Assembly: GCA_905178155.1 (NCBI GenBank)
Contig: CAJINV010000006.1
Span: forward strand, 3,030,860-3,094,859
DNA from: Amoebophrya sp. A120
Lineage: Eukaryota > Protista > Dinoflagellata
Length of the DNA: 64,000 nt
Reading direction: 5' to 3'
Position 1 is the first letter of the stretch; the number at the start of each line of letters is the position of its first letter. The position numbers were made by a program, and so were the translations under genes. The notes beneath the pieces were generated by a model. It did not search any database, was not told where the DNA came from, and was given only the letters and a program-made list of their open reading frames with translations. Of this stretch, positions 1 to 64,000 are shown piece after piece.

Positions 1-202
1 GAGTCAAAGGTCAAAGCGATGCGATGCGATACGTGTAGATCAAACTGGACTCTTCTTACTGGTCATGCAATACAGATTTTTTCCGAATCCGAAAGGTGCA
101 ATACGAGGTGCGTCGGGGGACGTTGCTACACCAATTCAATTCAATCCGAAGACAGCATCACAAGTTGTAATCTTCCAGACTCAGACATTTTTGCAATCCA
201 TA
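1..202. mobile_element. Introner family B, right part, apparently nested in a family A element
   Basis: Ends ttccagactcagacatttttgcaatccATA, followed directly by family A internal sequence. Confidence 0.7.
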
Positions 203-348
203 GTACGAGTTCGAGTAGCAAACAATTGCAACATAAATTGGCATGACAAATGGAACTTGCCATGCTGATATAGATCGAGATTGAGAAGGAGAATTGTCTT
301 GCATGATTGCGATTACTTTGTACGAGTCGGATGCTTTTGCGCAGGATA
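203..348. mobile_element. Introner family A, right part
   Basis: Ends tacgagtcggatgcttttgcgcaggATA; gcatgacaaa motif. Confidence 0.7.
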
Positions 349-1111
349 GTTTTTGCTGGACACCAAAAAGTGCCTGCAGATGGAGCTGAAGCGCAACACC
401 GGGATATCCTGGGTAAAAACGTCCCCGTACCAGAGTCAAGATGGGAAATCTGCTAGACAAATCAACCAGCTTTGGTTGCTTCGCATGACGAATTTGTCCT
501 TGTAGTGCAATCCTGTTTAAGTATTTCAGCAGCATCACAGATCTAGCATATCGTGCTGCTTCTAGCGTCACAAGTTCCACGACAAGACTAGAAAATGCTT
601 CTCATGGGGCTCCGCATGAGAAACCTTTTTGGCATGCAGATTTGCATGACACCCCTGGCGTGGGGACATCTTTAATCAGGATACGGAATCGGGTGGACAC
701 GGTCGCTGAAGATTCTGAAACACTTAGAATGCTATCTATTGCAAATATGTCTGAGTCTGGAAGGTTGCAAATTTGTGATGCTGTCTCTGGATTGCAAAAA
801 GATTTGTATTGCATGAGTGACCAGCAAGAGGAGTCCAGTTGCTGCTACGCGGGGAGAACATTTCTCATGCGGAATAGGCATCACGAAGCCCGCTAAGAAT
901 CTGTGATGCTAGGTTATGCATGACAGGCATCATGGGTCATGCAAAATTGGCATGACAGACCTGGCAATCTTCCAGACCACATCCCGGGATGTTTGCGATG
1001 CATAAATGCCACGTTCGCACGAAGGGTCCGCCATGCAACCAGCAGTTCCGCGAGAAATGTGCAAAAATTGCGTGGATGCTCAAGTCCACACAAGGCCCTA
1101 CTCGACCGTGA
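349..1111 (+). CDS. 3' part of a uS13-like (probably mitochondrial) ribosomal protein; 5' end outside window
   Basis: Removing 405-683 and 733-1004 (+ one DR each) gives FLLDTKKCLQMELKRNTGIGWTRSLKILKHLECHVRTKGPPCNQQFREKCAKIAWMLKSTQGPTRP*; GIGxTRSxxIL resembles the uS13 H2TH motif. Confidence 0.6.
405..683. mobile_element. Introner family E (279 bp)
   Basis: TIR tatcctgggtaaaaacgtcccc...ggggacatctttaatcaggata; DR cggga/cggaa. Confidence 0.9.
733..1004. mobile_element. Introner family B (272 bp)
   Basis: TIR tatctattgcaaatatgtctgagtctggaa...; DR aatgc. Confidence 0.9.
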
Positions 1112-1934
1112 ATATGCTGCGAAATAAAAGCGTGAAAATAAATTCGCTGATTACTTACTTTTCTATAGACTTGCCGTTGTGTTTGATCCACCAACTATCA
1201 TGCGTCACATACCAGAACTTCAACCTGTAGGACTAGGTACATTACACGACCCCGGCTGTTGAACACGCCAGCCGCTCCGCGCAGTGAGGGTTTTAGGATT
1301 TATTAAGGGATTTCGACAGCACTTTTTAGGTAATTTTTTTCAACGTGTTACCAGAATCAGACGCAGCTCCGCATGACAGCAGGTTTTTCCTGCCATGCGA
1401 ATCGAACCTGTGATGCTGCTCAGTTGTCGAAGGAACGATATTTCAAGTACATGGCGTCACGGTCAGACAATGGAGAGAGAGGACTCTACCCGGGGTAATA
1501 AGTAGACTGATCCAGAAGAGCGATCATGGCCCGGCGTTTAATTGCCCCGCTTGGGAGTCGAGGTGTTGATGGCGCGAAATGTGGCAACAGGTGAGTGAAA
1601 GAAGTGATGAAGCAGTGCTGTCAAACGAGATGAAGACGGAGCGCTGGCCACATACCAGCGCCATGAGAGGTTTTTTTCAAGAAGTAGATAGATCCTGCAT
1701 GGTGCAGGAGCGTTTTGGTTTTGTTAATTTTTTATGGTTTGATTTTTTGCTATTGGTTCCTGGTCCTGCAGGGGTGCAGGAAGACAGCAGAATATACATG
1801 TACAAGTACTTGCACCTACTCGCACGTCGTGATTGAAGTAGCAGAAATTTTTTTGATGAGTTTATAGTATGACAAAAAAGGGCTAGGACAAGTACTAAAC
1901 TGTAACTACGACCATCTGCGGTCTCTATCAAACT

Positions 1935-4900
1935 ATGCGTGCGTCTGCCTTCTTTTCCAAAACATTGCTCGCCAAAAAAGCGGCGGCGCCCGGTGCAGTG
2001 GCGCCCCACGTTGCCTCGGAATGCCTGTCACCCCGTAGCAAGTTACTGTCCTCCGGCACGACCACTACGTCGTCAGGCGGCAGCTGTGGCACGACAAGCG
2101 GCAGGAGTCCCACCAGAACAGAAAGTGATGCTGGGGGTTCTTCTACCACTGGAACAAAACAAGTTTCTGCCTTTGATTCCACCGAAGACGAATTCTTTGC
2201 TCGCAATAGTACCGCAACTACCGGTAGCAGCACGACTACAAGGAGTAGCAGAACCGCATCGCCGCTGGGTGTCGTAACCCGATCAAGTTCCTCCCCGGGC
2301 AAAACGAAGCTGGAAGAGATTCGCGATGCGGCTCGGCAACGGAGAGAAGAAAGGCGGATCAGCGTGTCGTCGACGTCTGCGAGTAGTACGACAAGCCCCC
2401 TTGCCCTCTATGAGAATATGCACAACTCCCATGTGCCCCTCATTTGTCATGCCAAAGCCCCAATTCAATCGCTGCGTTGTCAGACTGTTTGCATCACAAA
2501 TTCAGGAAGCGCAAGCAGTACTACTTACACCAGGCGCAAGATGAACTTGTAATGCACAGGCTCGATGTGTGTTGGTGTTTGTATTGCTGTTCGTGCCATG
2601 CAAATGAGGGGGAGGGGGAGTTGTGCACTCGCATACCCTCCGGAGCAGGGGCAGAAGTGGAACAACAGCATCAACAACTTCGACCCCGTCACCGTCCTCT
2701 GAGTTACGATATAATCCTGCTCTTCAAGGCGCAGCGGAGGACGCAGGTACTCTAATGTATTATTCGTATTTATTTTAGATCACAGGAAGAAGAAAACCAC
2801 ATGCAAATCCGTTCTTGAATGATCATCCATCGGTTTTTGTTTTTTTTAGCGGTGCTGGACGAGTATTTCAATTCTTTTATTTCGGTCTAGAAAAATCACA
2901 ATCAGCCTCCTCCGCCGGAACAACGGCCGCTGTCGCGTCGGCGCAAGAAGAAGAAGGACGACAGCTAAAAAACGTTGGAGCAGCGGCAGGTAGAGCATCT
3001 GTGCAGCAGACCCCAGAAGTGCTACGTACGGAAGACCTTTCGACGTTCAAGGCGGAACTACACGGCGCCAAGGGTCCGGAATTCCTTCAAGAACGAGAAC
3101 CACAACAGCTGCATGATCCGAAGACAAAAAAACTCAACGCTGCACCACCACCACCACCGCAAGAGTTTTTACTTGGCCAGGAAAATGTTGATGCGCGGGA
3201 ACATCTTCAACGTGGTCCAGATACAGAAGCTCCGCTGATGCTGGAAAACTACCTGCTGCGACCGCACTACCGCGTCCTGCCATCGTTTGCTACTCGACGA
3301 CGCGAAGCAGAAGTAGATGTTGACCTAGGGCAACAAGACCGAACAATCGTCGGGAGTTGTACTAGTGCTGACCACACGGCGGCTGGTGATCTCAAAAACA
3401 ATTACAACGACCCCGACGATATCTCACGAAAAAACTGTTTCACTGTGATGATTTTGCAAGTTTTGCATTACAAGTTTGTTCTGCATCACAGAGAAAATTT
3501 GCCATGCGAGATTCCTAAGGGAAAACAAAGCTAAAAAGCCATTGTCTTGCATGTGTAGCAAGACAAACACTTGTGAAATACATTTTCTGCATTACAAGTT
3601 TACAGTGAAACAGTTTTTTCTGGCGATAGACGAGCACCAGGAGCTAGTATCCTCGTCGTACTCGCGGGAGGTTTTCGTGACCACGGGAAGGAGCGGAAAA
3701 ACCTGTTTCACCGTATCGCAAGAAAAAACTGCTTCACTGTAAACTTGTGATGCACAAAATGGAACACAGAAATATTTGTCTTGCTACACATGCAAGAAAG
3801 TGGATTTTTAGCAGTGTTTTCCCTTAGGAAGCACGCATGGCAAGTTTTCTTGGTCATGCGTAAGGAACTTGTAATGCAAAAGTTGCAATCATCCTTACAG
3901 TGAAACACCTTTTTCGTACGATACACCGTGCACGAAGAAGAATACCTGAACGACGAGCGACGGCTCTATTTCGAGCGGCATATGAACTGCAAAAGCATCG
4001 TACTAGTATAAATTGCATTACAAATTGGCTTAGCATTACAAATTCAATCTGTAATGCGGATTTGCCTATAACAAAAAGATTTGTAATGCATAAATGCAAA
4101 ATTTAGTACGAGTGCGATACTTTTGCAGTGCATACGGCAGCAGAAGTACCAAATCCGCCCGCACGAAAACATCTGGTGCAGCTATGACAAGCACGGTTTT
4201 AATATGGCAAAAAACACAGGAGCACGATCTTCTAATTCTTGTCATCCGGCACTGCATCAGCATCCACACGTCGACCCAATCAATAACCGCGGTACAACAT
4301 CACTATCCGCGCCGAAACTAGACGACTTTTGCGAGCGGTACAAAGACGCTTCGCTCATCTTGCGGCTCCGCAGCGGCCTGATCGCTGGGTTTGACACATT
4401 GTTCGGGATCGGTGGTTTAACGGGAAGCACAACAGTATGCATCGCAAAAGTATCGTACTCGTACAGTGCACATCAATCATGCATAGACAAATCTCCTTTC
4501 CAAGCTAAATCAGCATGACAAACTCAAACTCCTCCGTCTGTCATGCTGAGCGAAGTTGTACTGGATTTGTTGTTCCTAGTACGATACTGTTGCAATGCAT
4601 AAGCGGCCGGCGGGGGACGAGAAAAAGTCTGCGAGAAACATCAGCAGCACAGCGGATTTTTTTTCAATAATCCACCTTCCGGTCTCATCCAGAGGTTTAA
4701 GCAGTTTCGAGCAAGAATGCACGAAAAAGTCTACGGATCTATCCTGTGCAAAAGTATCGTACTCGTACTAATTGCAGATATGCATTTACAAATTTCTTGC
4801 TCAAGTCAAAGCCGCATTACAAATTCTATTTCGCATGCTGGGGCAATTTGTCATGCGATTTGTACTAGTACGATGCTTTTGCAATGCATAGGATCCTTCA

Positions 4901-5707
4901 AACAGCAAAAGTTCGGAGTTCTGGAGAAAAACAACTCCTTGACGATGCCGCTCACGCACTTCTGCCCCAAATTATGCAAGAAAAAAACTTCTGTGTAGGT
5001 GCAAGTGTAAGTCTGTGATGCAGAAAATGGAAAACAGATACAACTGCCATGCCAGTTGTAGACACCCATGAAGTATATAGAAATCCTCTTTTCGTGTGTG
5101 TTTTCAAGTACTAAGTAGTACTAGTAGGAGTGCATGAAAATAAACTTTCTGTGTCAGCATAGTGCGGAGGAAGTTGTTTGTTGTCATGCTCTCTCACAAC
5201 TCGAAGACAATGACGCCTCCACTAACACAGTTTTTTCCTCGGATACAAATGGCTTCTCGGCCATTACGTTTCCCGTTATTTTTCCGGTGTGGTAGATTAT
5301 TTCGCATCTCCGTCCGGAACAAATGCGGACGATCCGGAAATATCAATTGCAAATATGTCTGGGTCTGGAACATGGCAATCTGTCATGCCAAATCTGAATC
5401 ATACAAAAATCTGTGTTGCAGGATTACCAAAAGCTGGCCACTTTTCACCAAGTGGGTAGGGCGTTTCTCATGCAGAATAGGCATGATAGAGGTCTCACAG
5501 AATCTGTCATGCTAGGTTCTGCATTCCAGACCTCATGCGTCATGTAACACCTGCGTCACAAGTTTGCATCTTTCCAGACCCAGACATATTTGCAATGCAT
5601 AGGAAAAATCTTTAACGGGAACAAGATTTGGATTTCTACCTGCTTCCTCGCCGCAGCGGTATCCAAGAGAAAAAGATGAAAGCTGCGTTTTGACGTACTC
5701 GTATTGA
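1935..5707 (+). CDS. Hypothetical protein, Ser/Thr-rich N-terminus; 8 introners plus one GT-AG intron (2747-2890)
   Basis: Continuous frame from ATG 1935 to TGA 5707 once elements and one DR each are removed (...HEEEYLNDERRLYFERQQKYQIRPHENIWCSYDKHGF...). Confidence 0.8.
2409..2635. mobile_element. Introner family D (227 bp)
   Basis: TIR tatgagaatatgcacaactcccatg...gagggggagttgtgcactcgcata; DR ccctc. Confidence 0.9.
3420..3628. mobile_element. Introner family F (209 bp)
   Basis: TIR tatctcacgaaaaaactgtttcactgt...acagtgaaacagttttttctggcgata; DR gacga. Confidence 0.92.
3714..3923. mobile_element. Introner family F (210 bp), opposite orientation to 3420
   Basis: TIR tatcgcaagaaaaaactgcttcactgt; DR caccg. 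Confidence 0.92.
3981..4134. mobile_element. Introner family A (154 bp)
   Basis: TIR tatgaactgcaaaagcatcgtact...agtgcgatacttttgcagtgcata; DR cggca. Confidence 0.92.
4436..4601. mobile_element. Introner family A, diverged (166 bp)
   Basis: A-type TIRs; decayed DR aacag/agcgg; frame restored. Confidence 0.8.
4740..4890. mobile_element. Introner family A (151 bp)
   Basis: A-type TIRs; DR ggatc. Confidence 0.92.
4973..5245. mobile_element. Introner family C, diverged/expanded (273 bp)
   Basis: tatgcaagaaaaaaactt...acacagttttttcctcggata; DR caaat. Confidence 0.85.
5341..5601. mobile_element. Introner family B (261 bp)
   Basis: TIR tatcaattgcaaatatgtctgggtctggaa...ttccagacccagacatatttgcaatgcata; DR ggaaa. 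Confidence 0.92.
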
Positions 5708-7244
5708 AAACATGAGTTTTTACTAAAAAGTGCGCATCTGTATTTTTATGTTGTACAGCATGCAACTTGTTGACGATTATGTTATGCGCCTGATGGTCAT
5801 GGGCATGCTCTAATGATAGAAACCACGTGAGCTGCGAGAGGTAAACTTCTGTGAGGCACTTACTACCACCGAAAGAGCGCAGTTTTTTGTCTGCATACCC
5901 GGCGGCTGAAAATAGCGAACTGTCCAGCACACAACCGCTTTTCAGCAGCGACCCCCACTCGAGCAGGTGAGGAACAAGATAACCGTGCTGGTAGTTGTTC
6001 CTACTTCACTCAGCTTCTCACGACGGCGCCGCTCGGTGCTAGCAGCAGGACCTCCACGGGAGCTGCACCAAGAGCCCGCGACTTTTTCTCCTCCTGGGCT
6101 GCAACATCTAGGAATAATTCCGCGGACGACCAGTACGTCTCCCCTCCTGCGGGGGTCGTGCTGTCGTGCTGAAGTTGGATTTTGATTTGGAGTTGTACGC
6201 GAATATGACCACACAGTTCTTGTGCATTGCCTTGTAATTGAAAACGAAGCACTTACAGTTACAACATTTCTCGATAATTGAAGTAGTGTGCTCCTGTGAT
6301 TCGAGACATTTAATGAGCACGACGAGATCAAGATCAAGTTGAAGACGCCTGCAATGGTAGTCTACTTACCACTGGTACTGTTGTGGTTTGATGAATATGG
6401 AAGCTCGTTTTTCGTCTTCATCAAGAGCAATGATGACAGCGCGACGGCATACGCGAAGAAAAATATTTGATGAAGTAAGTAAGTAATTATAAATGGAGTA
6501 CGCGAGCAGGAACGTCGGCAGTAGATGGAGTAGTTGTAGGTCGGCTGCACTTGCTGGATACTCAAAACGCTGATGTTCATCTCCTGCTTGGGAACGTGCT
6601 TCTACTGTTTCCACCCAAGCGTGGTTCGTTGTTGCTGCGAAGATCATAAGAACTACAAGACCGCTTTGACAGGAGCTGTTCTCGCACGTGTTTTGGTTCT
6701 TTTCCAATTCGAATTCCAACAAGTACATAGCTTTAAAACTATATCCGTTCGAGCTGTTGGTCGCGGACGCAGGAGCAGAACTAGAAGCCACTGCACTACT
6801 TTGCATAACTTGCAGTACAACTCGAGGAACTCCATCACAAAGTTCGTTCTAATCCTCAATCGATTCTCCCATTACTCCTTCCTGACGACTACACTAGGGA
6901 CAGTGACAGATGATCACGCGGCTTGGAGATGCTCTCGGATCCGTCAGTTCGACAAAGATAGAGTTTCTACTTCTACTTCTATCACACGACCATGATCGAT
7001 CAACAGAGCTCTATTCACTACACTAGCCAGTACATAATCTATCAGCGACATCTCTTTGTCTTATTCTCGGCGTTTTCTTTCTTTTGTTTATCGGCGCAAC
7101 TTGTAGAAGTGTCTGGTCGTACTGGAAAGACTTATGAATAAAAGTTATCATGTGTGTCTTTTCTCTGATGTTTTTCCGTCCATATGAAGATACTAGCATG
7201 TAGTTACAATAGCAAGATTGGAAAGAAAGTTTTATCACAAGAAG

Positions 7245-8793
7245 ATGTCCTCCTCCTCCCAAAGTAACAAAACGACGTCGGGAAAAGCCAACCCCACTGA
7301 TGCCAACCCGCGTGAACCCGGCGGAAAAAAAGGAGCAAAAGCGACCACGGCGACGTCTGGGGCATCCAAGAACCTCACTCGACCTGTCACCGTAGCACCC
7401 AGCATGGCCGCCCGCCGGGTGCCGGACTCCATGCGGACGAGCGCGGAGGACCGGGAACAAGGAACACTTGGGAGTAGAATGATGATGTCTTCCCGAGGAC
7501 CGGTAACTGATATTAACGACGCTGCACAACAACCACCAAATAACGGCCGTGGACAACCTTTCTCATCTGCTAAAGCCGCAAGTAGCAGCAGTGCGGACAA
7601 GACAAACGACGCCAACAGAAGAACGCCGACGCCGAAGCAGGGAGACCAACGAAACGGACTGACTATGCATTGCAAATGCAAAAGCATCGTACTAGTAGAA
7701 AGCGCATGACAAATTCGTTCAGCATGACAAATGGAATTTGTCATGCTGTTTTCCCTTGGGATGGAAGTTTGTAATGCATGATTGCGATAATTACTACGAG
7801 TGCGATACTTTTATTTTTGCACAGGATACTGACTTTCATGTACGGGAAATGGGTGGACATGGAACGCTCGCTGGTCAAGGATGTGTTCCCCCCCGAAGTC
7901 GTACAAGAAGTGCAGGACCAGCTGAACGCTTACCGGGCGGAAAGAGTATCCTGTGCAAAAGTATCGTACTCGTAGAAATTGCATATGCATTACAAATTTT
8001 TTTCTCAAGGTGAATCCGCATTACAAATTTTATTTCTCATGCTGAGAAAATTTGTAATGCATTCATACGAGTACGATACTTTTGCAATTCATAAAGAGCC
8101 GCCACGGACCACTCCTACGCACAGGAGCTGCGGGAGCGCGAGCGGATCCAGGGGACATTGTGGCAGAAGAGGTACCAGGAGCTAGAGGAAGATTTCAAAA
8201 CCCTGGACCTCGTGGCAAAAACCGATCTTCGAGAATTGCCATTGAAGGTGGGACAGGCCGCCAAATTGCAGGAGGGTAACCGAAGCATCAAAGGCAGGGA
8301 ACAACAACAAGATTGGACCATTTTCTGTCCGGATAGCGAGACCCGGAATCGGTGTCTCACCTATCACACCCTGTTCGTCGACGCGCCCGCACTGCGTGGC
8401 ATACCAGACGAGAAGTGGCGGGTGCCGGGACAGCCGGGCTATTTGGTTCCCAAGGGGATGGCCGGGCGGCGCATGAACAGCAGGGACGAGGATGTGTATG
8501 GACCGGAAGGAACTTCTACTACGAGTGTAATATTAAAGCAGCCACAACTGGATGGGAATGATCGCGAGAAAAGGAGCAGCAACGAACAAGACGAGGAAGC
8601 GCAGATAAACCCTGTTGACAACTTCAACTTCTCGCAGGTCCAGCTGACCGACTTGAAGGCGCTGAAGGTGAAGTTCACAGACTGGGCGCGGTGGGCGGTA
8701 AACAGCGGAGCCTGGACCATGACCAGGAGGGGAAAAAAACTGGCGTCGTTCGAAGAAGCGATCAAAAAGGATAGAAAGACAAAGCCGGTATGA
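7245..8793 (+). CDS. Hypothetical protein; 2 introners
   Basis: ORFs 7218, 7778 and 8158 join in frame after removing 7664-7828 and 7947-8093. Confidence 0.8.
7664..7828. mobile_element. Introner family A (165 bp)
   Basis: A-type TIRs; DR ctgac. Confidence 0.9.
7947..8093. mobile_element. Introner family A (147 bp)
   Basis: A-type TIRs; DR aagag. Confidence 0.92.
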
Positions 8794-8992
8794 AATAAAA
8801 ACGAAATTTGGTCGTGGTCGTGTGTGTGTATTGCTGTGTCTGTTTATGTATGATGAATTCTCGACATTGCAACACTTCATTATGTGATTCGACCACGACA
8901 AGAATCTAATGCTTCGTGGTGTTGCGGTCTAATAAGGTGTGCAAGAAGATGATGAAAGACAAAGAGTATAGAGAGAGAGACGACCTGATGTC

Positions 8993-10981
8993 ATGTGTGA
9001 CTCGAATCCTGAGTGTGGTTCTTTGTCATGCTTGCATTTATTGCGAGTAGGGGACAACTTCGACTTCCTGATACGACACAGACAGACCCTGCTTTCGATT
9101 CCATACAACCCGGCAGCTCCTACAAATCATAATATGATGGAAGTCGACGACCAGTACCAGCAGCAGGGAGCGGAAAATGAAACTAAAGCCGCTGAGCACG
9201 ACACAAATGCTCTAGCTCATGTTCATCCAGAGGACCTCCACCCCACAAGAAGGACAAGAGCTGTCCTGGGCGGGCAAGGACTAGAAAATGAAAACATGCA
9301 GAAAGAAAATCAGGAACAAAGACTGACAGCAGCGTCTTCATCCAAAGGGGACATTTATTCTTCCGACGAAGACGAGAGTCTGCCTCTGTGGCCTCCCCGG
9401 TACCTGCGTTACTCGTCTGAGGAGGAGGATTTAGATTTTACAAGCGAGGAGGAGACCTCCTCCGGTAGTGACGGGGACGAAATCTTCAGCGACGGGGAGG
9501 AAACGAGTAGCGACGAAGAACCTGCCGGGGAAGAGAATCAGGATATTGAGCAGGCCGATGTGGAAATGAATATTGACCCGGCGGCACAACCACAAGATAC
9601 GAAGGTTCAAGACAGTACTTCCGCTTTTGTCTACATTCGGAACAAAACCACGGGGAAGACGAAGGTGATAAAGCGCGGGGACCTTCACAAGTATTGTCCG
9701 AACTACATAGAAGATCATAGAAAGATGTTGACTCGAGGTGAAACTGCAGCTGCCGTGAAGAAGCCGAGGCCAACACGCGAAGAGGTTGTTGAGGCTGCAA
9801 AACGCGAGAGAGCGAAGCGGGAACAGGAGCTAACCTATCAAATGTAAAAATGTCTGGGTCTGGAAGATTGCGAGATTTGTCATGCATATTTCGGATCACG
9901 CAAATGGCGTCTGATGCAGGCGAAAGCATCACAGGCTTGATGCACGCCTCATGATGCCTGTCCCGCATGAGAAACTTCCTACTTGCGTGCCAAGAAATGG
10001 ACAGCTTTTGGCGCTCATGCAACACAAATTTTTGTGTGTTCCAGAGTTTGCATCACAAGTTCCAACCCTTCCAGACCCAGACACTTTTACATTTGATATA
10101 ACACGGCAGCAGCGGATGTTCGCGATTTTTCAAAACATGTATGAAACTGCACAACTTTCCAGCCTTCCTTTCAACATTTGTCATGCAAAATACCGAATCC
10201 ACGTGACGTCCACCTCTTGCCTCTAAAATATTCTGCGCATGACAAGTTTTGAATGCCCGAACAGAACTACGATCCATGTCCGGATTGGTCATGCAAAAGC
10301 TACACCTGTGGGCAGCTTGTGATGCTGCTCATGCTCTACAAAACAGGGGGACGAGGGGGACGGGATGTGCAGTCTGATAACATGCAGAGTGTGGAACAGG
10401 ATTGCGCACAGTGCGTGGAGAACACGCAGCTCTTCACGAAGGTCCCGCTGGCACAGTTACTCGTCGCGCAGGAGCGGCTGGCGGGAACGGAAAAATTACC
10501 AAACAACACGGTGGTGAACCAATTTGGGAGCTACGTGAAAAACGACGACCCGGGAAAGCGGAGTTTGCAGGACAGACAGCGGACAGCACAGGAAAAAGTG
10601 CTCCCGTTGCCGTATGATTTGTCGCAGCGGCACTTGGACGCGCAGCTGCACGACCGCAACCGGGAACGCTGGAAACCGACCTACTGGTCTTTGGATGAGA
10701 TTCACGAGAAGGCAGCGAGATTTACGGAGAAAGTGGTAGAGGTGGAAATGGAACAAGTAGTAGATGCAGGACGAAAGAATCAAGTTCAAGGTGGACCACC
10801 TCCTCGTCCTGTGGAGGACCACATGAACAATAAATCTCGTGCAGCTCATCTCCTGTCGGACGGAGAGCATTCACGTTCTGCGACTTCGGCTGCCAACCGC
10901 CACATCGTCGCGGGAGACACGGGACGACGGGGCTTGCTGTCAAGAAGTGACGCAGTATCCAAGGGGAGAAACGTGTCTTAG
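8993..10981 (+). CDS. Hypothetical acidic protein; 2 introners (true start may be near 9134)
   Basis: ORF 8993 joins ORF 10253 via RQQRMFAIFQNM after removing both elements. Confidence 0.75.
9836..10098. mobile_element. Introner family B (263 bp)
   Basis: B-type TIRs; DR taacc/taaca. Confidence 0.9.
10140..10379. mobile_element. Introner family D, diverged (240 bp)
   Basis: tatgaaactgcacaactt...gatgtgcagtctgata; DR acatg. Confidence 0.85.
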
Positions 10982-11277
10982 TGATAGAATTTGAAGTCAA
11001 TGATCTATAAGTAGATGCACAGTTCATCGCATTGATGCCCCAGGAGACCACGAACGATTACGATTAGTAGGGGCCAGGCTCCTCGTTGCACCGTGGCCCG
11101 CACGGTCATTTGCGATGTCAGAATTATAGGAACACGGCACGAACGAAATAAGCAAGACACGACTTTTTTCTGTAATATACAGGGAATAAAGGTGACCAGT
11201 GTCAAGATCAACTTGTACGAAACGGTAAAGAGAACGACGACGACGACGGGAAGATCTTACCAGGTGGCACCACCTGC

Positions 11278-13057
11278 GTGCGCAAACTCTTTCCCTTCTA
11301 CCACACCTTCGAAATATCCGTCGACCCCGTTTCATCTGGGAAGAAGAAGTTCCTTCCTGTAGTCGAGAACCTGATCGATGAAAACACCTACGACAGCCAG
11401 CGGAACCGCGGCGCCAAGAACGCGAGAATCGTCCGCGTTTTCGAGCGGAACTATTTTACGAAGGCGTTTCTGTGGGATGTGCGGATGGAAGACTTGGCTG
11501 CGTCGTGTACTTCGGCAACAACATCGGGGATGACGATGGACCACGACAGTCGTGTCCGAAATAATGGGTCATCCAGCAGTCGTTCTTCAACAGCCTTTGC
11601 GTTGAGTGCTGCACTGGGCAACGGAACAGGTGGACCTAACACGTCACCAACAACTTCCGGACGTCGGATCACCGCAAACTCTTTGCCGGACCGGGAGCGC
11701 AGACTCAGTGAGTACCCGGAAAACCTCCCCGCGGGTCCCCCTTTATGACGCGCTCAGGTGTTACAATGTCAATCGTTGCAATAGAATATGGAAATCTGTG
11801 ATGCAAGAGTGCATGATATAGCCAACTTTCATAGGATCGCGCAGGACAAGTTCCGGCGCCCCAAACCCCACTGCAATTATCTGGCGAAATTTGTATTTCA
11901 GAAAGTGGAACGCCCTGCGAGTCTGTCATGCTCATCCCGCAAGACAAACCTCAGTTTCTGTGGTAACCGATCTGAGATTGTAACGCCTGAGCGAGTTATA
12001 CCCTTCGCCGGTGTTTTCTCCCGGCCCCATCAAGTTTGATCCACCTCCCAAACGACCGCCGTGTAGTACGAGCTGCAAGAACCCCAGCACCCCCGCAAGA
12101 ACAGATTCCTACAACAAAAAACACCTGGAACACGACCTTGCGGACGACCCGGGGTTTACGAATGGGATTCTTCCCCCTGAGTATTTCGAGGAAGACGAGA
12201 AACAACTGCCGTGTGGGGCTCCCTTTATACCTATTAGGAACAAGGACGGCACGATATTATTGCGACAGACACGACAAAACGTGCATCCGAGCTGCAGCCG
12301 CGAGGAGGAAGAGAACAGCCACCATCAGCAGCCTCGCCCAGCAGAAGATGCGACTTCGGGAGGAGGGGAAGAAGAAGTGCTGCGCTTGGTTGACTGTCGG
12401 GGAAATGACGTAGTTCGCGCCTGGGATGACGATTTCATGCACTTCGAAGACCTGCCTCCCGAGGCACAGGAGCTGGTTCCCATGCCGGAGATTCTTTTTG
12501 CTTCGCTGGGTCGTGGAAATAAGAGAAAGCGACGCAGAAGTGGGGCGTCATCTCCTTCTTCGTCCGAAGAGCGCTCGTTCTCGTCGGATCGCAGTAGCTG
12601 TAGTAGTGGTTCCGAGAGGATGGAGCAGAAGATCAGGAAGAAAAAACACAACTACACAATTGACAAACTTCCGAAGTTTGTGTTGCCAGACCACATGAAG
12701 ATTCGCGAGTTCGGAAAATTGAAGGGCCAGTTTGGGTATGAAATTCGAAAAATCATACGTCGGATGGGTTTCAGGACTGAGAAAACCAAAAGAAAAAGAA
12801 CCTGTAGGTACTTCCTACTCGTCGTGCAGTTTGTCGTGCATCAAGGGGTCGCTCGGCCCGCGCACCTTTGCAGAGCCTGGCGAGGAGCGCCGTTCTTCCA
12901 TCTGGTATATATAATTGTGCACCATAAACAAGCAAAAGCAATGCTGCTCGTGCATGATGCTCGGAGGTGCTCATATGTCGGTGTGAATGAAAAACAGAAG
13001 TTGATAAATCCGGGTCATTCTTGTTTTGCAGACTTGGAAGCAGCAGGCAAGCAATGA
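11278..13057 (+). CDS. Hypothetical protein; 1 introner; both ends uncertain
   Basis: ORFs 11278 and 12011 fuse in frame after removing 11744-12000. Confidence 0.6.
11744..12000. mobile_element. Introner family G (257 bp)
   Basis: TIR tatgacgcgctcaggtgttacaat...attgtaacgcctgagcgagttata; DR ccctt. Confidence 0.92.
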
Positions 13058-14235
13058 GCTTTTTCTTGTCTCAGCATAAAAAGTTATTCAACTTCCAGTT
13101 TTCTGTCCGAGACGAACCTCCCCGCCGTGTTTGTGATGCATATCGACCCAGCACCACCTTCGGCTTCCTCCTCGGCAGCCTCTGCCGGTGGGAACGCGTG
13201 CGGATGGGAGAGGAGATCGGACGTACTGTTTCGTAGTGGTACGAAGCAAAGTAGTTGTAGTACATCGTCAGGGGCGGGTCTCAATTTTCCAAACAACCGG
13301 CCGCGGCGGTGAAGCAGGTTGCGACCTCATCAAAGTCAGGCTTTTTACGATGTCCGATACAAAACATTCTCGGCTCCTGCAAGTGCCTATGTCGTGACAA
13401 GCACCAGTTTACAACGAACAGCACAGGTGCCCGAAGATGCGTCCTGTGATGCGTGAACCCCCCGTGGTGCAATAACTTGTAAACAAATTAAGTGCGATGC
13501 GAGGGCAATCATATGCTCTTTTTATTTTCAGCAGATCAAGAAGTCTCGAAGAGAAGTAGATTGACATACTTGCAGCTGAACAGTAATTATTGGCTCCTTG
13601 TTCATCTTTAGTCCTTACATCCTGTTCCTGATCTTCATGTGGACCTTTGATGGTGGATCACGAAAAAGTGCGGATCATGTAAAAAACGCAGATCTTTACC
13701 GTGACCGTGAGCTTTAGAATCTATCAATGTCATGAAAACAAATGGGATCACCAGCTGGCCGTAACACTGAGAAAAAAATTCGATGTTGCGTTGAAAAGTT
13801 CAAAAACAAAATCTTTTGGCCGACTTGTTCCAGCGAGATCGAGAAACAGAAAAATAGGAATTTCTGTGAAAGATGGAAGATCTAGCCGTGATCAAAGCAC
13901 CAGGCAGGCGGGTTATTTGTACTCTTCCCAGAATGATGAAAAATAAAGATTATGGACGCATTCGCATCAACGCATCCAGAAGTCAAAACCTGATGTGATC
14001 GCTCCTTCATGATGACTCACACCCTCGAGGACCTGCCACAGGTACAGCTGAACTAGAAAGAGTGAAGTTTATTTCCCTGAGTCTAGGTGTAGGTGTTCTC
14101 TATCTCTAAGTAGCTTATTGTGCCAGTCGCCAGTTTCCAACTCGATAGGTTCAGTTTCAGGTTGACTTCCCGATGAGGACTGGCGGTGTTTCATGAAAAA
14201 CACAGGAGAAGGTTTACGAAATTAAAAACCCAGCC

Positions 14236-16008
14236 ATGACGGGAGCATCTTCGCGAAGACCTCCGCAGGACAAAAATCGTCCCTCCGCGAGAGTAGGAGC
14301 TGCTTCACGATTGACCACCCTGCTGATAGGTGGCAACAAGTCCGCTAGTACCGCCCTCGACAACAAAAGCAAGACGACCCAGAAACGAGGAACGAAAGCA
14401 AAAACAGTTCCTCCCAGCACGAGAAATAATAAAGCCGCTAGTGTAACCTTCGTCGCTCCGGGGGACCTAATTTGCCGGAGTACCGAAAATACGTCTTTGT
14501 TGAAGGGAATCGGGATAACCGAGCAAGTAGCGACAGGACTTGCTGGAGAAACTACAACGTCCGCCTCGAAGAATAAAACAGAGCTCCGGGCGGCCGCTTG
14601 CGGGAAGCTGAAACAGGTTTCGCAATTGATTTTCGTTGAAACGGACCGGCATTTTGCGCTCACAGTGGGCGATGTTGTCGTGGGAAGGATCGTTTCGGTG
14701 CTGAACGGGAAATGGGCTGTGGACGTATAACTTTTTTTCAGTGCTTGATTTGTCATGGGGTTTTGGCAATAGGAGCGTGTGAGCGTCCACCTGGAAGTGG
14801 TCTGCTGAGACTGTTTCTTGCTCTCGAAAATTTAGTATCATGTTCACATGGAATTCGCACGAAAGGATATACAACTTTGACTAGGAAAGCAAATCATAAA
14901 GACCAAGGTGAAAGGACGAAAAAGCAACAAGTTGTATATTATACTTCCATTAGAAACTTCTACAACCACACCTCCAACAGGTCGGGCAGCCGCGTTTGGC
15001 CACCCTTCCGCTGGCGGCCATTCACCTGCCGAACAACGAGCAACGGCGGCGGACGGCGGAAGATTTATTGAACATCCGGGATTTTTTCAAGGAAAACGAC
15101 CTCATCGTCGCGGAAGTGCAGCGGATTCTGCAGCCGGATTCCAGTTATGCAATGCAAAAGTAACGTACTAGTAAAAATTGCATTACAAATTGACTCAGCA
15201 TTACAAATTAAATTTGTAATGCGGATTTGCATTAGCAAAAAGATTTGTAATGCATAAACGCAATTAGTACGAGTACGATACTTTTGCACAGGATTCCAGT
15301 TCCACCGCGGGAAGCCAGCAGGAGCAGATCTTTTTGCAAACCCGGTCCGCGAAGTATGGGCTGCTTCGGAACGGCATCGCGGTGGACCTTTTGGGCCGGA
15401 ACTTTTCCAACACCGGTTGTTCATCGTCCTCAACTACTTCATCGCAACTATCGCGGAAAAACCCGAATCTTCTCTACGGCAGCGACATCTTGGGCAAAAG
15501 CCGCATTGTGAACGTCAGGTGTAAGGTTCGGAATTCATCTTGTGACGAACTCGTGTTAAGGAGCACAGCATCAAGTTGTGGCGCAGTAGAGAAGAACCAC
15601 ACACCAAGAACCGAAACATCAACGACCGCCAGTCTGCAGCTGATCTTTGGCGCAAATGGAGTGGTTTTTGTCGGCGCCAGCCCGTGGCACGGAGTACAAC
15701 AACGTGGGGAAGCAGGCGGAGACGACTCATTGCATTTGGCGATTGACACACTGAATTTTTCCTCGCACGCACGTAACGCAGACACAACTGATGCTGCTGC
15801 AGCTGGTGGAGTGACAAGTAAACACAGGACTGCTCTGTCCAGGACTTGTCTACAAGCGATCGCGCTGTACCGAAAGGCGCTGGAGGAGATTTCCACTCAG
15901 GCCTCTTCCAGCAGTTGTGCAAATGGACGAAATGTAGGGATGGAGGGTGAGAAAATCTCTTTGAAGAGACTGGAAGAAAGAGTGGAAGAAATTCAGCGAC
16001 AGGGATGA
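14236..16008 (+). CDS. RRP4: Exosome complex component Rrp4 (EXOSC2)
   Basis: VAPGDLI, VGDVVVGRI..KWAVDV, LPNNEQRRRTAEDLLNIRDFFKENDLIVAEVQ, LQTRSAKYGLL, IFGANGVVFV match Rrp4 S1/KH motifs; GT-AG intron 14725-14980 and introner 15146-15295. Confidence 0.92.
15146..15295. mobile_element. Introner family A (150 bp), ends ATT
   Basis: A-type TIRs; DR ccagt. Confidence 0.92.
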
Positions 16009-19000
16009 GTTTATTTAGACTTGATGTGGGCTTGCCGACGGGATGTTCAACATGCTTTTTTTGGCGAGCGTGATCGCTTCATCATGATAGATAAGAACGT
16101 ACAACATTTATTGTGATACAAATCAGCATCTGAGACAACCCAACACAACGTCCCTCCTGCAAAGATACGGCCTCCACACGACAACTGCAAGCACATTTCT
16201 TGATGAGTACTCTGCATGTATATCCATGTGATGCGGACTTGCGCTTGGAGGACTCACCTCTATAAAGCGATGATGGAGCTACGACGAAAGCAATCAGCTA
16301 TAAATGGAGAAATTAGAGAAGGTGAGGGACCACGCGCGTCAGCGCGGAAATAGATAATCCCATCATGGCACGGCACTTTCCAGGTTAACCACACTGGTCA
16401 GCCTCCACCATTGTGTTCCGCATCAATAGGTCCACGTGCAGTTTTTACACGTCAAATTTGTGATGTTTGTTGTGGACGACCACAAACACAAGTAGCAATG
16501 TCACGCGAGTTTCTTTTGATTCTTTTGTGTGGAGGACCAGTGGTCGACTTTATCCTTGATGATGTTCACAATCACGCGTCGCATACCAAGCCGCGTTATT
16601 CTTGTTCTCTGGGATTTGCAGAGGCTAAGATCCGGATGGTTCCCAGGGGAAAAAAGTTTTTGTTTTGTTCATGCAGCGTTTTCACCAAGTCTCACTTTCA
16701 ACTTCGAGTACAACTTAACACTAATTGAGATCTCAACGAAATGGTCGTTGAGTCTGGACCTACCTGTTTTCTTGCCAATTCCACAACTACTGATGTCCGC
16801 GGCAAGAATTATGTAAAACCTGTATGTAACGTGGTAGAATATGAAACGCATCAAGCTATGGTGAAGTTGACGTGCGGAGTTGGTCCCATTGTGGAATAAA
16901 GCACAAACATACAGAAAAACGATCAATTTTGATGCCTTGTTTCCACCCCAAAACTACCCAGGGCGACTATCTAATTTAGAGACGATAGGGAACTGTACGG
17001 TAATCTATTCTCTACCGGACGAGGACTTACTTAGTTTGGGCTTTTATTTTAGCTTTCTTTATGTCTAGAGTTTCAAGTCTGGTTGAACAAATTACGGAAT
17101 TCCCTGGTGTCTTGAATAGATTAGTGTCCTGTAGTTTATTCCTCCAGCAGTGGTTAGAAAGTTGCTTTCGTTGATGCTCTCTAGGATTAATTCAAGATTG
17201 TTCCCTGCAGATTGTGTTGTACTTGCCGCAACATCTTTATCTACGAGAAAGCTGGAGTTTTGCAGTTTTCGACCCGATAGGCCGTGCTTCTTTTCGACAA
17301 AGTGTTTGTTGTTCTGCTGGTACGATGATTCTTGCAGATATAAAGATTCTTGCAGTTGTACATGGTTTTTTTTTCCAACCACGGATACCTAGTCGAGCTG
17401 CGCAAGCTCGATTTGTTGCACAAGTTAGTATCTGATGCTGAAGCATATAATTAATCGGTATAAAAATGATTCTTGCACTGGCCGGAGCCCGGCTAACACG
17501 ATTGATTTCGCGTGCCGAGATAGTAGAAATACTATACAGTTTTTCATTTATAAATATTACGAATTTGATTATAAATACGACAGCAATAGTACAAGAAATA
17601 GAAATACCGAGTGGAGTAGACGAGGGCGAGGCCGATATGGGCCCAAGGCGAGAATACGACGAGGCGAGAAAACAAATATCCACGAGATTTTTCGTATTTT
17701 GTTTTACTTAGAAGTACGTGCCTAGTGTGCGGTACAGAAGATATGAATTCCATATGTTCTGAGCACGTACAACGGTAGCGAATATTTAGAGCAAGAAAAA
17801 CGAAAAGAGCTTGCAGACCACTGTAATTAAGGCAAAATATAAAAATTATCGGCGATTGAAACGAAAAAAAAACTTTTCAACAAGCTTGGTGATTGAATCA
17901 AACTTTAGGTTCCAGTACAGAAGGTGTAGTACTACTGCGTAGCGGCCGAATTATACTTGGCTGCCCTTGCGGGACCACCAACAGCTTCACAGAGCGAGTT
18001 TGTATTGTAGTCACATGACTGCATATTTGATATCCAACAGTGGGTGAAGGTGAAGCTCAACGAATCTTCACAGGAACAACCAGAACGTCGACCAGAACAA
18101 CCGCGAGCTGCCACGAGGAGAACTCAGTGCAATTTTTGCAAGGTTTAAGCGTGCGTAAGTAACGCTTTGCTTATTTCTACCACCGAAGTGAAGGCGGTCT
18201 TCGCGCGGTTGGAATAAATTAATAGTAGATAATTCGAGAGCTGCTGTGCCGGTGCACGACGACCGGGTGCAGCTGTTTCCGGATCACTTCTAGACGACCT
18301 CCAGCACGACCACTACACCGTTATTTTTAGATGATACCATCCATGAGGAGTGCAGTGTTGCGGAGCGAAACACCAGAAGCTGTTGAAGCATCTAGAGGGT
18401 AAAAGAAGTGAATAAGCACCAAGTTCGGTTGGCGGCCCCTGTGCCGCTCGAACCTGTTTCCAGAACTCCTCGGTTTACGGTGTGTGAACATCAATAATCG
18501 GAGGAACTTCATCGACCTGCACGCCGATTCATCTTCCTTGTTCGCCCGCGGTACAGAAGAAACAAGAGGGCGGAACTACAACAAGTGGATCCTTTTATTA
18601 GGCGGCGGTACTGCGGCTGCGCTTCCTTGCTACTGACGGCGGTTGTTTTGGACTTCTTCTATTTGAAACTACTACTTCTTTCTGTAGGGGCGTAGAGGTT
18701 GTACTACAACTACTATCACCTTCATGCCGATGAAGAACTACATGTCAACACCTTCTGCGTGTAAAAACCGCTGTGGAATATTGAGAGCATAAGATTTTCT
18801 TGGAATCGAGGAGCAGCCGACATCATGACAGCATTACGACAAGAACCAAGTGAAGACTAGGAGTATATTCTACGTCATTTTCTACTTTTTTTCGCGTTGG
18901 GAGAAGCAGAAGAACGAGCACTAGTTTTCGTTTTTCCTCCGCGAGAACCAAAAGGAGCCATTTCTGCTGCTCTTACTTTATTTGCGGACAAGTTTTGGCG

Positions 19001-19102
19001 GGAAATAGCCCGGCTGCACTCCAGAAGAACTTTGGACGCTGTCACAAGTGCTGTCATAGGCAGTAGAGCAGGCGCAGAAAGAGAAACACCAGTACGCTCA
19101 AG

Positions 19103-22100
19103 ATGCGTCGTGGAGCGGGAGGCCATCAGATGCGGGGTAGTACGAGCACTACTTCTAACCATACCTCGAACACAGCAGGGACAACGCCATCTCCCGGGAA
19201 AATGAACGCGGCCGCGGGCCAGCCGACCCAGCACCACCCGCAGCTCCTCAACGAGCAGTACAACATCATGACCCAACAGCACTCTCCTGCACAACAGGCA
19301 GAATTTGCGTCCGCGTTGCGGGCGGGGGCAGCAGGCAACATGCAGCCGCAACACTCGCCGGACATGGAGCACGGCGAGGTGGTGGAGTTGCGCCGGCGCT
19401 GCGAACAGGTGCTCGCCCAACTGCGGGAACAGGAAGAAAAATTGGGTCCGAGTTCTGCGACGAGTGCAAATTTTAGTACTTCTGCCACCGAAGGTGTTGG
19501 TGTTAATATCAAAAATCCGGATCGCCAGCAGCTGGACGAAAGCACAGTCGCCTCCGGCATCATGCAGGGGCTGCTGGCAGCGGGGCATACTATGCAGCAA
19601 CCGCAATACAACATGAACAATGGCGGCGGAGGGCCACGGAAGAATCACTTCGGTCAGATGAATCATGATGGTCGACCTGGTATTCTGCCCCCGGGTATGT
19701 CTGGAATGCACCGCAACAACGGGCAACTCATGACACGTGGCGGGGAAGGAGCATATAATGGCGCCTCTTCCGATGGCAGGGCGTCGACCATGATGAACAC
19801 CTCCAGCTACGAAACGTCCGATCGGCGCATCCAGGAAGTCTTGACCACGCACCGGGAAAATAAAGAGCGGGGGTTTTACGAATCAAGTACAACTTCTAGT
19901 GCAGGTTTTTACAACAATGAAGAGCAATATCATCTTCAGTACAGCGAGCGAGCCGCTGCTGGTGCTGCACCTGGAGCAGTAGTGCGACCGTCTTCCTCCT
20001 CCACTCCACCCCCGGCCTTGGAACAAACGCAGTCCGAGTACCATTATCCGCGGGACAGAAGCCGTGTTCCACGGCAAGCTGGTGCGCATGATCATGCTGA
20101 GATTTACGAGCAGTACAACCCTGGTGGAGCACCAGCTCCTGCAGCAGGAGGAATTATACCTCCAGGAGGCACGATGCACCGTGCCCTGACCGACCTTGGC
20201 ACGACGCCTACGGGAGGTGGGCGTGCTCGACTCGAGGACCTACGAATGCTATCAGCGCAGCTATCCCAGCAACAACGGCGCGTATCCAAAACAGAATTGA
20301 CTACTGCTTCACGACCGTGATGAACTTCCATTTGATGTGTACTTGCAGAAGATGAACATGCACGGAAGCTGAAGGGGTCTTTTGTGTTTTTATTCCGGTT
20401 CATGATTTTCATTGTCTTTTTCATGAAATGTGTTGCAAGAAGGCCGAAACGTTCATGTTCGTGTATGTAAAAATGCGCTTTGTGCAAAGGCGTCACAGCC
20501 GTGGAACAGTTTTTTTCTATGGATAGGGCCAAAACTACGTTTCCCCCACAACCAATGGACAACCCCAGCAAGAGAAGTACTACCACGCAAGCGGGTCGTA
20601 CGATCGCGGCCACAACGGGCACCACACGTCGCAGCACAACATCCGCGACCGTAGCTCTGCTTCTGCTGCTTCCGACAGGATCAGCAAGTATGGGGCCGCG
20701 CGGCCGGGTTCATCCCAGGTAGATCAGCATTACGATAACGGTCCGCCCCCGGGAATTGACCCGTACATGTCCTCCTCTACCAGCCAGCGCGTCGCCATGT
20801 CTACCGGTACTACTAGGCAACATCAACATTATTCCGTGCCCACCTCTGCTCCGCCACATTTGGCAAGTCCTGCGACGCCAGTACTGGCAGGAGGTTCTCA
20901 ACAAAATACAACTTCCGGACGAGGAGAGGCGGATCATACAGGAGGTGTCGCCCACGACCACTCGCGTGTGATAGCAGGCTCTATTCCTGCGAGACCCACT
21001 GGAGCTGCCCCGCCCCCGCGAGGCAGTGCTTACAGCACCCAGACCGAACAGCCGCCCTCTCAGCCAACCTCGTTGCACCACGCGAGTACCGCGACACCCA
21101 ACACGAGCGCCCGTTCGGGTTCCATGACGGTGTCGAGTTACCGTGGGTTTGACCCACTTTCCCCGAACGGGGGTTCGAACCCCGCCTATACGGCCACCAC
21201 GGTCGGGGTCCCGGTGCTAGGCGGGGATCAGCAAGTAGGGCTTTCTCGTCGCGAGGCGGAGCAGACGGAACGACGGGATCATGATCTGGATCATCGTGGG
21301 CTGCGCGGCGACTACACTGGGAACAATTACAGGACTTCGAATACTACAGGAGCAGCCGCGTTGTATCACGGCAACAACGAAGATTTTTACAAAGCGGAAA
21401 TAAAGCTGCAAGAACGAGAATATGACCCGTCCGCCGGAAGGCGGCCCCCGGGAATAAACGGCTATCGAAACCACGACGTTGATATCAATGGGAAAACTAG
21501 CGTCGACCGAGACCACTACAAACTCGTCCAGCAGTTGCATCAAACTTTTTCAGCAGGCACTTCTGCCTACCAGGACCATCCAGAGCGAGGACGAGACGAG
21601 GACAACTTTTTGCGCCAAACGGGAATTACAACGACGTCGAGGGAAATAAAGAACACCCGCGGAGGACACCACGACCGCCCCTTGTCGCACACCGACTACG
21701 CGAGCAGAGGTCAGGACGACGTATCCTGTGCAAAAACATCCCTACCCCAGAGTTGTCATGCAGATCTGCAAGCACAGGAGCATTTGTAATGCGCATCCCC
21801 ATGGGAGGCATTTCCCATCGTGTTTTGGAACTTGTAATGCTGTGAACAGGATATTGAGGAGATGGATTTGTTATGGGGCTTCCCTTTTTAAACTGAATTA
21901 CACTACAGCCTGCAAGAACTTGTCATGCGTGGCTCCCAAAACTTTAAGGTTTGTGTTGCAAAATCCCCATCTTGACTCTGGGGTGGGGACGTTTTTACAA
22001 ATGATACGACGAGGAGCTTGCTTACTTCGAGCGGCAGCAGGACTTCGTCGGCCAGGTGTATAGAAATAACACAAACCGCAATGGAGGCCATGCAGCTGAA

Positions 22101-25100
22101 GATGCAACGATGATGGAGGTGCCGGGCGGCGGCAACAGAAACACCAACTCGCTCAATGAATCACGTCGTGGTCCTCGGGACCGCCAAGCAGAAGTAGATT
22201 TTTACCCGCCAGAAAGGACGTCGAGGGCCGGCGCGCCGTTGGTGCAGCAGATGGACATCGCACATCGTGGGTCCACTACCTCGCTTGTTCCTGTCAATCA
22301 GCGCAGCCAAAATAGTAATCAACACGCGCCGTTGTTCAAAGGCGCAGGGACGAGGTATGAGAGTGCACAACACCCCGTTCCCTCTATTTGGAGAGATTTT
22401 ACGGCATGAGAAACACCAGCGAGCAACGAGACGGTGCATAACAAGTTCCTGGGCCATATGTAGGACTTATTGCAACTTCGAAGTTTTTCATGCGAGCAGT
22501 GCAGCCACGAGGTAGCGCAGCGTAGGAATGGTATATATAGGATTTTGCATGACATCAAGTGATGAGGGGAAGGGGGAGTTCTTGTGCACTCTCATACGAG
22601 GGGGCAGAATGACTACGGCGGAATAAGAACAGGCAAATCTTCGTTACATCACGACCCCGCTGCTGAGCATCATCGTGCAGTAGATGAAGGTCAGTTTGAC
22701 TTTTTCCACTCTTTAACTGCGGGCTCTGCACCAGCTGGAGGGAATAACAAGAAGCTCCTGCACCAAAAGAACGGCTCCAAGTTGAAGGGAGGCGGTTCAG
22801 TACATGGCGGCCAGCGTGGTCAGCACTCTTCTTCGCAGAAGGGCGTGGGAAAACCGTCGCAGATGAACTATTCCTACGAACAGCAGGGTAGTATCAACAT
22901 GAATAAAAGCAAAAATAAAGGACCACAAGTTCATCTGCACCACCAGAAAACGAACAATTACAACACCTCTGGCAACAACAACAAAACCGTTTCCCGGTCC
23001 ACCAAACAAGCGGAAAAAGCGCTCTCGTCCTACATTGTGTCTTCTGCCGCAGCGGAAAGAAAGCAAGCCATTCCGATTGGGAAACAGAAACAGTTTCCGG
23101 TAATTCTCGCCGACAACTGCGATTTGTGCCTCGTAATGCACCACATCACCGACATGAAGCTGCTGCCCGACGAAATTTCGGAGATTGCGAAGGCTTTGGA
23201 GCTGAGCAAAATCGGGGTCATGAAGTTCAACGACATTGTATCCGCAGTGGAATTTGTCAAGCGGGTGGAGAATGTCTCGAAAAAAATTTTCGGGCAGTTT
23301 CTACCCTTGTGTGACGGGATAGGAGGCGGCGGGGGAAATTATACGACGCAGGGGTCGTACCCGTACCAGAAAAATACAACTGCTGCTCAGGACTCTCACT
23401 CTGCTACAGTTCCATCTTCTTTCGCGACGAATAGTGAAGATCAAAGTGGTGCTCAACCTGTCGGAAACACGACATCGAATGACACACAAGCAGAACGGGC
23501 AAGTACTCGGCAGCAAAATCTCCCGCCGTTTTTGCAAAACTGGATTGATACTAACTTTTCCATCACCGGCCTGCCTTCCATGCCTACTTCGTCCAACGAG
23601 GACTTTGCTTCTGGAACTACCGGCACGACAGCAGCACATCTCTCTGCGCAGAAAAACGAACTGCTATTCGAGCTTTGGCGACGGATTGTGAAAGAGGAAT
23701 TAATTCAGGCAGAGTGTCTGTACGAGAATTTTTCCCTGGACGCGCTCGGCGAGTTGAATTGTTTGGAGGGAAGTTCTTCAAATACTGCCGGCGGGAAGAG
23801 GAATCAACACTCTGCTTCTTATCATCGGGAAGATAACGACAGTGACGGCGGGAGGCAGGCCAATGTGTCCAGCAAGTCCGGCATTAAGGGGGATCATCAT
23901 GTAGTGGGAGGCAATGAAGAAGAAGAACCAAGTTCATTTCAACACGGCATCAACAACGAAGGAAAAAAAGCCCCGAATACGGACTATGTTCCTCCTGCAG
24001 AGAACGCGGATTCCCTGTGGGCAAAGCGTGATGACCACGTGCAGCTCACGGACAGTGCGAGTTTTAACATTTGCCGCGACGACCAAGAGGATCATGGCAA
24101 CTACCTCGGTACTATGAACAATGCAGAGGAGCGCCAAGAAGTAAAGGAAAACGGAGAAGAACTTCTACCCTGGGCAGCTGCTGCTTTACTCCCGGGCACG
24201 ACCGCAGCGACTGCTGAGGTTGTGACGCTGGATAGAAGTTCTTGTCACTACGGACACGGTGCGGCTGGTAGTTCATTCGAAGAGGAGAGCAGGGATTCAA
24301 ACAAGATTGATTTCCCAGATTATGATCAAGATCACGACCACGCCGACGACGACAATCTGTGGGGTAAGCGTGCGGATTCGAAATCTAGCATTCACGATGG
24401 ACACCTTCATGCTAGTGCGACGATGAGAAACAGTAGGAACAACAGCAGTCATCTCGAGTCGCCCACTCTGCCCCTGGTGTTATCTTCTCCGCCTGGAAGA
24501 ACAAGTGAACTCAACCGCCGGCCAGACCCCCCTACCACAGCCCCACCGCCGTACAGCTCGATCCTATCGCAGCAAGACATTCCGTCGCCCATGACCAGCC
24601 CGGCGATAGCGCTACGGCGGCCGAGTGCAGAAACGCCGGTCGACCGTGTAGAGGATGATGATGCTGATGCCGGTGGTTCAGGTTCTTCTCCCATAGTTGC
24701 TACTGGTGAAATAGCAGAACATGATGGAAAGAATGACAACAGCGCGGCAGTTGTACCAGAAGGTGGCCTTGGCACCGACGAAGAATACCTTAGTGCGATG
24801 AAGGAGATGAACAGCACCAGTCTGAAAGACCAAATCATTTCCTCCGCGAGAGAGCTTCTACCCAGCGCTACGTCGAACACAGCAAATAAATCGCAAAACG
24901 CCACAACGATGGGGCCCAACATCACGCAGAAAAAACCAAACTTCCGGATGTGCGGTATTTTCGTGCGCGATGCGCACGTGGGGCACAAGCAAGGGAACGC
25001 TTTTTTTGTCATTTACCCGGAACCCATCATCGACCCAATGCTGCTTGACATGGAGGAGGAGACGGCGCTGAACAAGCACGACAGAGTTCTGCAACAAGAC

Positions 25101-28100
25101 TCCTTGAGGAGCCAGAATGCTGACCAGGAAGATGTCGAAGAAGATGCGTCTTCTGCCGCTTCCTCTTCTTCCTCCAGCACTAATCTGATGGAGTACCACC
25201 TGGAAAAGCGGGCGAAGTTACTGCACGGCTTACTGGAAAACCCGACCCAATTATCCACAGAAAAAAGTAGCCTTTTGCACATTCAGCAACACAGAGTTTT
25301 TGTTCTGCATGATGCCATCAAGGAGTTTTTACAATGCGGAGATCATAAGGGAAAGCATGCATTTCAGGCATGACAGAGACGGTCTGTGTCGCGTGTCCCG
25401 CAACACAAGGCGCTTTTTTGTCTGCATAAAGATCCACGTTTCTGCGACGGAAAATGATTTTCACCTTCCCCGAAGATCTGTACAGCCAGATGATGCGCCT
25501 CCGGCTGTTTGACCGGCACTTGGAAACCCGAAAGGAGATCTTGAAAGCCCGGGCTGGGGAAGAAAAAATCATGGCGTTGCAAAACGAAGTGAATCAGCAC
25601 AGTGGTGATCAAAATGGGGATGAGCAAATCCGAAGGCAGAACAACAAGTCCGTTACCGAGCTAAACGAGGAACTCGAAATTGCGGATTCGGGGCACCGCC
25701 CGTGGGTTCTCGGGGTCTGTGAAAAAGACCGACCCAGCAAGCCGGTGGATTTATTGTCCAGCGGGCAAAACGAGAATTTGCTCGCGAGACTGCAACAAGA
25801 CCCGGAGTTTCGAAACCGCTACCCGACCGCTCTGGGGGCCGTGCCCGGGTGCTGTAACGAGAAATTATCAAATGCAAATATGTCTGGGTCTGGATCTGGA
25901 AGACTGCGAGACTTGTCATGCTTGTCTGGCATGACTCTGGACTCTGTGTTGCGTGGCCACAAACAGCTCCCTCCGCCTGTCATGCAAAAACGCAGCTTCC
26001 TATGCGGAATACGCAACATCACAGCGCGACGAAGAAACCTGTCATGCTTCACGGTGCATTACAGAGTGCTGTAGTATTCGCTGAGCTGCATTACAAGTTT
26101 CCAGACCCAGACATATTTGCAATGCATAAAAATGGGTGGAATACTACTTGTGTCCCTCAACGTTTTCTGCGGTGTCGCTCGGGAACTTGTTTTTCAGCTG
26201 GTTCTCGCACAGAGGGGGCATTCGGGGCGACTGGCTCTGCGTTCTGTCGCACAGTGGCGTGAAAGGGGACGAAGCTAGAAATGCTTCGGGTTCGGGGAAA
26301 AAGAACGGTGGAAACAACAATAAAAACGCGAAGCTGTTGTTCGATTCCAAGGTCGCACCCCCGGGGATTTTGAATCGCCCCAAAGTGGCGTCGAAACCGC
26401 TAGAAGTAGGGGAAGAAGTAGTTCCTGGGACCACTACTGCAGTGACCACCGCAAACAAGAACAACGGCGAAAATTTTGACAAGAAAAGCACTAACGGGGA
26501 GCAAGTCGTATTGGAGAACGAAATCGATAAGTGGCTGAAGGAGAAATTCAAACTCTCGTCCAAGGAGGCCAAGGGAGTAGAAGACAGCGAGCACACAATG
26601 GACCTCCAAAATCTTCTGCGTGCAGAACGGTACAGCCGACAGCACTTATAACAACAACGAAGTAGGCCATCTTTCCACGAACCAAACGGACACAGTTGAG
26701 GCCCTGCGCATGATCCCGCTGGCCCGGTTGTTCTGGCTGCTAGAGGGGGAAAGAGACGCGGACAAGCGAAACAAGTTCCACATCAAGGCGTTCCAGATCT
26801 GGAGCTCGAAGAACACGCTGAAAAAACCGACCCATGACAACCCGAACAGAGTGGCACCACTAGCGCAGGGGAATACCAACACGGGGGGGAATGTGTACTC
26901 GAGTTGTGCTGGTACAACTGCTCTTTCCCAGCAACAAGACCAACAGCTTTCCTGCTACGTTTTGTCGCCAAAAATGAAGTGGCTGTGCGAGAAAATTGTC
27001 CTGTCCACGAAAACCACCTCGAAGCAGTTACAGCAGCAAGGAATTGATGTCGAGGAGAGTGAAGATCTTCTGGATGATGTTGTGGCCTCTGACAACTCCC
27101 AGGTCCTGGCAACGACTACGAGGACGTCGCAAGAAGTACTGTCATCTTCCTCCTCCTCCTCCACAGTAGTTCACGTTGAAGCTGGTAGTACAACGACCGC
27201 GGGGCGCGGCGCTATTAGTTGTGACCCTGCTACATCAACTACAACTGTGGTATCAGGAACTACATCAGAGATTTGCACCACTACAACGGTCATCACCTCG
27301 CACACGACGACCAACAAAACGCTGTACAGTGTCAAGAAGACCCCGGGGCCGATCTACAGTGCCGGTGGCGCGTCGTTTCTGGAGCCGGGAGAGACTTTTG
27401 TGAACGGAGAAGTTGAGAATGTGCGGGTGGTGCCAAGAGTGGGAAAACGAGGAACAACTGGGGGAGCAGGAGGTGGAGAAAAGTGCTGGAATAGAAGAGA
27501 CCATGACGACAGCACGATGGCGCACGACACCCGAAGGGAAGGAGATCAAGAGGTTTTTGACCATGACACAACCCAAAGCTGCAGCAACAAAATCGATCAC
27601 GTCGAAGTGTTCTGGAATGACAGGCGCAAGCCACGGTGCTTTATGAGAGTGCACAACTCCCCCTCCCCCTCATTTGTGATGCAAAATCCCAGATCCAATT
27701 GCTGCCTTCTGGCACTGTATGCATCACAAATTTTGGAAGCCCATCAAACAGCAGTACTACATTGGGCGCATAAATTTGTCATGCACAGCATCCACGTGTG
27801 CTAGTGTTTGTATTGCAGTTCGCGCAATACAAATGAGGGGGAGGGGGAGTTGTGCACTTTCATATGCTTAACGATCGACCCGCTTGACGGCCCGGTCACT
27901 ATTTTGACAAAGCCGTATCCAGGAAAAAAACTGTGTGAGTGTAACTGTGTAGGAAGAGCAGCATCACAAATTCGCTTTGCATTACAGGGAAAACCTGTCA
28001 TGCGCAGCTAGAACGTGGAAATACGTATGGAATTAGCCTATGACGCAGATCTAGCATGACAAGTGTAACAGTTTTGCACTTTCTGCATCACAGATTTACA

Positions 28101-30949
28101 CTCACATAGTTTTTTTCTTGCATAAGCCGCCCATCTGCTGTAGTGACACAACTGGTGGTGCAAAAATATGGCGTTCTCAACTGTTACATTCTCAACTGTT
28201 ACATGAATTTGTCATGCAGAACTACCATCAAGATCCACACGAGAAAGCTGCTTCGCATGACAAATTTGCGAAGGGCTAAACAGCGCCTAAATCTGTGCAG
28301 AACTTGTAATGCCAGAGGTGCAGCCTCCCCCCTTTCACTTTTGCAATTCTTGCATCACAAAGCCATGTAACAGTTGAGAATGTAACAGTTGAGAACGCCA
28401 TAAAAAATGAACGACGAGAAGTTCATCTCTAGTAGCTCTGCTGGAGGTGCAGGAGCTGTAGTGAAGATGAACACCGACGATGGCAGAAGTACAACCGCAT
28501 CCACCTCCTCCACCTCTTCTTTCTACGTCGACGGGCTCGTGAATGCCGCGGCCGCTTCGGTGAATCTGATTCCCCCGTGCGACGAGGGAGCTATATGCAA
28601 GAAAAAAACTGTGTAAGTGTAAATTTGTGTTGCAGAAGATGCAACAGAGTTACACCTGTCATGCCAGACAGCCATGAGGTCCTCTTTTCATGTGTGTTTT
28701 CCCTTACAAACCATGTATGACAGGTTTTCTCTGTCATGTAGAGCAAATTTGTGATGCTGTTCCTCAAAGGAAGTTACACTTACACACTTTTTTTCCTGGA
28801 TAAGCTAGTTACATGACGGAGCATAATTACGGAACCACAACAGTGACTAGAACCACGGGTTCTTTTGCAGCTTCGCAAAATCTTCTAAATCAACAGCAGT
28901 ACAACAATAGCAAAAATTCCAACCAAGAAAACGACTTCCAACTGCACCGCAACGCCGCGAGACACTGTAAAACCGCCTTTAATAACGGAGGTGTGGCCGC
29001 CTCCGCAAGTGGTGACGGCGCTGTTGTTCCATCATCGCAGCGCGAAACTGAAGATGATGTTGGTGGTGCAACAAACCTCAAAAACAACAACAAAATTCTA
29101 GAATCCCACTCCACCCGCATGATTGAATTTCACTGCTCCCATATGCAAGAAAAAAACTCATGTAAGTGTAAGTCTGTGATGCAGAAAGTGCAAAGTTGTT
29201 TACACTTGTCATGCTGGATGTGTGTCATAACCCACTTTCATACGTGTTTTCACGTACTAGCTGCGCATGACAGATTTTCCCTGTAATGCAAAGCGATTTT
29301 GTGATGCTGCTCTCCCTACAAACTTACACTTAATACACAGTTTTTTCCCTGGATATCCCACAGTATTTCCAACGGCTCGCTGAAAATCGGGGTGCTCGTG
29401 CGGGAAACGAACCCGGCTACCAACCAGAGCTTCTGGGTATCATATGTAAAGACGTCCCCACCCCATAGTTGTAATGCTGGTCTGCATGCTCATGCTGAAA
29501 ATGTTTGTCATGGGGAGCCCCATGAGAAGCATTTTCTAAATCGTGTTTTGGAATTTGTGATGCTCCAATCAGCATGATGCGCTAGATCTGGGATGCTGCA
29601 AAACTACCTGAACAGGATTACTCTACGAGGCCAAAAAACTTGTCATGCGCAACAGCCAAAGCGTAGTTATATATTTGTCTTGCAGATTTCCCAAGAACTT
29701 GGCTATGGGGTGGGGACGTTTTTGCACAGGATTCTGGGCGGAGAAAACCACGATGGCGACGGCCGGCGCGAGAAGGCGAACGCGGAGAAACGCAAAGTTT
29801 GTGGCGAAATTAAAGGGAGAAGGATACGCCGTCGGGAGCGACAACGAAGGTGATTTTCAGCACGATCCTGAGTTCGCGGAGGAAGTATCCTGTGCAAAAG
29901 TATCGTACTCGTATTGCATAATCATGCATTTACAAATCTTTTCCTCAAGGTAAATTAGCATTAGAAATTTTCTCTCTCATGCTGAGGAAATTTGTAATGC
30001 ATTTATACGAGTACGATGTTGCTTTTGCACTGCATAGGAAGATGCGGTCGATGATGCGAAGGTCGACGTTGAAGACCAGGATTACAATACCCTGAGCAAA
30101 AACGTCCCCACCCCATAGTCAAGTTGCAAACTCGGCAACACAAATCCAGAAGTTTTGGGAGCCACGCATGACAAGTTCGTCTCTGTTGTATTGTAAGTGC
30201 ATCTACTTAGCAAGGACAGCCGCATCACAAACCCATCTCTTTATCCTGTTTACAGCATTACAGAAACAGATCCCAAAACACGACTAGAAATGGCTCTCAT
30301 TGGAATGCGCATTACAAGTCTTTCTATCTTTGCAAATCTGCATGACAACCCTGGGGTGTGGACGTTTTTACTCAGGATATACAACTACCTGCAGCACGGT
30401 GGAGCCAGGTCTTCCAACATGTCGACCGCGGTACGGCCGCGCGGAGGAGGTGGTCAGCAGACGTATACCTCCCGAGGAGGCCCAAGAACTTCCACTTCGG
30501 CCAATCGCGGTAGCACTTTCTACCAGCAACCGCAAGCGGGCCACCGTGGAAACAAGAATTACAACAGGATGTCGTCGACACGGGAAGTAGAACACCGAGG
30601 TGAAGGATCAGCGGTAGAGTACGATCCTCGTCAAGGAGCGGCCCGCGGCCCGCAAAATAGTAATCCTCGTGGTCAACAGCAGTATCGGATGAACGGAGCA
30701 GGACCAGAAGCGCCACCACTTCGTGCAGCAGGAGGTTCTACTTTTCAACAAAACCAACAACGAGACGCACAACTACAACACCCGGGGGGCACCAGCAGCT
30801 CTTTGTTCAATCGTAACAAGCAGCACACGACAGCGACATCAATATCTTCGGGTAACAGCTACAATTATTCATCGCACCACGAAATAAACTACCGCGGATC
30901 GAACAATGCTGGAGGAATGTCGTCGGCGTCGAATGGGCGTTTTTACTAG
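19103..30949 (+). CDS. Very large low-complexity hypothetical protein (13 introners); unresolved frame change near 26630, may be two genes
   Basis: ORFs 19103, 20767, 22056, 22584, 25454 and 26136 join in frame; so do 26620, 28407, 28813, 29392, 29645 and 30197. Confidence 0.7.
20283..20525. mobile_element. Degenerate family F introner (243 bp)
   Basis: tatccaaaac..actgcttcac...gtggaacagttttttctatggata; decayed DR gcgcg/gggcc; frame restored. Confidence 0.75.
21722..22006. mobile_element. Introner family E (285 bp)
   Basis: E-type TIRs; DR cgacg. Confidence 0.92.
22356..22596. mobile_element. Introner family D (241 bp)
   Basis: D-type TIRs; DR cgagg. Confidence 0.9.
25252..25428. mobile_element. 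Introner, singleton family L, degenerate (177 bp)
   Basis: tatccacagaaaaaagtagcctt...aaggcgcttttttgtctgcata; decayed DR ccaat/aagat; removal joins ORFs 22584 and 25454. Confidence 0.7.
25866..26128. mobile_element. Introner family B (263 bp)
   Basis: B-type TIRs; DR gaaat/aaaat. Confidence 0.9.
27642..27864. mobile_element. Introner family D (223 bp)
   Basis: Near-perfect ~33-bp TIR; DR tgctt. Confidence 0.93.
27916..28124. mobile_element. Introner family C (209 bp)
   Basis: tatccaggaaaaaaactgtgtgagtgtaa...ttacactcacatagtttttttcttgcata; DR agccg. Confidence 0.93.
28167..28402. mobile_element. Introner family H (236 bp)
   Basis: ~38-bp TIR tatggcgttctcaactgttacattctcaactgttacat with internal 15-bp tandem; DR aaaaa. 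Confidence 0.93.
28594..28802. mobile_element. Introner family C (209 bp)
   Basis: C-type TIRs; DR agcta. Confidence 0.93.
29142..29355. mobile_element. Introner family C (214 bp)
   Basis: C-type TIRs; DR tccca. Confidence 0.92.
29438..29733. mobile_element. Introner family E (296 bp), ends ATT
   Basis: E-type TIRs; DR ctggg. Confidence 0.92.
29886..30036. mobile_element. Introner family A (151 bp)
   Basis: A-type TIRs; DR ggaag. Confidence 0.92.
30088..30379. mobile_element. Introner family E (292 bp), starts TAC
   Basis: E-type TIRs; DR tacaa. Confidence 0.9.
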
Positions 30950-30999
30950 AACAAAAGTGGCGGTATACGTGTAGTTGTACACCGAAATTTTTCACTCGA

Positions 31000-32110
31000 T
31001 TGCGCCAGAATTTGAGCCAGAACTTGATCCAGAACTTGCTCCAGAACTTGTTCCAGAACTTGTCTCAGAACTTGTCTCAGAACTTGTCGCAGAACTTGTT
31101 CCAGAACTTGCCTCAGAACTTGCCAGGAGCTTGATTTTGTGCCCTTTTTTGGCCCACCTTTTTGTCCCGTACCACGACGGCACGGCCGTTTTTTTCCCTT
31201 CTTTTTTCCGGCCCCCGAAAACCGTCTCGGCAAGTTCCTGAACAAGTTCTGAGACAAGTTCTGACACAAGTTCTGGGACACACGAGCTCGGCGACAAGTT
31301 CTGGACCAAGTTCTGCGCCAAGTTCTGAGGCTCGCAAGTTCCGGGAAGAGTTGGGGCTCTGGAGCAAGTCCCGCAGCAAGTTCCCGAACAAGCCCCGGGA
31401 CAATTCGCGCCGTAACACGTTCCCGCGCTAGCGCCCCCCCCCAGCAAGCCCTTTGGGAAGTATATTCGGAGCAAGCGAGCCCCACCACGGGGCCCGCGGG
31501 CGAGCGTGGTTCGGGCCCTGTTGCTGGGAGGAGTGCTATGTCGGATCGAGCGCGCCGGCTTTTGCCGCTGCATGCCAGCGGCGTGCTCTTGGGGGCGGCG
31601 CGCTGCGGGGGCGCGGCCAGGCAGACAGCCCCGCAGCGAGCCTTGTCGGCCGGCCACATCTTCGGCGCCCCGGGGTTTTTTTGAATGGATTGTGGGTACA
31701 GGGATGCGGTGTTCCGCGCTTTGGCAGTGAAGCCGGTCTGGGTGTTCGGCGCAGTCTTTTCCCCCCTCGGCAGGCGAGCGGCGTAGGTGGGCCGGGCCCT
31801 GGCGCCGAGTGGCCCCCCGGAGTGTTTTCTTTGTTGTCATTGCCTCGCGGGCCGCTGAAGCGCGTTGCTTTATTCCCCGTTACGTTTGCCCAGCAAGCGA
31901 AGCCGCGTGCCACCGTGTAACGCGCGTTACACGCTGGCGCTGGCCTTTCGCCTGAGAAGGCTGGCTAAGCAGGCAGGACGCTCGAAACTCGCTCACTGGC
32001 CGCGCGGGGCCCTACTGGTTTGACCCTCCCGGAAACGGGCCGAACAAGTTCCGCGCAAGATCTGCGCGAATTCGGGGCACCATACATCTAGACCCATGCT
32101 TTCGGAGTAA
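31000..32110. mobile_element. GC-rich non-coding insertion flanked by an exact 47-bp direct repeat (30953-30999 / 32111-32157)
   Basis: aaaagtggcggtatacgtgtagttgtacaccgaaatttttcactcga on both sides; composition unlike flanks. Confidence 0.75.
31005..31400. repeat. Two inverted arrays of a 12-bp unit (ccagaacttgtt about x11; aacaagttctgr array)
   Basis: Tandem 12-mers 31005-31133, ~95-bp spacer, reverse-complement units 31230-31400. Confidence 0.9.
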
Positions 32111-34107
32111 AAAAGTGGCGGTATACGTGTAGTTGTACACCGAAATTTTTCACTCGAAATGAAACCTGTGTCGTGGAATTATACAGTCGTGAATTGAGGT
32201 CTGTAATTGGCTATGTTTATTGTTTCCACGTCGTCGACGACCCATGATATTTTTGACACCTGCTCCGGGTCGTCGTGTAAGCAATTGCAATTCTATTTTT
32301 TGCTTTTTTTCTAGCTATGCTCTCGCTTTTGTTTCAACGAGATTGATTTTCAATGAAGCGTTGCTGTGTGGCGTTTATTTTCTTCTGCCGGCTACAACGT
32401 CAAGAAGTGTCGAGAAGCTGATCGGCGAAAGCTTTTCCATACAAACCGACGAAAGCGAACGGAGCTAAAAGCTATCTCAGTGTTTATCAACAATCTTGAG
32501 GAGCTTGCGCTAGCGCCACTGTAGCTACGTACTAGCACGTTTGCGATATTATTCTTGTTGCAGAAAGAACTAAAGATATCGATTTTTTATGCAGTTAATT
32601 TGCATTCATCTTTTTGAAGTCAGATCTAAATAAATTTGTCGAAAGAAGAAATACAACGTATGAAAGTATTTCGACTTCTCAGCCTCACGTTGCAGTTTTT
32701 TTCTTAAATAGAGTCGAAAGCTACAGACAACACAGAGAGAAAATAAATATCCGCATAATTCCCAACGGCTCTACTCCTTCCATCTTATCTATTTTTTATA
32801 GAATATTTTTGGACCAAGCAGGCCCGCGCGAGACGGCTATCAGTTTCAGTTGGTTGCAGGCGTAGAAGAACTCAGGAAGATGTATATAGAGGACGTAGGA
32901 AAATAAATTTGAATTTCTGTTTGTTAGTACAATCGCGGCAGTTGGTGTGCGTAGTTGCGACTATCTTGCAACTTACTACCAGCAGAACTACGAATCTGAA
33001 GTTATTGAATATCGGCCTCAAGAACAGTAGTACTACACGTCGGGAGGTCAGTTGTGCCTGGACGTCGTGCCAGGATAGGATATATTCTGGTTAGTTCGAC
33101 GCACAAGAAGGTAGTCAGTAATATATTCGTTTCCATAAGGCTAAGAACATATCTAAATTTCGGCTCTTCCGCTCGTTCGAACTTTTACTCGGACGCGAGT
33201 CGAGTCAGCGGGCGGCTGATATAGACACTTGAAGAAGGTGCTCCTGCCGGCGAGGCTGACCAGCGGTGGGGACTGCTACTTGCATAACAAATTTTTTATC
33301 AGACAGTAGCTCGACGCATAATTAACAAAAGCAATAGCTTCTGTAAATGCTTTCTAGAAGGATCAGCAAGCGGCTATTTTTTCTTGCGGCTTTATTTTAC
33401 AGAGTATAATACCCTGTTTGTATTGGTACGGAGTTGTCTCAATTATATCATTTTCAGCAAGCGGCTGTTTTTGGGCTTCTCCACGGCGAAATGAATATGG
33501 TTTACACTCTCCTACTGATAAAAAGTAGCAAGTGAAAAAAAATCTCCAGAGCAGAGTTCTAGTGGGCAAGCGGCCCACTTCTGCGACATTTTCATCTATA
33601 CGGGGTCCTCTGTTTCTAGTAGTAATTTTTTCGCTATGATGATGAATCCGATGATGTTGTCAGGAGCTAGTAAAAAAGGTGGAAAATTGTTGTTTACTGC
33701 AAATTATTGCACGGTACCACATCACGAAAGAGACTGCCAAAAAAATTCTCTCGCACCCAGACTCGTCCACCGCCTGGAGAAGAATCCTGTCAGAATGGTA
33801 CTTAATATCGTCACTGGACAAAATAAAGTAGTACAACAATTAGGGGTGAGATAAAGATAATATTCGACTTCATTCACGTCGTTGTCTATTGGAACTAGAA
33901 GCACATCCACAACTAACTTCTCAAGCCCGCACAGGGCGAGCACAATAAACTAACTGTAGATGGTACAACTAGTAGTAAATCTTTACCAGGAAATAGAGGC
34001 CCCTGCGCCACGCAGGTCTATGCGTTTTTGGCAACATAGAAGCCGCGTCACGCTGACTGCTGGAACAATCGGGACAGCTGTGTCTTTGGTAATAAATTAT
34101 GCCCTCG

Positions 34108-34248
34108 TATCCTGTGCAAAAGTATCGTACTCGTATTGCAGTCATGCATTACAAATCTTTTTCTTACGGTAAATCCGCATTACAAATTTCATTTCTCATG
34201 CTTAGGAAGTAATGCATTTATACGAGTGCGATGCTTTTGCAGTTCATA
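34108..34248. mobile_element. Family A element in apparently non-coding DNA (141 bp)
   Basis: A-type TIRs; DR cctcg; no convincing flanking gene. Confidence 0.9.
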
Positions 34249-35932
34249 CCTCGCTGTGTCTTTGGTACTAATTATTCTGATAGAGATTCCTTCTTTTCAG
34301 TTGCGTTTTTTTTTTGTCTATTACCGCGAGGATTTTCATTTGGCATGTCGAATTTCATCGCTTTTCTTGCTGGCATAAAAATGATTCGGTAGTTTTGTCA
34401 AATACAAGGTTTCAACATCGAGTAGAGCAATGATTGAGGTATTTGAATACGCTCGTTGTTCCTTTTTAAAGCGTCAACCAAAAGATATCGCACCTGTTTC
34501 TAATTTCATCTAGGGCGCAAAGTGACAACATTTTTGATACCGCACTTGTAAATCAGCTGCTCGTGAATTTGCGAAGATAAAAACTTGTTGTATCTGTAGC
34601 CCGACAATTACTGCGCCATGTTTCAAGAATTGATCAGAAATTCGACAAGCAAATATGCCCTTTGCACAAGAAGGACTAGTATCTGTAGCTGATATCCCCT
34701 GCGGGTGCAGTCCATATATTTCACCGGAATACAACAACAGACCACGCTTTCAAAAATATGCTTGTATGGGCACAATTTGTAGTTGTTTCGAGGTCAACTA
34801 ATCGTAATCCAAGAAGTAGAGTTTGAATTCACTGGAAGTACAATCGGACGAGAGGCTTCTACTATGGTGGAAATAAAATACTAAAAATAATATGAATGTT
34901 TTTACTATTCCGCCGAGGACTACAGCAGCTTGTGGCTGTGGTACAACAAGGCGTCGCTTAGATGTTGGTCAGATCGAACCACGAAATAATCTGAAAAATT
35001 CTCGAAGAAATATAAGGCGATGCAGTTGCGTAAAAATATTAAATCTCGACGACGTGCTGTCATAATCTAGAACGTCGTCAGCGGGTCCGATAAGTGAATC
35101 CTCGACCTCCACCAATGGGAGCTCGAGTACATTGATGTTCCAACGTTGGAACAGGAACAAGAACAACTTCTGCGGTTGTCCGCGACCTGATGCAGAAAGA
35201 AGTACTAAACAGATCTTGTAAAAATTAGGCTGTTGACCTGGATAAAATTGATACGGAAAACAAGATGTAGCAAGCACCGCACATTCGTTCCGCAAATAAA
35301 TCAATGTAGTTGATGAAGGTTTCTTGAAATAAACTTCACGCCGCGACGAGTTTTTACCACGATAATCGATCTTCAGACTTATTTTCAACCCTGGACGATC
35401 CGCATCCGAACTCGAAACTACGCGTGCCGATCTGTTCTTAGTTCCGGGTAGTTGTTCCACTTTGTATTTGCAGCACACGATAATTTCTTAATTCCTAATC
35501 TTATCATCATAGCAGCCTTGAATGATATGATTTGGTCTTGATGTTGCTTCATGTTGTTTTGAAAAATACTTCAACTCCCATCATGTGAAAACAGCGACAC
35601 AAGAAATATTACCGCCAGTTTGTTGATTTCGGATGAGGTATCTACGTAGTAATTTCCACGACAAGTACATGATGAATTAGGCCCGCAGAATCTAGATAGT
35701 TATTCGCATTGTCTCCACCATAATTTAGCCTACTGCCTAGCGTTATCTTCACTTCGGGCACCACGACCAGGAGGACTTCGCTCTAGGAGCAGCGTCCGCC
35801 ACGACGAGGATCTCTTGTTGCACGACCTCTACTGCTCCGGCGCCAGGGCGTTTGATCTGATATACTTTCGTCCAGCAGTTGTGGAGACAGAAACAATAAC
35901 CCAAGCCCCTTGACCCCCCAAACCACGACAAG

Positions 35933-38265
35933 ATGGCGCGTAACTTGGAGAAGCAAAAGCACTCCCTAAACAAGTACTGGGACCATCGAAATGCGATGGA
36001 AAAGGACGGGTACACCGGCCACTCGTGGCTGGCGTACAGTTATGACATTGCACAACTCCCCCTCGTTCTCATTTCTCATGCAAAATACCAAATCCACGCT
36101 TTGCCTCTTGTCACTATTATGCATGACAAGTTCTGGTAGCCGCCCAAATAGCACTACAATCCAGTGGAAATTTGTCATGCAAAACCGGCACTCTTGCTGA
36201 TGCTTGTATTTTTGCCGTTCATGCTATACAAATGAGGGGGAGGGGGGGGGGAGTTGTGCACTCTCATAACAGTGAGCGAAGACCCAAAATTGCGGAGTCG
36301 GTGACCACCCTGAAGGAGGCGAAAAAATGGTGGAACAACCTGAAATGGGAATTGTCCGAGAAAATCATGCGGATCCAAAACGCCACACTCCCCGAGGCCG
36401 AGATCCGCGACATGAACGACGACATCAATCGGCTGATACGGGAACGAGGTTTTTGGGTGGACGCAATACGAAATCTCGGAGGGGAGGACTTAACGGCGCA
36501 GATAAAACCAATGGAACTAGACGGGAAGGAACTCTACGCACACAGCGGGTAAACTTATTTGTTATTCACCTATTCCAGATGAGCCACGCTGTGAAGATGC
36601 TCTTGACAAAGATAAATTGCGTTTTATTCAATCGCATAGTTTTAGTTCTTTTCATCTGTGGTCCCACAGATGAAGTGAAAGTAGAGATTAGAGATACAAC
36701 ATGAGGACATCGCTTTTTCTACTGATAAGTGAAGAATTTCAGTACGTGCATTCCATTTAAGGAACAATCAGAATCAAAATCGACGTTCTTTATCAGGTAC
36801 AAATATTTCGGTGCGGCAAAGGACCTTCCCGGTGTAAGAGAATTATTCGACCAACAGATAGCCGCGGACGAAAAACGGAAAAAGAAGAAAGAGCTCTACG
36901 AAAACATCCTTCCCGATTATTTCGTATGCATTGCAAATATGTCTGGGTCTGGGAGAGTGCTGTAACTTGTCATGCTACATCTGGATCGTGGAAAATAAAA
37001 TTTGTGTTGCAGGATTACCAAAAGAGGTCCCCTTTTGAACAAGTTTAGAGGCAGTTTCTCATGCAGGAGCGGCATGATAGAGATCTCACAGAACCTGTCA
37101 TGCTAGGCCGCGCATGGCAGACCGCGTGGGTCATGGAAAACCTGCATGACAAACCTACCAGTCTTCCAGACCCAGACATTTTTGCATTTGATATTTCGGC
37201 TGGCGAGACGAAAATGATGTAGAGTTGCTTTTCGAGGAACAGGCGGCAGAAGCGGAAATAGCAGCGGACCGGCTCGAGGTATAGAGTTTGACATACTATG
37301 TTCGATGTGTTGATTGTGCATAACAAGAAACTGCAGCGGTACAACTACCTTTTCGCGTTCGAAAGCCACGATCTACGTAAAAATGGCGGTCGTATTTCCT
37401 CTGCATCATGACACGACTAACAGCATCACGCTCATGATTTTTCAACAACAAACTGCATGACAAATTTTTATGCACAACTATCTATCAGAACATGCCGGAG
37501 CAGCTTCGGAAGGCGATGGAGTTGCAGCAGCAACTGGGTTATGAACTGCAAAAGTACCGTACTCGTACAGATGCATTACAAATTTCCCCAGCATGAGAAA
37601 TAAAATTTGTCATGCGGATTTACCGTAAGAAAAAAATTTGTAATGCATGACTGCAATTACAATGAGTGCGATACTTTCGCACTTCATATGGGTGTATCGG
37701 CGAAACACGGCACCACCTCGTTCTCCAAGGCCTTGATTGAAGAGGAGGAAAGAAAAAAGATGATATGCATGGCAAATGTGTCTAGGTCTCGAAGATCGGG
37801 CGATTTTGTCATGCATCTTTTGGAGCACACAGATGCTGTGGAATGCGCGCAAATGCATTTACAAGTTCTGTTCAAGCCCCTTGATGTTGCCCGTCCTGCA
37901 TGAGTAACTCGGTATTTCTACGGAGCAAAAAGTGGACACCTTTTGGCGTTTATGCAACACAAGTTTTATTTGCGGAGTCCAGAGGACTTTGCATTACAAG
38001 TTCGGATGCTTCCAGGGGACCCAGACGTATTTGCAATGCATAGATGAAGGACGGGGAGAATTTGGACCACAACAAGAAAATTTCCTACGTCTACACGCCG
38101 ACGGACGAGGAAATTCAGCGGCTTTTAACGGAGAAGAAGCGGCAGTTGGCATTGCAAAAGGTTTCGAAATACATAACCAAAGAAGAATTAGACGACAACG
38201 AAGAAAAGCGGAAACTCGCGGGCCAGCACTACGTGGAACCCGAGAAAGCGAAACGGAACGACTAG
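35933..38265 (+). CDS. ISY1: Pre-mRNA splicing factor Isy1 (NineTeen complex)
   Basis: MARNLEK, ERRPKIA, IQNATLPEAEIRDMNDDINRLIRERGFW..IRNLGG, GYKYFGAAKDLPGVRELF, YFGWRDEND; 4 introners plus GT-AG introns 36549-36796 and 37279-37488. Confidence 0.95.
36041..36268. mobile_element. Introner family D (228 bp)
   Basis: D-type TIRs; DR acagt. Confidence 0.92.
36925..37193. mobile_element. Introner family B (269 bp)
   Basis: B-type TIRs; DR tttcg; splits the conserved YF|GWRD motif. Confidence 0.93.
37540..37688. mobile_element. Introner family A (149 bp)
   Basis: A-type TIRs; DR tgggt. Confidence 0.92.
37764..38042. mobile_element. Introner family B, diverged (279 bp)
   Basis: B-like TIRs; DR gatga. 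Confidence 0.88.
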
Positions 38266-38894
38266 ATTTTTCCGTCGTGTGCAGCTCTCTTACTACAACC
38301 GTAGTTGTCCACCTCCTTGAGGCCGCTATGAGGCTGTGCTTTTCCAAGAAGTAGAAGAACAACTTCTCTTTCTAGAGCTCAAGTGAAAGAAAGTAGTTTC
38401 ATACCTCCAGCCGCATAATGTGGCGCAGAAGTTAAAATTGATTTACAACAGCACAATCTGTTGGGCGATTCTGTGCTGTGGCACAGCAGATAAAGTCGTG
38501 CTGGTGTGTTCGTGGTCGTAGTCGTGGTGATTCAGAACGACAGATATGTCCTCGCAGGAGATGACTAGATGACACTGTCGGCGGACGCTAGTACACCTTT
38601 GCCACTGCGATTGGAAACCGTTACAACAATTGGAAAGTGCACTGACAGTTTTTTTTTCTTGCAGCTCCGGCTGCATTGTGCTGCTAGTTGTAGTAAACCC
38701 ATCACGACCTGGTGCATTTTCAGTTGTGTTATCTTCATCGTGCCTCCTGCTCTGCACTCTTGCTTTTGACACCGCGGCTCGGTGCAGCTAGTAGTGCTAA
38801 TGTTGTGACCTTGCCGTAGTTTTCCTCAGCATTTTTGCCTCGTCGGTTTTAGAAGAAATCTCCTTGAGTAGACCAAGAACACTAGAACACGAGA

Positions 38895-41147
38895 ATGACT
38901 CTTCGATCTCAAATAAAGTGCGGCTGGTGCGACAACCTGGTTGTTCCGACCTTCACAGCAAACCTGGGTGATGCAGACCAACATAAGAACTCCTCCTCAT
39001 CTGCAAGTGGTACTACGCCGCGGCCCCCGCCGGCTTCAAACTACAGCCAGGACCGGGAGTGGACTGCAGGTGGTCACGAAAGAGTACACAGTGATCACCG
39101 TCGTGATCAACAGCAGCGGGCCGGTGAGCAGCTCTACTGCGACTCTTGTTGGACGTGGTGGCGGGAGAAAAAGCGACGACAGCAGGCGGCGGTCCCGCAG
39201 CTGCGCCTCACTGTGTTGCACGACCGGACATTTCTTAGCTCGCAGAATCACCAAAAGCTCGTGCAGCAGAGGACCCCTATCGCTGACGGGGAAATCCTCT
39301 ACCTTCCCGGGTATTTTGATAGAAAAACGAGCGAAAAAGCGTGGGCAATGTTGCTGGAAGCAGCTGCAACGACGCGGCACCGTGGCGTCGAAAAAAATGA
39401 AAAATTTATACCTCCTCGTTCAGAATCAGACGACACCAGTGCTGCTAAGTCTGTGGTTACTACGGCCTGCTCTAAACCGTGTCCCCCGTGTTCTAGTGCG
39501 AGGACCACGCAGAAGTGCTTGTGTGAAAAAAACGCGGGAACAAGAACACAGAACTGCGAAGACGAAGACCAGGCGGGACACGCAGTTCTCGAGTGGAGCC
39601 AGCACCACGCTTTAGATTTGGCGAAATTCAGGTCTTCTGACGGCCACCAGCAGCAGTGTAGTTCGCAAGAAACCCAAATATCTTCAAACGCTTTCCACGC
39701 CTTTTTGTCCCAAGTTTTGAAAGACTGGGAAGAGCAATTCGATGTCACGGTGCGGATATCAAGTGCAAAAATGTCTGGGTCTGGAAGGATGCATGTTTGT
39801 CATGCACATTTTGCGTGACTCTGACTCCTGACGTCTGCGATGCATGCCCTAGCATCACAGATATTGTGAGGGCGTTCTGATGCCTATACCGCATGAGAAA
39901 TGCCCTCTGGCCGTGGGCAAAACCAAGCCTCTTTTGCTGTTCATGCAATACAGATTTTTGGATAATGCAGACGAAGCATCACAAGTTCCAATCTTCCAGA
40001 CCCAGACACTTTTACATTTGATAGCGGAAAGAGCGGGTAAATTTGTACACGGAGAGTGAGTATCCTATGCAAGAAATGTGTGCAAAAATAGAAGTGGACC
40101 AACTTGTGTTGCTTGTGTTGAATTTTTCCAGGAGATGAACTAGAGTTTGTGTTGCTTGACCGGCAACAAGAAAATCCTATAGCGAAACTTTCTCTTTGTC
40201 ATTCGCAGACGGGGTTCGCAACGCGCACTGAAGATTTATAATTGTAAGAGGAGCATGCACCAGGGGAGAATCTTGAAAACAAAATGCCATGCTCGGATGT
40301 TGCACAAGGTGAAGATCGTGTCTATCCACGACGTCGATTTAGCAACACAAATTCTACTTCCGAGACCCACAGCTTGGATTTACCCGTGGATACTGACTGG
40401 AAGCCGTTTCACCAGGACAGCCACGGGTGGCACACGGAGAAAGTAGTACGGCAGGTGCCACCAGCCCGTAGCAGCACAAGTAGAGGTCAAGACGACGATG
40501 ATGTCCAGGAGAGCGCAAGAATATCAGCCGAGCCCGGCAGTGAACATGGATACCATGTGGCACAGAGCGAGGACCACGACGACATATATTCTTCCTACTA
40601 CGACGACGTCACGATTGCCGCGAGCTTTGGAATCAGACCGCGGGATTTGGCGTTTCGGCCGATTATTTCTCCTGCCAGTTGTAGAAGGGGAGAGCACGAG
40701 CAGCATTGGAGGCACAGCTGGCGTGGAGGCAACCAACAGCACCAGGACGACTTGTTCCACTTAAGTCTCCAACAGAACGCGGGCGACGTGCTGATTTTCG
40801 ATTCCAAAGTGAACGACGTTTTTGAACACGGCGTGCCGGAAGTAGTGCTAGAAGGCGAGCGAAATGTCGTGGGCCACGCCGAGCACACGGAAGCCAAACT
40901 TCTTCCCACTCCTTCAGCTGCCGACGACGAAGTAGATGCGGATGCCTGCGAAGGGGGAGAGGGGGGAGAAGCGACGAAGACGATTTGGGGTGCTGATGTA
41001 CGTTTGCAGAAGGTGTTCGCGGATGAAATAAAACCGAGGGCGGGAACTGCGCTGCATTTTACGCGTGCGAGCATTATCGCCTGGTGCTCGCGGAACGAGA
41101 ATTATTTAGATCCGAGAAGACAAGACTGCAGATATTTGAGTCGTTGA
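38895..41147 (+). CDS. AlkB-like 2OG-Fe(II) oxygenase
   Basis: ILYLPGYF, RVNLY, PFHQD (HxD), TIAASFG..RDLAFR, GDVLIFD..VN..FEHGVP (distal His), RASII; introner 39757-40023 and intron 40056-40263. Confidence 0.82.
39757..40023. mobile_element. Introner family B (267 bp)
   Basis: B-type TIRs; DR gcgga. Confidence 0.92.
40056..40263 (+). other. GT-AG intron that looks like a decayed introner
   Basis: gtgag|TATcctatgcaagaaatg ... caccAG|gggag; relic DR gtgag/gggag; ttgtgttgc motifs; frame restored. Confidence 0.7.
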
Positions 41148-42103
41148 AGATGGGGCTACAACTAAAATCATAGCAGTGATGGCAGATGAGGCGGAGGCCT
41201 AGGGCAAGCAGTTGTCCTGCACCTGCTCTTATTGTCACTGCCTCTCTCTAATCTAAATCTTTCACCTCTTTGAATAATTCATCTCGGACCTGCTACAACA
41301 ATTCATGCCCCTCACGATGTTGTAGAAAGAATCTGAATTATCGTTCGCGAAGTACACGACCCTATCATGCCATGTAGATGCATGAGGAAAACTTTTCCTC
41401 ATGCATCCGAAAAGGATCATTTAGCACCACGGGCACGGCTGCTCGGATGAACAACGGGATTAAAAATGATAGGAAATCATGAGGGAACACGATGAATGTC
41501 AATGAATTGTCGGTCACAAGATCAACATCCTCGTGGAGGAAGAAGCTAGTAAAACTAAAAACAGCTGTCGGTCCTCAAAGCTGCAGGATCTCGATCTCCC
41601 CAACAGTCGGTAGACACAAAATCAAAACCGCCGTGTTATCATGAGCAAGATTCATATAAATTTCGCAGAAGGTCGTGGTGGTCTTCTATGCTGTCGCCAT
41701 GATGAAATGCATCTTGTCGCTAGAATCGTCATCGTGGCAAATAAGATCGATAATTTTTAAAATATTGATGACATAAAAAATTCTTGAACCGCATCAACCA
41801 CTCTGATTCTACTCTGACCAGGCCTCTGATTTTTAAAAAAATACCACCCAAGAACTCCAACCGAATTCCCCGTCTATCAACTTTTTCTTGTGATTTTTGG
41901 AAACCCTTACACGCAACCGGTGCCCTGCTAAAGACCATCCAAGTTTTGAATCCCTTTGTAGTTGTAGGCAATTGTCAACTAGCGAGTCTTTTTGAATTAT
42001 CACTTCCAGAGGTGTATTTATTTACAACATCGGTAGAAGGTAGACCACGTCCAAAGAGTTCTACATACATACACAAGGAAGTAGTCAACGCGGAAACAAA
42101 ATC

Positions 42104-42343
42104 ATGATGTCGTCTCTCCGTCGTACCATTGTGGCGTTTTCTGTCGCCTTCGTTCGTCCTACTACCATGCTCGACGGTGTGAACGGCCTGCGAGTGTTCC
42201 CGAATACTTACGGGGCCCCCGATATTTTTATGCCCGTATCCGAGTTCGCGCCGAGCACGAGCATGGACCAGCAGCGGCGTGCGGTGGGGAGCGCGGCGTC
42301 GACGCCTGCCTCGGCGCGCCGGTCGCTATCGGATGCAAATTAG
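42104..42343 (+). CDS. Possible first exon of a secreted hypothetical protein
   Basis: Signal-peptide-like start MMSSLRRTIVAFSVAFV; downstream structure unresolved. Confidence 0.3.
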   Translation: MMSSLRRTIVAFSVAFVRPTTMLDGVNGLRVFPNTYGAPDIFMPVSEFAPSTSMDQQRRAVGSAASTPASARRSLSDAN

Positions 42344-43276
42344 TGTGTCTCCGTCTGGATTTGGAACACGAATAGTGGAGGAAACTTCTGAGTTGATGAT
42401 CCTATGTGTCATCTTTCTTGGTACTGACATGAAACAAGCAACACACGAGAGAAGAAAAAACCGGGGGCATTTATTTATTGCAGCGGAAGATGATCCTGAA
42501 CGATACCGAGAGTGAAACCCAGCAGTGGCATCTCTACTTCGGGTTCTTGCATGTCTTTACCATTCTGCATGAAAATCGACCGGACGACGCTCTTTGAAAG
42601 CATTTTCAATATGCATGTTGATAAATATGAATATCACTGTCACGTTAGGCAGTGGAACAGCAAGAAGGCGACACAGGAAGATTTGCAAATCCACAAAGGC
42701 AGGCGACGACGCAGGAACACGAACAGGAGCCAAATTCTTGCCGATTTGGTCGATTGGCAGGCTGTGTGAATTTTCTTTTTCGTAGAGGCCCCAGACACGA
42801 CACAGCAGCTGCATCGCAAGCTTCTCGAACCGGAACTGCTTCTGCGGGGCCCCGGGCTTTTGGACCCGCAGCTGGCTCTGTGGTGTCGGACTCGACAAAC
42901 ATAGGCCGGCAGCCTCGCGAGCAGCCCGTGGGAAACCAATATGCATTGCAAACAGGTCGCTGGGCTCTGGAAGAGCAGTAGTATAATTCTGAAAACGACC
43001 CATGTGCACCCTTCCTGCGCGCGTGCGCGAACTCTGTATTACAGGGCGGAGGAGATTCGTGAACCCTGCAAAAGGCATTGATAAATGCATGCTGCGATGA
43101 ATGAAGCAGAGCCCGATTTTCAATAGTGCTCCTGCTTTCTGATGCGAATTAGAAAGGGCGTTTTGTCATTTTTGATAGCTTCGTGTGCGTACTGTGGTCA
43201 GTTTATCTACTCTTATGTACAACTATTCTGTTTCTTTCACCATTACAACTTCAACTTTGTTCCAGACCCAGATCGA

Positions 43277-43614
43277 TGATTGCACTGGATAGAAGCGAAA
43301 CAGCAGGCCACGCTGCTGCTGTCGGGGTTACAACTGAGAAGAAGAACAACAAGAAGAAGAACAAGAAGGGAAGAAGGCAAGAAAAAGGTACGGGTACTAT
43401 GGCCGATGTTTACTATGCTTTGGAACGGCAGGAACGGTACGAGGAGCAGCTTGCACAGCTGCAGCGTGCACGTGCGGAGTCCGCGCCGGCTGGAGATGCG
43501 AGCCTAAGCCAGGGGGAAGACACCGAAGTCCAAGGCGGCATTCAACAGCAAAGCCGAAAACATGTCATCTCTAGGCGCAGCACCATTCAGCGTCAGCGAA
43601 GCCGAAGCGTATGA
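43277..43614 (+). CDS. Small basic hypothetical protein
   Basis: Open frame with Lys-rich and coiled-coil-like stretches; no recognisable family. Confidence 0.3.
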
Positions 43615-45075
43615 CTAGAAAGGTCATCGATCATCTTCTACGGCGGGGGGCAAAACGCACAGGGTTCTATTTGCTGACTTTGCAATACAAATTTTTGTCG
43701 AGTGCCCCACCTCTAAGATGACTGCTTTATTTTGTCCACAGGTCGACAGGGGTCAAAGTCGAATCGTTTGAACATACTTGCTACACGCAATTTACACGCT
43801 GGCGCAAATTTTGTGTATGTTCGAACTTTCCGCGCGTTTTTTTTAGCATCGGCCCGTAGTTCTAGCATTAAAGCAAGCTAGCATAAGCATCTGCACAGCA
43901 TCTGAACGCCATACGAGCAGAGGCTAGAAGTCTCTGAAGTAAAGTATTGCAACCCATATATATAAGAAAAGTACAGAGGAGGCAGTTTTGCAGCGAATCG
44001 CGGAAGAGTTTTTCAGCGAATCGCTGAAGAGCAGCAACCACTGTGAAGTACTTCTCCGTACACGCAAACTCAAGCCAAATGATCAAGCACTTTCGCTGAT
44101 TTTGATGAAGTTTTACCTTCGTGAACAAGTAGAGAACGGGTTCTCCAGCATGAATTATGTCGTGCAGTATAAGTAGTGGCTTTACCTCTTTTGATGTCAA
44201 AAGTTGTACGAGGGCGCACCAGGCACTTACATACAGCAGAACGGCAACAACCATGACGACAAGGACAAGGGGGCTGCGTCGTATATACAATTCTCACTGT
44301 CTCTGTGTCTGTCTCTCGAAACCCCATTCCCACTCCGAGTAAAAACGCTTAGACATCAGAGTGCTCGATTAGAAATACAGATGATGAACGGACCACTTCC
44401 ACGAGCATACTTTCTTCACCAATAATATGCTCGAGTTTTAGGATGAAGATGATGAACTACAACATCAACCTTAAGCTTTTTGTACAATATGCTCACCTGC
44501 AAGTGCAAGCACAGGTAGCAGCATCCGCTAGAGTGCAGGATGCGCAATGAACGTGGCTGCACCAGGCTGCTCTTGATTTTTTTTTTGGTTCCATCTTGCC
44601 CTCCTTTGTTCTTGGCGCCGCACCTGTCGATGCCTCGTCAGCCGTAGGCAGATGATTTAAGTCATGTCATTTGTACGAACTTGGATTTTCATCATTTTTC
44701 GTCGCTAAGTTTTAGGAGATTTTTGCAGAGAGCCACCCTGGACTGTAGAGCAAATTTGTAATGCTGGCACTCCAAGAGACCTACACTAACACAGTTTTTT
44801 CCCTGGATACTTCTACTTTTTCATCTAAGCCTGAAGCAGACTATAGCAGTGCCCCGGATGAAGATGAACATAATTCTAACATCGCACTCCAGATTTCCGA
44901 AACCGCGGTATTGTTCCAGAAATTTCTCTTCGACTTTGTCCCTAAACTGTTTGAAAAGATCGAGACGATTGTGGAACTCGAGATTTTGTTGTTGTTCGCC
45001 CTGGGTTGGAAGATTCTGCGGCGACGGCTGAACATGACAGAAATTCGTTTTCTGCTCGGGATCGGCGTGATTAGT

Positions 45076-45204
45076 TATCCTGTGCAAAAGTATCGTACTC
45101 GTAGTAATTGCATTTATGCACTACAAATCTGCTTCTAAAGGTAAATCAGCATTGCAAACAAATGCAATTTATAATATACTAGTACGATGCTTTTGCATTT
45201 CATA
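45076..45204. mobile_element. Introner family A (129 bp), absent from the main gene copy
   Basis: DR ttagt/ttggt; empty site at 55766-55770. Confidence 0.9.
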
Positions 45205-45255
45205 TTGGTTTCTACCTGGCGATTTTTGAGCTGACGTGCCAAACCACGAGCACCC

Positions 45256-45417
45256 TATCCACTGCAAAAGTATCTGATACCCGTAAGTATAAATGCAAGT
45301 CTTGCATTACAAATCTCGTTCCCAAGGCAAATCAGCATGACAAATTGCATTTCTCATGCTGAGCAAAAATGTAATGCAATCCATACTAGAGCGACACTTT
45401 TCCTTTTGCAGTTCATA
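45256..45417. mobile_element. Introner family A, shared with 56086-56240
   Basis: DR caccc/cacct in both copies. Confidence 0.9.
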
Positions 45418-45518
45418 CACCTGCTCGGGCTACAAGCTGTCGCGGGACATTCTGCACAGCCTCGCTTTTTTGGTGATCATCGTGGCGGTAAACTTCAACC
45501 TGCACTCGCTGGGGATTC

Positions 45519-45639
45519 TATCAAATGCAAAAATGTCTGGGTCTGGAAAGCTGTGATGCTGAGTTGTGCATGATTGAAGCGCGTTCAAAGGCAGCCAAGC
45601 ATGACAAGTTCTTCAGACGCCTGCTGATGCCTAGCACGC
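45519..45639. mobile_element. Introner family B, left part (shared with 56342), cut by the gap
   Basis: Matches the start of 56342-56593. Confidence 0.85.
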
Positions 45640-45739
45640 NNNNNNNNNNNNNNNNNNNNNNNNNNNNNNNNNNNNNNNNNNNNNNNNNNNNNNNNNNNNN
45701 NNNNNNNNNNNNNNNNNNNNNNNNNNNNNNNNNNNNNNN
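45640..45739. other. Assembly gap (100 N)
   Basis: Run of N. Confidence 1.
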
Positions 45740-46330
45740 AATTCATGTGCCTACTGTAGTACTGCTTGGGCTTCCGAAATTTGTTATGCAAACCTTGGCA
45801 CAGGGAAGCGACTGGATTTGGGATTTTGCATGACAAAAGAGGGGGAGGGGGAGTTGTGCAATTTCATACTACCTCAACGTGGTTCACTACGAATACTTGG
45901 AGCAAGACTTTGTGAAGACGCAGGCGGAGCTATCCAAGAAAAAAAGTGTGGTAGTGTAAGTTTCTTGGAGGAATAGCATCACAAGTTTGCTCTGCAGGAC
46001 ACAGAAATAAACCTGTTATGCGTGGCTACGACTTGAGAACACGTACGAAAATAGCCTCTGATTCATGTCCAGCATGACAAGTGAAACAGTTTTGCATTCG
46101 CTGCAACACAAAGGCACACTTAGACAGTTTTTTTCTTGGATAGGAGCTGGCCCGAGACCAGGAGCGCAACAGTGCGGACGGACGCATCCCACTGGTTCAT
46201 TTGACAAGCAAGGACGAACGAAAAGCTATCAAAGTGAAAAATCCCCACTCCCCATATCAAAATCGAAATCTGTGATGCGGGATTTATGTGCACAAATCCA
46301 ATCTGTCTAGCAGTAGAGGACTGCAGGCTT
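45740..46330 (+). pseudogene. Second fragment of the duplicate 7-TM gene (matches ~54409-55084) with D (right end 45868), C (45931-46142) and truncated I (from 46227) elements
   Basis: Exon text YLNVVHYEYLEQDFVKTQAELARDQER; DRs ctacc, ggagc, aaagc. Confidence 0.85.
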
Positions 46331-46400
46331 CAGGAATGCGCAATGAACGTGGCTGCACCAGGCTGCTCGAAGTGACGAGTCTGCCACCACCGAAATGATC

Positions 46401-46609
46401 TATGCAAGAAAAAAGCTGTGTAAGTGTAAATTTGTGTTGCAGAACATGCAACAGCGTTACACCTGTCATGCCAGACAGCCACGAAGTCCTCTTTTCAACT
46501 GTGTTTTCCTTTACAAGCCACGCATGACAGGTTTCCTCTGTCATGTAGAGCAAATTTGTGATGCTGTTTCTCCAAGAAAGTTACACTTACACACTTTTTT
46601 TCCTGGAAA
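46401..46609. mobile_element. Family C element (209 bp), ends AAA, non-coding context
   Basis: C-type TIRs; DR tgatc. Confidence 0.9.
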
Positions 46610-47323
46610 TGATCAGAGCAGGATGCGCAATGAACGTGGCTGCACCAGGCTGCTCGAAGTGACGAGTCTGCCACCACCGCCATTGACGAAAGACCGTAGT
46701 ATAGTAAATCAATCAACACGACGCTACTACTAGTAGCGAAGACGCATTTTTGATGCTGCCACCAGGAACATTGTTGAAACAGAGACAGAGCCCGCCGGTG
46801 CGCTTAATAAAGTAAGTCGCCCCCCCAGGCCCAGCTATGGGTGTAAGTAGTTGTTCTAGGCACGACCTACAGGATCCTTGTTTACCTGTTGCGATGTTCG
46901 TCCGAATCACGAATACAGAAGGTCCTCCCCACGCTTTCTTTTGCGCGTTCGTAAATCGTTGAGTGGATAATTGCTTTCCCGGGGACACCAGGATCAAATT
47001 CGATTGAGTTTCGCAAAGCCCTTGTCGGGCTTCGCTGCTTTTGCTTCTTTCTGATGGAAAATTTATTACAGTGGCCCTGCTTTTTTCACTGCCTCTCTTC
47101 GTCTTTAATCTTTCACCTCTTTAATCTTTCACCTGTTGAATGTTTTCAGTTTCACAAGCATTTACGAGAATTAGGCTAACTTAATATTTTGTTCTTCTGG
47201 ACGAGATGAAGTGCAGCTGCGGGTACTAGCTAAGAGTACTTAGGAGCGCCATTTACGACCACGACGCGAAAATATTTGATATTTAAAAGCGCTTTACAAA
47301 TCAAGCAATAGACCACGATCGGG

Positions 47324-49775
47324 CATGGACCTCCACAGCACTTCCGCTTCGACGCTGGATGGCGAGAAAGAATCCCCGCAAGACACGACGCCTGCGGTGG
47401 TCCAGGCCGTGCCCGAAGGGATTGTTCTTGAAAGCACGGCATCAAATGCAAATATGTCTGGGAGGTCTGGAAGAATGCAAACTTCTCATGCATGTTTTCC
47501 ATGCGCCATGAGGTTTGGAATGCAGGACCTAGTATGACAGGTTCAGGTTCTGCGACGAGTCTATCATGCCTATCCTGCATCACAAACTGCCTCTAAACTT
47601 GTTCAAAAGTGGACAGCTTTTGGTAGTCATGCAACACGAATTCTTGTACGATCCAGACTTGGCATGACAAGTTCATCGCGTCCTCCCAGACCCAGACATA
47701 TTTGCATTTGATACACGGCCAAAAACGAAGACCACGCGGCCGCCTGTGGACGTGGAGAAGAAAATGAAATAAAGCAGCACCCGGACGAGGAGGACGGTCC
47801 TCGTACTGGAGATTACTGTACCAAAAAGGAAGTAGAGAAACATGCTCCCTTCGTCCAAGAATTCAACTCGCACAAGAAGAACCTTCTGATCTACGTGCTC
47901 CTGCCGATTCTCTGCGGAGTCATCGCGTCTTTTTTACCCGCTGATCCGGATCTGCTTGCTCCATTGGACCATCTGCAGAAGGAAGGGCAAGGGGGTGTTG
48001 CTCGGGGACGGGGTCCTCATCTCCAGCAGGAAGGCAGTAACGCATCTCCAGGAGGTGGCGGCGAATCTGGAACACCAGAGCATGATGTTGTTCATGGTGG
48101 CAGCACTGCACCTTCATTCCGGAAGATGAACCCCCTCGACGAGGTGCAGCAGATTATGCAGAACTACCGAAAGGGAAAGTCCTCTTCTTTATGAACTGCA
48201 AAAGTACTATCCTCGTAATCGTACTCGTATAAATGCATTACGAATTTCCTCAGCATGAAAAATAAAATTTGTAGTGCTGATTTGCCTTCAGGAAGAAAAT
48301 TGTCATGCAAGACTTGCATTTATACGAATACGATCACGATGCTTTTGCATTGGATACTCTTCTACCGCGGACAAATTTCCCCTTCCAGCGAGCGGGAACG
48401 TCAGGACGAACGGAAAGATACCCACGGAAATAAATATCGACCTGGGTCTGGACGAAAGTAGCAAATGTCTGTCATGCAGTTGCAGTTCTTTATTCCACAT
48501 CCGGAGATATAATCTGGCGCGCAGCTGCCGCCCAGAAGGTCTGACATGCAAGAGCCCAGCCTAGTAGAATTATCGCAGATTGACATTTATTCAAAAGAAG
48601 GTTCTTTCTCAAGGCGGGCTACTACGCATGATCATAGAGAAAGTGGCACTTTCAAGTGCTCCTTTTGATGACAGGGAATAAATAAACAAGGGCGCCTTGT
48701 TTTGCTGCCCATTGTTCACGATGGATCTTTGCGCGATCTGAAGAACAAACTTCCATCACAACGAACTGCACATGTTCATGGCGTTCTCAAACGTTACATT
48801 CTCAAGTGTTACATGGATCTGTAATGCAAGAATGGCAATAGCAAAACAAAGGGGGAAGATTGCAAAAATTGCATGACAAATCCAGCGCAGATTTAGGCGC
48901 TGTTTAGCCTTTCGCAAATTTGTCATGCAATAAAGCAGCTTGATCTTGTGGATGATGGTGGTAGTTCTGCATGACAAATTCATGCCACAGTTGAAAATGT
49001 AACGTTTGAGAACTCCATAATGTTTTATTCAGCAGACCCAGACACGACGTCGACGTTTGCAATGGACACATGAACTTGCGCTACAAATTTCCGCACGAGC
49101 GCACCGAGGCTGACCAGACCGACATCCACCCGGAGATTTTGGTATGCATTGCAAAAGTATCGTACTCGTATAAATGCATTACAAATTTCCTCAGCATGAG
49201 AAATAAAATTTGTAATGCGTATGTACCTTGAGAAAAAGATGCTCAACTTGCATTTGTACGAGTATCAGATAATTTTGCACAGGATATTTGGCCGCGTTGG
49301 ACCGCTTGGCGAATCGGTACTCCGAGGAAATTATGAACTGCAAAAGCACTGTACTAGTATAAATTGCATTACAAATTGACTTAGCATTACAAATTAAATT
49401 TGTCATGCGGATTTGCCTTCACAAAAAAATTTGTAATGCATAAACGCCATTTTTACAATTTGAATTTTTAGTACGAGTGCGATACTTTTGCAGTTCATAG
49501 AAGTGGTTTACCCAGAAGAGCATGCGGAGCTGAATCGGATGAACGAGGAGAAGACGACCGAAATGAACCCCGCTCCTTCATCATCAGGGGTCGATGAACA
49601 AGGACTCGACGTTGCAGCAGCAGATTCAACATCTTCTTCCACCCAGGGCCAAGCACAACAACACGAAGTGGTGGACGAAAGTAACTCCAATGGACAACGA
49701 GAAAATACCCACTCGGTGAGGAAGACGTTTATCCAGACGGTGCCGCGTCTTGTTGTGGAGGAAGACTCTTACTAG
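47324..49775 (+). CDS. Hypothetical single-pass membrane protein; 5 introners (one containing a nested element); 5' structure unresolved
   Basis: LLIYVLLPILCGVIASFL TM segment; frame continuous from ~47770 to 49775 after element removal. Confidence 0.6.
47440..47713. mobile_element. Introner family B (274 bp), starts CAT
   Basis: B-type TIRs; DR cacgg. Confidence 0.9.
48190..48356. mobile_element. Introner family A (167 bp)
   Basis: A-type TIRs; DR ttctt/ctctt. Confidence 0.9.
48419..49068. mobile_element. Degenerate family B introner hosting a nested H element
   Basis: ctgggtctgga ... cagacccagaca relic TIRs; DR aaaga/catga; frame restored (GK|NLRYKFP). Confidence 0.72.
48777..49019. mobile_element. 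Family H element nested in the B relic (243 bp)
   Basis: H-type TIRs, opposite orientation to 28167; DR atgtt. Confidence 0.92.
49143..49286. mobile_element. Introner family A (144 bp)
   Basis: A-type TIRs; DR tttgg. Confidence 0.92.
49332..49499. mobile_element. Introner family A (168 bp)
   Basis: A-type TIRs; DR gaaat/gaagt. Confidence 0.9.
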
Positions 49776-50462
49776 GACAATGGCGCGTTCATCTCACGTT
49801 ACAACAAGAAGCCACGAGAGCAGATCCACATCATTGCTTATCCAAATGTTAACTTACTATAGCCGGATGACAACTGTGTCTGTGAGCCGGGAAAAAATCA
49901 TGGAAATTGAATATAGCGAGTTCTTGCCCGCCTATGCTGGAGATAGACCGTCCAGCATGGAGCAACTCGCTGTGCATCTTCACTTGCAGTCCAGTAGAGA
50001 CCATACATAAGTACTTCTTGTGTAATGTGTTCTGTTCATCCGCCGGCGCAGCCCTTCTGTCACCAAGACGTAGCTTGCACAGAACATCCTAAGTGTTGGC
50101 AACATCGTCCTGATCTATTGCCAGACCGGTTTCAACATATCACAGCTACGTGTCTTTCGTCGTGTGCCATGATCCTGTTTTGCTGGTCGTGTCTTCCGCA
50201 GAATTTGGTACTATTGCTGTCGTGTGGTCTTCTTCCGAACAAGTTGTCAAGATAACCACGGTAGAGGAATAAATTCGAACGATGGGAGGTCTAGAGTTCC
50301 TGGGCAGCAGGAAGATCAGCGATAAGTACTTTGGGGGACGACTTGCTTTTTTTTTCCCGCCTTTTGCGCTCGTCGGAAACATAAGTGATGGTTGGGAATT
50401 CATATCTAGATCAGAAGTGTTGAAAAGATAGCTGCTGCTGGTCGGGAAAAATCAAACTTATA

Positions 50463-53400
50463 ATGCTGTCCCCGCAGGGGCACGGCCGTGGGCAGCGCTA
50501 CAACTTTCGCGTGCGGCGGAAAGATGTTGATTACCTGCGCGCTCATCTTTCGTGTGGAGCCGGCGGAACAAAAGCGGCACGTCGTCCTCTCCACGTTTCT
50601 TCGAGCCTCAGTAGTTGTGCTCTGGCCCGGTGTTTGCTTTTTGTTCTCTTACAGTTATTCATCTCGTGTACCACGACACCTGTTTCAGCCCTAATTGAGC
50701 CGGTTTCTTTTCCGGCCGAGGGTGTGCAGGACTACTGGACCTTGCTGCTTTATGACGTGGGGCTGCACGCGGGAGCGAAAATTCGCATAAAGTTGTATCC
50801 TGTGTAAAAACGACGTCCACACCCCACCGCCAAGTTGGGAAGTCTGCAACAAGAAATCTAGAAGTTTTGGGAGTCTTCACGCATGAAAAGTTCTTTCTCT
50901 CGGTATTGTAGTTGTACAGGTTAGAAGCTGCAAGGACACCCGCATCGCGTCGAATCGGTCTCCGTAGCCTGCTTCCAGCATTGCAAACGCGAACACACGA
51001 TCGAAGTAGGCTTCTCTTATGGGGATGCGCATTTTTAGAAGCATTCCTGTAATTGCAAATCTGCATGACAACTCTGGGATGGGGACGTTTACGTTTTTGA
51101 ACAGGATAAGCTGGAGTCCGAGAACAGCCTGAACAGCGAGGACGCAGAAAGTAGCAACTGCTACTTGCTACTCGTGACCCACGAGCAGTGGTCGAAGTGG
51201 AACAATGAAAGCAACGAGCCTTTTATCCAAGAAAAAAACTGTGTTAGTGTAACTTTGTGTTGCAGAAAATGCAAAACTGTTACTCTTGTCATGCTGGACA
51301 TGCATCAGAGGCAACTTTCGTACGTGTTTCCACGTTCTAGCTGCGCATGACAGGTTTTCTGTGTCATGCAGAGCAAACTTGTGATGCTATTCCTCCAAGA
51401 GACTTACACTCACACACTTTTTTTCCTGCACACGTTTCTCCCTGCCCGAGGGACAACTGAATTCATACCTGCAGACCACCTGGCGCAAGCCGCTGAAGTT
51501 GAGTAGCCGGACAAACAAGGACCCATCGATCGCCATCAAAAACGAGTTTCTTTTCCACCTCCCGAAGACCGCGGGGCGCGGGAGTAGGCTACAGGCAAAC
51601 CGGTACCATTTGGGGATTCTCAACCCGGACAAGAAAATCTTGAAGCTCAAGCATCAAAAGGAAAAATCCCCCCTCCCTACTTATATCGAAAAGGAAATCT
51701 GTGATGCTGGATTTGCGTACACAAATCAGATTTGTCTTGCAGTAGAGGACTGCACGCAGATCGCCCGCCTAGTTAGGGGCCTTTTGGTGTAGGCGCCTAG
51801 CATGGTGGACGGCTGTCCTGTAATCCTGACAGCATTACAAATCACCCGCATAGAGTGGCGAAGAGCCTGGATTTGCCTCCTCGCAAGACAGACAGGATTT
51901 GTGGCCACAAATCTGCATAACAAATTTTCGGAGGCATACCTTTTCGATGTGGGGAGGGGGGATTTTTCCTCTCAATATCAAGGGCTACGTAGAGATGCGC
52001 AATCCGGTCACTGTGCCAGCAGCGGAAAATATCCAAGAACAAAACACTGCACGGTGTAACTTTTTTGGAGGAACAGCCTTGCAAATTTGCCTGGCATGAC
52101 AGCAAAAACCTGGAATGCGCAGATACCATAGTACGTGAAAACGCCCTTTAATGGACCCTGCGATGCATGCTAAGCATGACAGAGACAGACGCAATCATCT
52201 TGCATGTGGAGCATCACGAATTTACACTAGCAACGTTTTTTTCTTGGATAGAAAAGGCTCTACTTGCCGGTCGGGAGATGAAATTATCGCTGGTGTCCTC
52301 TTCTCGTCCCGCTTACAGTCTTGTTGATGACCCGTCAAGTACATCAACATCCTCTCAAGGCACGAGCACGACGGCCGCGGGGCTCTTCGGTACTACACCG
52401 CTCGTCGTCGCGAGGGAGATGACAAAGAACAGGAACAACCCCACGTATGAACTGCAAAAGTATCGTACTCGTATAAATGCATTGCAAATTTTCTCAGCAT
52501 GAGAAATAAAATTTGTAATGCTGATTTGCGTTGACAAAGAAAGTTGTAATGCAAGACCTGCATTTATACGAGTACGATACTTTTGCACAGGATACCACGG
52601 GCGCGCTGACCATCCAGCAGGAGCTGCTATGAAAGTGAAAAAAGCCCCCACCTCATATTCAAAAGACAATTCCTGTTGCTGGATTTGTGTACACAAATGA
52701 ACTTTGTATTGCCGCAAGAGCTCCTTGGCGGCATACTTATTCTAAGACCATTTGGAGGGTACAACTCTTCCGGCTACCAGCTGAGCACGAGAAACAAGTC
52801 CGACGTAGGCGAACACGCATGACAGACTCGCTGCACAATGCGCCACATGGAGGCCGTTTGCCTGTACGCAAGACAAAGCAGATTTGTGGTCACAAATCAG
52901 CAACACAAATTTGCTTTTTGATATGGGGAGGGGAGATTTTTCCTCACAATAGTTGCTGCCCAAGGTGTTCCAGACCTGGCAGTACGTAAACGCGTGCACG
53001 GGGCTGTTCTATAACACGCTCAGGTGTTACTAGAATGTCAAACGTTACAATAGCGTCTGGAACTTGTCTTGCATGATAAGCATGACAGAATCGTAGAGCA
53101 TTCCAAATTGTGCAATACAAATTTCCACAGATGCTTCTAGTGCGGTTTGGTTTCTCCGAAACTTGTCATGCGCAATCCTGCGGGACGAGTCGGAGTAGGC
53201 CTCCAGATGTTGCGCATTTATATATTGCAACACAAATTCAGATTCTATGGTAACCGATTTGAGATTGTAACACCTGAGCTGGTTATATGTTCCTTTTCCT
53301 TCTTATGGGGGCGTCAGGATTGAAATCGTCAGAGTTGAAATAGTTTGCCATGCATAAAATGCAGCCCACAAAGTGCCTGTCTTGCAGAGTAGGCAAGTGA

Positions 53401-56400
53401 GGCAGATTGTAAGCCTGTTGAGGGGTAGAAACTGAGCTGCTAAAGCAGCATGACAAAAGACGTCTTCCTTACCCAAACAGCATGAGAGACTGGATTTCGG
53501 GGCTACCCAAATTTGTCATGCGCCACTTGGAAACTGGGCTCCAACTGGCATCCGTTTTATGCATCACAAATTATTTCAACTTTGACGATTTCAATCCTGA
53601 CACTACCATACTTCTTTTCAGCACGAAGTGGCGGTTTTCGGACCAGTATCCTGTGCAAAAGCATCGCACTCGTAGTAATTGCGTTTATGCATTACAAATT
53701 TCTTTCTCAAGGCAAATCAGCATTACAAACTGAATTTGTAATGCTGGGGGAATTTGTAATGCAATTTCTACTACTACGATACAGTACTTTTGCAGTTCAT
53801 AACCAGCTGATCCGAAATGATCAGAGCGGTCTATCCGGTGCAAAAGTATCGTACTCGTATTGCAATCATGCATTACAAATCCTTTTGCTACGGTAAATCT
53901 GCATTACAAACGGACAAAAATCTATGGAGAAACATCATCAGCGGCATTAGTTACGGCACAGCAAGATCATCATCATCATCTTCTTTTTCTTCTACATCCT
54001 CTACATCTCTATTTCCAGCTCGAAATACTACTACTACTACTACTACAACATCATCTTCATCTTCCTCCTCAGCAGCGATGTCGTTTCAATCAACAACAGC
54101 AAGTGATAGAATACCGATCCAGGCTTTAATGAGACTACAAGGTCGCAAAAGGATATTCTAAGGCGACAGCGCCGAGCAGAATAAATTCATCAAATCTGCA
54201 TTACAAATTTTATTTCTCATGCTGAGGAGATTTGTGATGCATTTATACGAGTACGATACTTTTGCAGGTCATACGCTCTGCAAAACGACGAAAGTATCCC
54301 AGAATACCGCCGCGCGCAGTACCTGCTGTACCGCTTTCGGGGAAACATCCCCCGAGGCTACCTGCACCTCGTGCTGACAACCGCGTTTTTTTACAAGGCC
54401 TTCTCGAACTACCTCAACGTGGTTCACTACGAATACTTGGAGCAAGACTTTGTGAAGACGCAGGCGGTATGCATTGCAAATATGTCTGGGTCCGGAATAA
54501 ACCTGTGATACTGCGCTGCGCATAATTGAAGCGCTTCCGCTTGCAATGGTAGCCAAGCATGACATGTTTTTCAGACGCCTTTTTAATGTCTAGCACGCAT
54601 TAGCATTACAAATCGCGTTTTTGCATGACATAGGAAGCTCCTCTTCCGCTGCGCATGCAACACAAATTTTCCAGGAATGCAAGACACGCATTACAGGTTC
54701 CACTTTTTCAGACCCAGACATCTTTGCATTTGATAGGCGGAGCTGGCCCGAGACCAGGAGCGCGACAGTGCGGACGGACGCATCCCGCTGTATCAACTGT
54801 AAAAATGTCTGGGTCTGGAGGAATTCATATTTGTCATGCTTGTCTGGCATGACTCTTAAATCTGTCATGCACGAAACCCAAGAGCTCCGTTATTCTGTGA
54901 TGCAGAAGCGCAGTTTGTCATGCAGAATAGGCAACACCTAGAAGGAGCTCAGAAACTTGTCATGCTGAGCCAGCATCTGTAGCCTCATCATGAGACGCCA
55001 CCCAGCATCACAAGTTTCCAGACATCCAGGGATTTTTACATTTGGTACACTGGTGCACTTGACATCCAAGGACGAACGAAAAGCCGCAAGCACTTCTTAT
55101 GCAAGAAAAAAACTGTGTAAGTGTAAGTCTGTGATGCAAAAAATGCAAAACAGGTACACTTGTCATGCCAGACACCCATGAAGTCCTCTTTTCATGTGTG
55201 TTTTCACGTACTAGCATTGCATGACAGGCTTTCTCTCTCGTGCAGAGCAAATTTGTAATGCTGGCACTCCAAGAGACCTACACTAACACAGTTTTTTCCC
55301 TGGATACTTCTACTTTTTCATCTAAGCCTGAAGCAGACTATAGCAATGCCCCGGATGAACATAGTTCCAACATCGCACTCCAGATTTCCGAAACCGCGGT
55401 ATTGTTCCAGAAATTTCTCTTCGACTTTGTCCCCAAACTGTTTGAAAAGATCGAGACGATTGTGGAACTCGAGATTTTGTTGTTGTTATCGCAAGAAAAA
55501 ACTGCTTCACTGTGAACTTGTGATGCAGAAAATGGAATGCAGAACGATTTGCCTTGCTACACCTGCATAGAACAACACTGGAGTTTCAACCCGCGCATGG
55601 CAAGTTTTCTTTGTCATGTAGAACGAACTTGTGATGCGAAACTCGCAAAATCGTTACAGTGAAAGAACACTTTTTTCTCACGATAGTTGTTTGCCCTGGG
55701 TTGGAAGATTCTGCGGCGACGGCTGAATATGACAGAAATTCGATTTCTGCTCGGGATCGGCGTAATTAGTTTCTACCTGGCGATTTTTGTATCAAGTGTA
55801 AAAATGTCTGGCTCTGGAAGAATGCAAGATTTGCCATGCATATTTTGCATAACCCATGATGCCTGTAATGCATGACCGAGCATCACAGATTTTTAAAGGG
55901 CCTCCTGATGCGTATTCCGCATGAGAAACGCCCAGTCCGCGTAGCACAAACTGCACTCCTCTTGCTGGTCATGCAATACAGATTTTTTTTACCTTCCAAA
56001 GACAGCATCACAAGTTGCAATGTTCCAGACCCAGACATTTTTGCATATTGATACTTTGAGCTCACGTGCCAAACCACGAGCACCCTATCCACTGCAGAAG
56101 TATCTGATACTCGTATAAATGCAAGTTTGGCATTACAAATCTCGTTTCCGAGGCAAATCAGCATGACAAATTGCATTTCTACTCATGCTGAGCGAGAATG
56201 TAATGTAATCCATACTAGTACGACACTTTTGCAGTTCATACACCTGCTCGGGCTACAAGCTGTCGCGGGACATTCTGCACAGCCTCGCTTTTTTGGTGAT
56301 CATCGTGGCGGTAAACTTCAACCTGCACTCGCTGGGGATTCTATCAAATGCAAAAATGTCTGGGTCTGGAAAGCTGTGATGCTGAGTTGTGCATGATTGA

Positions 56401-58261
56401 AGCGCGTTCAAAGGCAGCCAAGCATGACAAGTTCTTCAGACGCCTGCTGATGCCTAGCACGCATTACAAATTACGTTTTTGCATGACAAAGGAAGCCCCT
56501 CTTTTGCTGCCCATGCAACACAGATTTTCCACGAATGCAAGACACGCATTACAAGTTCCACTTTTCCAGACCCAGACACTTTTGCATTTGATAGATTCAA
56601 GTAAGCGACAACACGGTCACCTCCGTCCTCAACGCCTACGGGCCGGGCAACCCTGTCCCGGAGCTGCCGCGGTTGTATATGCATTGCAAAAGTATCGACT
56701 AGTGCTTGTAGTAATCGCATTACAAATTAGCGCAGCATGATGACAAATGGAATTTCTCATGCTGATTCACCTTGGGAACGAGATCTGTAATGCATGACTG
56801 CGATCAGAAGTACGAGCGCGATGCTTGCTTTTGCGCAGGATATTCCACCGAAAGCGGCAAATGTACTGGCAGCTCCGGGTGATTTTTCTGTACTACTATC
56901 AGAATGAAGAATCCCCCCTCCCCATATCAAAACGAGTTTTCTGATGCTGGATTTGCGTACACAAATCAGATTTGTCTTGCTGGCGAGGACAGAAGACCCA
57001 TAATATCGAGCCTGAGGAGACAGGTTTTGGCCTTGGCGCTTTGCATGACAGACGTCCACACTGTAGGCGCAAGAGCATGACAAACCGCCCTTAGAACGCG
57101 GCGGAGCCTGTGGAATTGGAATTGCCTTCATGCAACACAGAGACGATCTGTGGTCACAAATCAGCAACGCAAACTTTCGAAAACGTGCCTTGTCAATTTG
57201 GGGAGACGGGATTTTTCCTTTTGATAACTACCTGCTACTGCCCACGGTGTTGCTGTTCCTCTCCATCACAGTCATCGGCGGGGGGACGTATGACACCGGC
57301 GGCGTGAACAGCTCGGACTGGCAGAGCTACTGGATTTACGTGGCCTTGAAGGAGTTCGGGTCTTGGCTGCTTCTGGCAATGCTGGCGTACAGTTTTCGGC
57401 CGGACGGATCAAAATTCATGATTTTCTCGGAGGTGGTGAATGAAGAGAATAACGGCACGGCCGGCTTGAATAGCGAAGACGATTCGGAAGCGGGGGAGGA
57501 ATTCGAGCAACAAGAGGGAGTTCTAGAAACTGCGCCAGCAACAAATATATGAAATGCAAAAGCATCGTACCAGTATGAATTGCAATACAAATTGGTATTG
57601 GCTCAGCATTACAAATTGAATTTGTAATGCGGATTTGCCCTGACAAAAAAATTTGTAATGCATAAACGCAATTAGTACGAGTACGATACTTTTGCACAGG
57701 ATAAAATACAAATACAGCCGTCGCATCCAATGGAGGACGAGACCACCACCAACCGGCAGGAGGGTCATCTACTATCGTGAAAAAAAAAGTGTTACAGTTA
57801 CACACCCTAATGGGGGACAAGCAAGACAGACTACCTCTGTCATGCAGGAAATGCTTGCCAGCCTCATTTCATTCGTGTTTTCCTTTATAGTCTGCGAACC
57901 TTCACAGGTTTTTTTGGTTTTCTTAGCCATGTCGAGCAATTTACTTTGTGATGCAGAAACTCCAACAACTGTGTAACTGTAACGCTTTTTTCGTTCGATA
58001 TCTACGTCTAGTAGAAGAGTAGTCGAGGGGACGGTTGTTGACCCTTTTCCAGCGGACTCGTTCTCATTATGCTCTGCAAAAGTATCGTACTCGTACTCGT
58101 AGTAATCGCTGTTATGCATGACAAATCTCGTTACTGAGGTACTAAAACAGCATTACAAATTTCATTTGTAATGCTAAGCCAATTTGTGATGCAATTACTG
58201 CTAGTAAGTACGATGCTTTTGCAGTTCATGCTCATCTACCGCGAACTACGATGCGGAGTGA
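50463..58261 (+). CDS. GOST-family seven-transmembrane protein (GPR107/GPR108/GPR180-like); 22 introners
   Basis: Signal peptide, luminal domain ending GYVEMRNP, LTIQQELLPKVF, HLVLTTAFFYK, ILLLFALGWKILRRRL, FLYYLLLP, LAYSFRP; one open frame after removing all 22 elements. Confidence 0.85.
50796..51108. mobile_element. Introner family E (313 bp)
   Basis: E-type TIRs; DR agttg/agctg. Confidence 0.9.
51224..51432. mobile_element. Introner family C (209 bp), ends ACA
   Basis: C-type TIRs; DR ccttt/cgttt. Confidence 0.9.
51652..51977. mobile_element. Introner family I (326 bp)
   Basis: catcaaaaggaaaaatccccc...gggggatttttcctctcaata; DR tcaag. Confidence 0.9.
52030..52250. mobile_element. Introner family C, diverged (221 bp)
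   Basis: tatccaagaa...ttcttggata; DR gaaaa. Confidence 0.88.
52446..52594. mobile_element. Introner family A (149 bp)
   Basis: A-type TIRs; DR ccacg. Confidence 0.93.
52628..52951. mobile_element. Introner family I (324 bp)
   Basis: I-type TIRs; DR gctgc/gttgc. Confidence 0.88.
53010..53287. mobile_element. Introner family G (278 bp)
   Basis: G-type TIRs; DR tgttc. Confidence 0.9.
53304..53610. mobile_element. Introner family J (307 bp)
   Basis: tatgggggcgtcaggattgaaatcgtca...tgacgatttcaatcctgacactaccata; DR cttct. Confidence 0.92.
53647..53801. mobile_element. Introner family A (155 bp)
   Basis: A-type TIRs; DR accag. Confidence 0.92.
53832..54273. mobile_element. Introner family A with ~280-bp internal insert (442 bp)
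   Basis: DR cggtc/cgctc; insert 53911-54191 flanked by 16-bp duplication aaatctgcattacaaa. Confidence 0.88.
54468..54735. mobile_element. Introner family B (268 bp), absent in duplicate copy
   Basis: B-type TIRs; DR ggcgg. Confidence 0.92.
54791..55047. mobile_element. Introner family B (257 bp), absent in duplicate copy
   Basis: B-type TIRs; DR cgctg/cactg. Confidence 0.88.
55098..55306. mobile_element. Introner family C (209 bp)
   Basis: C-type TIRs; DR cttct. Confidence 0.92.
55487..55685. mobile_element. Introner family F (199 bp), absent in duplicate copy
   Basis: F-type TIRs; DR gttgt. Confidence 0.92.
55790..56053. mobile_element. Introner family B (264 bp), absent in duplicate copy
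   Basis: B-type TIRs; DR ttttg/ctttg. Confidence 0.92.
56086..56240. mobile_element. Introner family A (155 bp)
   Basis: A-type TIRs; DR caccc/cacct. Confidence 0.9.
56342..56593. mobile_element. Introner family B (252 bp)
   Basis: B-type TIRs; DR gattc. Confidence 0.93.
56678..56842. mobile_element. Introner family A (165 bp)
   Basis: A-type TIRs; decayed DR ttgta/ttcca. Confidence 0.85.
56897..57226. mobile_element. Introner family I (330 bp)
   Basis: I-type TIRs; DR actac. Confidence 0.9.
57548..57703. mobile_element. Introner family A (156 bp)
   Basis: A-type TIRs; DR aaata. Confidence 0.92.
57773..58000. mobile_element. Introner family K (228 bp)
   Basis: tatcgtgaaaaaaaaagtgttacagttacaca...tgtgtaactgtaacgcttttttcgttcgata; DR tctac. 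Confidence 0.92.
58068..58230. mobile_element. Introner family A (163 bp), ends ATG
   Basis: A-type TIRs; DR ctcat. Confidence 0.9.
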
Positions 58262-59073
58262 CAAATCATGCCACTCCATCTTCTGTCGTGATGTGGCCTC
58301 CTATGCCTCTTGATCCTGGAAAAAGTTGCAGCAGTGATATAGAATCGAAAACTGTTCGTGCTGAACATCATGACTGTACGTAAAATTTTTTTGACGATGC
58401 AGGGCCTATTTCAGGCTGAATTTTTGGTCTTGTATGTTGCCGTCCTCCACCACCCGTAAGGGCTGCGCTTGCCGCGTTACTATTTTTGCTACATGAACAT
58501 CAATGGCGCTGCTGAAGCTGATCACGATATTGCGTGCCGTAGGGGACGTTGAAAGCGAACGGAATAGGGCATCTTCGTGTCGTGGTGTGTTCAACGTTGT
58601 ACTAGTCTGTCAAAAGTACTGTCATTGCTTGGGTGGGTAGCAACAGCTACAAGAACTTAACTGGATTGAAGATGTTGAGGGGTAAACAAGAGGTTTTTGT
58701 ACTGCTACTGGGCTAAAAGTTGTACTTAAAACGAGAAGGAACTATACGTGGTGATGTCTTCAGTCTAAGCACGTGGGAGGATCTATCAGAAGGGGTAAGA
58801 AGTACTAGCAACAGGAGTATTAACAGCAGGGATAAATAAAAAGCCACCACCAGCTCTAAACTTAGATGATGATGATCAAAGTACAGAAATAGAACCGTGC
58901 TGTGTGTTGTTGTTTTTGCTTCTTCTTGTTTCATGATCGATAAGTTCATTCGTTACGTCGATGTCATGTCGAAGTCATAGATGGAATAAAGGTATGTAGG
59001 ATTGAAGTCGTGACACACAACGACCGTTAATTGAAGTACATTCGCTGTAGTTCTACCAAATAAGCAGAAAAAA

Positions 59074-62000
59074 ATGCCAACGCCAAATACCGCGACCGCG
59101 TGGGAGTACCCACTCTCAAAAAATGAAAAGGAGCGCATGATTGCGCACGCTTACCAGAATGAAATACAGTTGGCCAATATGGATTACAGAAAAAGTTGTA
59201 GATCGTAACAGTACATGAACACAAGATTTTGGTTTTTGCACGAATTGATGGAAGCTCAGCATGGTGAAGACTTGAATTTGTAATGCGGGGGACTCACGTA
59301 AGACTTGTCCTTGTGCTGTAGTTGTGATGCATATAGTACTTGCATCAATTACAACTACGAGTTGTACAAACGAGACAACTTTCTTTGCCCTGGATACCCA
59401 ACGAAGAGAAGAGGATGGACGAGACAGTGGTAAAACGCAAAATAGTTTTGTTTCTGATGCGCTGTATGCATGACATAGACATTCAGGTTCATCTTGAACA
59501 TGCTGCCTGCGCATGACAAGTTGGTTCAATACATCAAAACTCTATCAGATACACACACTGAAGACAATGAACGAAAAGTTGGAGCTCGAGCTAGATTACG
59601 CCTTGCAAAAGTATCGTACTAAGTAGAAATAGCATCACAATTTTTTCCAGAAGGAAAAGTTGAATTTGTAATGCCAAACTAGGTAAGAAGCCAGATCTGT
59701 CATGCTGTGCTGCTATATGTACGAGTGCGATGCTTTTGCATTCGATACAGAAAACACCACGAAGCGGGCGAAGCGACAGCATTTTCGTCTGTCGTTTGGT
59801 GAGCCGATCGAAAAAGGAGAGATGATCGACAATCCGGACCTCGAAAAGGCCTACGACGAGCTTGATACGTTTGAAGGGGTGCCGAGCAAAGCGGAAGAGA
59901 TAAAGGAGCAAGAAACTACCACGGCAATAAAAAATTCCCAGCCGATAAACAGCCCTGAGCCGAAAATGGGAGCAGCTACAAATGGAAACAGTACTTCCAG
60001 CACGCCCGCGGCGAATGGAGGTACAACTACATGCGCAGGCGGTGGAAGTACTACTTCATCTAGTAGCTCATCTTCCTCCTCATCGTCATCTGCAGCGCCC
60101 TATGAACTGCAAAAGTCTCGTACTCGTCGTATAAATGCATGACAAATTTCCTCAGCACGAGAGATAAAATTTGTAATGCGGATGTACCTTAAGATAAAGA
60201 TTTGTAATGCATGAATGCAATACGTATACGAGTGCGATACTTTTGCACAGGATACGTCCGATAGCTGGACCCTAGTGGAGGATGAGGAAACATCAAATGT
60301 GCTGCGTTATCGTAAGGAAAAATCCCCTCTCCCCATATCGAGGAGAAAATTTGTGATGCTGATTTGTGATGGTGTTGATGACCACAAATCAGCTTTGTCT
60401 TGCGTGTTGTGGTGCAGCGAGTCTGTCATGCGTTTTCGCCTATCTCAGATTTGTTTCTCATGCTCAGCTGCTAGCCGGATGCATAGGCATACCCAAATGG
60501 TCAGCTTAGAATGTGCCGACAAGCTGCTCTTGCTGCAATAGAAAGCTCATCTGTGTACACAAATCCAGCAATGCAAATTATCTTTTGAACATGGCCATGG
60601 GGTGGAGGCTCTTTTCACTTTGATATGCCTGGTCCCACGCTGTCGTCAACGTCATCCTCCTCGAGTCGTAGTACTACTACGACCGCCGGCACCAATAGAA
60701 CATCATCTCCATCACGAGCAGCCGGGGGCGGGCCAGGGGCAAATAAAAACGGCGCCGGGGCAGCAAGTGACGTGGTGGTGATCCCCAAATCAACGCTGTA
60801 CTACATGTATGCGCTGCAAAAGGTATAAGTTGAAGTATCGCACAATGGAAATTTTCTCACGAACACAAATGTCGCAAGTTGTCATGCTAGAACAGGTAGA
60901 AAGTTATAGATTTGTCATGCCTTATTGCAAATGCAGTTACTACGAGCAGGAGCACGATACATCAACTTTTGCAGACGATAACATGGTCTGCGCCGGCTGC
61001 ATAGCGGGGCTATTGCTGCTGGTCTGCTGTGTGTTTGTGGCGGTGATGATATGACAGTACACAAAAATTCTTCCTCGTCGGCCCCCCTCATAGTCATGTG
61101 TCATGCAAAAGCACAAGGCTAGCCGCGCTGGCGTTGCCTTGTTGTAGCGTCATCTCGCATCTTGGAATTTTTGCGAAGTGAAGTTGCACTTCACTTGCAA
61201 CATCACCGTAAATACGCACAGGTACAGGAATAGGCAGCTCTGCATAGTTTTAATTCCACGCAAGGACGGGGAGGGGGGATCATGCTTGTGCACTCTCATA
61301 GACCGTTCTGTACTACTACAAACCCGACACGCTCTTCGCGTCTATACCTAGTACAGGTTCACCAGCTGCTGGCCATCAAACTACAAGCACGATAAACCAG
61401 GAAGCACTCTCGGACGCCAACACGCGAGCGCGGTATGAAAGCCTCGGGTTGGAAATCCTCAAAGTGGAAATAATTTGTAATGCAAAAAAACGACGCCAGT
61501 TGAAGCGCCACTTGTAGGCGGGGCATGACAAATTTCCCGGACACTTAACGCACGTCTCCTGTCATGCTCATGCAGGTTAAGGGAAAGGGGTGCCTTTCTG
61601 TCGTGCTAAGCAGCACCTCAATTCTTCGCCCCTAGCAGGATAATAGCCGGCCTCCATTGCGTCCTCTGCAATACAGTTTTTTTTGCGTCGCATTTCATGC
61701 ATCACAAATTATTTCCACTTTGAGGATTTCCATTCTGAGGCTTTCATACGCGGAGTGTCCCGAATTCTCCGAGGTTTGTTATGACCCGCTCAAGCGTAGT
61801 TACAATCTCAGATCGGTTACCATAGAGTCTGGGTTTTGTATTGCATGATGAGCATGACAGACTCGGACAGCATTCCCCGTTCTGCAATACAAATTTCGCC
61901 AGATTGTGCTGAGGATTGGGACTCCATAACTTGCCATGCGCAATCCTATGAGAGGTGGCTAGATAATGCACTTCTTGCAACACAAATTCCAGATTCTATT

Positions 62001-63007
62001 GTAACGTTCGGGATTGTAAGACCTGAGCAGGTTATATTTGTACCGAACGAAGACGCGGTTTCTGACAACGCGGACTACTTGAAAGTAAAGCACGAGATCG
62101 AACACCAGCAGATGTTGAGTAGTACTAGCAAAGTAGTACTAAGAACAGATGCAACAATAGACGAAGAGCAAGAAGACTCGCCTGCGCCGCTGTTCCCCTC
62201 CATCGATCCGCCCGCGAACCAGAACACGTTTCAACCCACGTGGAGCATAAAAGGCGGTTCGTATCAGAAGGGAAAAAACGGCTTCGGAGGCTCCTCTGCG
62301 TACGAATATGCATTGCAAAGGCATCGTACCTCCAGTAGTGATTGCAATACAAATTTGCTTAGCATGACAAACGAAATTTGTAATGCTGTTTTACGTCAGG
62401 AAGGAGATTGGTCATGCAAAACAGCAATTACTACGAGTGCGATACTTTTGCAGAGCATAACGAATTTTCCGGTACGATCCAGCAGGAAGTGGATCGCGCT
62501 CTCACGTTTTTCGGGAAGGGCCAGTGCATATGAATTGCAAAAGTGGTCTTGCAGCTATACATTACAAATCTAGTTGTTAAGGGAAATCCGCATTGCAAAT
62601 TCAATGTGTAATGCTGAGCCAATTTGTTCTTCTTGGTTTATTCTTGTTTTGCAATTTATAGTATACGTAGTGCGATAGCGATACTTCTTTTGCAAAGGAT
62701 AGCGCAATGAGTCGGCGGACCGGCTCTACGCCCTCCTGCGCAGCAACCTGACCGATGTGGTGTGGCGGCCGAAAATTTTGCGGTATGGCACGGAAAAAGT
62801 GTTACAGTTACACACATAGTCTATGCAGGCCAAGCAAGACAGACAAGCTCTGTCATGCCGGATATGCATAGGAGCCCCGTTTCATAGGTGTTTTGCCGTA
62901 GGATTTCTGCATTGCAAGTTTTCTCTCTCATGCAGAGAAGTTTGTGTTGCTGAATTGACTACAAATGTGTAACTGTAACACTTTTTTCGTGGGACATGCG
63001 GGTATAG
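59074..63007 (+). CDS. Hypothetical single-pass membrane protein; 11 introners plus GT-AG intron 59430-59548; start uncertain
   Basis: MPTPNTATAWEYP ... MVCAGCIAGLLLLVCCVFVAVM (TM) ... LTDVVWRPKILRV* after element removal. Confidence 0.7.
59178..59396. mobile_element. Degenerate family C introner (219 bp)
   Basis: tatggattacagaaaaagttgt...acaactttctttgccctggata; DR gccaa/cccaa. Confidence 0.75.
59597..59747. mobile_element. Introner family A, diverged (151 bp)
   Basis: Starts TAC; DR tagat/cagaa. Confidence 0.8.
60101..60254. mobile_element. Introner family A (154 bp)
   Basis: A-type TIRs; DR cgccc/cgtcc. Confidence 0.9.
60308..60625. mobile_element. Introner family I (318 bp)
   Basis: Opposite orientation to 52628; DR tgcgt/tgcct. 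Confidence 0.88.
60808..60980. mobile_element. Degenerate family A introner (173 bp)
   Basis: tatgcgctgcaaaag...cttttgcagacgata; DR acatg. Confidence 0.82.
61050..61300. mobile_element. Degenerate family D introner (251 bp)
   Basis: tatgacagtacacaa...ttgtgcactctcata; decayed DR gatga/gaccg. Confidence 0.78.
61434..61748. mobile_element. Introner family J (315 bp)
   Basis: ~50-bp TIR; DR cgcgg. Confidence 0.92.
61780..62036. mobile_element. Introner family G (257 bp), opposite orientation to 11744
   Basis: G-type TIRs; DR tttgt. Confidence 0.92.
62307..62459. mobile_element. Introner family A (153 bp)
   Basis: A-type TIRs; DR acgaa. Confidence 0.9.
62529..62701. mobile_element. Introner family A, diverged (173 bp)
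   Basis: A-like TIRs; DR gtgca/gcgca. Confidence 0.82.
62784..62996. mobile_element. Introner family K (213 bp), ends ACA
   Basis: K-type TIRs; DR tgcgg. Confidence 0.9.
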
Positions 63008-63231
63008 TATAAGTAGTACTCTTCGTCGCGTTGTAAAATATCGAGATTATATTCCTGTACATGTTGTAGGTTTTCTAGGAAGATGATGTTGTAAAATGTA
63101 ATTCGAAATTAAATCCATGTTCAGGAACCTCCAGAGCCACTCCTGCTTCTAATTGTCTACTTATTTTCACGATGCTCTCGCTCACTAACTATTCTGCAAG
63201 ACGAATTGGAATTGTTCCGCTTCTATCATGA

Positions 63232-63639
63232 TTGGGAGTACTCAAAAACAAAATATTAATATACACCAAATTATGCTATCAGAACTACGGCTACACCCTG
63301 TTCTGTTCAACGCCGCCCCGGTATGAAAGTGCACAACTCCCCCTCCCCCTCATTTCTCATGCAAAATTCCAAGTCCACCCTTAGCCTGTCAGTACTGTTT
63401 GCATGACAGATTCCGGAATCCAAAACAGCACTACAATCCTCTATGAATTTGTGATGCAAAAGCTGCATCTTTGCCAGCGCTTGTGTTGCTGTTCATGCAA
63501 CACAAATGAGGGGGAGGGGGAGTTGTGCATTCTCATACCCGGAAACCCGAGGCCTTGGAAGCGTTTGAGACCGCCTACAAGTTCGGCAACGAGAAGCACC
63601 CAAGATGGACCTGGAACCTGCTCGGTTACATTTACGCAA
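63232..63639 (+). CDS. Fragment of a TPR-like protein gene (ends not resolved)
   Basis: After removing 63322-63537: YQNYGYTLFCSTPPRKPEALEAFETAYKFGNEKHPRWTWNLLGYIYA, a TPR-like pattern. Confidence 0.5.
63322..63537. mobile_element. Introner family D (216 bp)
   Basis: D-type TIRs; DR cccgg. Confidence 0.93.
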
Positions 63640-63707
63640 TATGCATTGCAAAAGCATCGTACTCGCATAAATGCATGACAAATTTCATCAGCATGGGAAA
63701 TGAAATT
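63640..63707. mobile_element. Family A left half, interrupted
   Basis: tatgcattgcaaaagcatcgtactcg...; similarity ends abruptly at ~63707. Confidence 0.8.
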
Positions 63708-63747
63708 ACTATCTAAACTGCAGCAGCTGGTCAAAAATGCATGCGAG

Positions 63748-64000
63748 GTGTATGTTCGGGGGTATGTTCGGGGGTGTGTCAGGGGTATGCAAATGGCAGT
63801 CAATCACGACCTGAATACAAATTTTTGGTGAAAAAGCAACAGGTGGGGTATAAACATACCCCAGACACACCCCAGACACACCCCAGACACACCCCAGACA
63901 TACCCCAGACAGACCCCCGAACACACCCCAGGCAAAAAGTCCGAACATACCCCAGACACACCCCGGACACACCCCGGGCAGACTTTCCGACACACCCCGG
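63748..64000. repeat. Inverted arrays of an 11-12-bp unit (tatgttcgggg about x3; ccccagacaca about x12), running off the window
   Basis: Directly visible tandem units in opposite orientations separated by a ~65-bp spacer. Confidence 0.85.

What the first reader, a model, noticed from the sequence alone, without database searches (positions are those of the whole stretch)
349..63707. Multi-family system of TAT...ATA inverted-repeat elements that act as non-canonical introns
Seen: about 87 elements in about 12 families with distinct TIRs. Nearly all begin TAT, end ATA and are flanked by a 5-bp DR. Removing element plus one DR restores the frame, including inside conserved motifs of Rrp4, Isy1 and the 7-TM protein, and most offer no GT...AG pair at the boundaries. 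Known: non-canonical IR/DR-bearing introner elements are described in Amoebophrya, and introners in general can be MITE-like DNA transposons; to my knowledge the splicing route and mobiliser are unresolved. Inference: one cut-and-paste mobiliser making 5-bp target duplications, plus a structure-guided RNA excision route that reads the terminal hairpin. Programmed DNA-level excision (ciliate IES-like) cannot be excluded from this sequence alone.
Basis: partly seen in the sequence, partly recalled or inferred. Interest (0 to 1): 0.92.

Follow-up and report, generated by a model that had tools for sequence, protein, structure and literature searches.

The report
Amoebophrya transposon introns without splice signals
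A quarter of this DNA consists of short jumping elements sitting inside genes, which only read correctly once each element plus five letters is cut out; they match the already published 'introner' elements of the marine parasite Amoebophrya, are likely spread by one kind of transposase and are likely removed from the RNA without normal splice signals.

Summary
I curated 76 complete elements (129-442 bp, 26% of the window; about 88 with broken copies) in 10-15 families, nearly all TAT...ATA inside a 5-bp direct repeat. Removing element plus one repeat opens all 15 tested reading frames (one of 785 aa, 22 elements) and reproduces, letter for letter, a deposited Isy1 protein named Amoebophrya sp. 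A120. These are the introner elements of Farhat et al. 2021; 5-bp duplication, TA/TA termini and a Ginger-like candidate appear for one family in Gozashti et al. 2025. Added here: six filled/empty sites support a target duplication; all nine multi-copy families occur in both orientations; an internal 8-bp motif, often spaced 31-32 bp, is shared by all families, pointing to one mobiliser; the published 'diverse splice sites' are reproduced (r 0.97-0.99) by alignment ambiguity within the duplication alone, so the true junction is unmapped; a few mismatched duplications weakly place it after base 3 or 4. No selection for hairpin pairing was seen. No reads were obtained and no transposase was found. 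Already known; removal mechanism open.

The parts
405..63537 (.). Span of 76 complete TAT..ATA elements with 5-bp flanking repeats (26% of the window)
3981..4134 (.). Family A example (129-173 bp; 26 copies starting at 3981, 4436, 4740, 7664, 7947, 15146, 29886, 34108, 37540, 45076, 45256, 48190, 49143, 49332, 52446, 53647, 53832, 56086, 56678, 57548, 58068, 59597, 60101, 60808, 62307, 62529)
   Evidence: 14 vs 11 orientations among 25; 53832, which carries an insert, added by BLAST
3420..3628 (.). Family B example (199-273 bp; 14 copies at 3420, 3714, 4973, 27916, 28594, 29142, 45931, 46401, 51224, 52030, 55098, 55487, 57773, 62784)
   Evidence: 4 vs 10 orientations
5341..5601 (.). Family C example (252-279 bp; 12 copies at 733, 5341, 9836, 25866, 36925, 37764, 39757, 47440, 54468, 54791, 55790, 56342)
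   Evidence: 5 vs 7 orientations
27642..27864 (.). Family D example (216-251 bp; 7 copies at 2409, 10140, 22356, 27642, 36041, 61050, 63322)
21722..22006 (.). Family E example (279-313 bp; 5 copies at 405, 21722, 29438, 30088, 50796)
56897..57226 (.). Family F example (318-330 bp; 4 copies at 51652, 52628, 56897, 60308)
11744..12000 (.). Family G example (257-278 bp; 3 copies at 11744, 53010, 61780)
28167..28402 (.). Family H example (2 copies: 28167; 48777-49019 nested in a decayed element)
53304..53610 (.). Family I example (2 copies: 53304, 61434)
59178..59396 (.). Family J, single copy
35933..38265 (+). Isy1 gene: 4 elements (36041, 36925, 37540, 37764) and 2 GT-AG introns (36549-36796, 37279-37488); the product equals P0001
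36925..37193 (+). Element inside the conserved Isy1 motif; no extra or missing residue against P0002 and P0003; ends pair in a long stem (z = -5.1)
50424..58258 (+). Multi-pass membrane ('7-TM') gene: 22 elements, 785-codon open frame after removal, exons down to 11 nt; N-terminal half matches the C-terminal part of P0003; no Pfam hit for 7 exon ORFs
44810..46226 (+). Second, partial copy of the 7-TM gene (exons 94-100% identical) beside the 100-N gap; supplies four empty and two filled sites
14197..16008 (+). Rrp4 gene: GT-AG intron 14727-14980 and one element 15146-15295 (ends ATT) just after the S1 domain
26581..30946 (+). Unidentified gene, 8 elements, 832-codon open frame after removal
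59498..63004 (+). Unidentified gene, 10 elements, 433-codon open frame after removal
2779..5704 (+). Unidentified gene, 7 elements, 489-codon open frame after removal
42940..43291 (.). Decayed family-C-like element whose flanking repeat has 4 of 5 mismatches; the frame still opens on removing element + 5 nt (or 2, 8)
48419..49068 (.). Decayed element (TAC..ACA, 3 repeat mismatches) holding a nested family-H copy; removal + 5 nt gives a 356-codon frame
34108..34248 (.). One of only two complete elements outside coding sequence (the other is 46401-46609)
63640..63707 (.). Truncated family-A left end; other truncated pieces at 32-90, 135-348, 1365-1421, 25355-25402, 44736-44809, 45519-45639, 45740-45868, 46227-46328

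Best explanation
These are the introner elements of Amoebophrya sp. A120: short non-coding DNA transposons that sit in coding exons in either orientation inside a 5-bp target duplication, likely copied by one integrase-type (Ginger/IS3EU-like) transposase and likely cut out of the pre-mRNA by a modified spliceosome that recognises the symmetrical element ends rather than GT-AG. Step 1, shown: insertion duplicates five bases with almost no sequence preference. Step 2, inferred (about 65%): one clan of DDE transposase binds the common terminal signature (TAT, then an A-run at 11-14) and a shared internal 8-bp motif repeated at about three helical turns. Step 3, shown from reading frames and homologues: exactly element + 5 nt disappears from the coding product, restoring the pre-insertion protein. 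Step 4, inferred (about 85%): this happens in RNA. Step 5, inferred (about 55%): factors bound to the ends recruit a U1-independent spliceosome that cuts at a fixed distance inside the duplications, probably after base 3 or 4; after base 4 the terminal TAT would occupy positions +2 to +4 of a donor-like site.
For: Identity: exon 36274-36546 is 100% identical to P0001, named Amoebophrya sp. A120 by its source, and my removal rule reproduces all 309 residues; published A120 families start TAT + 7 nt + >=3 A, as in the terminal profile here. Target duplication: 6 of 6 empty sites in the duplicated 7-TM gene hold one copy of the 5-mer; 332 of 440 elements in loci L001-L145 have an exact 5-bp repeat, none 6-8 bp, flat base composition. 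DNA-type mobility: 9 of 9 multi-copy families in both orientations in + strand genes. One mobiliser: motif in 75 of 76 window elements (15.6 vs 0.9 per kb outside) and 427 of 429 in the loci, 228 of 510 same-orientation pairs at 31-32 bp, this spacing leading in 8 of 10 families; private changes in the motif (2.8%) are near the post-insertion rate that I estimate from repeat mismatches (5.2% per pair, roughly 3.5% per free copy) and below other interior sites (6.5%), as expected if the motif matters for copying more than for removal. Integrase-type candidates: A120 family 38, 'Ginger; 5-bp TSD, TA/TA termini', ORFs similar to Copia/Gypsy integrase; IS3EU/GingerRoot have TA..TA termini. Removal length: no indel at five junctions against P0003 and at the Isy1 motif. 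RNA level: published RNA-seq-supported non-canonical introns, spliceosome nearly complete, U1 not detected; canonical introns coexist in the same genes. Junction position: after base >=2 from 51224 (proline in P0003) and L036:6114-6451 (stop otherwise), >=3 from 45076 (serine at the empty site); first two bases of the 5' end changed in 3 of 552 against 11 of 551 at the 3' end (post hoc).
Against: No reads were obtained, so neither RNA-level removal nor the junction was observed here. No transposase in 70 window ORFs, 20 ORFs of 5 of the 7 long elements examined in the loci or 191 long ORFs of the loci; Farhat et al. found no transposase in A120 and rejected general transposase mobilisation. 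IS3EU usually makes 6-bp duplications and Gozashti et al. note that family 38 lacks Ginger homology, termini and duplications; I could not see family 38's sequence. Nothing selects for a spliceosomal signal: G before TAT in 84 of 284, GT-AG together in 6 of 284, terminal profiles the same at both ends, and elements ending ATT, ACA or starting CAT still sit in open frames. The junction bracket rests on three firm sites; the upper limit rests on two residue judgements from recalled motifs (L075:3211-3441, L060:8299-8577), and site 54791 points the other way but is a silent change.
Confidence: 0.55

Rival explanations
1. Same transposons, but removed from RNA by a non-spliceosomal endonuclease-ligase that measures a fixed distance from the terminal stem, as tRNA splicing does and as is suspected for euglenid non-conventional introns.
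For: No sequence requirement at any junction position; works in both orientations; ends pair with mean probability >=0.5 in 71 of 75 sense and 68 of 75 antisense folds; three copies with decayed repeats still follow the frame rule (61050, 42940, 48419); U1 not detected in A120; euglenid parallel described in PMC11282704.
Against: No excess of G-U over A-C mismatches in the sense strand (160 vs 203, p = 0.03 in the wrong direction, possibly strand-biased mutation); positions 4-7 of the stem are often unpaired; the spliceosome is present and active on neighbouring introns.
Confidence: 0.28
2. Programmed or transposase-driven DNA excision, repaired through the 5-bp repeat (ciliate IES/pointer-like), gives an expressed genome copy without the elements.
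For: Perfect restoration of the pre-insertion site, end symmetry and orientation independence are all natural for a DNA reaction; the 31-32 bp motif spacing fits DNA binding.
Against: No separate germline and somatic nuclei are known for Amoebophrya (own knowledge); a second record set also holds the elements in place at high density; copies whose repeat has decayed still fit the frame rule (three cases); mismatch patterns fit one free and one coding copy of the repeat and reject both being constrained at omega <= 0.2 (37 of 84 silent). Not tested with reads.
Confidence: 0.08
3. The published junctions are reverse-transcriptase template switches across a hairpin flanked by short repeats, and the elements are ordinary gene-disrupting MITEs.
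For: Hairpin plus direct repeat is the known substrate of such artefacts (PMC8240250, search listing only); all cited RNA evidence is cDNA-based as far as I read.
Against: Retention breaks 63 of 64 frames, including the conserved Isy1 and Rrp4 genes, whose exons remain intact and homologous on both sides; 73 of 75 elements lie in coding sequence. A cell must remove them.
Confidence: 0.02
4. The spliceosome uses both mimic sites at once (N|TAT as donor, ATAN| as acceptor), removing element + 2 nt and leaving one extra codon.
For: It keeps the frame and creates a stop at only 1 valid junction among those tested (two further stops there came from a mis-set frame); published donors are 69% NT and acceptors 68% AN.
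Against: P0001 has no extra residue at 4 of 4 junctions, and none appears against P0002 or P0003; the model fits the published counts worse (variation distance 0.31-0.33) than element + 5 with aligner choice (0.06-0.12).
Confidence: 0.04

Closest known systems
Amoebophrya sp. A120 introner elements / non-canonical introns (Farhat et al. 2021, PMC7789003)
   Same: Organism by protein identity; TAT + 7 nt + A-run termini, 3-5 nt direct repeats, about 240 nt, non-canonical boundaries, multi-family. This is the same system.
   Different: The paper gives variable repeat lengths and variable splice motifs and rejects transposase mobilisation; here the repeat is strictly 5 bp, the motif variety is reproduced by alignment ambiguity, and a shared internal motif links the families.
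A120 introner family 38 and other A120 families (Gozashti et al. 2025, PMC12130899, supplementary file 8)
   Same: TIR DNA elements; family 38 annotated 5-bp TSD, TA/TA termini, Ginger; unit lengths of about 149, 209, 260, 278 and 305-320 bp recur among the 58 A120 rows.
   Different: All but two of the 58 rows are superfamily 'Unknown' with automated duplications of 2-11 bp and mixed 'co-opt/carry' splice calls; family 38 is about 810 bp with ORFs, whereas no window element has a recognised ORF. No sequences were available to match families one to one.
IS3EU/GingerRoot and Ginger2 DNA transposons (PMC10045372)
   Same: TA..TA termini (IS3EU/GingerRoot); 4-5 bp duplication (Ginger2); integrase-type catalysis gives 4-6 bp staggered cuts.
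   Different: IS3EU usually duplicates 6 bp; no transposase found here; not known as introns in the passages read.
Micromonas and Aureococcus introner MITEs
   Same: Non-autonomous TIR/TSD elements that become introns and favour genes.
   Different: Those carry or co-opt canonical splice dinucleotides; here 6 of 284 have GT-AG at the best junction position and both orientations are removed.
Euglenid non-conventional introns
   Same: Terminal inverted repeats, TSD-like repeats, non-canonical junctions.
   Different: Different terminal consensus and a pyrimidine|purine junction preference; the A120 elements show no junction preference and share transposon-type internal motifs.

Membership tests
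Amoebophrya A120 introner elements | Host is Amoebophrya sp. A120 | tested here: met
   Isy1 product identical to P0001 over 309 aa; one gene only, assembly not determined
Amoebophrya A120 introner elements | Inverted repeat starts TAT, seven variable bases, then >=3 A | tested here: met
   against terminal profiles; families G, H, I lack the A-run
Amoebophrya A120 introner elements | 3-5 nt direct repeat at the boundaries | tested here: met
   5 bp exact in 53 of 76 and 332 of 440
Amoebophrya A120 introner elements | Repeated in families, non-canonical boundaries | tested here: met
Amoebophrya A120 introner elements | Absent from mature mRNA | tested here: inconclusive
   Indirect only: reading frames and a gene model from a transcript- and protein-guided pipeline; no reads obtained
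MITE (non-autonomous TIR DNA transposon) | TIRs, constant target-site duplication, no coding capacity, either orientation | tested here: met
MITE (non-autonomous TIR DNA transposon) | Cognate autonomous element with the same ends | tested here: inconclusive
   none in 64 kb plus 556 kb of partly overlapping loci; whole genome not held
IS3EU/GingerRoot superfamily | TA..TA termini | tested here: met
IS3EU/GingerRoot superfamily | 6-bp target duplication (usual) | tested here: not met
   5 bp; 0 of 76 and 0 of 440 exact at 6 bp
IS3EU/GingerRoot superfamily | Integrase-type DDE transposase phylogeny | not testable with these tools
   no transposase sequence obtained
Ginger2 | 4-5 bp duplication | tested here: met
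Ginger2 | TG..CA termini (recalled) | tested here: not met
   TGT start in 6 of 440, TAT in 422
U2 spliceosomal introns | GT/GC donor and AG acceptor | tested here: not met
   1 of 76 GT-AG, 6 of 76 with GC/GA; 6 of 284
U2 spliceosomal introns | Lariat with branch adenosine, snRNP dependence | not testable with these tools
   needs lariat reads or inhibition
Ciliate internal eliminated sequences | Removed from somatic DNA leaving one pointer | not tested
   no DNA reads obtained

The most novel reading that the evidence does not exclude
One transposon clan has acquired a host-run eraser that is not the spliceosome: a protein (possibly a domesticated transposase bound to the phased internal motif on DNA) marks any element in either orientation, and the transcript is cut and rejoined at a fixed distance inside the target duplication, with no junction sequence requirement. 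Tens of thousands of 'variable' A120 splice sites would then be one uniform reaction, a new intron class.
Probability: 0.25. Interest if true: 0.88.

Novelty: already known. Interest (0 to 1): 0.42.

Why it matters
The elements themselves are published, so the discovery value is low. What remains useful is that the removal reaction is still unexplained and is now simpler and directly testable: one rule (element + 5 nt), no junction sequence, both orientations. The reported variety of splice motifs appears to be a mapping artefact, and about a quarter of the elements have mismatched duplications, so existing RNA-seq can place the true cut. The shared internal motif gives a probe for the missing transposase. 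If removal is not spliceosomal, it would be a new way for transposons to become harmless inside coding sequence.

Tried and rejected
Own genome: not held. Reads: none obtained, so RNA and DNA-excision tests are open. Homologues of the 7-TM gene to fix the junction: none (the single hit P0004 is a repeat-driven false match); Isy1 relatives in metagenome contigs: 59 pattern hits, none confirmed. Elements in viral contigs: 0 for two terminal patterns. Rfam: 0 matches. Transposase: none; 7 elements over 400 bp in the loci carry cargo without recognised domains. Floating junction (both repeat copies coding): a first count of single mismatches suggested it (25 of 42 silent) but the pooled count, 37 of 84, fits a fixed junction. 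Element + 2 nt model: rejected. Internal motif as branch point: no strand bias (472 vs 496; 44 and 36 of 284 lack one orientation) and no side bias in decay, so not supported. Selection on hairpin pairing: not seen. Repeat-less elements in the loci as a test of repeat independence: 10 scored cases split 3/3/4 between frames, inconclusive. Pfam on 49 exons beside informative mismatches: only an NHL hit was useful. Earlier findings: none. Protein atlas gave no answer.

Full report
Observation. A scan for TAT..ATA pairs with terminal complementarity and a 5-bp flanking repeat gives 35 strong cases against none in 10 shuffles. Extending with a terminal profile gave 76 complete elements of 129-442 bp covering 26% of the window, plus three decayed and nine truncated pieces. 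The repeat is exact at 5 bp in 53 of 76 and never at 6-10 bp. The elements fall into 10 families at 62% identity or 15 at 66%.

Frames. 64 of the 76 lie in 15 ORFs on the + strand that I tested. Removing element + 5 nt leaves no stop in any; removing +3, +4 or +6 leaves stops in all 15; retaining a single element breaks the frame in 63 of 64 cases; the 22-element gene at 50424-58258 (785 codons) was open in 0 of 2000 random frame choices. ORF limits were chosen after removal, so the short ORFs carry little weight. Frames alone cannot tell +2, +5 and +8 apart; homologues do. The Isy1 product built by the rule equals P0001 over all 309 residues, and the motif cut by element 36925 aligns without gap to P0002 and P0003; five junctions of the 7-TM gene align without gap to P0003. 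The Rrp4 element lies just after the Pfam S1 match, not inside it.

Identity. P0001 is named Amoebophrya sp. A120 by its source. Farhat et al. 2021 (PMC7789003; seen: abstract, passages, sections 11, 12, 16, 20, 25, supplement passages and Table S4/S7 rows; figures and logos not seen) describe A120 introner elements with 8-20 nt inverted repeats starting TAT, 3-5 nt direct repeats, 29,850 copies, RNA-seq-supported junctions, U1 not detected, and border positions 'unknown'. Gozashti et al. 2025 (PMC12130899; seen: passages, section 6, 58 of 58 A120 rows of supplementary file 8 with long cells cut; files 13-14 not searched) class most families as TIR DNA of unknown superfamily and family 38 as Ginger-like with 5-bp duplication and TA/TA termini. 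Passages only were seen of PMC10045372, PMC12005148, PMC11282704 and PMC9860276; PMC8240250 only as a listing. The system is therefore known.

Insertion. A partial second copy of the 7-TM gene (exons 94-100% identical, next to an assembly gap, so paralogue or haplotype) differs in element content; at 6 of 6 sites the empty copy has the 5-mer once. All nine multi-copy families occur in both orientations, which argues for DNA transposition and against reverse splicing (inference). Of 440 distinct elements there, 332 have an exact 5-bp repeat, none 6-8 bp, with flat target composition and lengths spread over all three phases. 73 of 75 window elements are in coding sequence, which is 57% of the element-free window (coding limits partly depend on removal); gene bias is general for introners.

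Shared internal motif. GCA(T/A)NACA, in either orientation, occurs in 75 of 76 window elements, about 17 times more densely than outside, and in 427 of 429 elements of the loci; 228 of 510 same-orientation pairs within 70 bp are 31-32 bp apart, the leading spacing in 8 of 10 families. Three turns of B-DNA are 31.5 bp (established knowledge). It shows no bias to the transcribed strand. Against neighbour-derived ancestral bases in 443 elements, private changes are 2.8% in the motif, 6.5% elsewhere inside, 4.2% in the ends, with 5.2% mismatch between repeat copies; this fits conservation during copying and near-neutral decay afterwards, hence a transposase site (inference). I did not find the motif in print (searches; text search), but unseen figures may show it. 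No transposase was found.

Splice sites. Six junction positions inside the duplication give the same mRNA. A parameter-free model (TAT..ATA, random 5-bp duplication, element + 5 removed, aligner picks the position most like GT..AG) reproduces the 16-dinucleotide donor and acceptor counts published for the 9,716-copy family 2 with r = 0.97 and 0.98-0.99, better than any fixed position or the element + 2 model (assumes family 2 is of this type), and puts 8 of the 9 predominant A120 motifs of Table S4 among its top 12 pairs. The reported variety is thus likely a placement artefact and says nothing on the true cut. Among 284 oriented elements GT-AG coincides at best in 6. Mismatched duplications give a weak bracket: at least two bases of the left copy are kept at 51224 and L036, at least three at 45076; two recalled-motif judgements suggest at most three or four; site 54791 points the other way but is silent. 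Silent mismatches, 37 of 84, fit one coding and one free copy.

Removal mechanism. Ends pair in both orientations (z = -5.1 for one example), but G-U is not favoured over A-C in the sense strand, both ends decay alike apart from a slight extra conservation of the first two 5' bases, and three copies with decayed repeats still fit the frame. I commit to RNA-level removal by an end-recognising, U1-independent spliceosome cutting at a fixed distance (0.55 for the whole account), with an endonuclease-ligase as the main rival (0.28) and DNA excision unlikely but untested (0.08). No step of removal was observed directly.

Verdict. Real, already known, with a sharper description: interest 0.42; a new excision chemistry, if shown, would deserve about 0.88.

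Noticed in passing
window 30953-32157: Exact 47-bp direct repeat (30953-30999, 32111-32157) enclosing a 1.1-kb GC-rich stretch with a 12-bp tandem array and an inverted copy of it; two overlapping 295-aa minus-strand ORFs without Pfam hit. Possibly another mobile element.
   Followed up: partly
window 44740-46700: Partial duplicate of the 7-TM gene around the 100-N gap (45640-45739), with truncated elements at both edges and a 237-bp stretch 100% identical to 56226-56462; may be a haplotype or an assembly artefact.
   Followed up: partly
window 53832-54273: Family-A element carrying about 290 bp of foreign low-complexity sequence, still removed by the same rule.
   Followed up: partly
P0003: This 529-aa model fuses Isy1 to the N-terminal part of the 7-TM protein, suggesting that the two genes are neighbours in its source genome, whereas about 12 kb separate them here.
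   Followed up: partly
window 63720-64000: 11-bp tandem array with an inverted copy at the window end, directly after a truncated element.
   Followed up: no
L024:6184-6998 and L011:427-883: Long elements of two different families share a captured stretch of about 180 bp; L006:505-1608, L075:1561-2313 and L076:2085-3440 also carry cargo; no Pfam domain.
   Followed up: partly
L001-L145: 43 of 429 elements fit none of the ten window families (for example 109-127 bp and 150-175 bp types) yet keep TAT..ATA ends and mostly the internal motif.
   Followed up: partly
whole window: Every gene model found lies on the + strand, consistent with the co-oriented gene clusters reported for Amoebophrya.
   Followed up: no
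window 37279-37488: The canonical GT-AG Isy1 intron contains one copy of the elements' internal motif near its 3' end; it may be a decayed element.
   Followed up: no

Follow-up and report, generated by a model that had tools for sequence, protein, structure and literature searches.

In the window, as we call the 64,000-nucleotide stretch of Amoebophrya sp. A120 DNA analysed here, one gene carries two copies of the same inserted element (family F) in opposite orientations, which raises the question of how both can be lost from transcripts of a single strand. A sequence-only reading of this DNA had proposed that removal cannot depend on a strand-specific donor, branch point or acceptor within the element, that a symmetric TAT/ATA hairpin is the likely signal, and that insertion in either orientation favours DNA transposition over reverse splicing.

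The inverted pair and its element class

The pair, its host gene and a third family member are located as follows.

3420..3628, + strand: F copy 1, TAT...ATA, 209 nt, with the duplication GACGA at 3415-3419 and 3629-3633
3629..3713, + strand: exon of 85 nt separating the two F copies
3714..3923, - strand: F copy 2, 210 nt, reversed with respect to copy 1, with the duplication CACCG at 3709-3713 and 3924-3928
1899..6172, + strand: host gene, a stop-to-stop frame of 2178 nt once spliced, with nine introners (at 2409, 3420, 3714, 3981, 4436, 4740, 4973, 5341 and 5660) and one GT-AG intron (2747-2905)
55487..55685, - strand: third member of family F; the corresponding site in the paralogous gene is empty, with a single GTTGT at 44991

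As had been read from the sequence, F 3420 and F 3714 are inverted relatives 85 nt apart in one gene, with 84% identity as reverse complements (175/209 aligned columns). Each copy has its own duplication and the outer ends share none, and the two are therefore separate insertions; a composite element spanning 3420-3923 was ruled out by the lack of a common duplication at its outer ends. Local hopping was unsupported, F 3714 being as close to the copy at 55487 (86%) as to F 3420 (84%). Similarity between copies of family A does not track distance. The last 19 nt of the 85-nt exon agree with the F terminal repeat at 16/19 positions. Pfam returned no match for two exons of the host gene.

Scans combined with manually called boundaries gave 78 TAT...ATA elements (mean 224 nt, range 129-442 nt) that occupy 27% of the window; inverted-repeat TAT...ATA candidates numbered 60 in the window vs 0-2 in each of five shuffles. 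The ends of 57/78 elements match the pattern TAT, 6-8 nt, AAA, and those outside it belong mostly to families H, G, K and J, with a shorter A run. Flanking 5-nt target duplications are perfect at 54/77 elements and agree in 4/5 letters at 18/77; none extends to 6 nt (0/77 window elements), and their letters stay close to background throughout the five positions, both in the window and in the loci listed from a second assembly (described below). GT/GC-AG borders are available at any register in at most 1/74 window elements, and a retained element would break the frame in 77/78. The elements are dispersed and short, with terminal inverted repeats and a target duplication of fixed length, which are traits of MITEs. 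Viral contigs gave no match to them, and the repeat-bounded stretches of 0.7-8 kb in the 519 kb of second-assembly loci listed included one 815-nt copy, with no transposase evident by eye. The elements are short and non-coding, with inverted ends and 5-nt duplications, and are likely to be non-autonomous DNA transposons, introners of the Amoebophrya A120 type.

The window holds a pair of paralogous gene copies with six insertion differences, and the empty site carries one 5-mer in 6/6 cases. A 5-mer that is single at empty sites and doubled at insertions points to a staggered cut in DNA. Reverse splicing gives one orientation and no target-derived duplication; because both orientations and target-derived duplications are seen, plain reverse splicing is excluded. 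The proposed preference for DNA transposition is thus borne out by the 5-nt duplication, the six single-5-mer empty sites and the presence of both orientations.

Orientation of the copies and their loss from RNA contigs

Besides the F pair, five pairs in other families had been described as reverse complements of each other. With the terminal 30 nt removed, reverse-complement and direct alignments were compared, and all pairs aligned better as reverse complements and are inverted: F (0.82 vs 0.58), G 11744/61780 (0.81 vs 0.59), E 405/21722 (0.68 vs 0.59), I 52628/60308 (0.77 vs 0.61), A 7947/52446 (0.85 vs 0.65) and C 27916/29142 (0.86 vs 0.55). Host genes had all been placed on the + strand, which agrees with the longer frame at 69/76 junctions once the element and 5 nt are removed. 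Four of the seven exceptions sit in the Isy1 gene, which is on + by Pfam (E 2.5e-24). The four RNA-defined GT-AG introns are all on +, as are the 2/20 distinct exon pieces that Pfam named (Isy1 and, with a score under the curated cut-off, RRP4). For E 405 and 733, where the two strands offer frames of about the same length, + is the putative host strand; 34108 and 46401 lie without clear gene context. One long frame and the two G copies illustrate the arrangement.

50424..58259, + strand: with 22 introners, some in each orientation, taken out, a single frame of 2355 nt is restored; its last five joints are in RNA contigs
11744..12000, + strand: G copy; an RNA contig joins 11738 to 12001 (element + 5 nt)
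61780..62036, - strand: G copy facing the other way, missing from the RNA contigs as judged by piece arithmetic

Orientations in the window were 13:10 for family A, 5:9 for C/F, 5:7 for B, 5:1 for H, 3:2 for E, 3:1 for I, 1:2 for G, 1:1 for K and 1:1 for J, a total of 71 copies with no orientation bias (p 0.78). These counts leave out 34108 (no gene context), 46401 (disrupted region) and 45256 (a duplicate of 56086), as well as 5660, 59178, 60808 and 61050, which have no family assignment. A search of a second assembly with one family-A end motif gave at least 131 loci (519 kb), without overlap with the window's unique DNA; those listed contain 437 unique elements, of which 310 were strand-called and 287 assigned to a family. 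The scanner recovered 61/78 window copies with zero false calls, and the strand caller, a codon model checked on the window, was right for 56/57 at the threshold used. A family A bias in the loci listed (48:83, p 0.003) was due to the motif-picked copies (20:61; others 28:22), and because the bias lies in them these copies were excluded from the orientation count. With search-selected copies omitted, the window and the loci listed gave 277 copies and an orientation p of 0.80, in a test with power 0.97 at 65:35 and 0.63 at 60:40; nearest relatives shared orientation no more than shuffled ones. A strong bias, which would have spoken against the sequence-only reading, was not seen in these per-family counts, and the results support the view that orientation is unbiased at the family level.

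Removal was read from contigs of runs X1-X4, presumed to be RNA, which derive from one sample in one study and are unstranded, assembled and limited to majority forms. From these contigs 28 copies are absent, each with the element and 5 nt gone. By family orientation the absent copies number 13 vs 11, with 4 unassigned (A 7:4, C/F 1:4, G 1:1, I 1:1, B 1:0, H 2:0, J 0:1), so the loss of both orientations that the earlier proposal presupposed does occur. Between 56600 and 63640, 13 directly listed joints each skip the element length + 5, and at 62784 one joint takes the element together with an adjacent canonical intron. Six copies are absent by piece arithmetic: three in 56600-63640, plus those at 2409, 11744 and 15146. 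The contig between 3414 and 5900 measures 783 nt in two runs, the exact sum after removal of eight elements with 5 nt each, and this length indicates that both F copies are probably absent from the RNA. F and G are the only named pairs in which both members are RNA-verified (2/6). The X1-X4 contigs skip four GT-AG introns as well as the elements. Taken together, orientation-blind insertion and removal of A120-type introners are well supported. In a raw-read run from 2026 (X8), 77 partial reads fell on element ends and the genes were not covered.

Register of the cut

Identical repeats hide the border, which is therefore readable only at mismatched duplications. The register k, the count of upstream duplication letters kept, was read where the two 5-mers have diverged.

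61050..61300, + strand: old copy, duplication GATGA/GACCG; the joint from 61048 to 61305 is unambiguous and allows k 4 only (intron 61049-61304)
56678..56842, + strand: A copy, duplication TTGTA/TTCCA; joint allows k 4-5
59597..59747, + strand: A copy that starts TAC, duplication TAGAT/CAGAA; joint allows k 1-4
60308..60625, - strand: I copy, inverted relative to 52628 and 56897, duplication TGCGT/TGCCT; joint allows k 4-5
62529..62701, - strand: A copy in the opposite orientation; joint allows k 2-5, with the mirror register 1 excluded
59178: joint allows k 1-5
60101: joint allows k 3-5
5660 and 9836: k 2-5 and k 0-4, respectively, from piece ends only

Register 4 is compatible with 9/9 informative copies (7/7 joints and 2/2 piece ends) and is pinned by one, 61050; three copies rule out register 5 and three rule out registers 0-3, leaving 4. 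The chance of a fit to k = 4 is 0.003 for the seven joints, which the k = 4 hypothesis preceded, and the chance of any common register is 0.06 (7 copies) or 0.02 (9 copies). These fits lend moderate support to an intron of the form N-TAT...ATA-NNNN, with one duplicated letter at its 5' end and four at its 3' end. With the cut placed 1 nt ahead of the 5' arm and 4 nt beyond the 3' arm, the two ends would be read differently. Judging by one copy (62529), and with all window genes on +, the register appears to follow the transcript and not the polarity of the element. Among mismatched empty paralogous sites, 2/3 fit register 4. At 54791 the paralogue agrees with the downstream duplication copy, so that register 4 implies a coding change there.

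Over the 385 copies of the window and the loci listed, register 4 places GT/GC..AG borders at 10, and G at +1 is not enriched (123 vs 113 expected). The intron would end in AG in 40/385 of the same copies, a weak enrichment in the loci listed (35 vs 22, p 0.006) and none in the window (5 vs 5). In the accessible part of PMC7789003 the published border is marked unknown in a legend, and the legend of its Fig. 3 has sites variable relative to the hairpin. The published borders were placed by an aligner inside identical repeats.

Removal signal, rival explanations and known systems

As removal is blind to orientation, the signal has to be one of the features that the two strands share. To deny any strand-specific donor, branch point or acceptor, as the sequence-only reading did, is nevertheless too strong: since the terminal repeats show the same linear motif in both orientations, a donor-like motif may lie inside the element, and along the transcript the cut is not symmetric. 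The N-TAT start agrees with the four canonical starts (GTACTC, GTATAA, GTAAAA and GTATAG) at +2, +3 and often +4. Two observations count against a pure donor signal: the U run carried by the elements is missing from the four canonical acceptors, and the 5' TAT is no more constrained than the 3' ATA, each having changed 13 times in the 385 copies of the window and loci listed.

The elements are not fully strand-neutral after insertion. By family orientation, the exact search motif stands at the 5' end of the intron 61 times vs 20 in the loci listed. A variant at position 21 of family A occurs in 9/21 3' arms vs 1/18 5' arms in the window and in 19/65 vs 4/38 at the unselected end in the loci listed, and at position 15 of family B discordant copies number 13 vs 1; corrected for 147 columns, the p values are 0.07 and 0.03, respectively. 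It is the direction of the transcript that these arm variants follow, irrespective of which family end lies downstream. The family A variant gives a U.G pair and the family B variant an A.C mismatch, so that wobble pairing cannot account for the two together; transcription-linked mutation or selection on splicing may be the source of the polarity. Strand-biased words were absent from the window, and the loci listed have a GCG/TGCG skew.

Our preferred reading, which we consider likely, is that transposon-like introners insert into exons in either orientation, that both orientations are lost from RNA, and that removal probably uses one register set by the ends. For spread, a transposase or integrase supplied in trans would bind the ends, make a 5-nt staggered cut and insert the element regardless of transcription. 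On removal, the element and exactly 5 nt would leave and the original coding sequence would be restored, the length of the loss being observed and its register deduced from the joints. As machinery we lean slightly towards the resident U2/U5/U6 spliceosome, which would take N-U-A-U as a relaxed donor without needing G at +1; pairing of arm positions 8-15 would bring the intron ends together, and the 3' cut would be measured 4 nt from ATA with no AG required. Either orientation would work because both arms carry the same motif. More tentatively, splicing may dispense with a dinucleotide rule altogether, a U1-less spliceosome or a nuclease-ligase locking on to the inverted ends and cutting like a ruler tuned to the geometry of the transposase. 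Offsets of 1 + 4 would then equal the 5-nt duplication, so that any insertion, at any site and in any orientation, would be erased exactly from mRNA.

It is unlikely that the RNA hairpin alone is the signal, with a non-spliceosomal endonuclease and a ligase acting at fixed stem offsets as proposed for the nonconventional introns of euglenids. Several findings speak for it: pairing is seen in 90% of cells at arm positions 8-15 and in 98% at TAT/ATA, most copies fold end to end, and in 24/28 RNA-verified copies the first 30 nt share >11 expected pairs with the last 30. Both ends are kept in old copies, with terminal letters changed at 4/168 positions vs 15/140 for the duplication (p 0.003, or 0.15 if both duplication copies are counted), and the lack of a G+1 or AG requirement fits this explanation, as does U1 not being found in A120 in the part of PMC7789003 available. 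The arms, however, hold no excess of G.U over A.C (window 73:80; second-assembly loci listed 239:227 at 24 nt), the sense strand has no folding-energy advantage (35/73, window), compensated changes in TAT/ATA number 0/26, pairing at arm positions 4-7 occurs in only half of the cases, and the TAT:ATA pairing probability is <0.15 in 11/28 spliced copies folded with their flanks; these pairing tests would be weak if the copies are mostly young. The suggestion that the hairpin is the signal stays plausible; it is not borne out by G.U counts or by compensation at TAT/ATA, and two arm positions differ with transcript polarity. That the cut varies within the 5-nt duplication, the nine informative copies agreeing by chance, strikes us as improbable. 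The site variability in the Fig. 3 legend (PMC7789003, seen in part) favours it, as do the 0.06 chance of a common register for the seven listed cases and the poorer fit of 54791, but the exclusions at three copies on either side leave only register 4, and the published borders are aligner-placed in identical repeats and marked unknown in the legend.

Spread through an RNA intermediate, by reverse splicing or by reverse transcription followed by integrase insertion, is very improbable. A duplication of 5 nt would suit LTR-type integrases (3-6 nt) as well, and orientation alone does not exclude an integrase route because integrase insertion is orientation-blind too; one A120 introner family is reported to combine inverted ends with Copia/Gypsy-like, integrase-like frames. 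The single orientation and missing duplication of reverse splicing are, however, contradicted by the data, the five host letters of an excised intron are not passed to new sites, and the copies read gave no sign of an LTR, a primer site or a poly(A) tail. Barely conceivable is an IES-like removal from DNA in some stage, the joined contigs then coming from edited DNA. The RNA nature of X1-X4 is presumed and joints in the DNA-like run X5 are swamped by repeats, which leaves some room for it; yet the X1-X4 contigs also skip four GT-AG introns, and the X5 pieces among those listed extend into elements and across canonical introns.

Tens of thousands of introners are spliced without GT-AG, and apparently without U1, and the mismatched-duplication test makes the true border readable from existing RNA-seq. 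The fixed N-TAT...ATA-NNNN register of our preferred reading, if true, would correct splice-site tables for this genome, would explain how a transposon can fill more than a quarter of this DNA inside exons at little cost, and would show where lariats or circles should be sought.

The element class itself is already published. In the part of PMC7789003 available, the ends of A120 introners open with TAT and continue with about seven variable letters and a run of at least three A; the introners have short direct repeats (3-5 nt; 5 bp in the Fig. S19 legend), non-canonical borders and a length of about 220-240 nt, and lie in co-oriented genes. The window elements match this description in ends, direct repeats, borders, size and gene orientation. 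The same source proposes a hairpin and MITE-like spread, argues against general transposase mobilisation, and reports 83/89 spliceosomal proteins along with U2, U4, U5 and U6. Its accessible text does not mention element orientation ('strand' has no hits, and 'orientation' is used for genes only), and our results go beyond that text in the removal of both orientations, the constant 5-nt duplication with empty sites and the one register deduced here. In the article text and the supplements covered by a literature search, neither the orientation nor a fixed register of A120 introners is reported; orientation-blind insertion and removal and the fixed register were thus not found in print there.

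Introners of Aureococcus anophagefferens and of Polarella glacialis classes 2, 3, 6, 7, 8 and 10 occur in either orientation (bioRxiv 10.1101/2020.10.14.339549, seen in part). They share with the window elements the DNA-transposon type, inverted ends, target duplications and function as introns either way, but take GT/GC/GA donors and AG acceptors from the element or the duplication, whereas the window elements need neither G+1 nor AG. Polarella classes 6, 8 and 10 are orientation-biased in the same preprint, whereas no bias was detected in the window families. Nonconventional introns of euglenids, as far as PMC11282704 was accessible, have in common with the window elements non-canonical junctions, terminal pairing, a longer free 3' stretch and duplication-like repeats; they differ in pairing +4..6 with -8..-6, where the window elements pair +2 with -5, and in a pyrimidine|purine junction, where the junction letters of the window elements are flat. 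Among transposons covered by the available part of PMC10045372, IS3EU/GingerRoot have TA..TA termini, as do the window elements, but usually duplicate 6 bp and not 5, while the 4-5 bp duplications of Ginger2 match the 5 nt found here. MITE-derived introns of Fritillaria borealis, likewise described in the accessible part of PMC11282704, have inverted ends and duplications and are reported to be removed by the spliceosome; unlike the window elements, they keep preferred AG-AC/AG-AT borders.

Element starts, an internal motif and exon joints

Three introners in the window start with CAT in place of TAT (47440, 48777 and 51652), and in two of the three a G precedes the CAT, so that an intron cut at the inferred register would start with GC. 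A motif, GCAT(T/G/C)ACAAA, recurs in both orientations within many elements of the main families (e.g., 3463-3508) and is also found in some canonical introns, near 37455 and 59513. The motif is a candidate transposase binding site; alternatively, it may indicate that old introners account for some of the canonical introns.

The introner at 62784 directly precedes a canonical GT donor at 63002. In the assembled RNA contigs, a joint from 62782 to 63282 removes both this introner and the adjoining canonical intron; at register 4, the inferred cut that keeps four of the five upstream duplicated letters in the mRNA, such a joint would require either a 1-nt exon or splicing in two steps. One unspliced contig spans 62961-63311. 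Apparent canonical introns and introners are also present together in the gene for the splicing factor Isy1 (35933-38264), where four introners were located (36041, 36925, 37540 and 37764).

The exon immediately 5' of the second of two mutually inverted F-family copies (3420-3628 and 3714-3923) contains a stretch, 3695-3713, that agrees with the F terminal repeat in 16 of 19 positions and competes in folding with the second copy's own hairpin. This stretch may be a scar left by repair, or it may derive from an older copy whose end became exonised.

Probable nested and filled copies, and flank duplications

At the start of the window (1-348), a B-type right end lies at 202, and behind it comes the greater part of an A-type element, which ends at 348; in this arrangement one introner has probably inserted into another's left arm, and the start lies outside the window. 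Two other copies have unrelated DNA in their middle: an A copy at 53832-54273 (∼275 nt of such DNA) and, in a second assembly, an 815-nt K copy (locus L010, 6184-6998; ∼600 nt). Both begin near CAT-repeat runs, and the inner segments are probably captured or filler DNA. Longer flank duplications were observed at element ends within 15136-15300 (10 nt, in part shared with the end of 15146) and 34070-34275 (∼25 nt, near 34108), and are suggestive of repair by template switching.

Paralogous genes, other repeats and a second assembly

Two paralogous copies of one gene (44730-46330 and 54400-56600) differ by six insertions and have at least three in common. The gene appears membrane-protein-like by eye; the one exon searched gave no Pfam match. 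Part of the copy at 44730-46330 may be an assembly artefact, because it contains repeated blocks of 60 nt as well as an N gap.

A direct repeat of 47 nt, at 30953 and 32111, flanks 1.1 kb of GC-rich DNA containing 12-nt tandem arrays in both orientations; this region (30953-32157) is a further repeat or mobile element and has no relation to the introners. The window ends in 11-nt tandem repeats of the ACACACCCCAG type (63750-64000).

The second assembly carries the same introner families at different sites. An RNA run from 2026 bearing the same species label (X8) matched B-type ends only and none of the genes. Taken together, these results indicate that the families are common to strains and that their insertion sites differ.

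Follow-up and report, generated by a model that had tools for sequence, protein, structure and literature searches.

The window, i.e. the whole stretch of 64,000 nt analysed here, is eukaryotic DNA with co-oriented genes on the + strand, interrupted by inserts of 110–330 nt. An ISY1 exon in it matches, at 100% identity, a protein that bears the label Amoebophrya sp. A120. For A120, 29,850 introner elements have been reported, which fall into 1,954 families (Farhat et al. 2021, PMC7789003). According to the text of that report, their inverted repeats (8–20 nt) begin with TAT, have a variable middle and finish in an A-run, direct repeats of 3–5 nt lie at the junctions, and removal from mRNA is non-canonical. 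The same text reports no transposase, gives U1 snRNA as undetected, and declares both the mobility and the splicing of introners to be open questions. The inserts in the window agree with that description in their A120 origin, in TAT-starting inverted repeats with an A-run, in direct repeats at the junctions, in non-canonical removal, and in forming many repeated, non-coding families (10 in the window; 15 multi-copy families when further loci are counted). Since the protein identity is joined by the features published for A120 introners, the carriers of the motif described below are these introners and are already known. A sequence-only reading of this DNA had suggested that the motif may be an undescribed core of the system; the system as such has been described (PMC7789003, PMC12130899). 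The window elements differ from the published text in having longer terminal inverted repeats (TIRs, ~28–50 nt) and uniformly 5-bp target-site duplications (TSDs).

Elements were located by TIR similarity and TSD match alone, the motif being left unused. A first pass gave 64 candidates (1 in shuffled DNA), of which 59 were retained and 5 dropped. A second pass added 13 of 34 candidates at a score of at least 17 (shuffled sequences reached maximally 16) and rejected the other 21, for scores below 17 or, in one case each, as a composite and as a tandem repeat. The element at 56678 was added by hand. The resulting catalogue comprises 73 elements in 10 families, the family letters being specific to this analysis and distinct from the A–L of the sequence-only reading. 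The TSD is 5 bp and perfect in 54 of the 73 elements and in none is it 6–8 bp long, a count made with a finder that demanded a partial match; no base preference is seen in the TSDs of these 73 elements. Insertion has occurred in both orientations (A 13/11, B 4/10, C 5/7, D 3/2). All 30 consensus ends start with TAT, which was a criterion of the finder, and A is present at positions 11–15 in 21–27 of the 30. The supposed distinctness of TIRs among families therefore applies past position ~15, and not to the shared tip and A-rich part. When motif sites are masked, 6 of the 105 pairs of family consensuses are related, H–M and F–G among them. Paralogues that are ~95% identical differ by at least 6 element presences or absences, the empty sites keeping one TSD copy, and these differential insertions show recent turnover of several families.

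The features of the focal element, and of other elements referred to below, are given in Table 1. The focal element is predicted to fold into a long hairpin in which the motif copies are paired (z −6.4).

Table 1. Coordinates of the focal family-A introner and of other features in the window
Feature	Position (nt)	Strand	Remarks
Left TSD copy, 5 bp (CGGCA)	3976–3980	+	perfect duplication; joint 3975->4135 with 5 ambiguous letters
Family-A introner, 154 nt (focal)	3981–4134		likely-RNA contigs skip it along with a single TSD copy
Left TIR arm	3981–4008	+	TAT tip, A-tract, family-specific inner part
Motif site 1	4015–4026	+	inward-pointing, 35 bp from left tip
Motif site 2	4033–4044	+	half of 24-bp palindrome; degenerate in most family-A copies
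Motif site 3	4046–4057	-	direct tandem (32 bp) with site 4
Motif site 4	4078–4089	-	
Right TIR arm	4107–4134	-	
Right TSD copy	4135–4139	+	
Family-D introner	405–683		sites all in one orientation; skipped in likely-RNA contigs
Family-C introner	733–1004		1 of 12 in window; skipped
Family-E introner	2409–2635		1 of 6; skipped
Family-B introner	4973–5245		2 sites, no tandem; nevertheless skipped
TAT...ATA element without motif site	5660–5897		top score 5.5 (cut-off 8.5); nevertheless skipped with 5 bases
Family-F introner	11744–12000		no strict 10-mer; 4–5 degenerate sites
Degenerate TAT...ATA element, 406 nt	12737–13142		unambiguous joint: cut 1 nt before left tip, 4 nt after right tip
Family-G introner	28167–28402		4 sites; 31–33-bp tandem absent (exception)
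Family-B introner	28594–28802		empty site also present in DNA run X1
Family-D introner, opposite orientation	29438–29733		removal restores 832-aa ORF
Partial paralogue of the gene at 54400–56460	44750–46200	+	at least 6 element differences; one TSD copy at empty sites
Family-H introner	51652–51977		removal with 5 bases aligns gene to element-free homologue
Family-I introner	53304–53610		catalogue member
Family-J introner, single copy	60808–60980		two sites, 33 bp apart

Removal of the elements was followed in contigs of runs X3 and X5, whose RNA status is a guess and which also skip a GT-AG intron. Eleven of the 15 joints listed for them (27 in total) skip one element plus 5 bases, one skips the GT-AG intron, and three connect different copies. 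The raw RNA runs X9 and X10 contributed 17 and 1 aligned reads. When each element is removed together with 5 bases, 68 of 74 junctions fall inside ORFs of at least 100 aa, as against 42–44 with 3, 4, 6 or 7 bases. The protein labelled A120 aligns across four elements after such removal, and across a D, a B and an H element an element-free homologue can be aligned only with the 5 bases. These data show that elements are skipped together with one TSD copy, restoring the reading frames. In the 406-nt element the joint is unambiguous and places the cuts 1 nt ahead of the left TAT and 4 nt beyond the right ATA; all other joints are compatible with these positions. For the opposite-orientation family-D copy we infer skipping from a contig starting at 30380 and from depth arithmetic; no antisense family-D joint was found among the joints listed (15 of 133). 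The joint 28588->28803 was rejected as splicing, as the same joint occurs in DNA. Splicing of an element without any motif site was observed once, and that element has a GT donor.

The sequence-only reading had proposed that one internal word is repeated several times per element in every family and is scarce in exons. The strict 10-mer has 111 matches in the window against 1.07 +/- 1.02 expected: 97 in the 73 elements, 11 in element remnants, 3 in 21.2 kb of other DNA and none in 24.0 kb of hand-delimited exon ORFs, so that enrichment and scarcity in exons are both confirmed. Family A accounts for most matches to this form (52 of the 97). The median is 0 in B, GCATNACAAA is missing from the copies of F (0 of 3), 21 of the 73 elements have none, and just 25 have two or more. 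The claims of universality and of multiplicity thus fail for the strict form but hold for an 8-bp core, GCAWNACA, which is present in all 10 window families and in at least 2 copies in 69 of the 73 elements (258 matches, against ~4 in shuffled elements). The full consensus is GCAWBACARRTT (12 bp). Its centre had been thought fully free (N) and is instead B, A occurring in just 3%, and position 4 is W.

Conservation was measured by defining sites in one copy and scoring identity in another. In six families, pairwise identity is 0.90–0.94 at the fixed motif positions, compared with 0.62–0.68 in spacers, 0.77–0.83 in TIRs and 0.39–0.65 at the motif centre, which answers in the affirmative the question whether the word is better kept than its neighbours. 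Fixed positions that outconserve their surroundings, around a centre base that varies, form the pattern of a recognised site in which one position is free, not of passive descent. A reading of the motif as a TIR-core repeat was rejected, as one of the 30 ends scores 6.1 and the others are negative.

Elements carry 2–7 sites, and their arrangement follows a rule. Between neighbouring sites on the same strand the commonest distances are 31, 32 and 33 bp (42, 18 and 7 pairs), and a direct tandem of 31–33 bp occurs in 9 of the 10 window families, where random layouts reach maximally 7 (in 29 of 20000). A scan with the family-A TIR found at least 160 loci, of which 79, among the matches listed, come from one assembly. 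The loci listed contain 362 elements with a median identity of 83.5% to window copies (possibly the same species). A matrix trained on the window gave 18.4 matches/kb inside these elements and 2.0/kb outside. The tandem recurs there, and the motif with it, in all six families that the window lacks (K 5/5, L 2/5, M 4/4, N 2/3, O 3/3, P 2/2), and is found in 0 of 6 copies of family G. Family L is 110 nt long and consists of a TIR, two tandem sites and a TIR. The sequence-only reading had stressed short internal palindromes instead. Convergent 24-bp pairs of this kind do exist (23 pairs), but in the window they belong to A and B alone (in the loci, family N has them too), with a mean of 0.6–1.3 fixed-position mismatches in one half, against ~0.2 at well-kept A sites. 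With their limited distribution, half-degenerate state and lack of compensation, palindromes were rejected as the functional unit, and the recurring unit is the direct tandem.

The outermost sites, where they point outward, lie 40–42, 49–54 or 60–63 bp from the tip, with one at 68. Their best period is 10.1–10.5 (R 0.59, p 0.0006; 0.006 after scanning), and the fit persists with a plain pattern, in the loci only (R 0.68), and with a single end taken from each family group (n=12; median p 0.003, worst 0.017), although the p-values are optimistic because copies are related. An 11-bp A-form RNA period fits the same distances equally (R 0.58). Inward-pointing sites are not phased (n=10, p 0.24). 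In family A, which is the largest family and the one with the focal element, all sites point inward.

The motif might be a relic that nothing reads, either inherited by families descending from one ancestor or carried between them as a module swapped by template switching. TAT tips and 5-bp TSDs are indeed common to all families, some of which (H–M, F–G) are related, and spacers are weakly alike: tandem spacers have an identity of 0.61 within families, 0.33 across families and 0.27 when shuffled, and this slight likeness across families makes a remote shared ancestry of the module possible. Yet 99 of the 105 family pairs are dissimilar once motifs are masked, and within families the fixed positions are far better kept than the bases around them, the centre base being at least as free as spacers. 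By this conservation pattern the relic reading is largely refuted already, and we regard it as very improbable. The proposal that one trans-acting factor serves all families is supported by the conservation of the motif above spacers and TIRs, by its free centre position, by the few related pairs (6 of 105) and by the common spacing grammar.

The sequence-only reading had left the nature of this factor wide (transposase, chromatin or RNA-binding protein). For the loci, strand calls were derived from ORFs and AT skew (116 of 362 elements are without a call). Motif mismatches are equally frequent in sense (7.6%) and antisense (7.7%). Sites without an inverted partner have 5% mismatch and no wobble bias (44 vs 43), compared with 10% mismatch for partnered sites, which do show a wobble bias (115 vs 80, p 0.015); rare motif variants lean in the same direction (p 0.016). 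At the free position there is no compensation between inverted partners in A (observed 0.37, expected 0.35, n=179), C (0.27 and 0.41) or E (0.00 and 0.05). Among 319 oriented elements, 45 have sites in a single orientation, 17 one way and 28 the other. The consensus sites of families D and L are all in one orientation, D being inserted both ways, and in the predicted fold of D just 10% of the bases within motifs are paired to another motif copy.

A role at the RNA level, in which the word is bound by a protein or its copies pair and so steady the hairpin needed for splicing, could account for the predicted pairing of motif copies in the focal hairpin (z −6.4), for the symmetric sites that extend the terminal stem in several families, for the wobble bias of partnered sites and for the fit of an 11-bp period. 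The equal conservation of both strands, the better state of unpartnered sites and their lack of wobble bias, the absence of compensation, the single-orientation elements, the scant motif-motif pairing in D and the skipping of a motif-free element are all at odds with it, and we judge it improbable. A binder of single-stranded RNA in particular is disfavoured because the two strands are equally conserved, compensation between inverted partners is lacking and an element without the motif is still spliced. The data favour a factor acting at the DNA level and oppose a single-stranded-RNA binder, and the sites share with subterminal binding repeats their repetition, conservation above flanks and strand-neutral, double-stranded-DNA-like behaviour.

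The TIR arms behave differently. Left and right arms covary in families B, C and I, with little covariation in A, E and H, and 82–94% of inner TIR positions fold with the opposite arm. On the sense strand of the TIR stems, G·U exceeds A·C (282 vs 192); in a comparison with spacers, which lack such a bias, the stem counts are 229 vs 159 (OR 1.49 vs spacer, p 2.5e-4), and in the window alone the excess is not significant (74 vs 60). A transcription-linked mutation bias was rejected as its cause, spacers being symmetric (119 vs 136; 1519 vs 1572).

A double-stranded DNA site could also serve a host protein, chromatin-bound or coupled to transcription, that marks the elements (e.g. for recruitment of U1-less splicing or for packaging), carriers being tolerated rather than better copied. 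Strand neutrality, tandem spacing and phasing suit any binder of double-stranded DNA, no transposase was found in the ORF search described below, and U1 snRNA is given as undetected in the A120 text (PMC7789003). The motif/spacer difference ratio is 0.42–0.47 even among the closest pairs, compared with 0.30–0.35 in distant ones. Two same-site paralogue pairs were found, one without differences; in the other, called sites have 0/36 differences and spacer plus inner TIR 11/100, which hints at constraint on the called sites after insertion and speaks for a marker. With TSD mismatch as a proxy of age (72 vs 309 elements), intervals include zero. On the other side, rare substitutions are nearly as frequent at fixed motif positions (2.5%) as in spacers (3.2%, an underestimate), and elements without a site, or without a real tandem (4436, 4740, 4973), are skipped nevertheless. 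Phasing relative to the exact tip would also be more easily explained by a protein that cuts the tip. A host marker is thus an unlikely explanation, if the most serious of the rivals.

We consider it probable that the motif is the double-stranded DNA site of one shared, putative mobilising protein, the TIR stem serving splicing. The candidate would be a cut-or-copy transposase, possibly integrase- or IS3-like, or its DNA-binding partner. Holding each element, such a protein would take up its position at the TAT tips. Site distances may correspond to whole helical turns, which would place bound subunits on the same face of the DNA and in phase with the point of cleavage. Copying would be restricted to copies with intact sites, so that the motif would persist as spacers drifted. 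Within the pre-mRNA the family-specific TIR arms would base-pair and determine where splicing cuts, and the motif would then be unneeded for splicing. Points counted for a mobilising protein are conservation, tandem and its recurrence in the loci, phasing, strand neutrality, lack of compensation, the single orientation of sites in D and L, splicing of tandem-less and motif-free elements, the wobble bias of TIR stems, recent turnover, the Emigrant precedent and introner family 38 (both below). Counted against it are the absence of a transposase from the ORF search and from the text of Farhat et al., the position of the motif outside the TIR (unlike Emigrant), family G without tandem, unphased inward sites, the equal fit of an 11-bp period, the wobble bias of partnered sites and the like lean of rare motif variants, the 0/36 same-site pair, the slight likeness of tandem spacers across families, the relatedness of copies and the single instance of motif-free splicing.

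No transposase or integrase Pfam match was found in the longest 150 of 211 ORFs listed from the loci, which make up <1% of a genome. A family-G copy of 815 nt (L040:4650-5464) has an insert of ~575 nt that gave just two spurious-looking ORF matches and no recognisable transposase or other protein. Neither TIR matches in viral contigs nor Rfam matches were found. In the family descriptions of Gozashti et al. (2025, PMC12130899), A120 introner family 38 (808–810 bp) is given as '5-bp TSD, TA/TA Termini' with integrase-like homology, and by description the 815-nt copy resembles it in size and TIR length. Many further A120 families are listed there as 'TIR DNA, Unknown' with lengths of ~107, 149, 209, 260 and 305–320, with which the lengths of window elements agree. 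That account, in the parts available, treats the families as of diverse origin and mentions no shared internal motif, where the present data suggest one mobilising system.

Among known systems, IS3EU/GingerRoot elements have TA..TA (TAY..RTA) termini, TIRs of at least 30 bp and usually a 6-bp TSD, as described in portions of PMC10045372 and PMC12730594. The TA..TA termini of the window elements point, by analogy, toward this group, from which the TSD departs (0 of 73 at 6 bp, 54 of 73 at 5 bp). The sequence-only reading had cited hAT and CACTA transposons for their subterminal sites. This serves only as an analogy. The hAT5 variant has a 5-bp TSD (8 bp is usual for hAT) like that of the window, but CACTA/EnSpm elements have CAC..GTG termini and a 3-bp TSD where the window elements have TAT..ATA and 5 bp. 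The TSD of Transib is 5 bp, as in the window elements, and the spacer of the RAG signal corresponds to helical turns. The Transib/RAG signal, as outlined in PMC1131882, consists of a CAC heptamer, a 23-bp spacer and an A-rich nonamer, and is similar in combining a conserved tip with an internal site at a fixed spacing; the window tip is TAT and not CAC, the nonamer differs, and multi-site tandems do not figure in that outline.

Transposase-binding subterminal repeats occur in MITEs and in hAT, CACTA and mariner elements. In the Emigrant/Lemi1 MITE the transposase binds subterminal repeats (PMC1636448, in the part consulted). These are likewise short sites repeated inside the TIRs, in both orientations and arranged differently at the two ends, but they copy part of the TIR of one family, whereas the window motif is unlike the TIRs and common to ~12 family groups. 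The nonconventional introns of euglenids share a TIR-based RNA stem, TSD-like repeats and non-canonical junctions, and the available portion of PMC11282704 describes no shared internal DNA motif. A motif-like string in the accessible part of PMC6482013 was rejected, being a primer, and PMC6004678 gave no passage that matched. No description of an internal motif in Amoebophrya introners was found in the literature as far as the available texts go, and that of PMC7789003 contains neither a shared internal motif nor a spacing rule nor a division of labour; figures (Farhat Fig. 3, S19, S25; Gozashti Fig. 2F, S9), the rest of the family table, theses and subscription papers lie outside this scope. 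While the A120 introner system and the principle of subterminal binding repeats (PMC1636448) are already known from these sources, one TIR-unrelated word with a spacing rule across ~12 family groups appears to be new, as does the evidence that motif and TIR answer to separate levels.

More speculatively, the elements may carry two codes. A universal DNA-binding mobiliser, possibly domesticated and no longer recognisable, would read the helically phased internal word and a bare TAT tip, and the TIR arms, free in sequence but self-complementary, would form an RNA stem that measures U1-independent cuts (1 nt before and 4 nt after the stem). We offer this only as a tentative possibility, and a doubtful one. 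If it is true, any DNA that gains both codes would be a scarless new intron, which would explain how a genome lacking any known transposase has ~2,000 families. The division between motif and TIR would separate what DNA-level and RNA-level machinery reads, by testable predictions. One shared word with one spacing rule would unite the families under a single machine, and a binder other than the known transposases would represent a mobiliser of a new type; family L, at 110 bp, would provide a bait for finding it.

The position of the cut at element ends is fixed by a degenerate element, since the contig joint there (the element and one copy of its target site duplication being skipped in contigs of runs X3 and X5, which the tool guessed to be RNA) is unambiguous: the cut lies 1 nt 5' of the left TAT and 4 nt past the right ATA. 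The remaining 10 element joints among those listed are consistent with this placement.

Of two paralogues with ~95% identity, the first is partial and rearranged relative to the second and includes a 100-N gap; the two differ by at least six insertions. Between the copies, a B element and a C element lie 3 nt apart. Elsewhere in the window, a region containing a family-B introner (element 28594) has a second genomic copy, with a depth about twice that of single-copy sequence, that is without this element and departs from the window sequence beyond ~29200.

The GT-AG intron of ISY1 begins G-TAT and carries one perfect and one weak site of the introner motif (GCAWBACARRTT), and is possibly a decayed introner that has become canonical. 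One further region also holds a motif site. A family-A element with a perfect target site duplication retains three sites, and its surroundings contain no long plus-strand ORF. Protein P0002 of a relative combines an ISY1 part with a homologue of a gene 12 kb downstream in the window, and is probably a merged gene model.

One family-A element (4/5 matches in its target site duplication) lies in two halves flanking ~260 nt of unrelated, low-complexity sequence, which may be a captured segment. A GC-rich repeat of ~800 nt, common to loci L009 and L074 from other DNA, is nested in one introner of family I and one of family D. At a third such locus, L040, a copy of family G holds an insert of ~575 nt. 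Other elements may find in introners a place where they can insert safely. A GC-rich insert of 1.2 kb, with 52-nt direct repeats (96%) at both borders and a 12-nt unit in inverted arrays, belongs to a different repeat class than the introners. A C-rich unit of 10-11 nt forms a tandem array that continues past the window end. Within the family consensus ends, the inner parts of the terminal inverted repeats are frequently made up of two copies of a family-specific 6-bp unit (judged by eye in families A, C, E, H, K and L).

Coordinates of the features described
Feature	Sequence	Position
TIR unit, example	window	5341-5370
Joint in degenerate element	window	12736-13146
Region with one motif site	window	14725-14980
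Region with second copy	window	28589-29200
Element 28594	window	28594-28802
GC-rich insert	window	30948-32157
Family-A element, three sites	window	34108-34248
P0002 counterparts	window	35933-38262; 50685-52006
ISY1 intron	window	37279-37488
First paralogue	window	44750-46330
100-N gap	window	45640-45739
Split family-A element	window	53832-54273
Second paralogue	window	54400-56460
C-rich array	window	63750-64000
GC-rich repeat	L009	771-1570
GC-rich repeat	L074	1493-2360
Insert in G-family copy	L040	4810-5390
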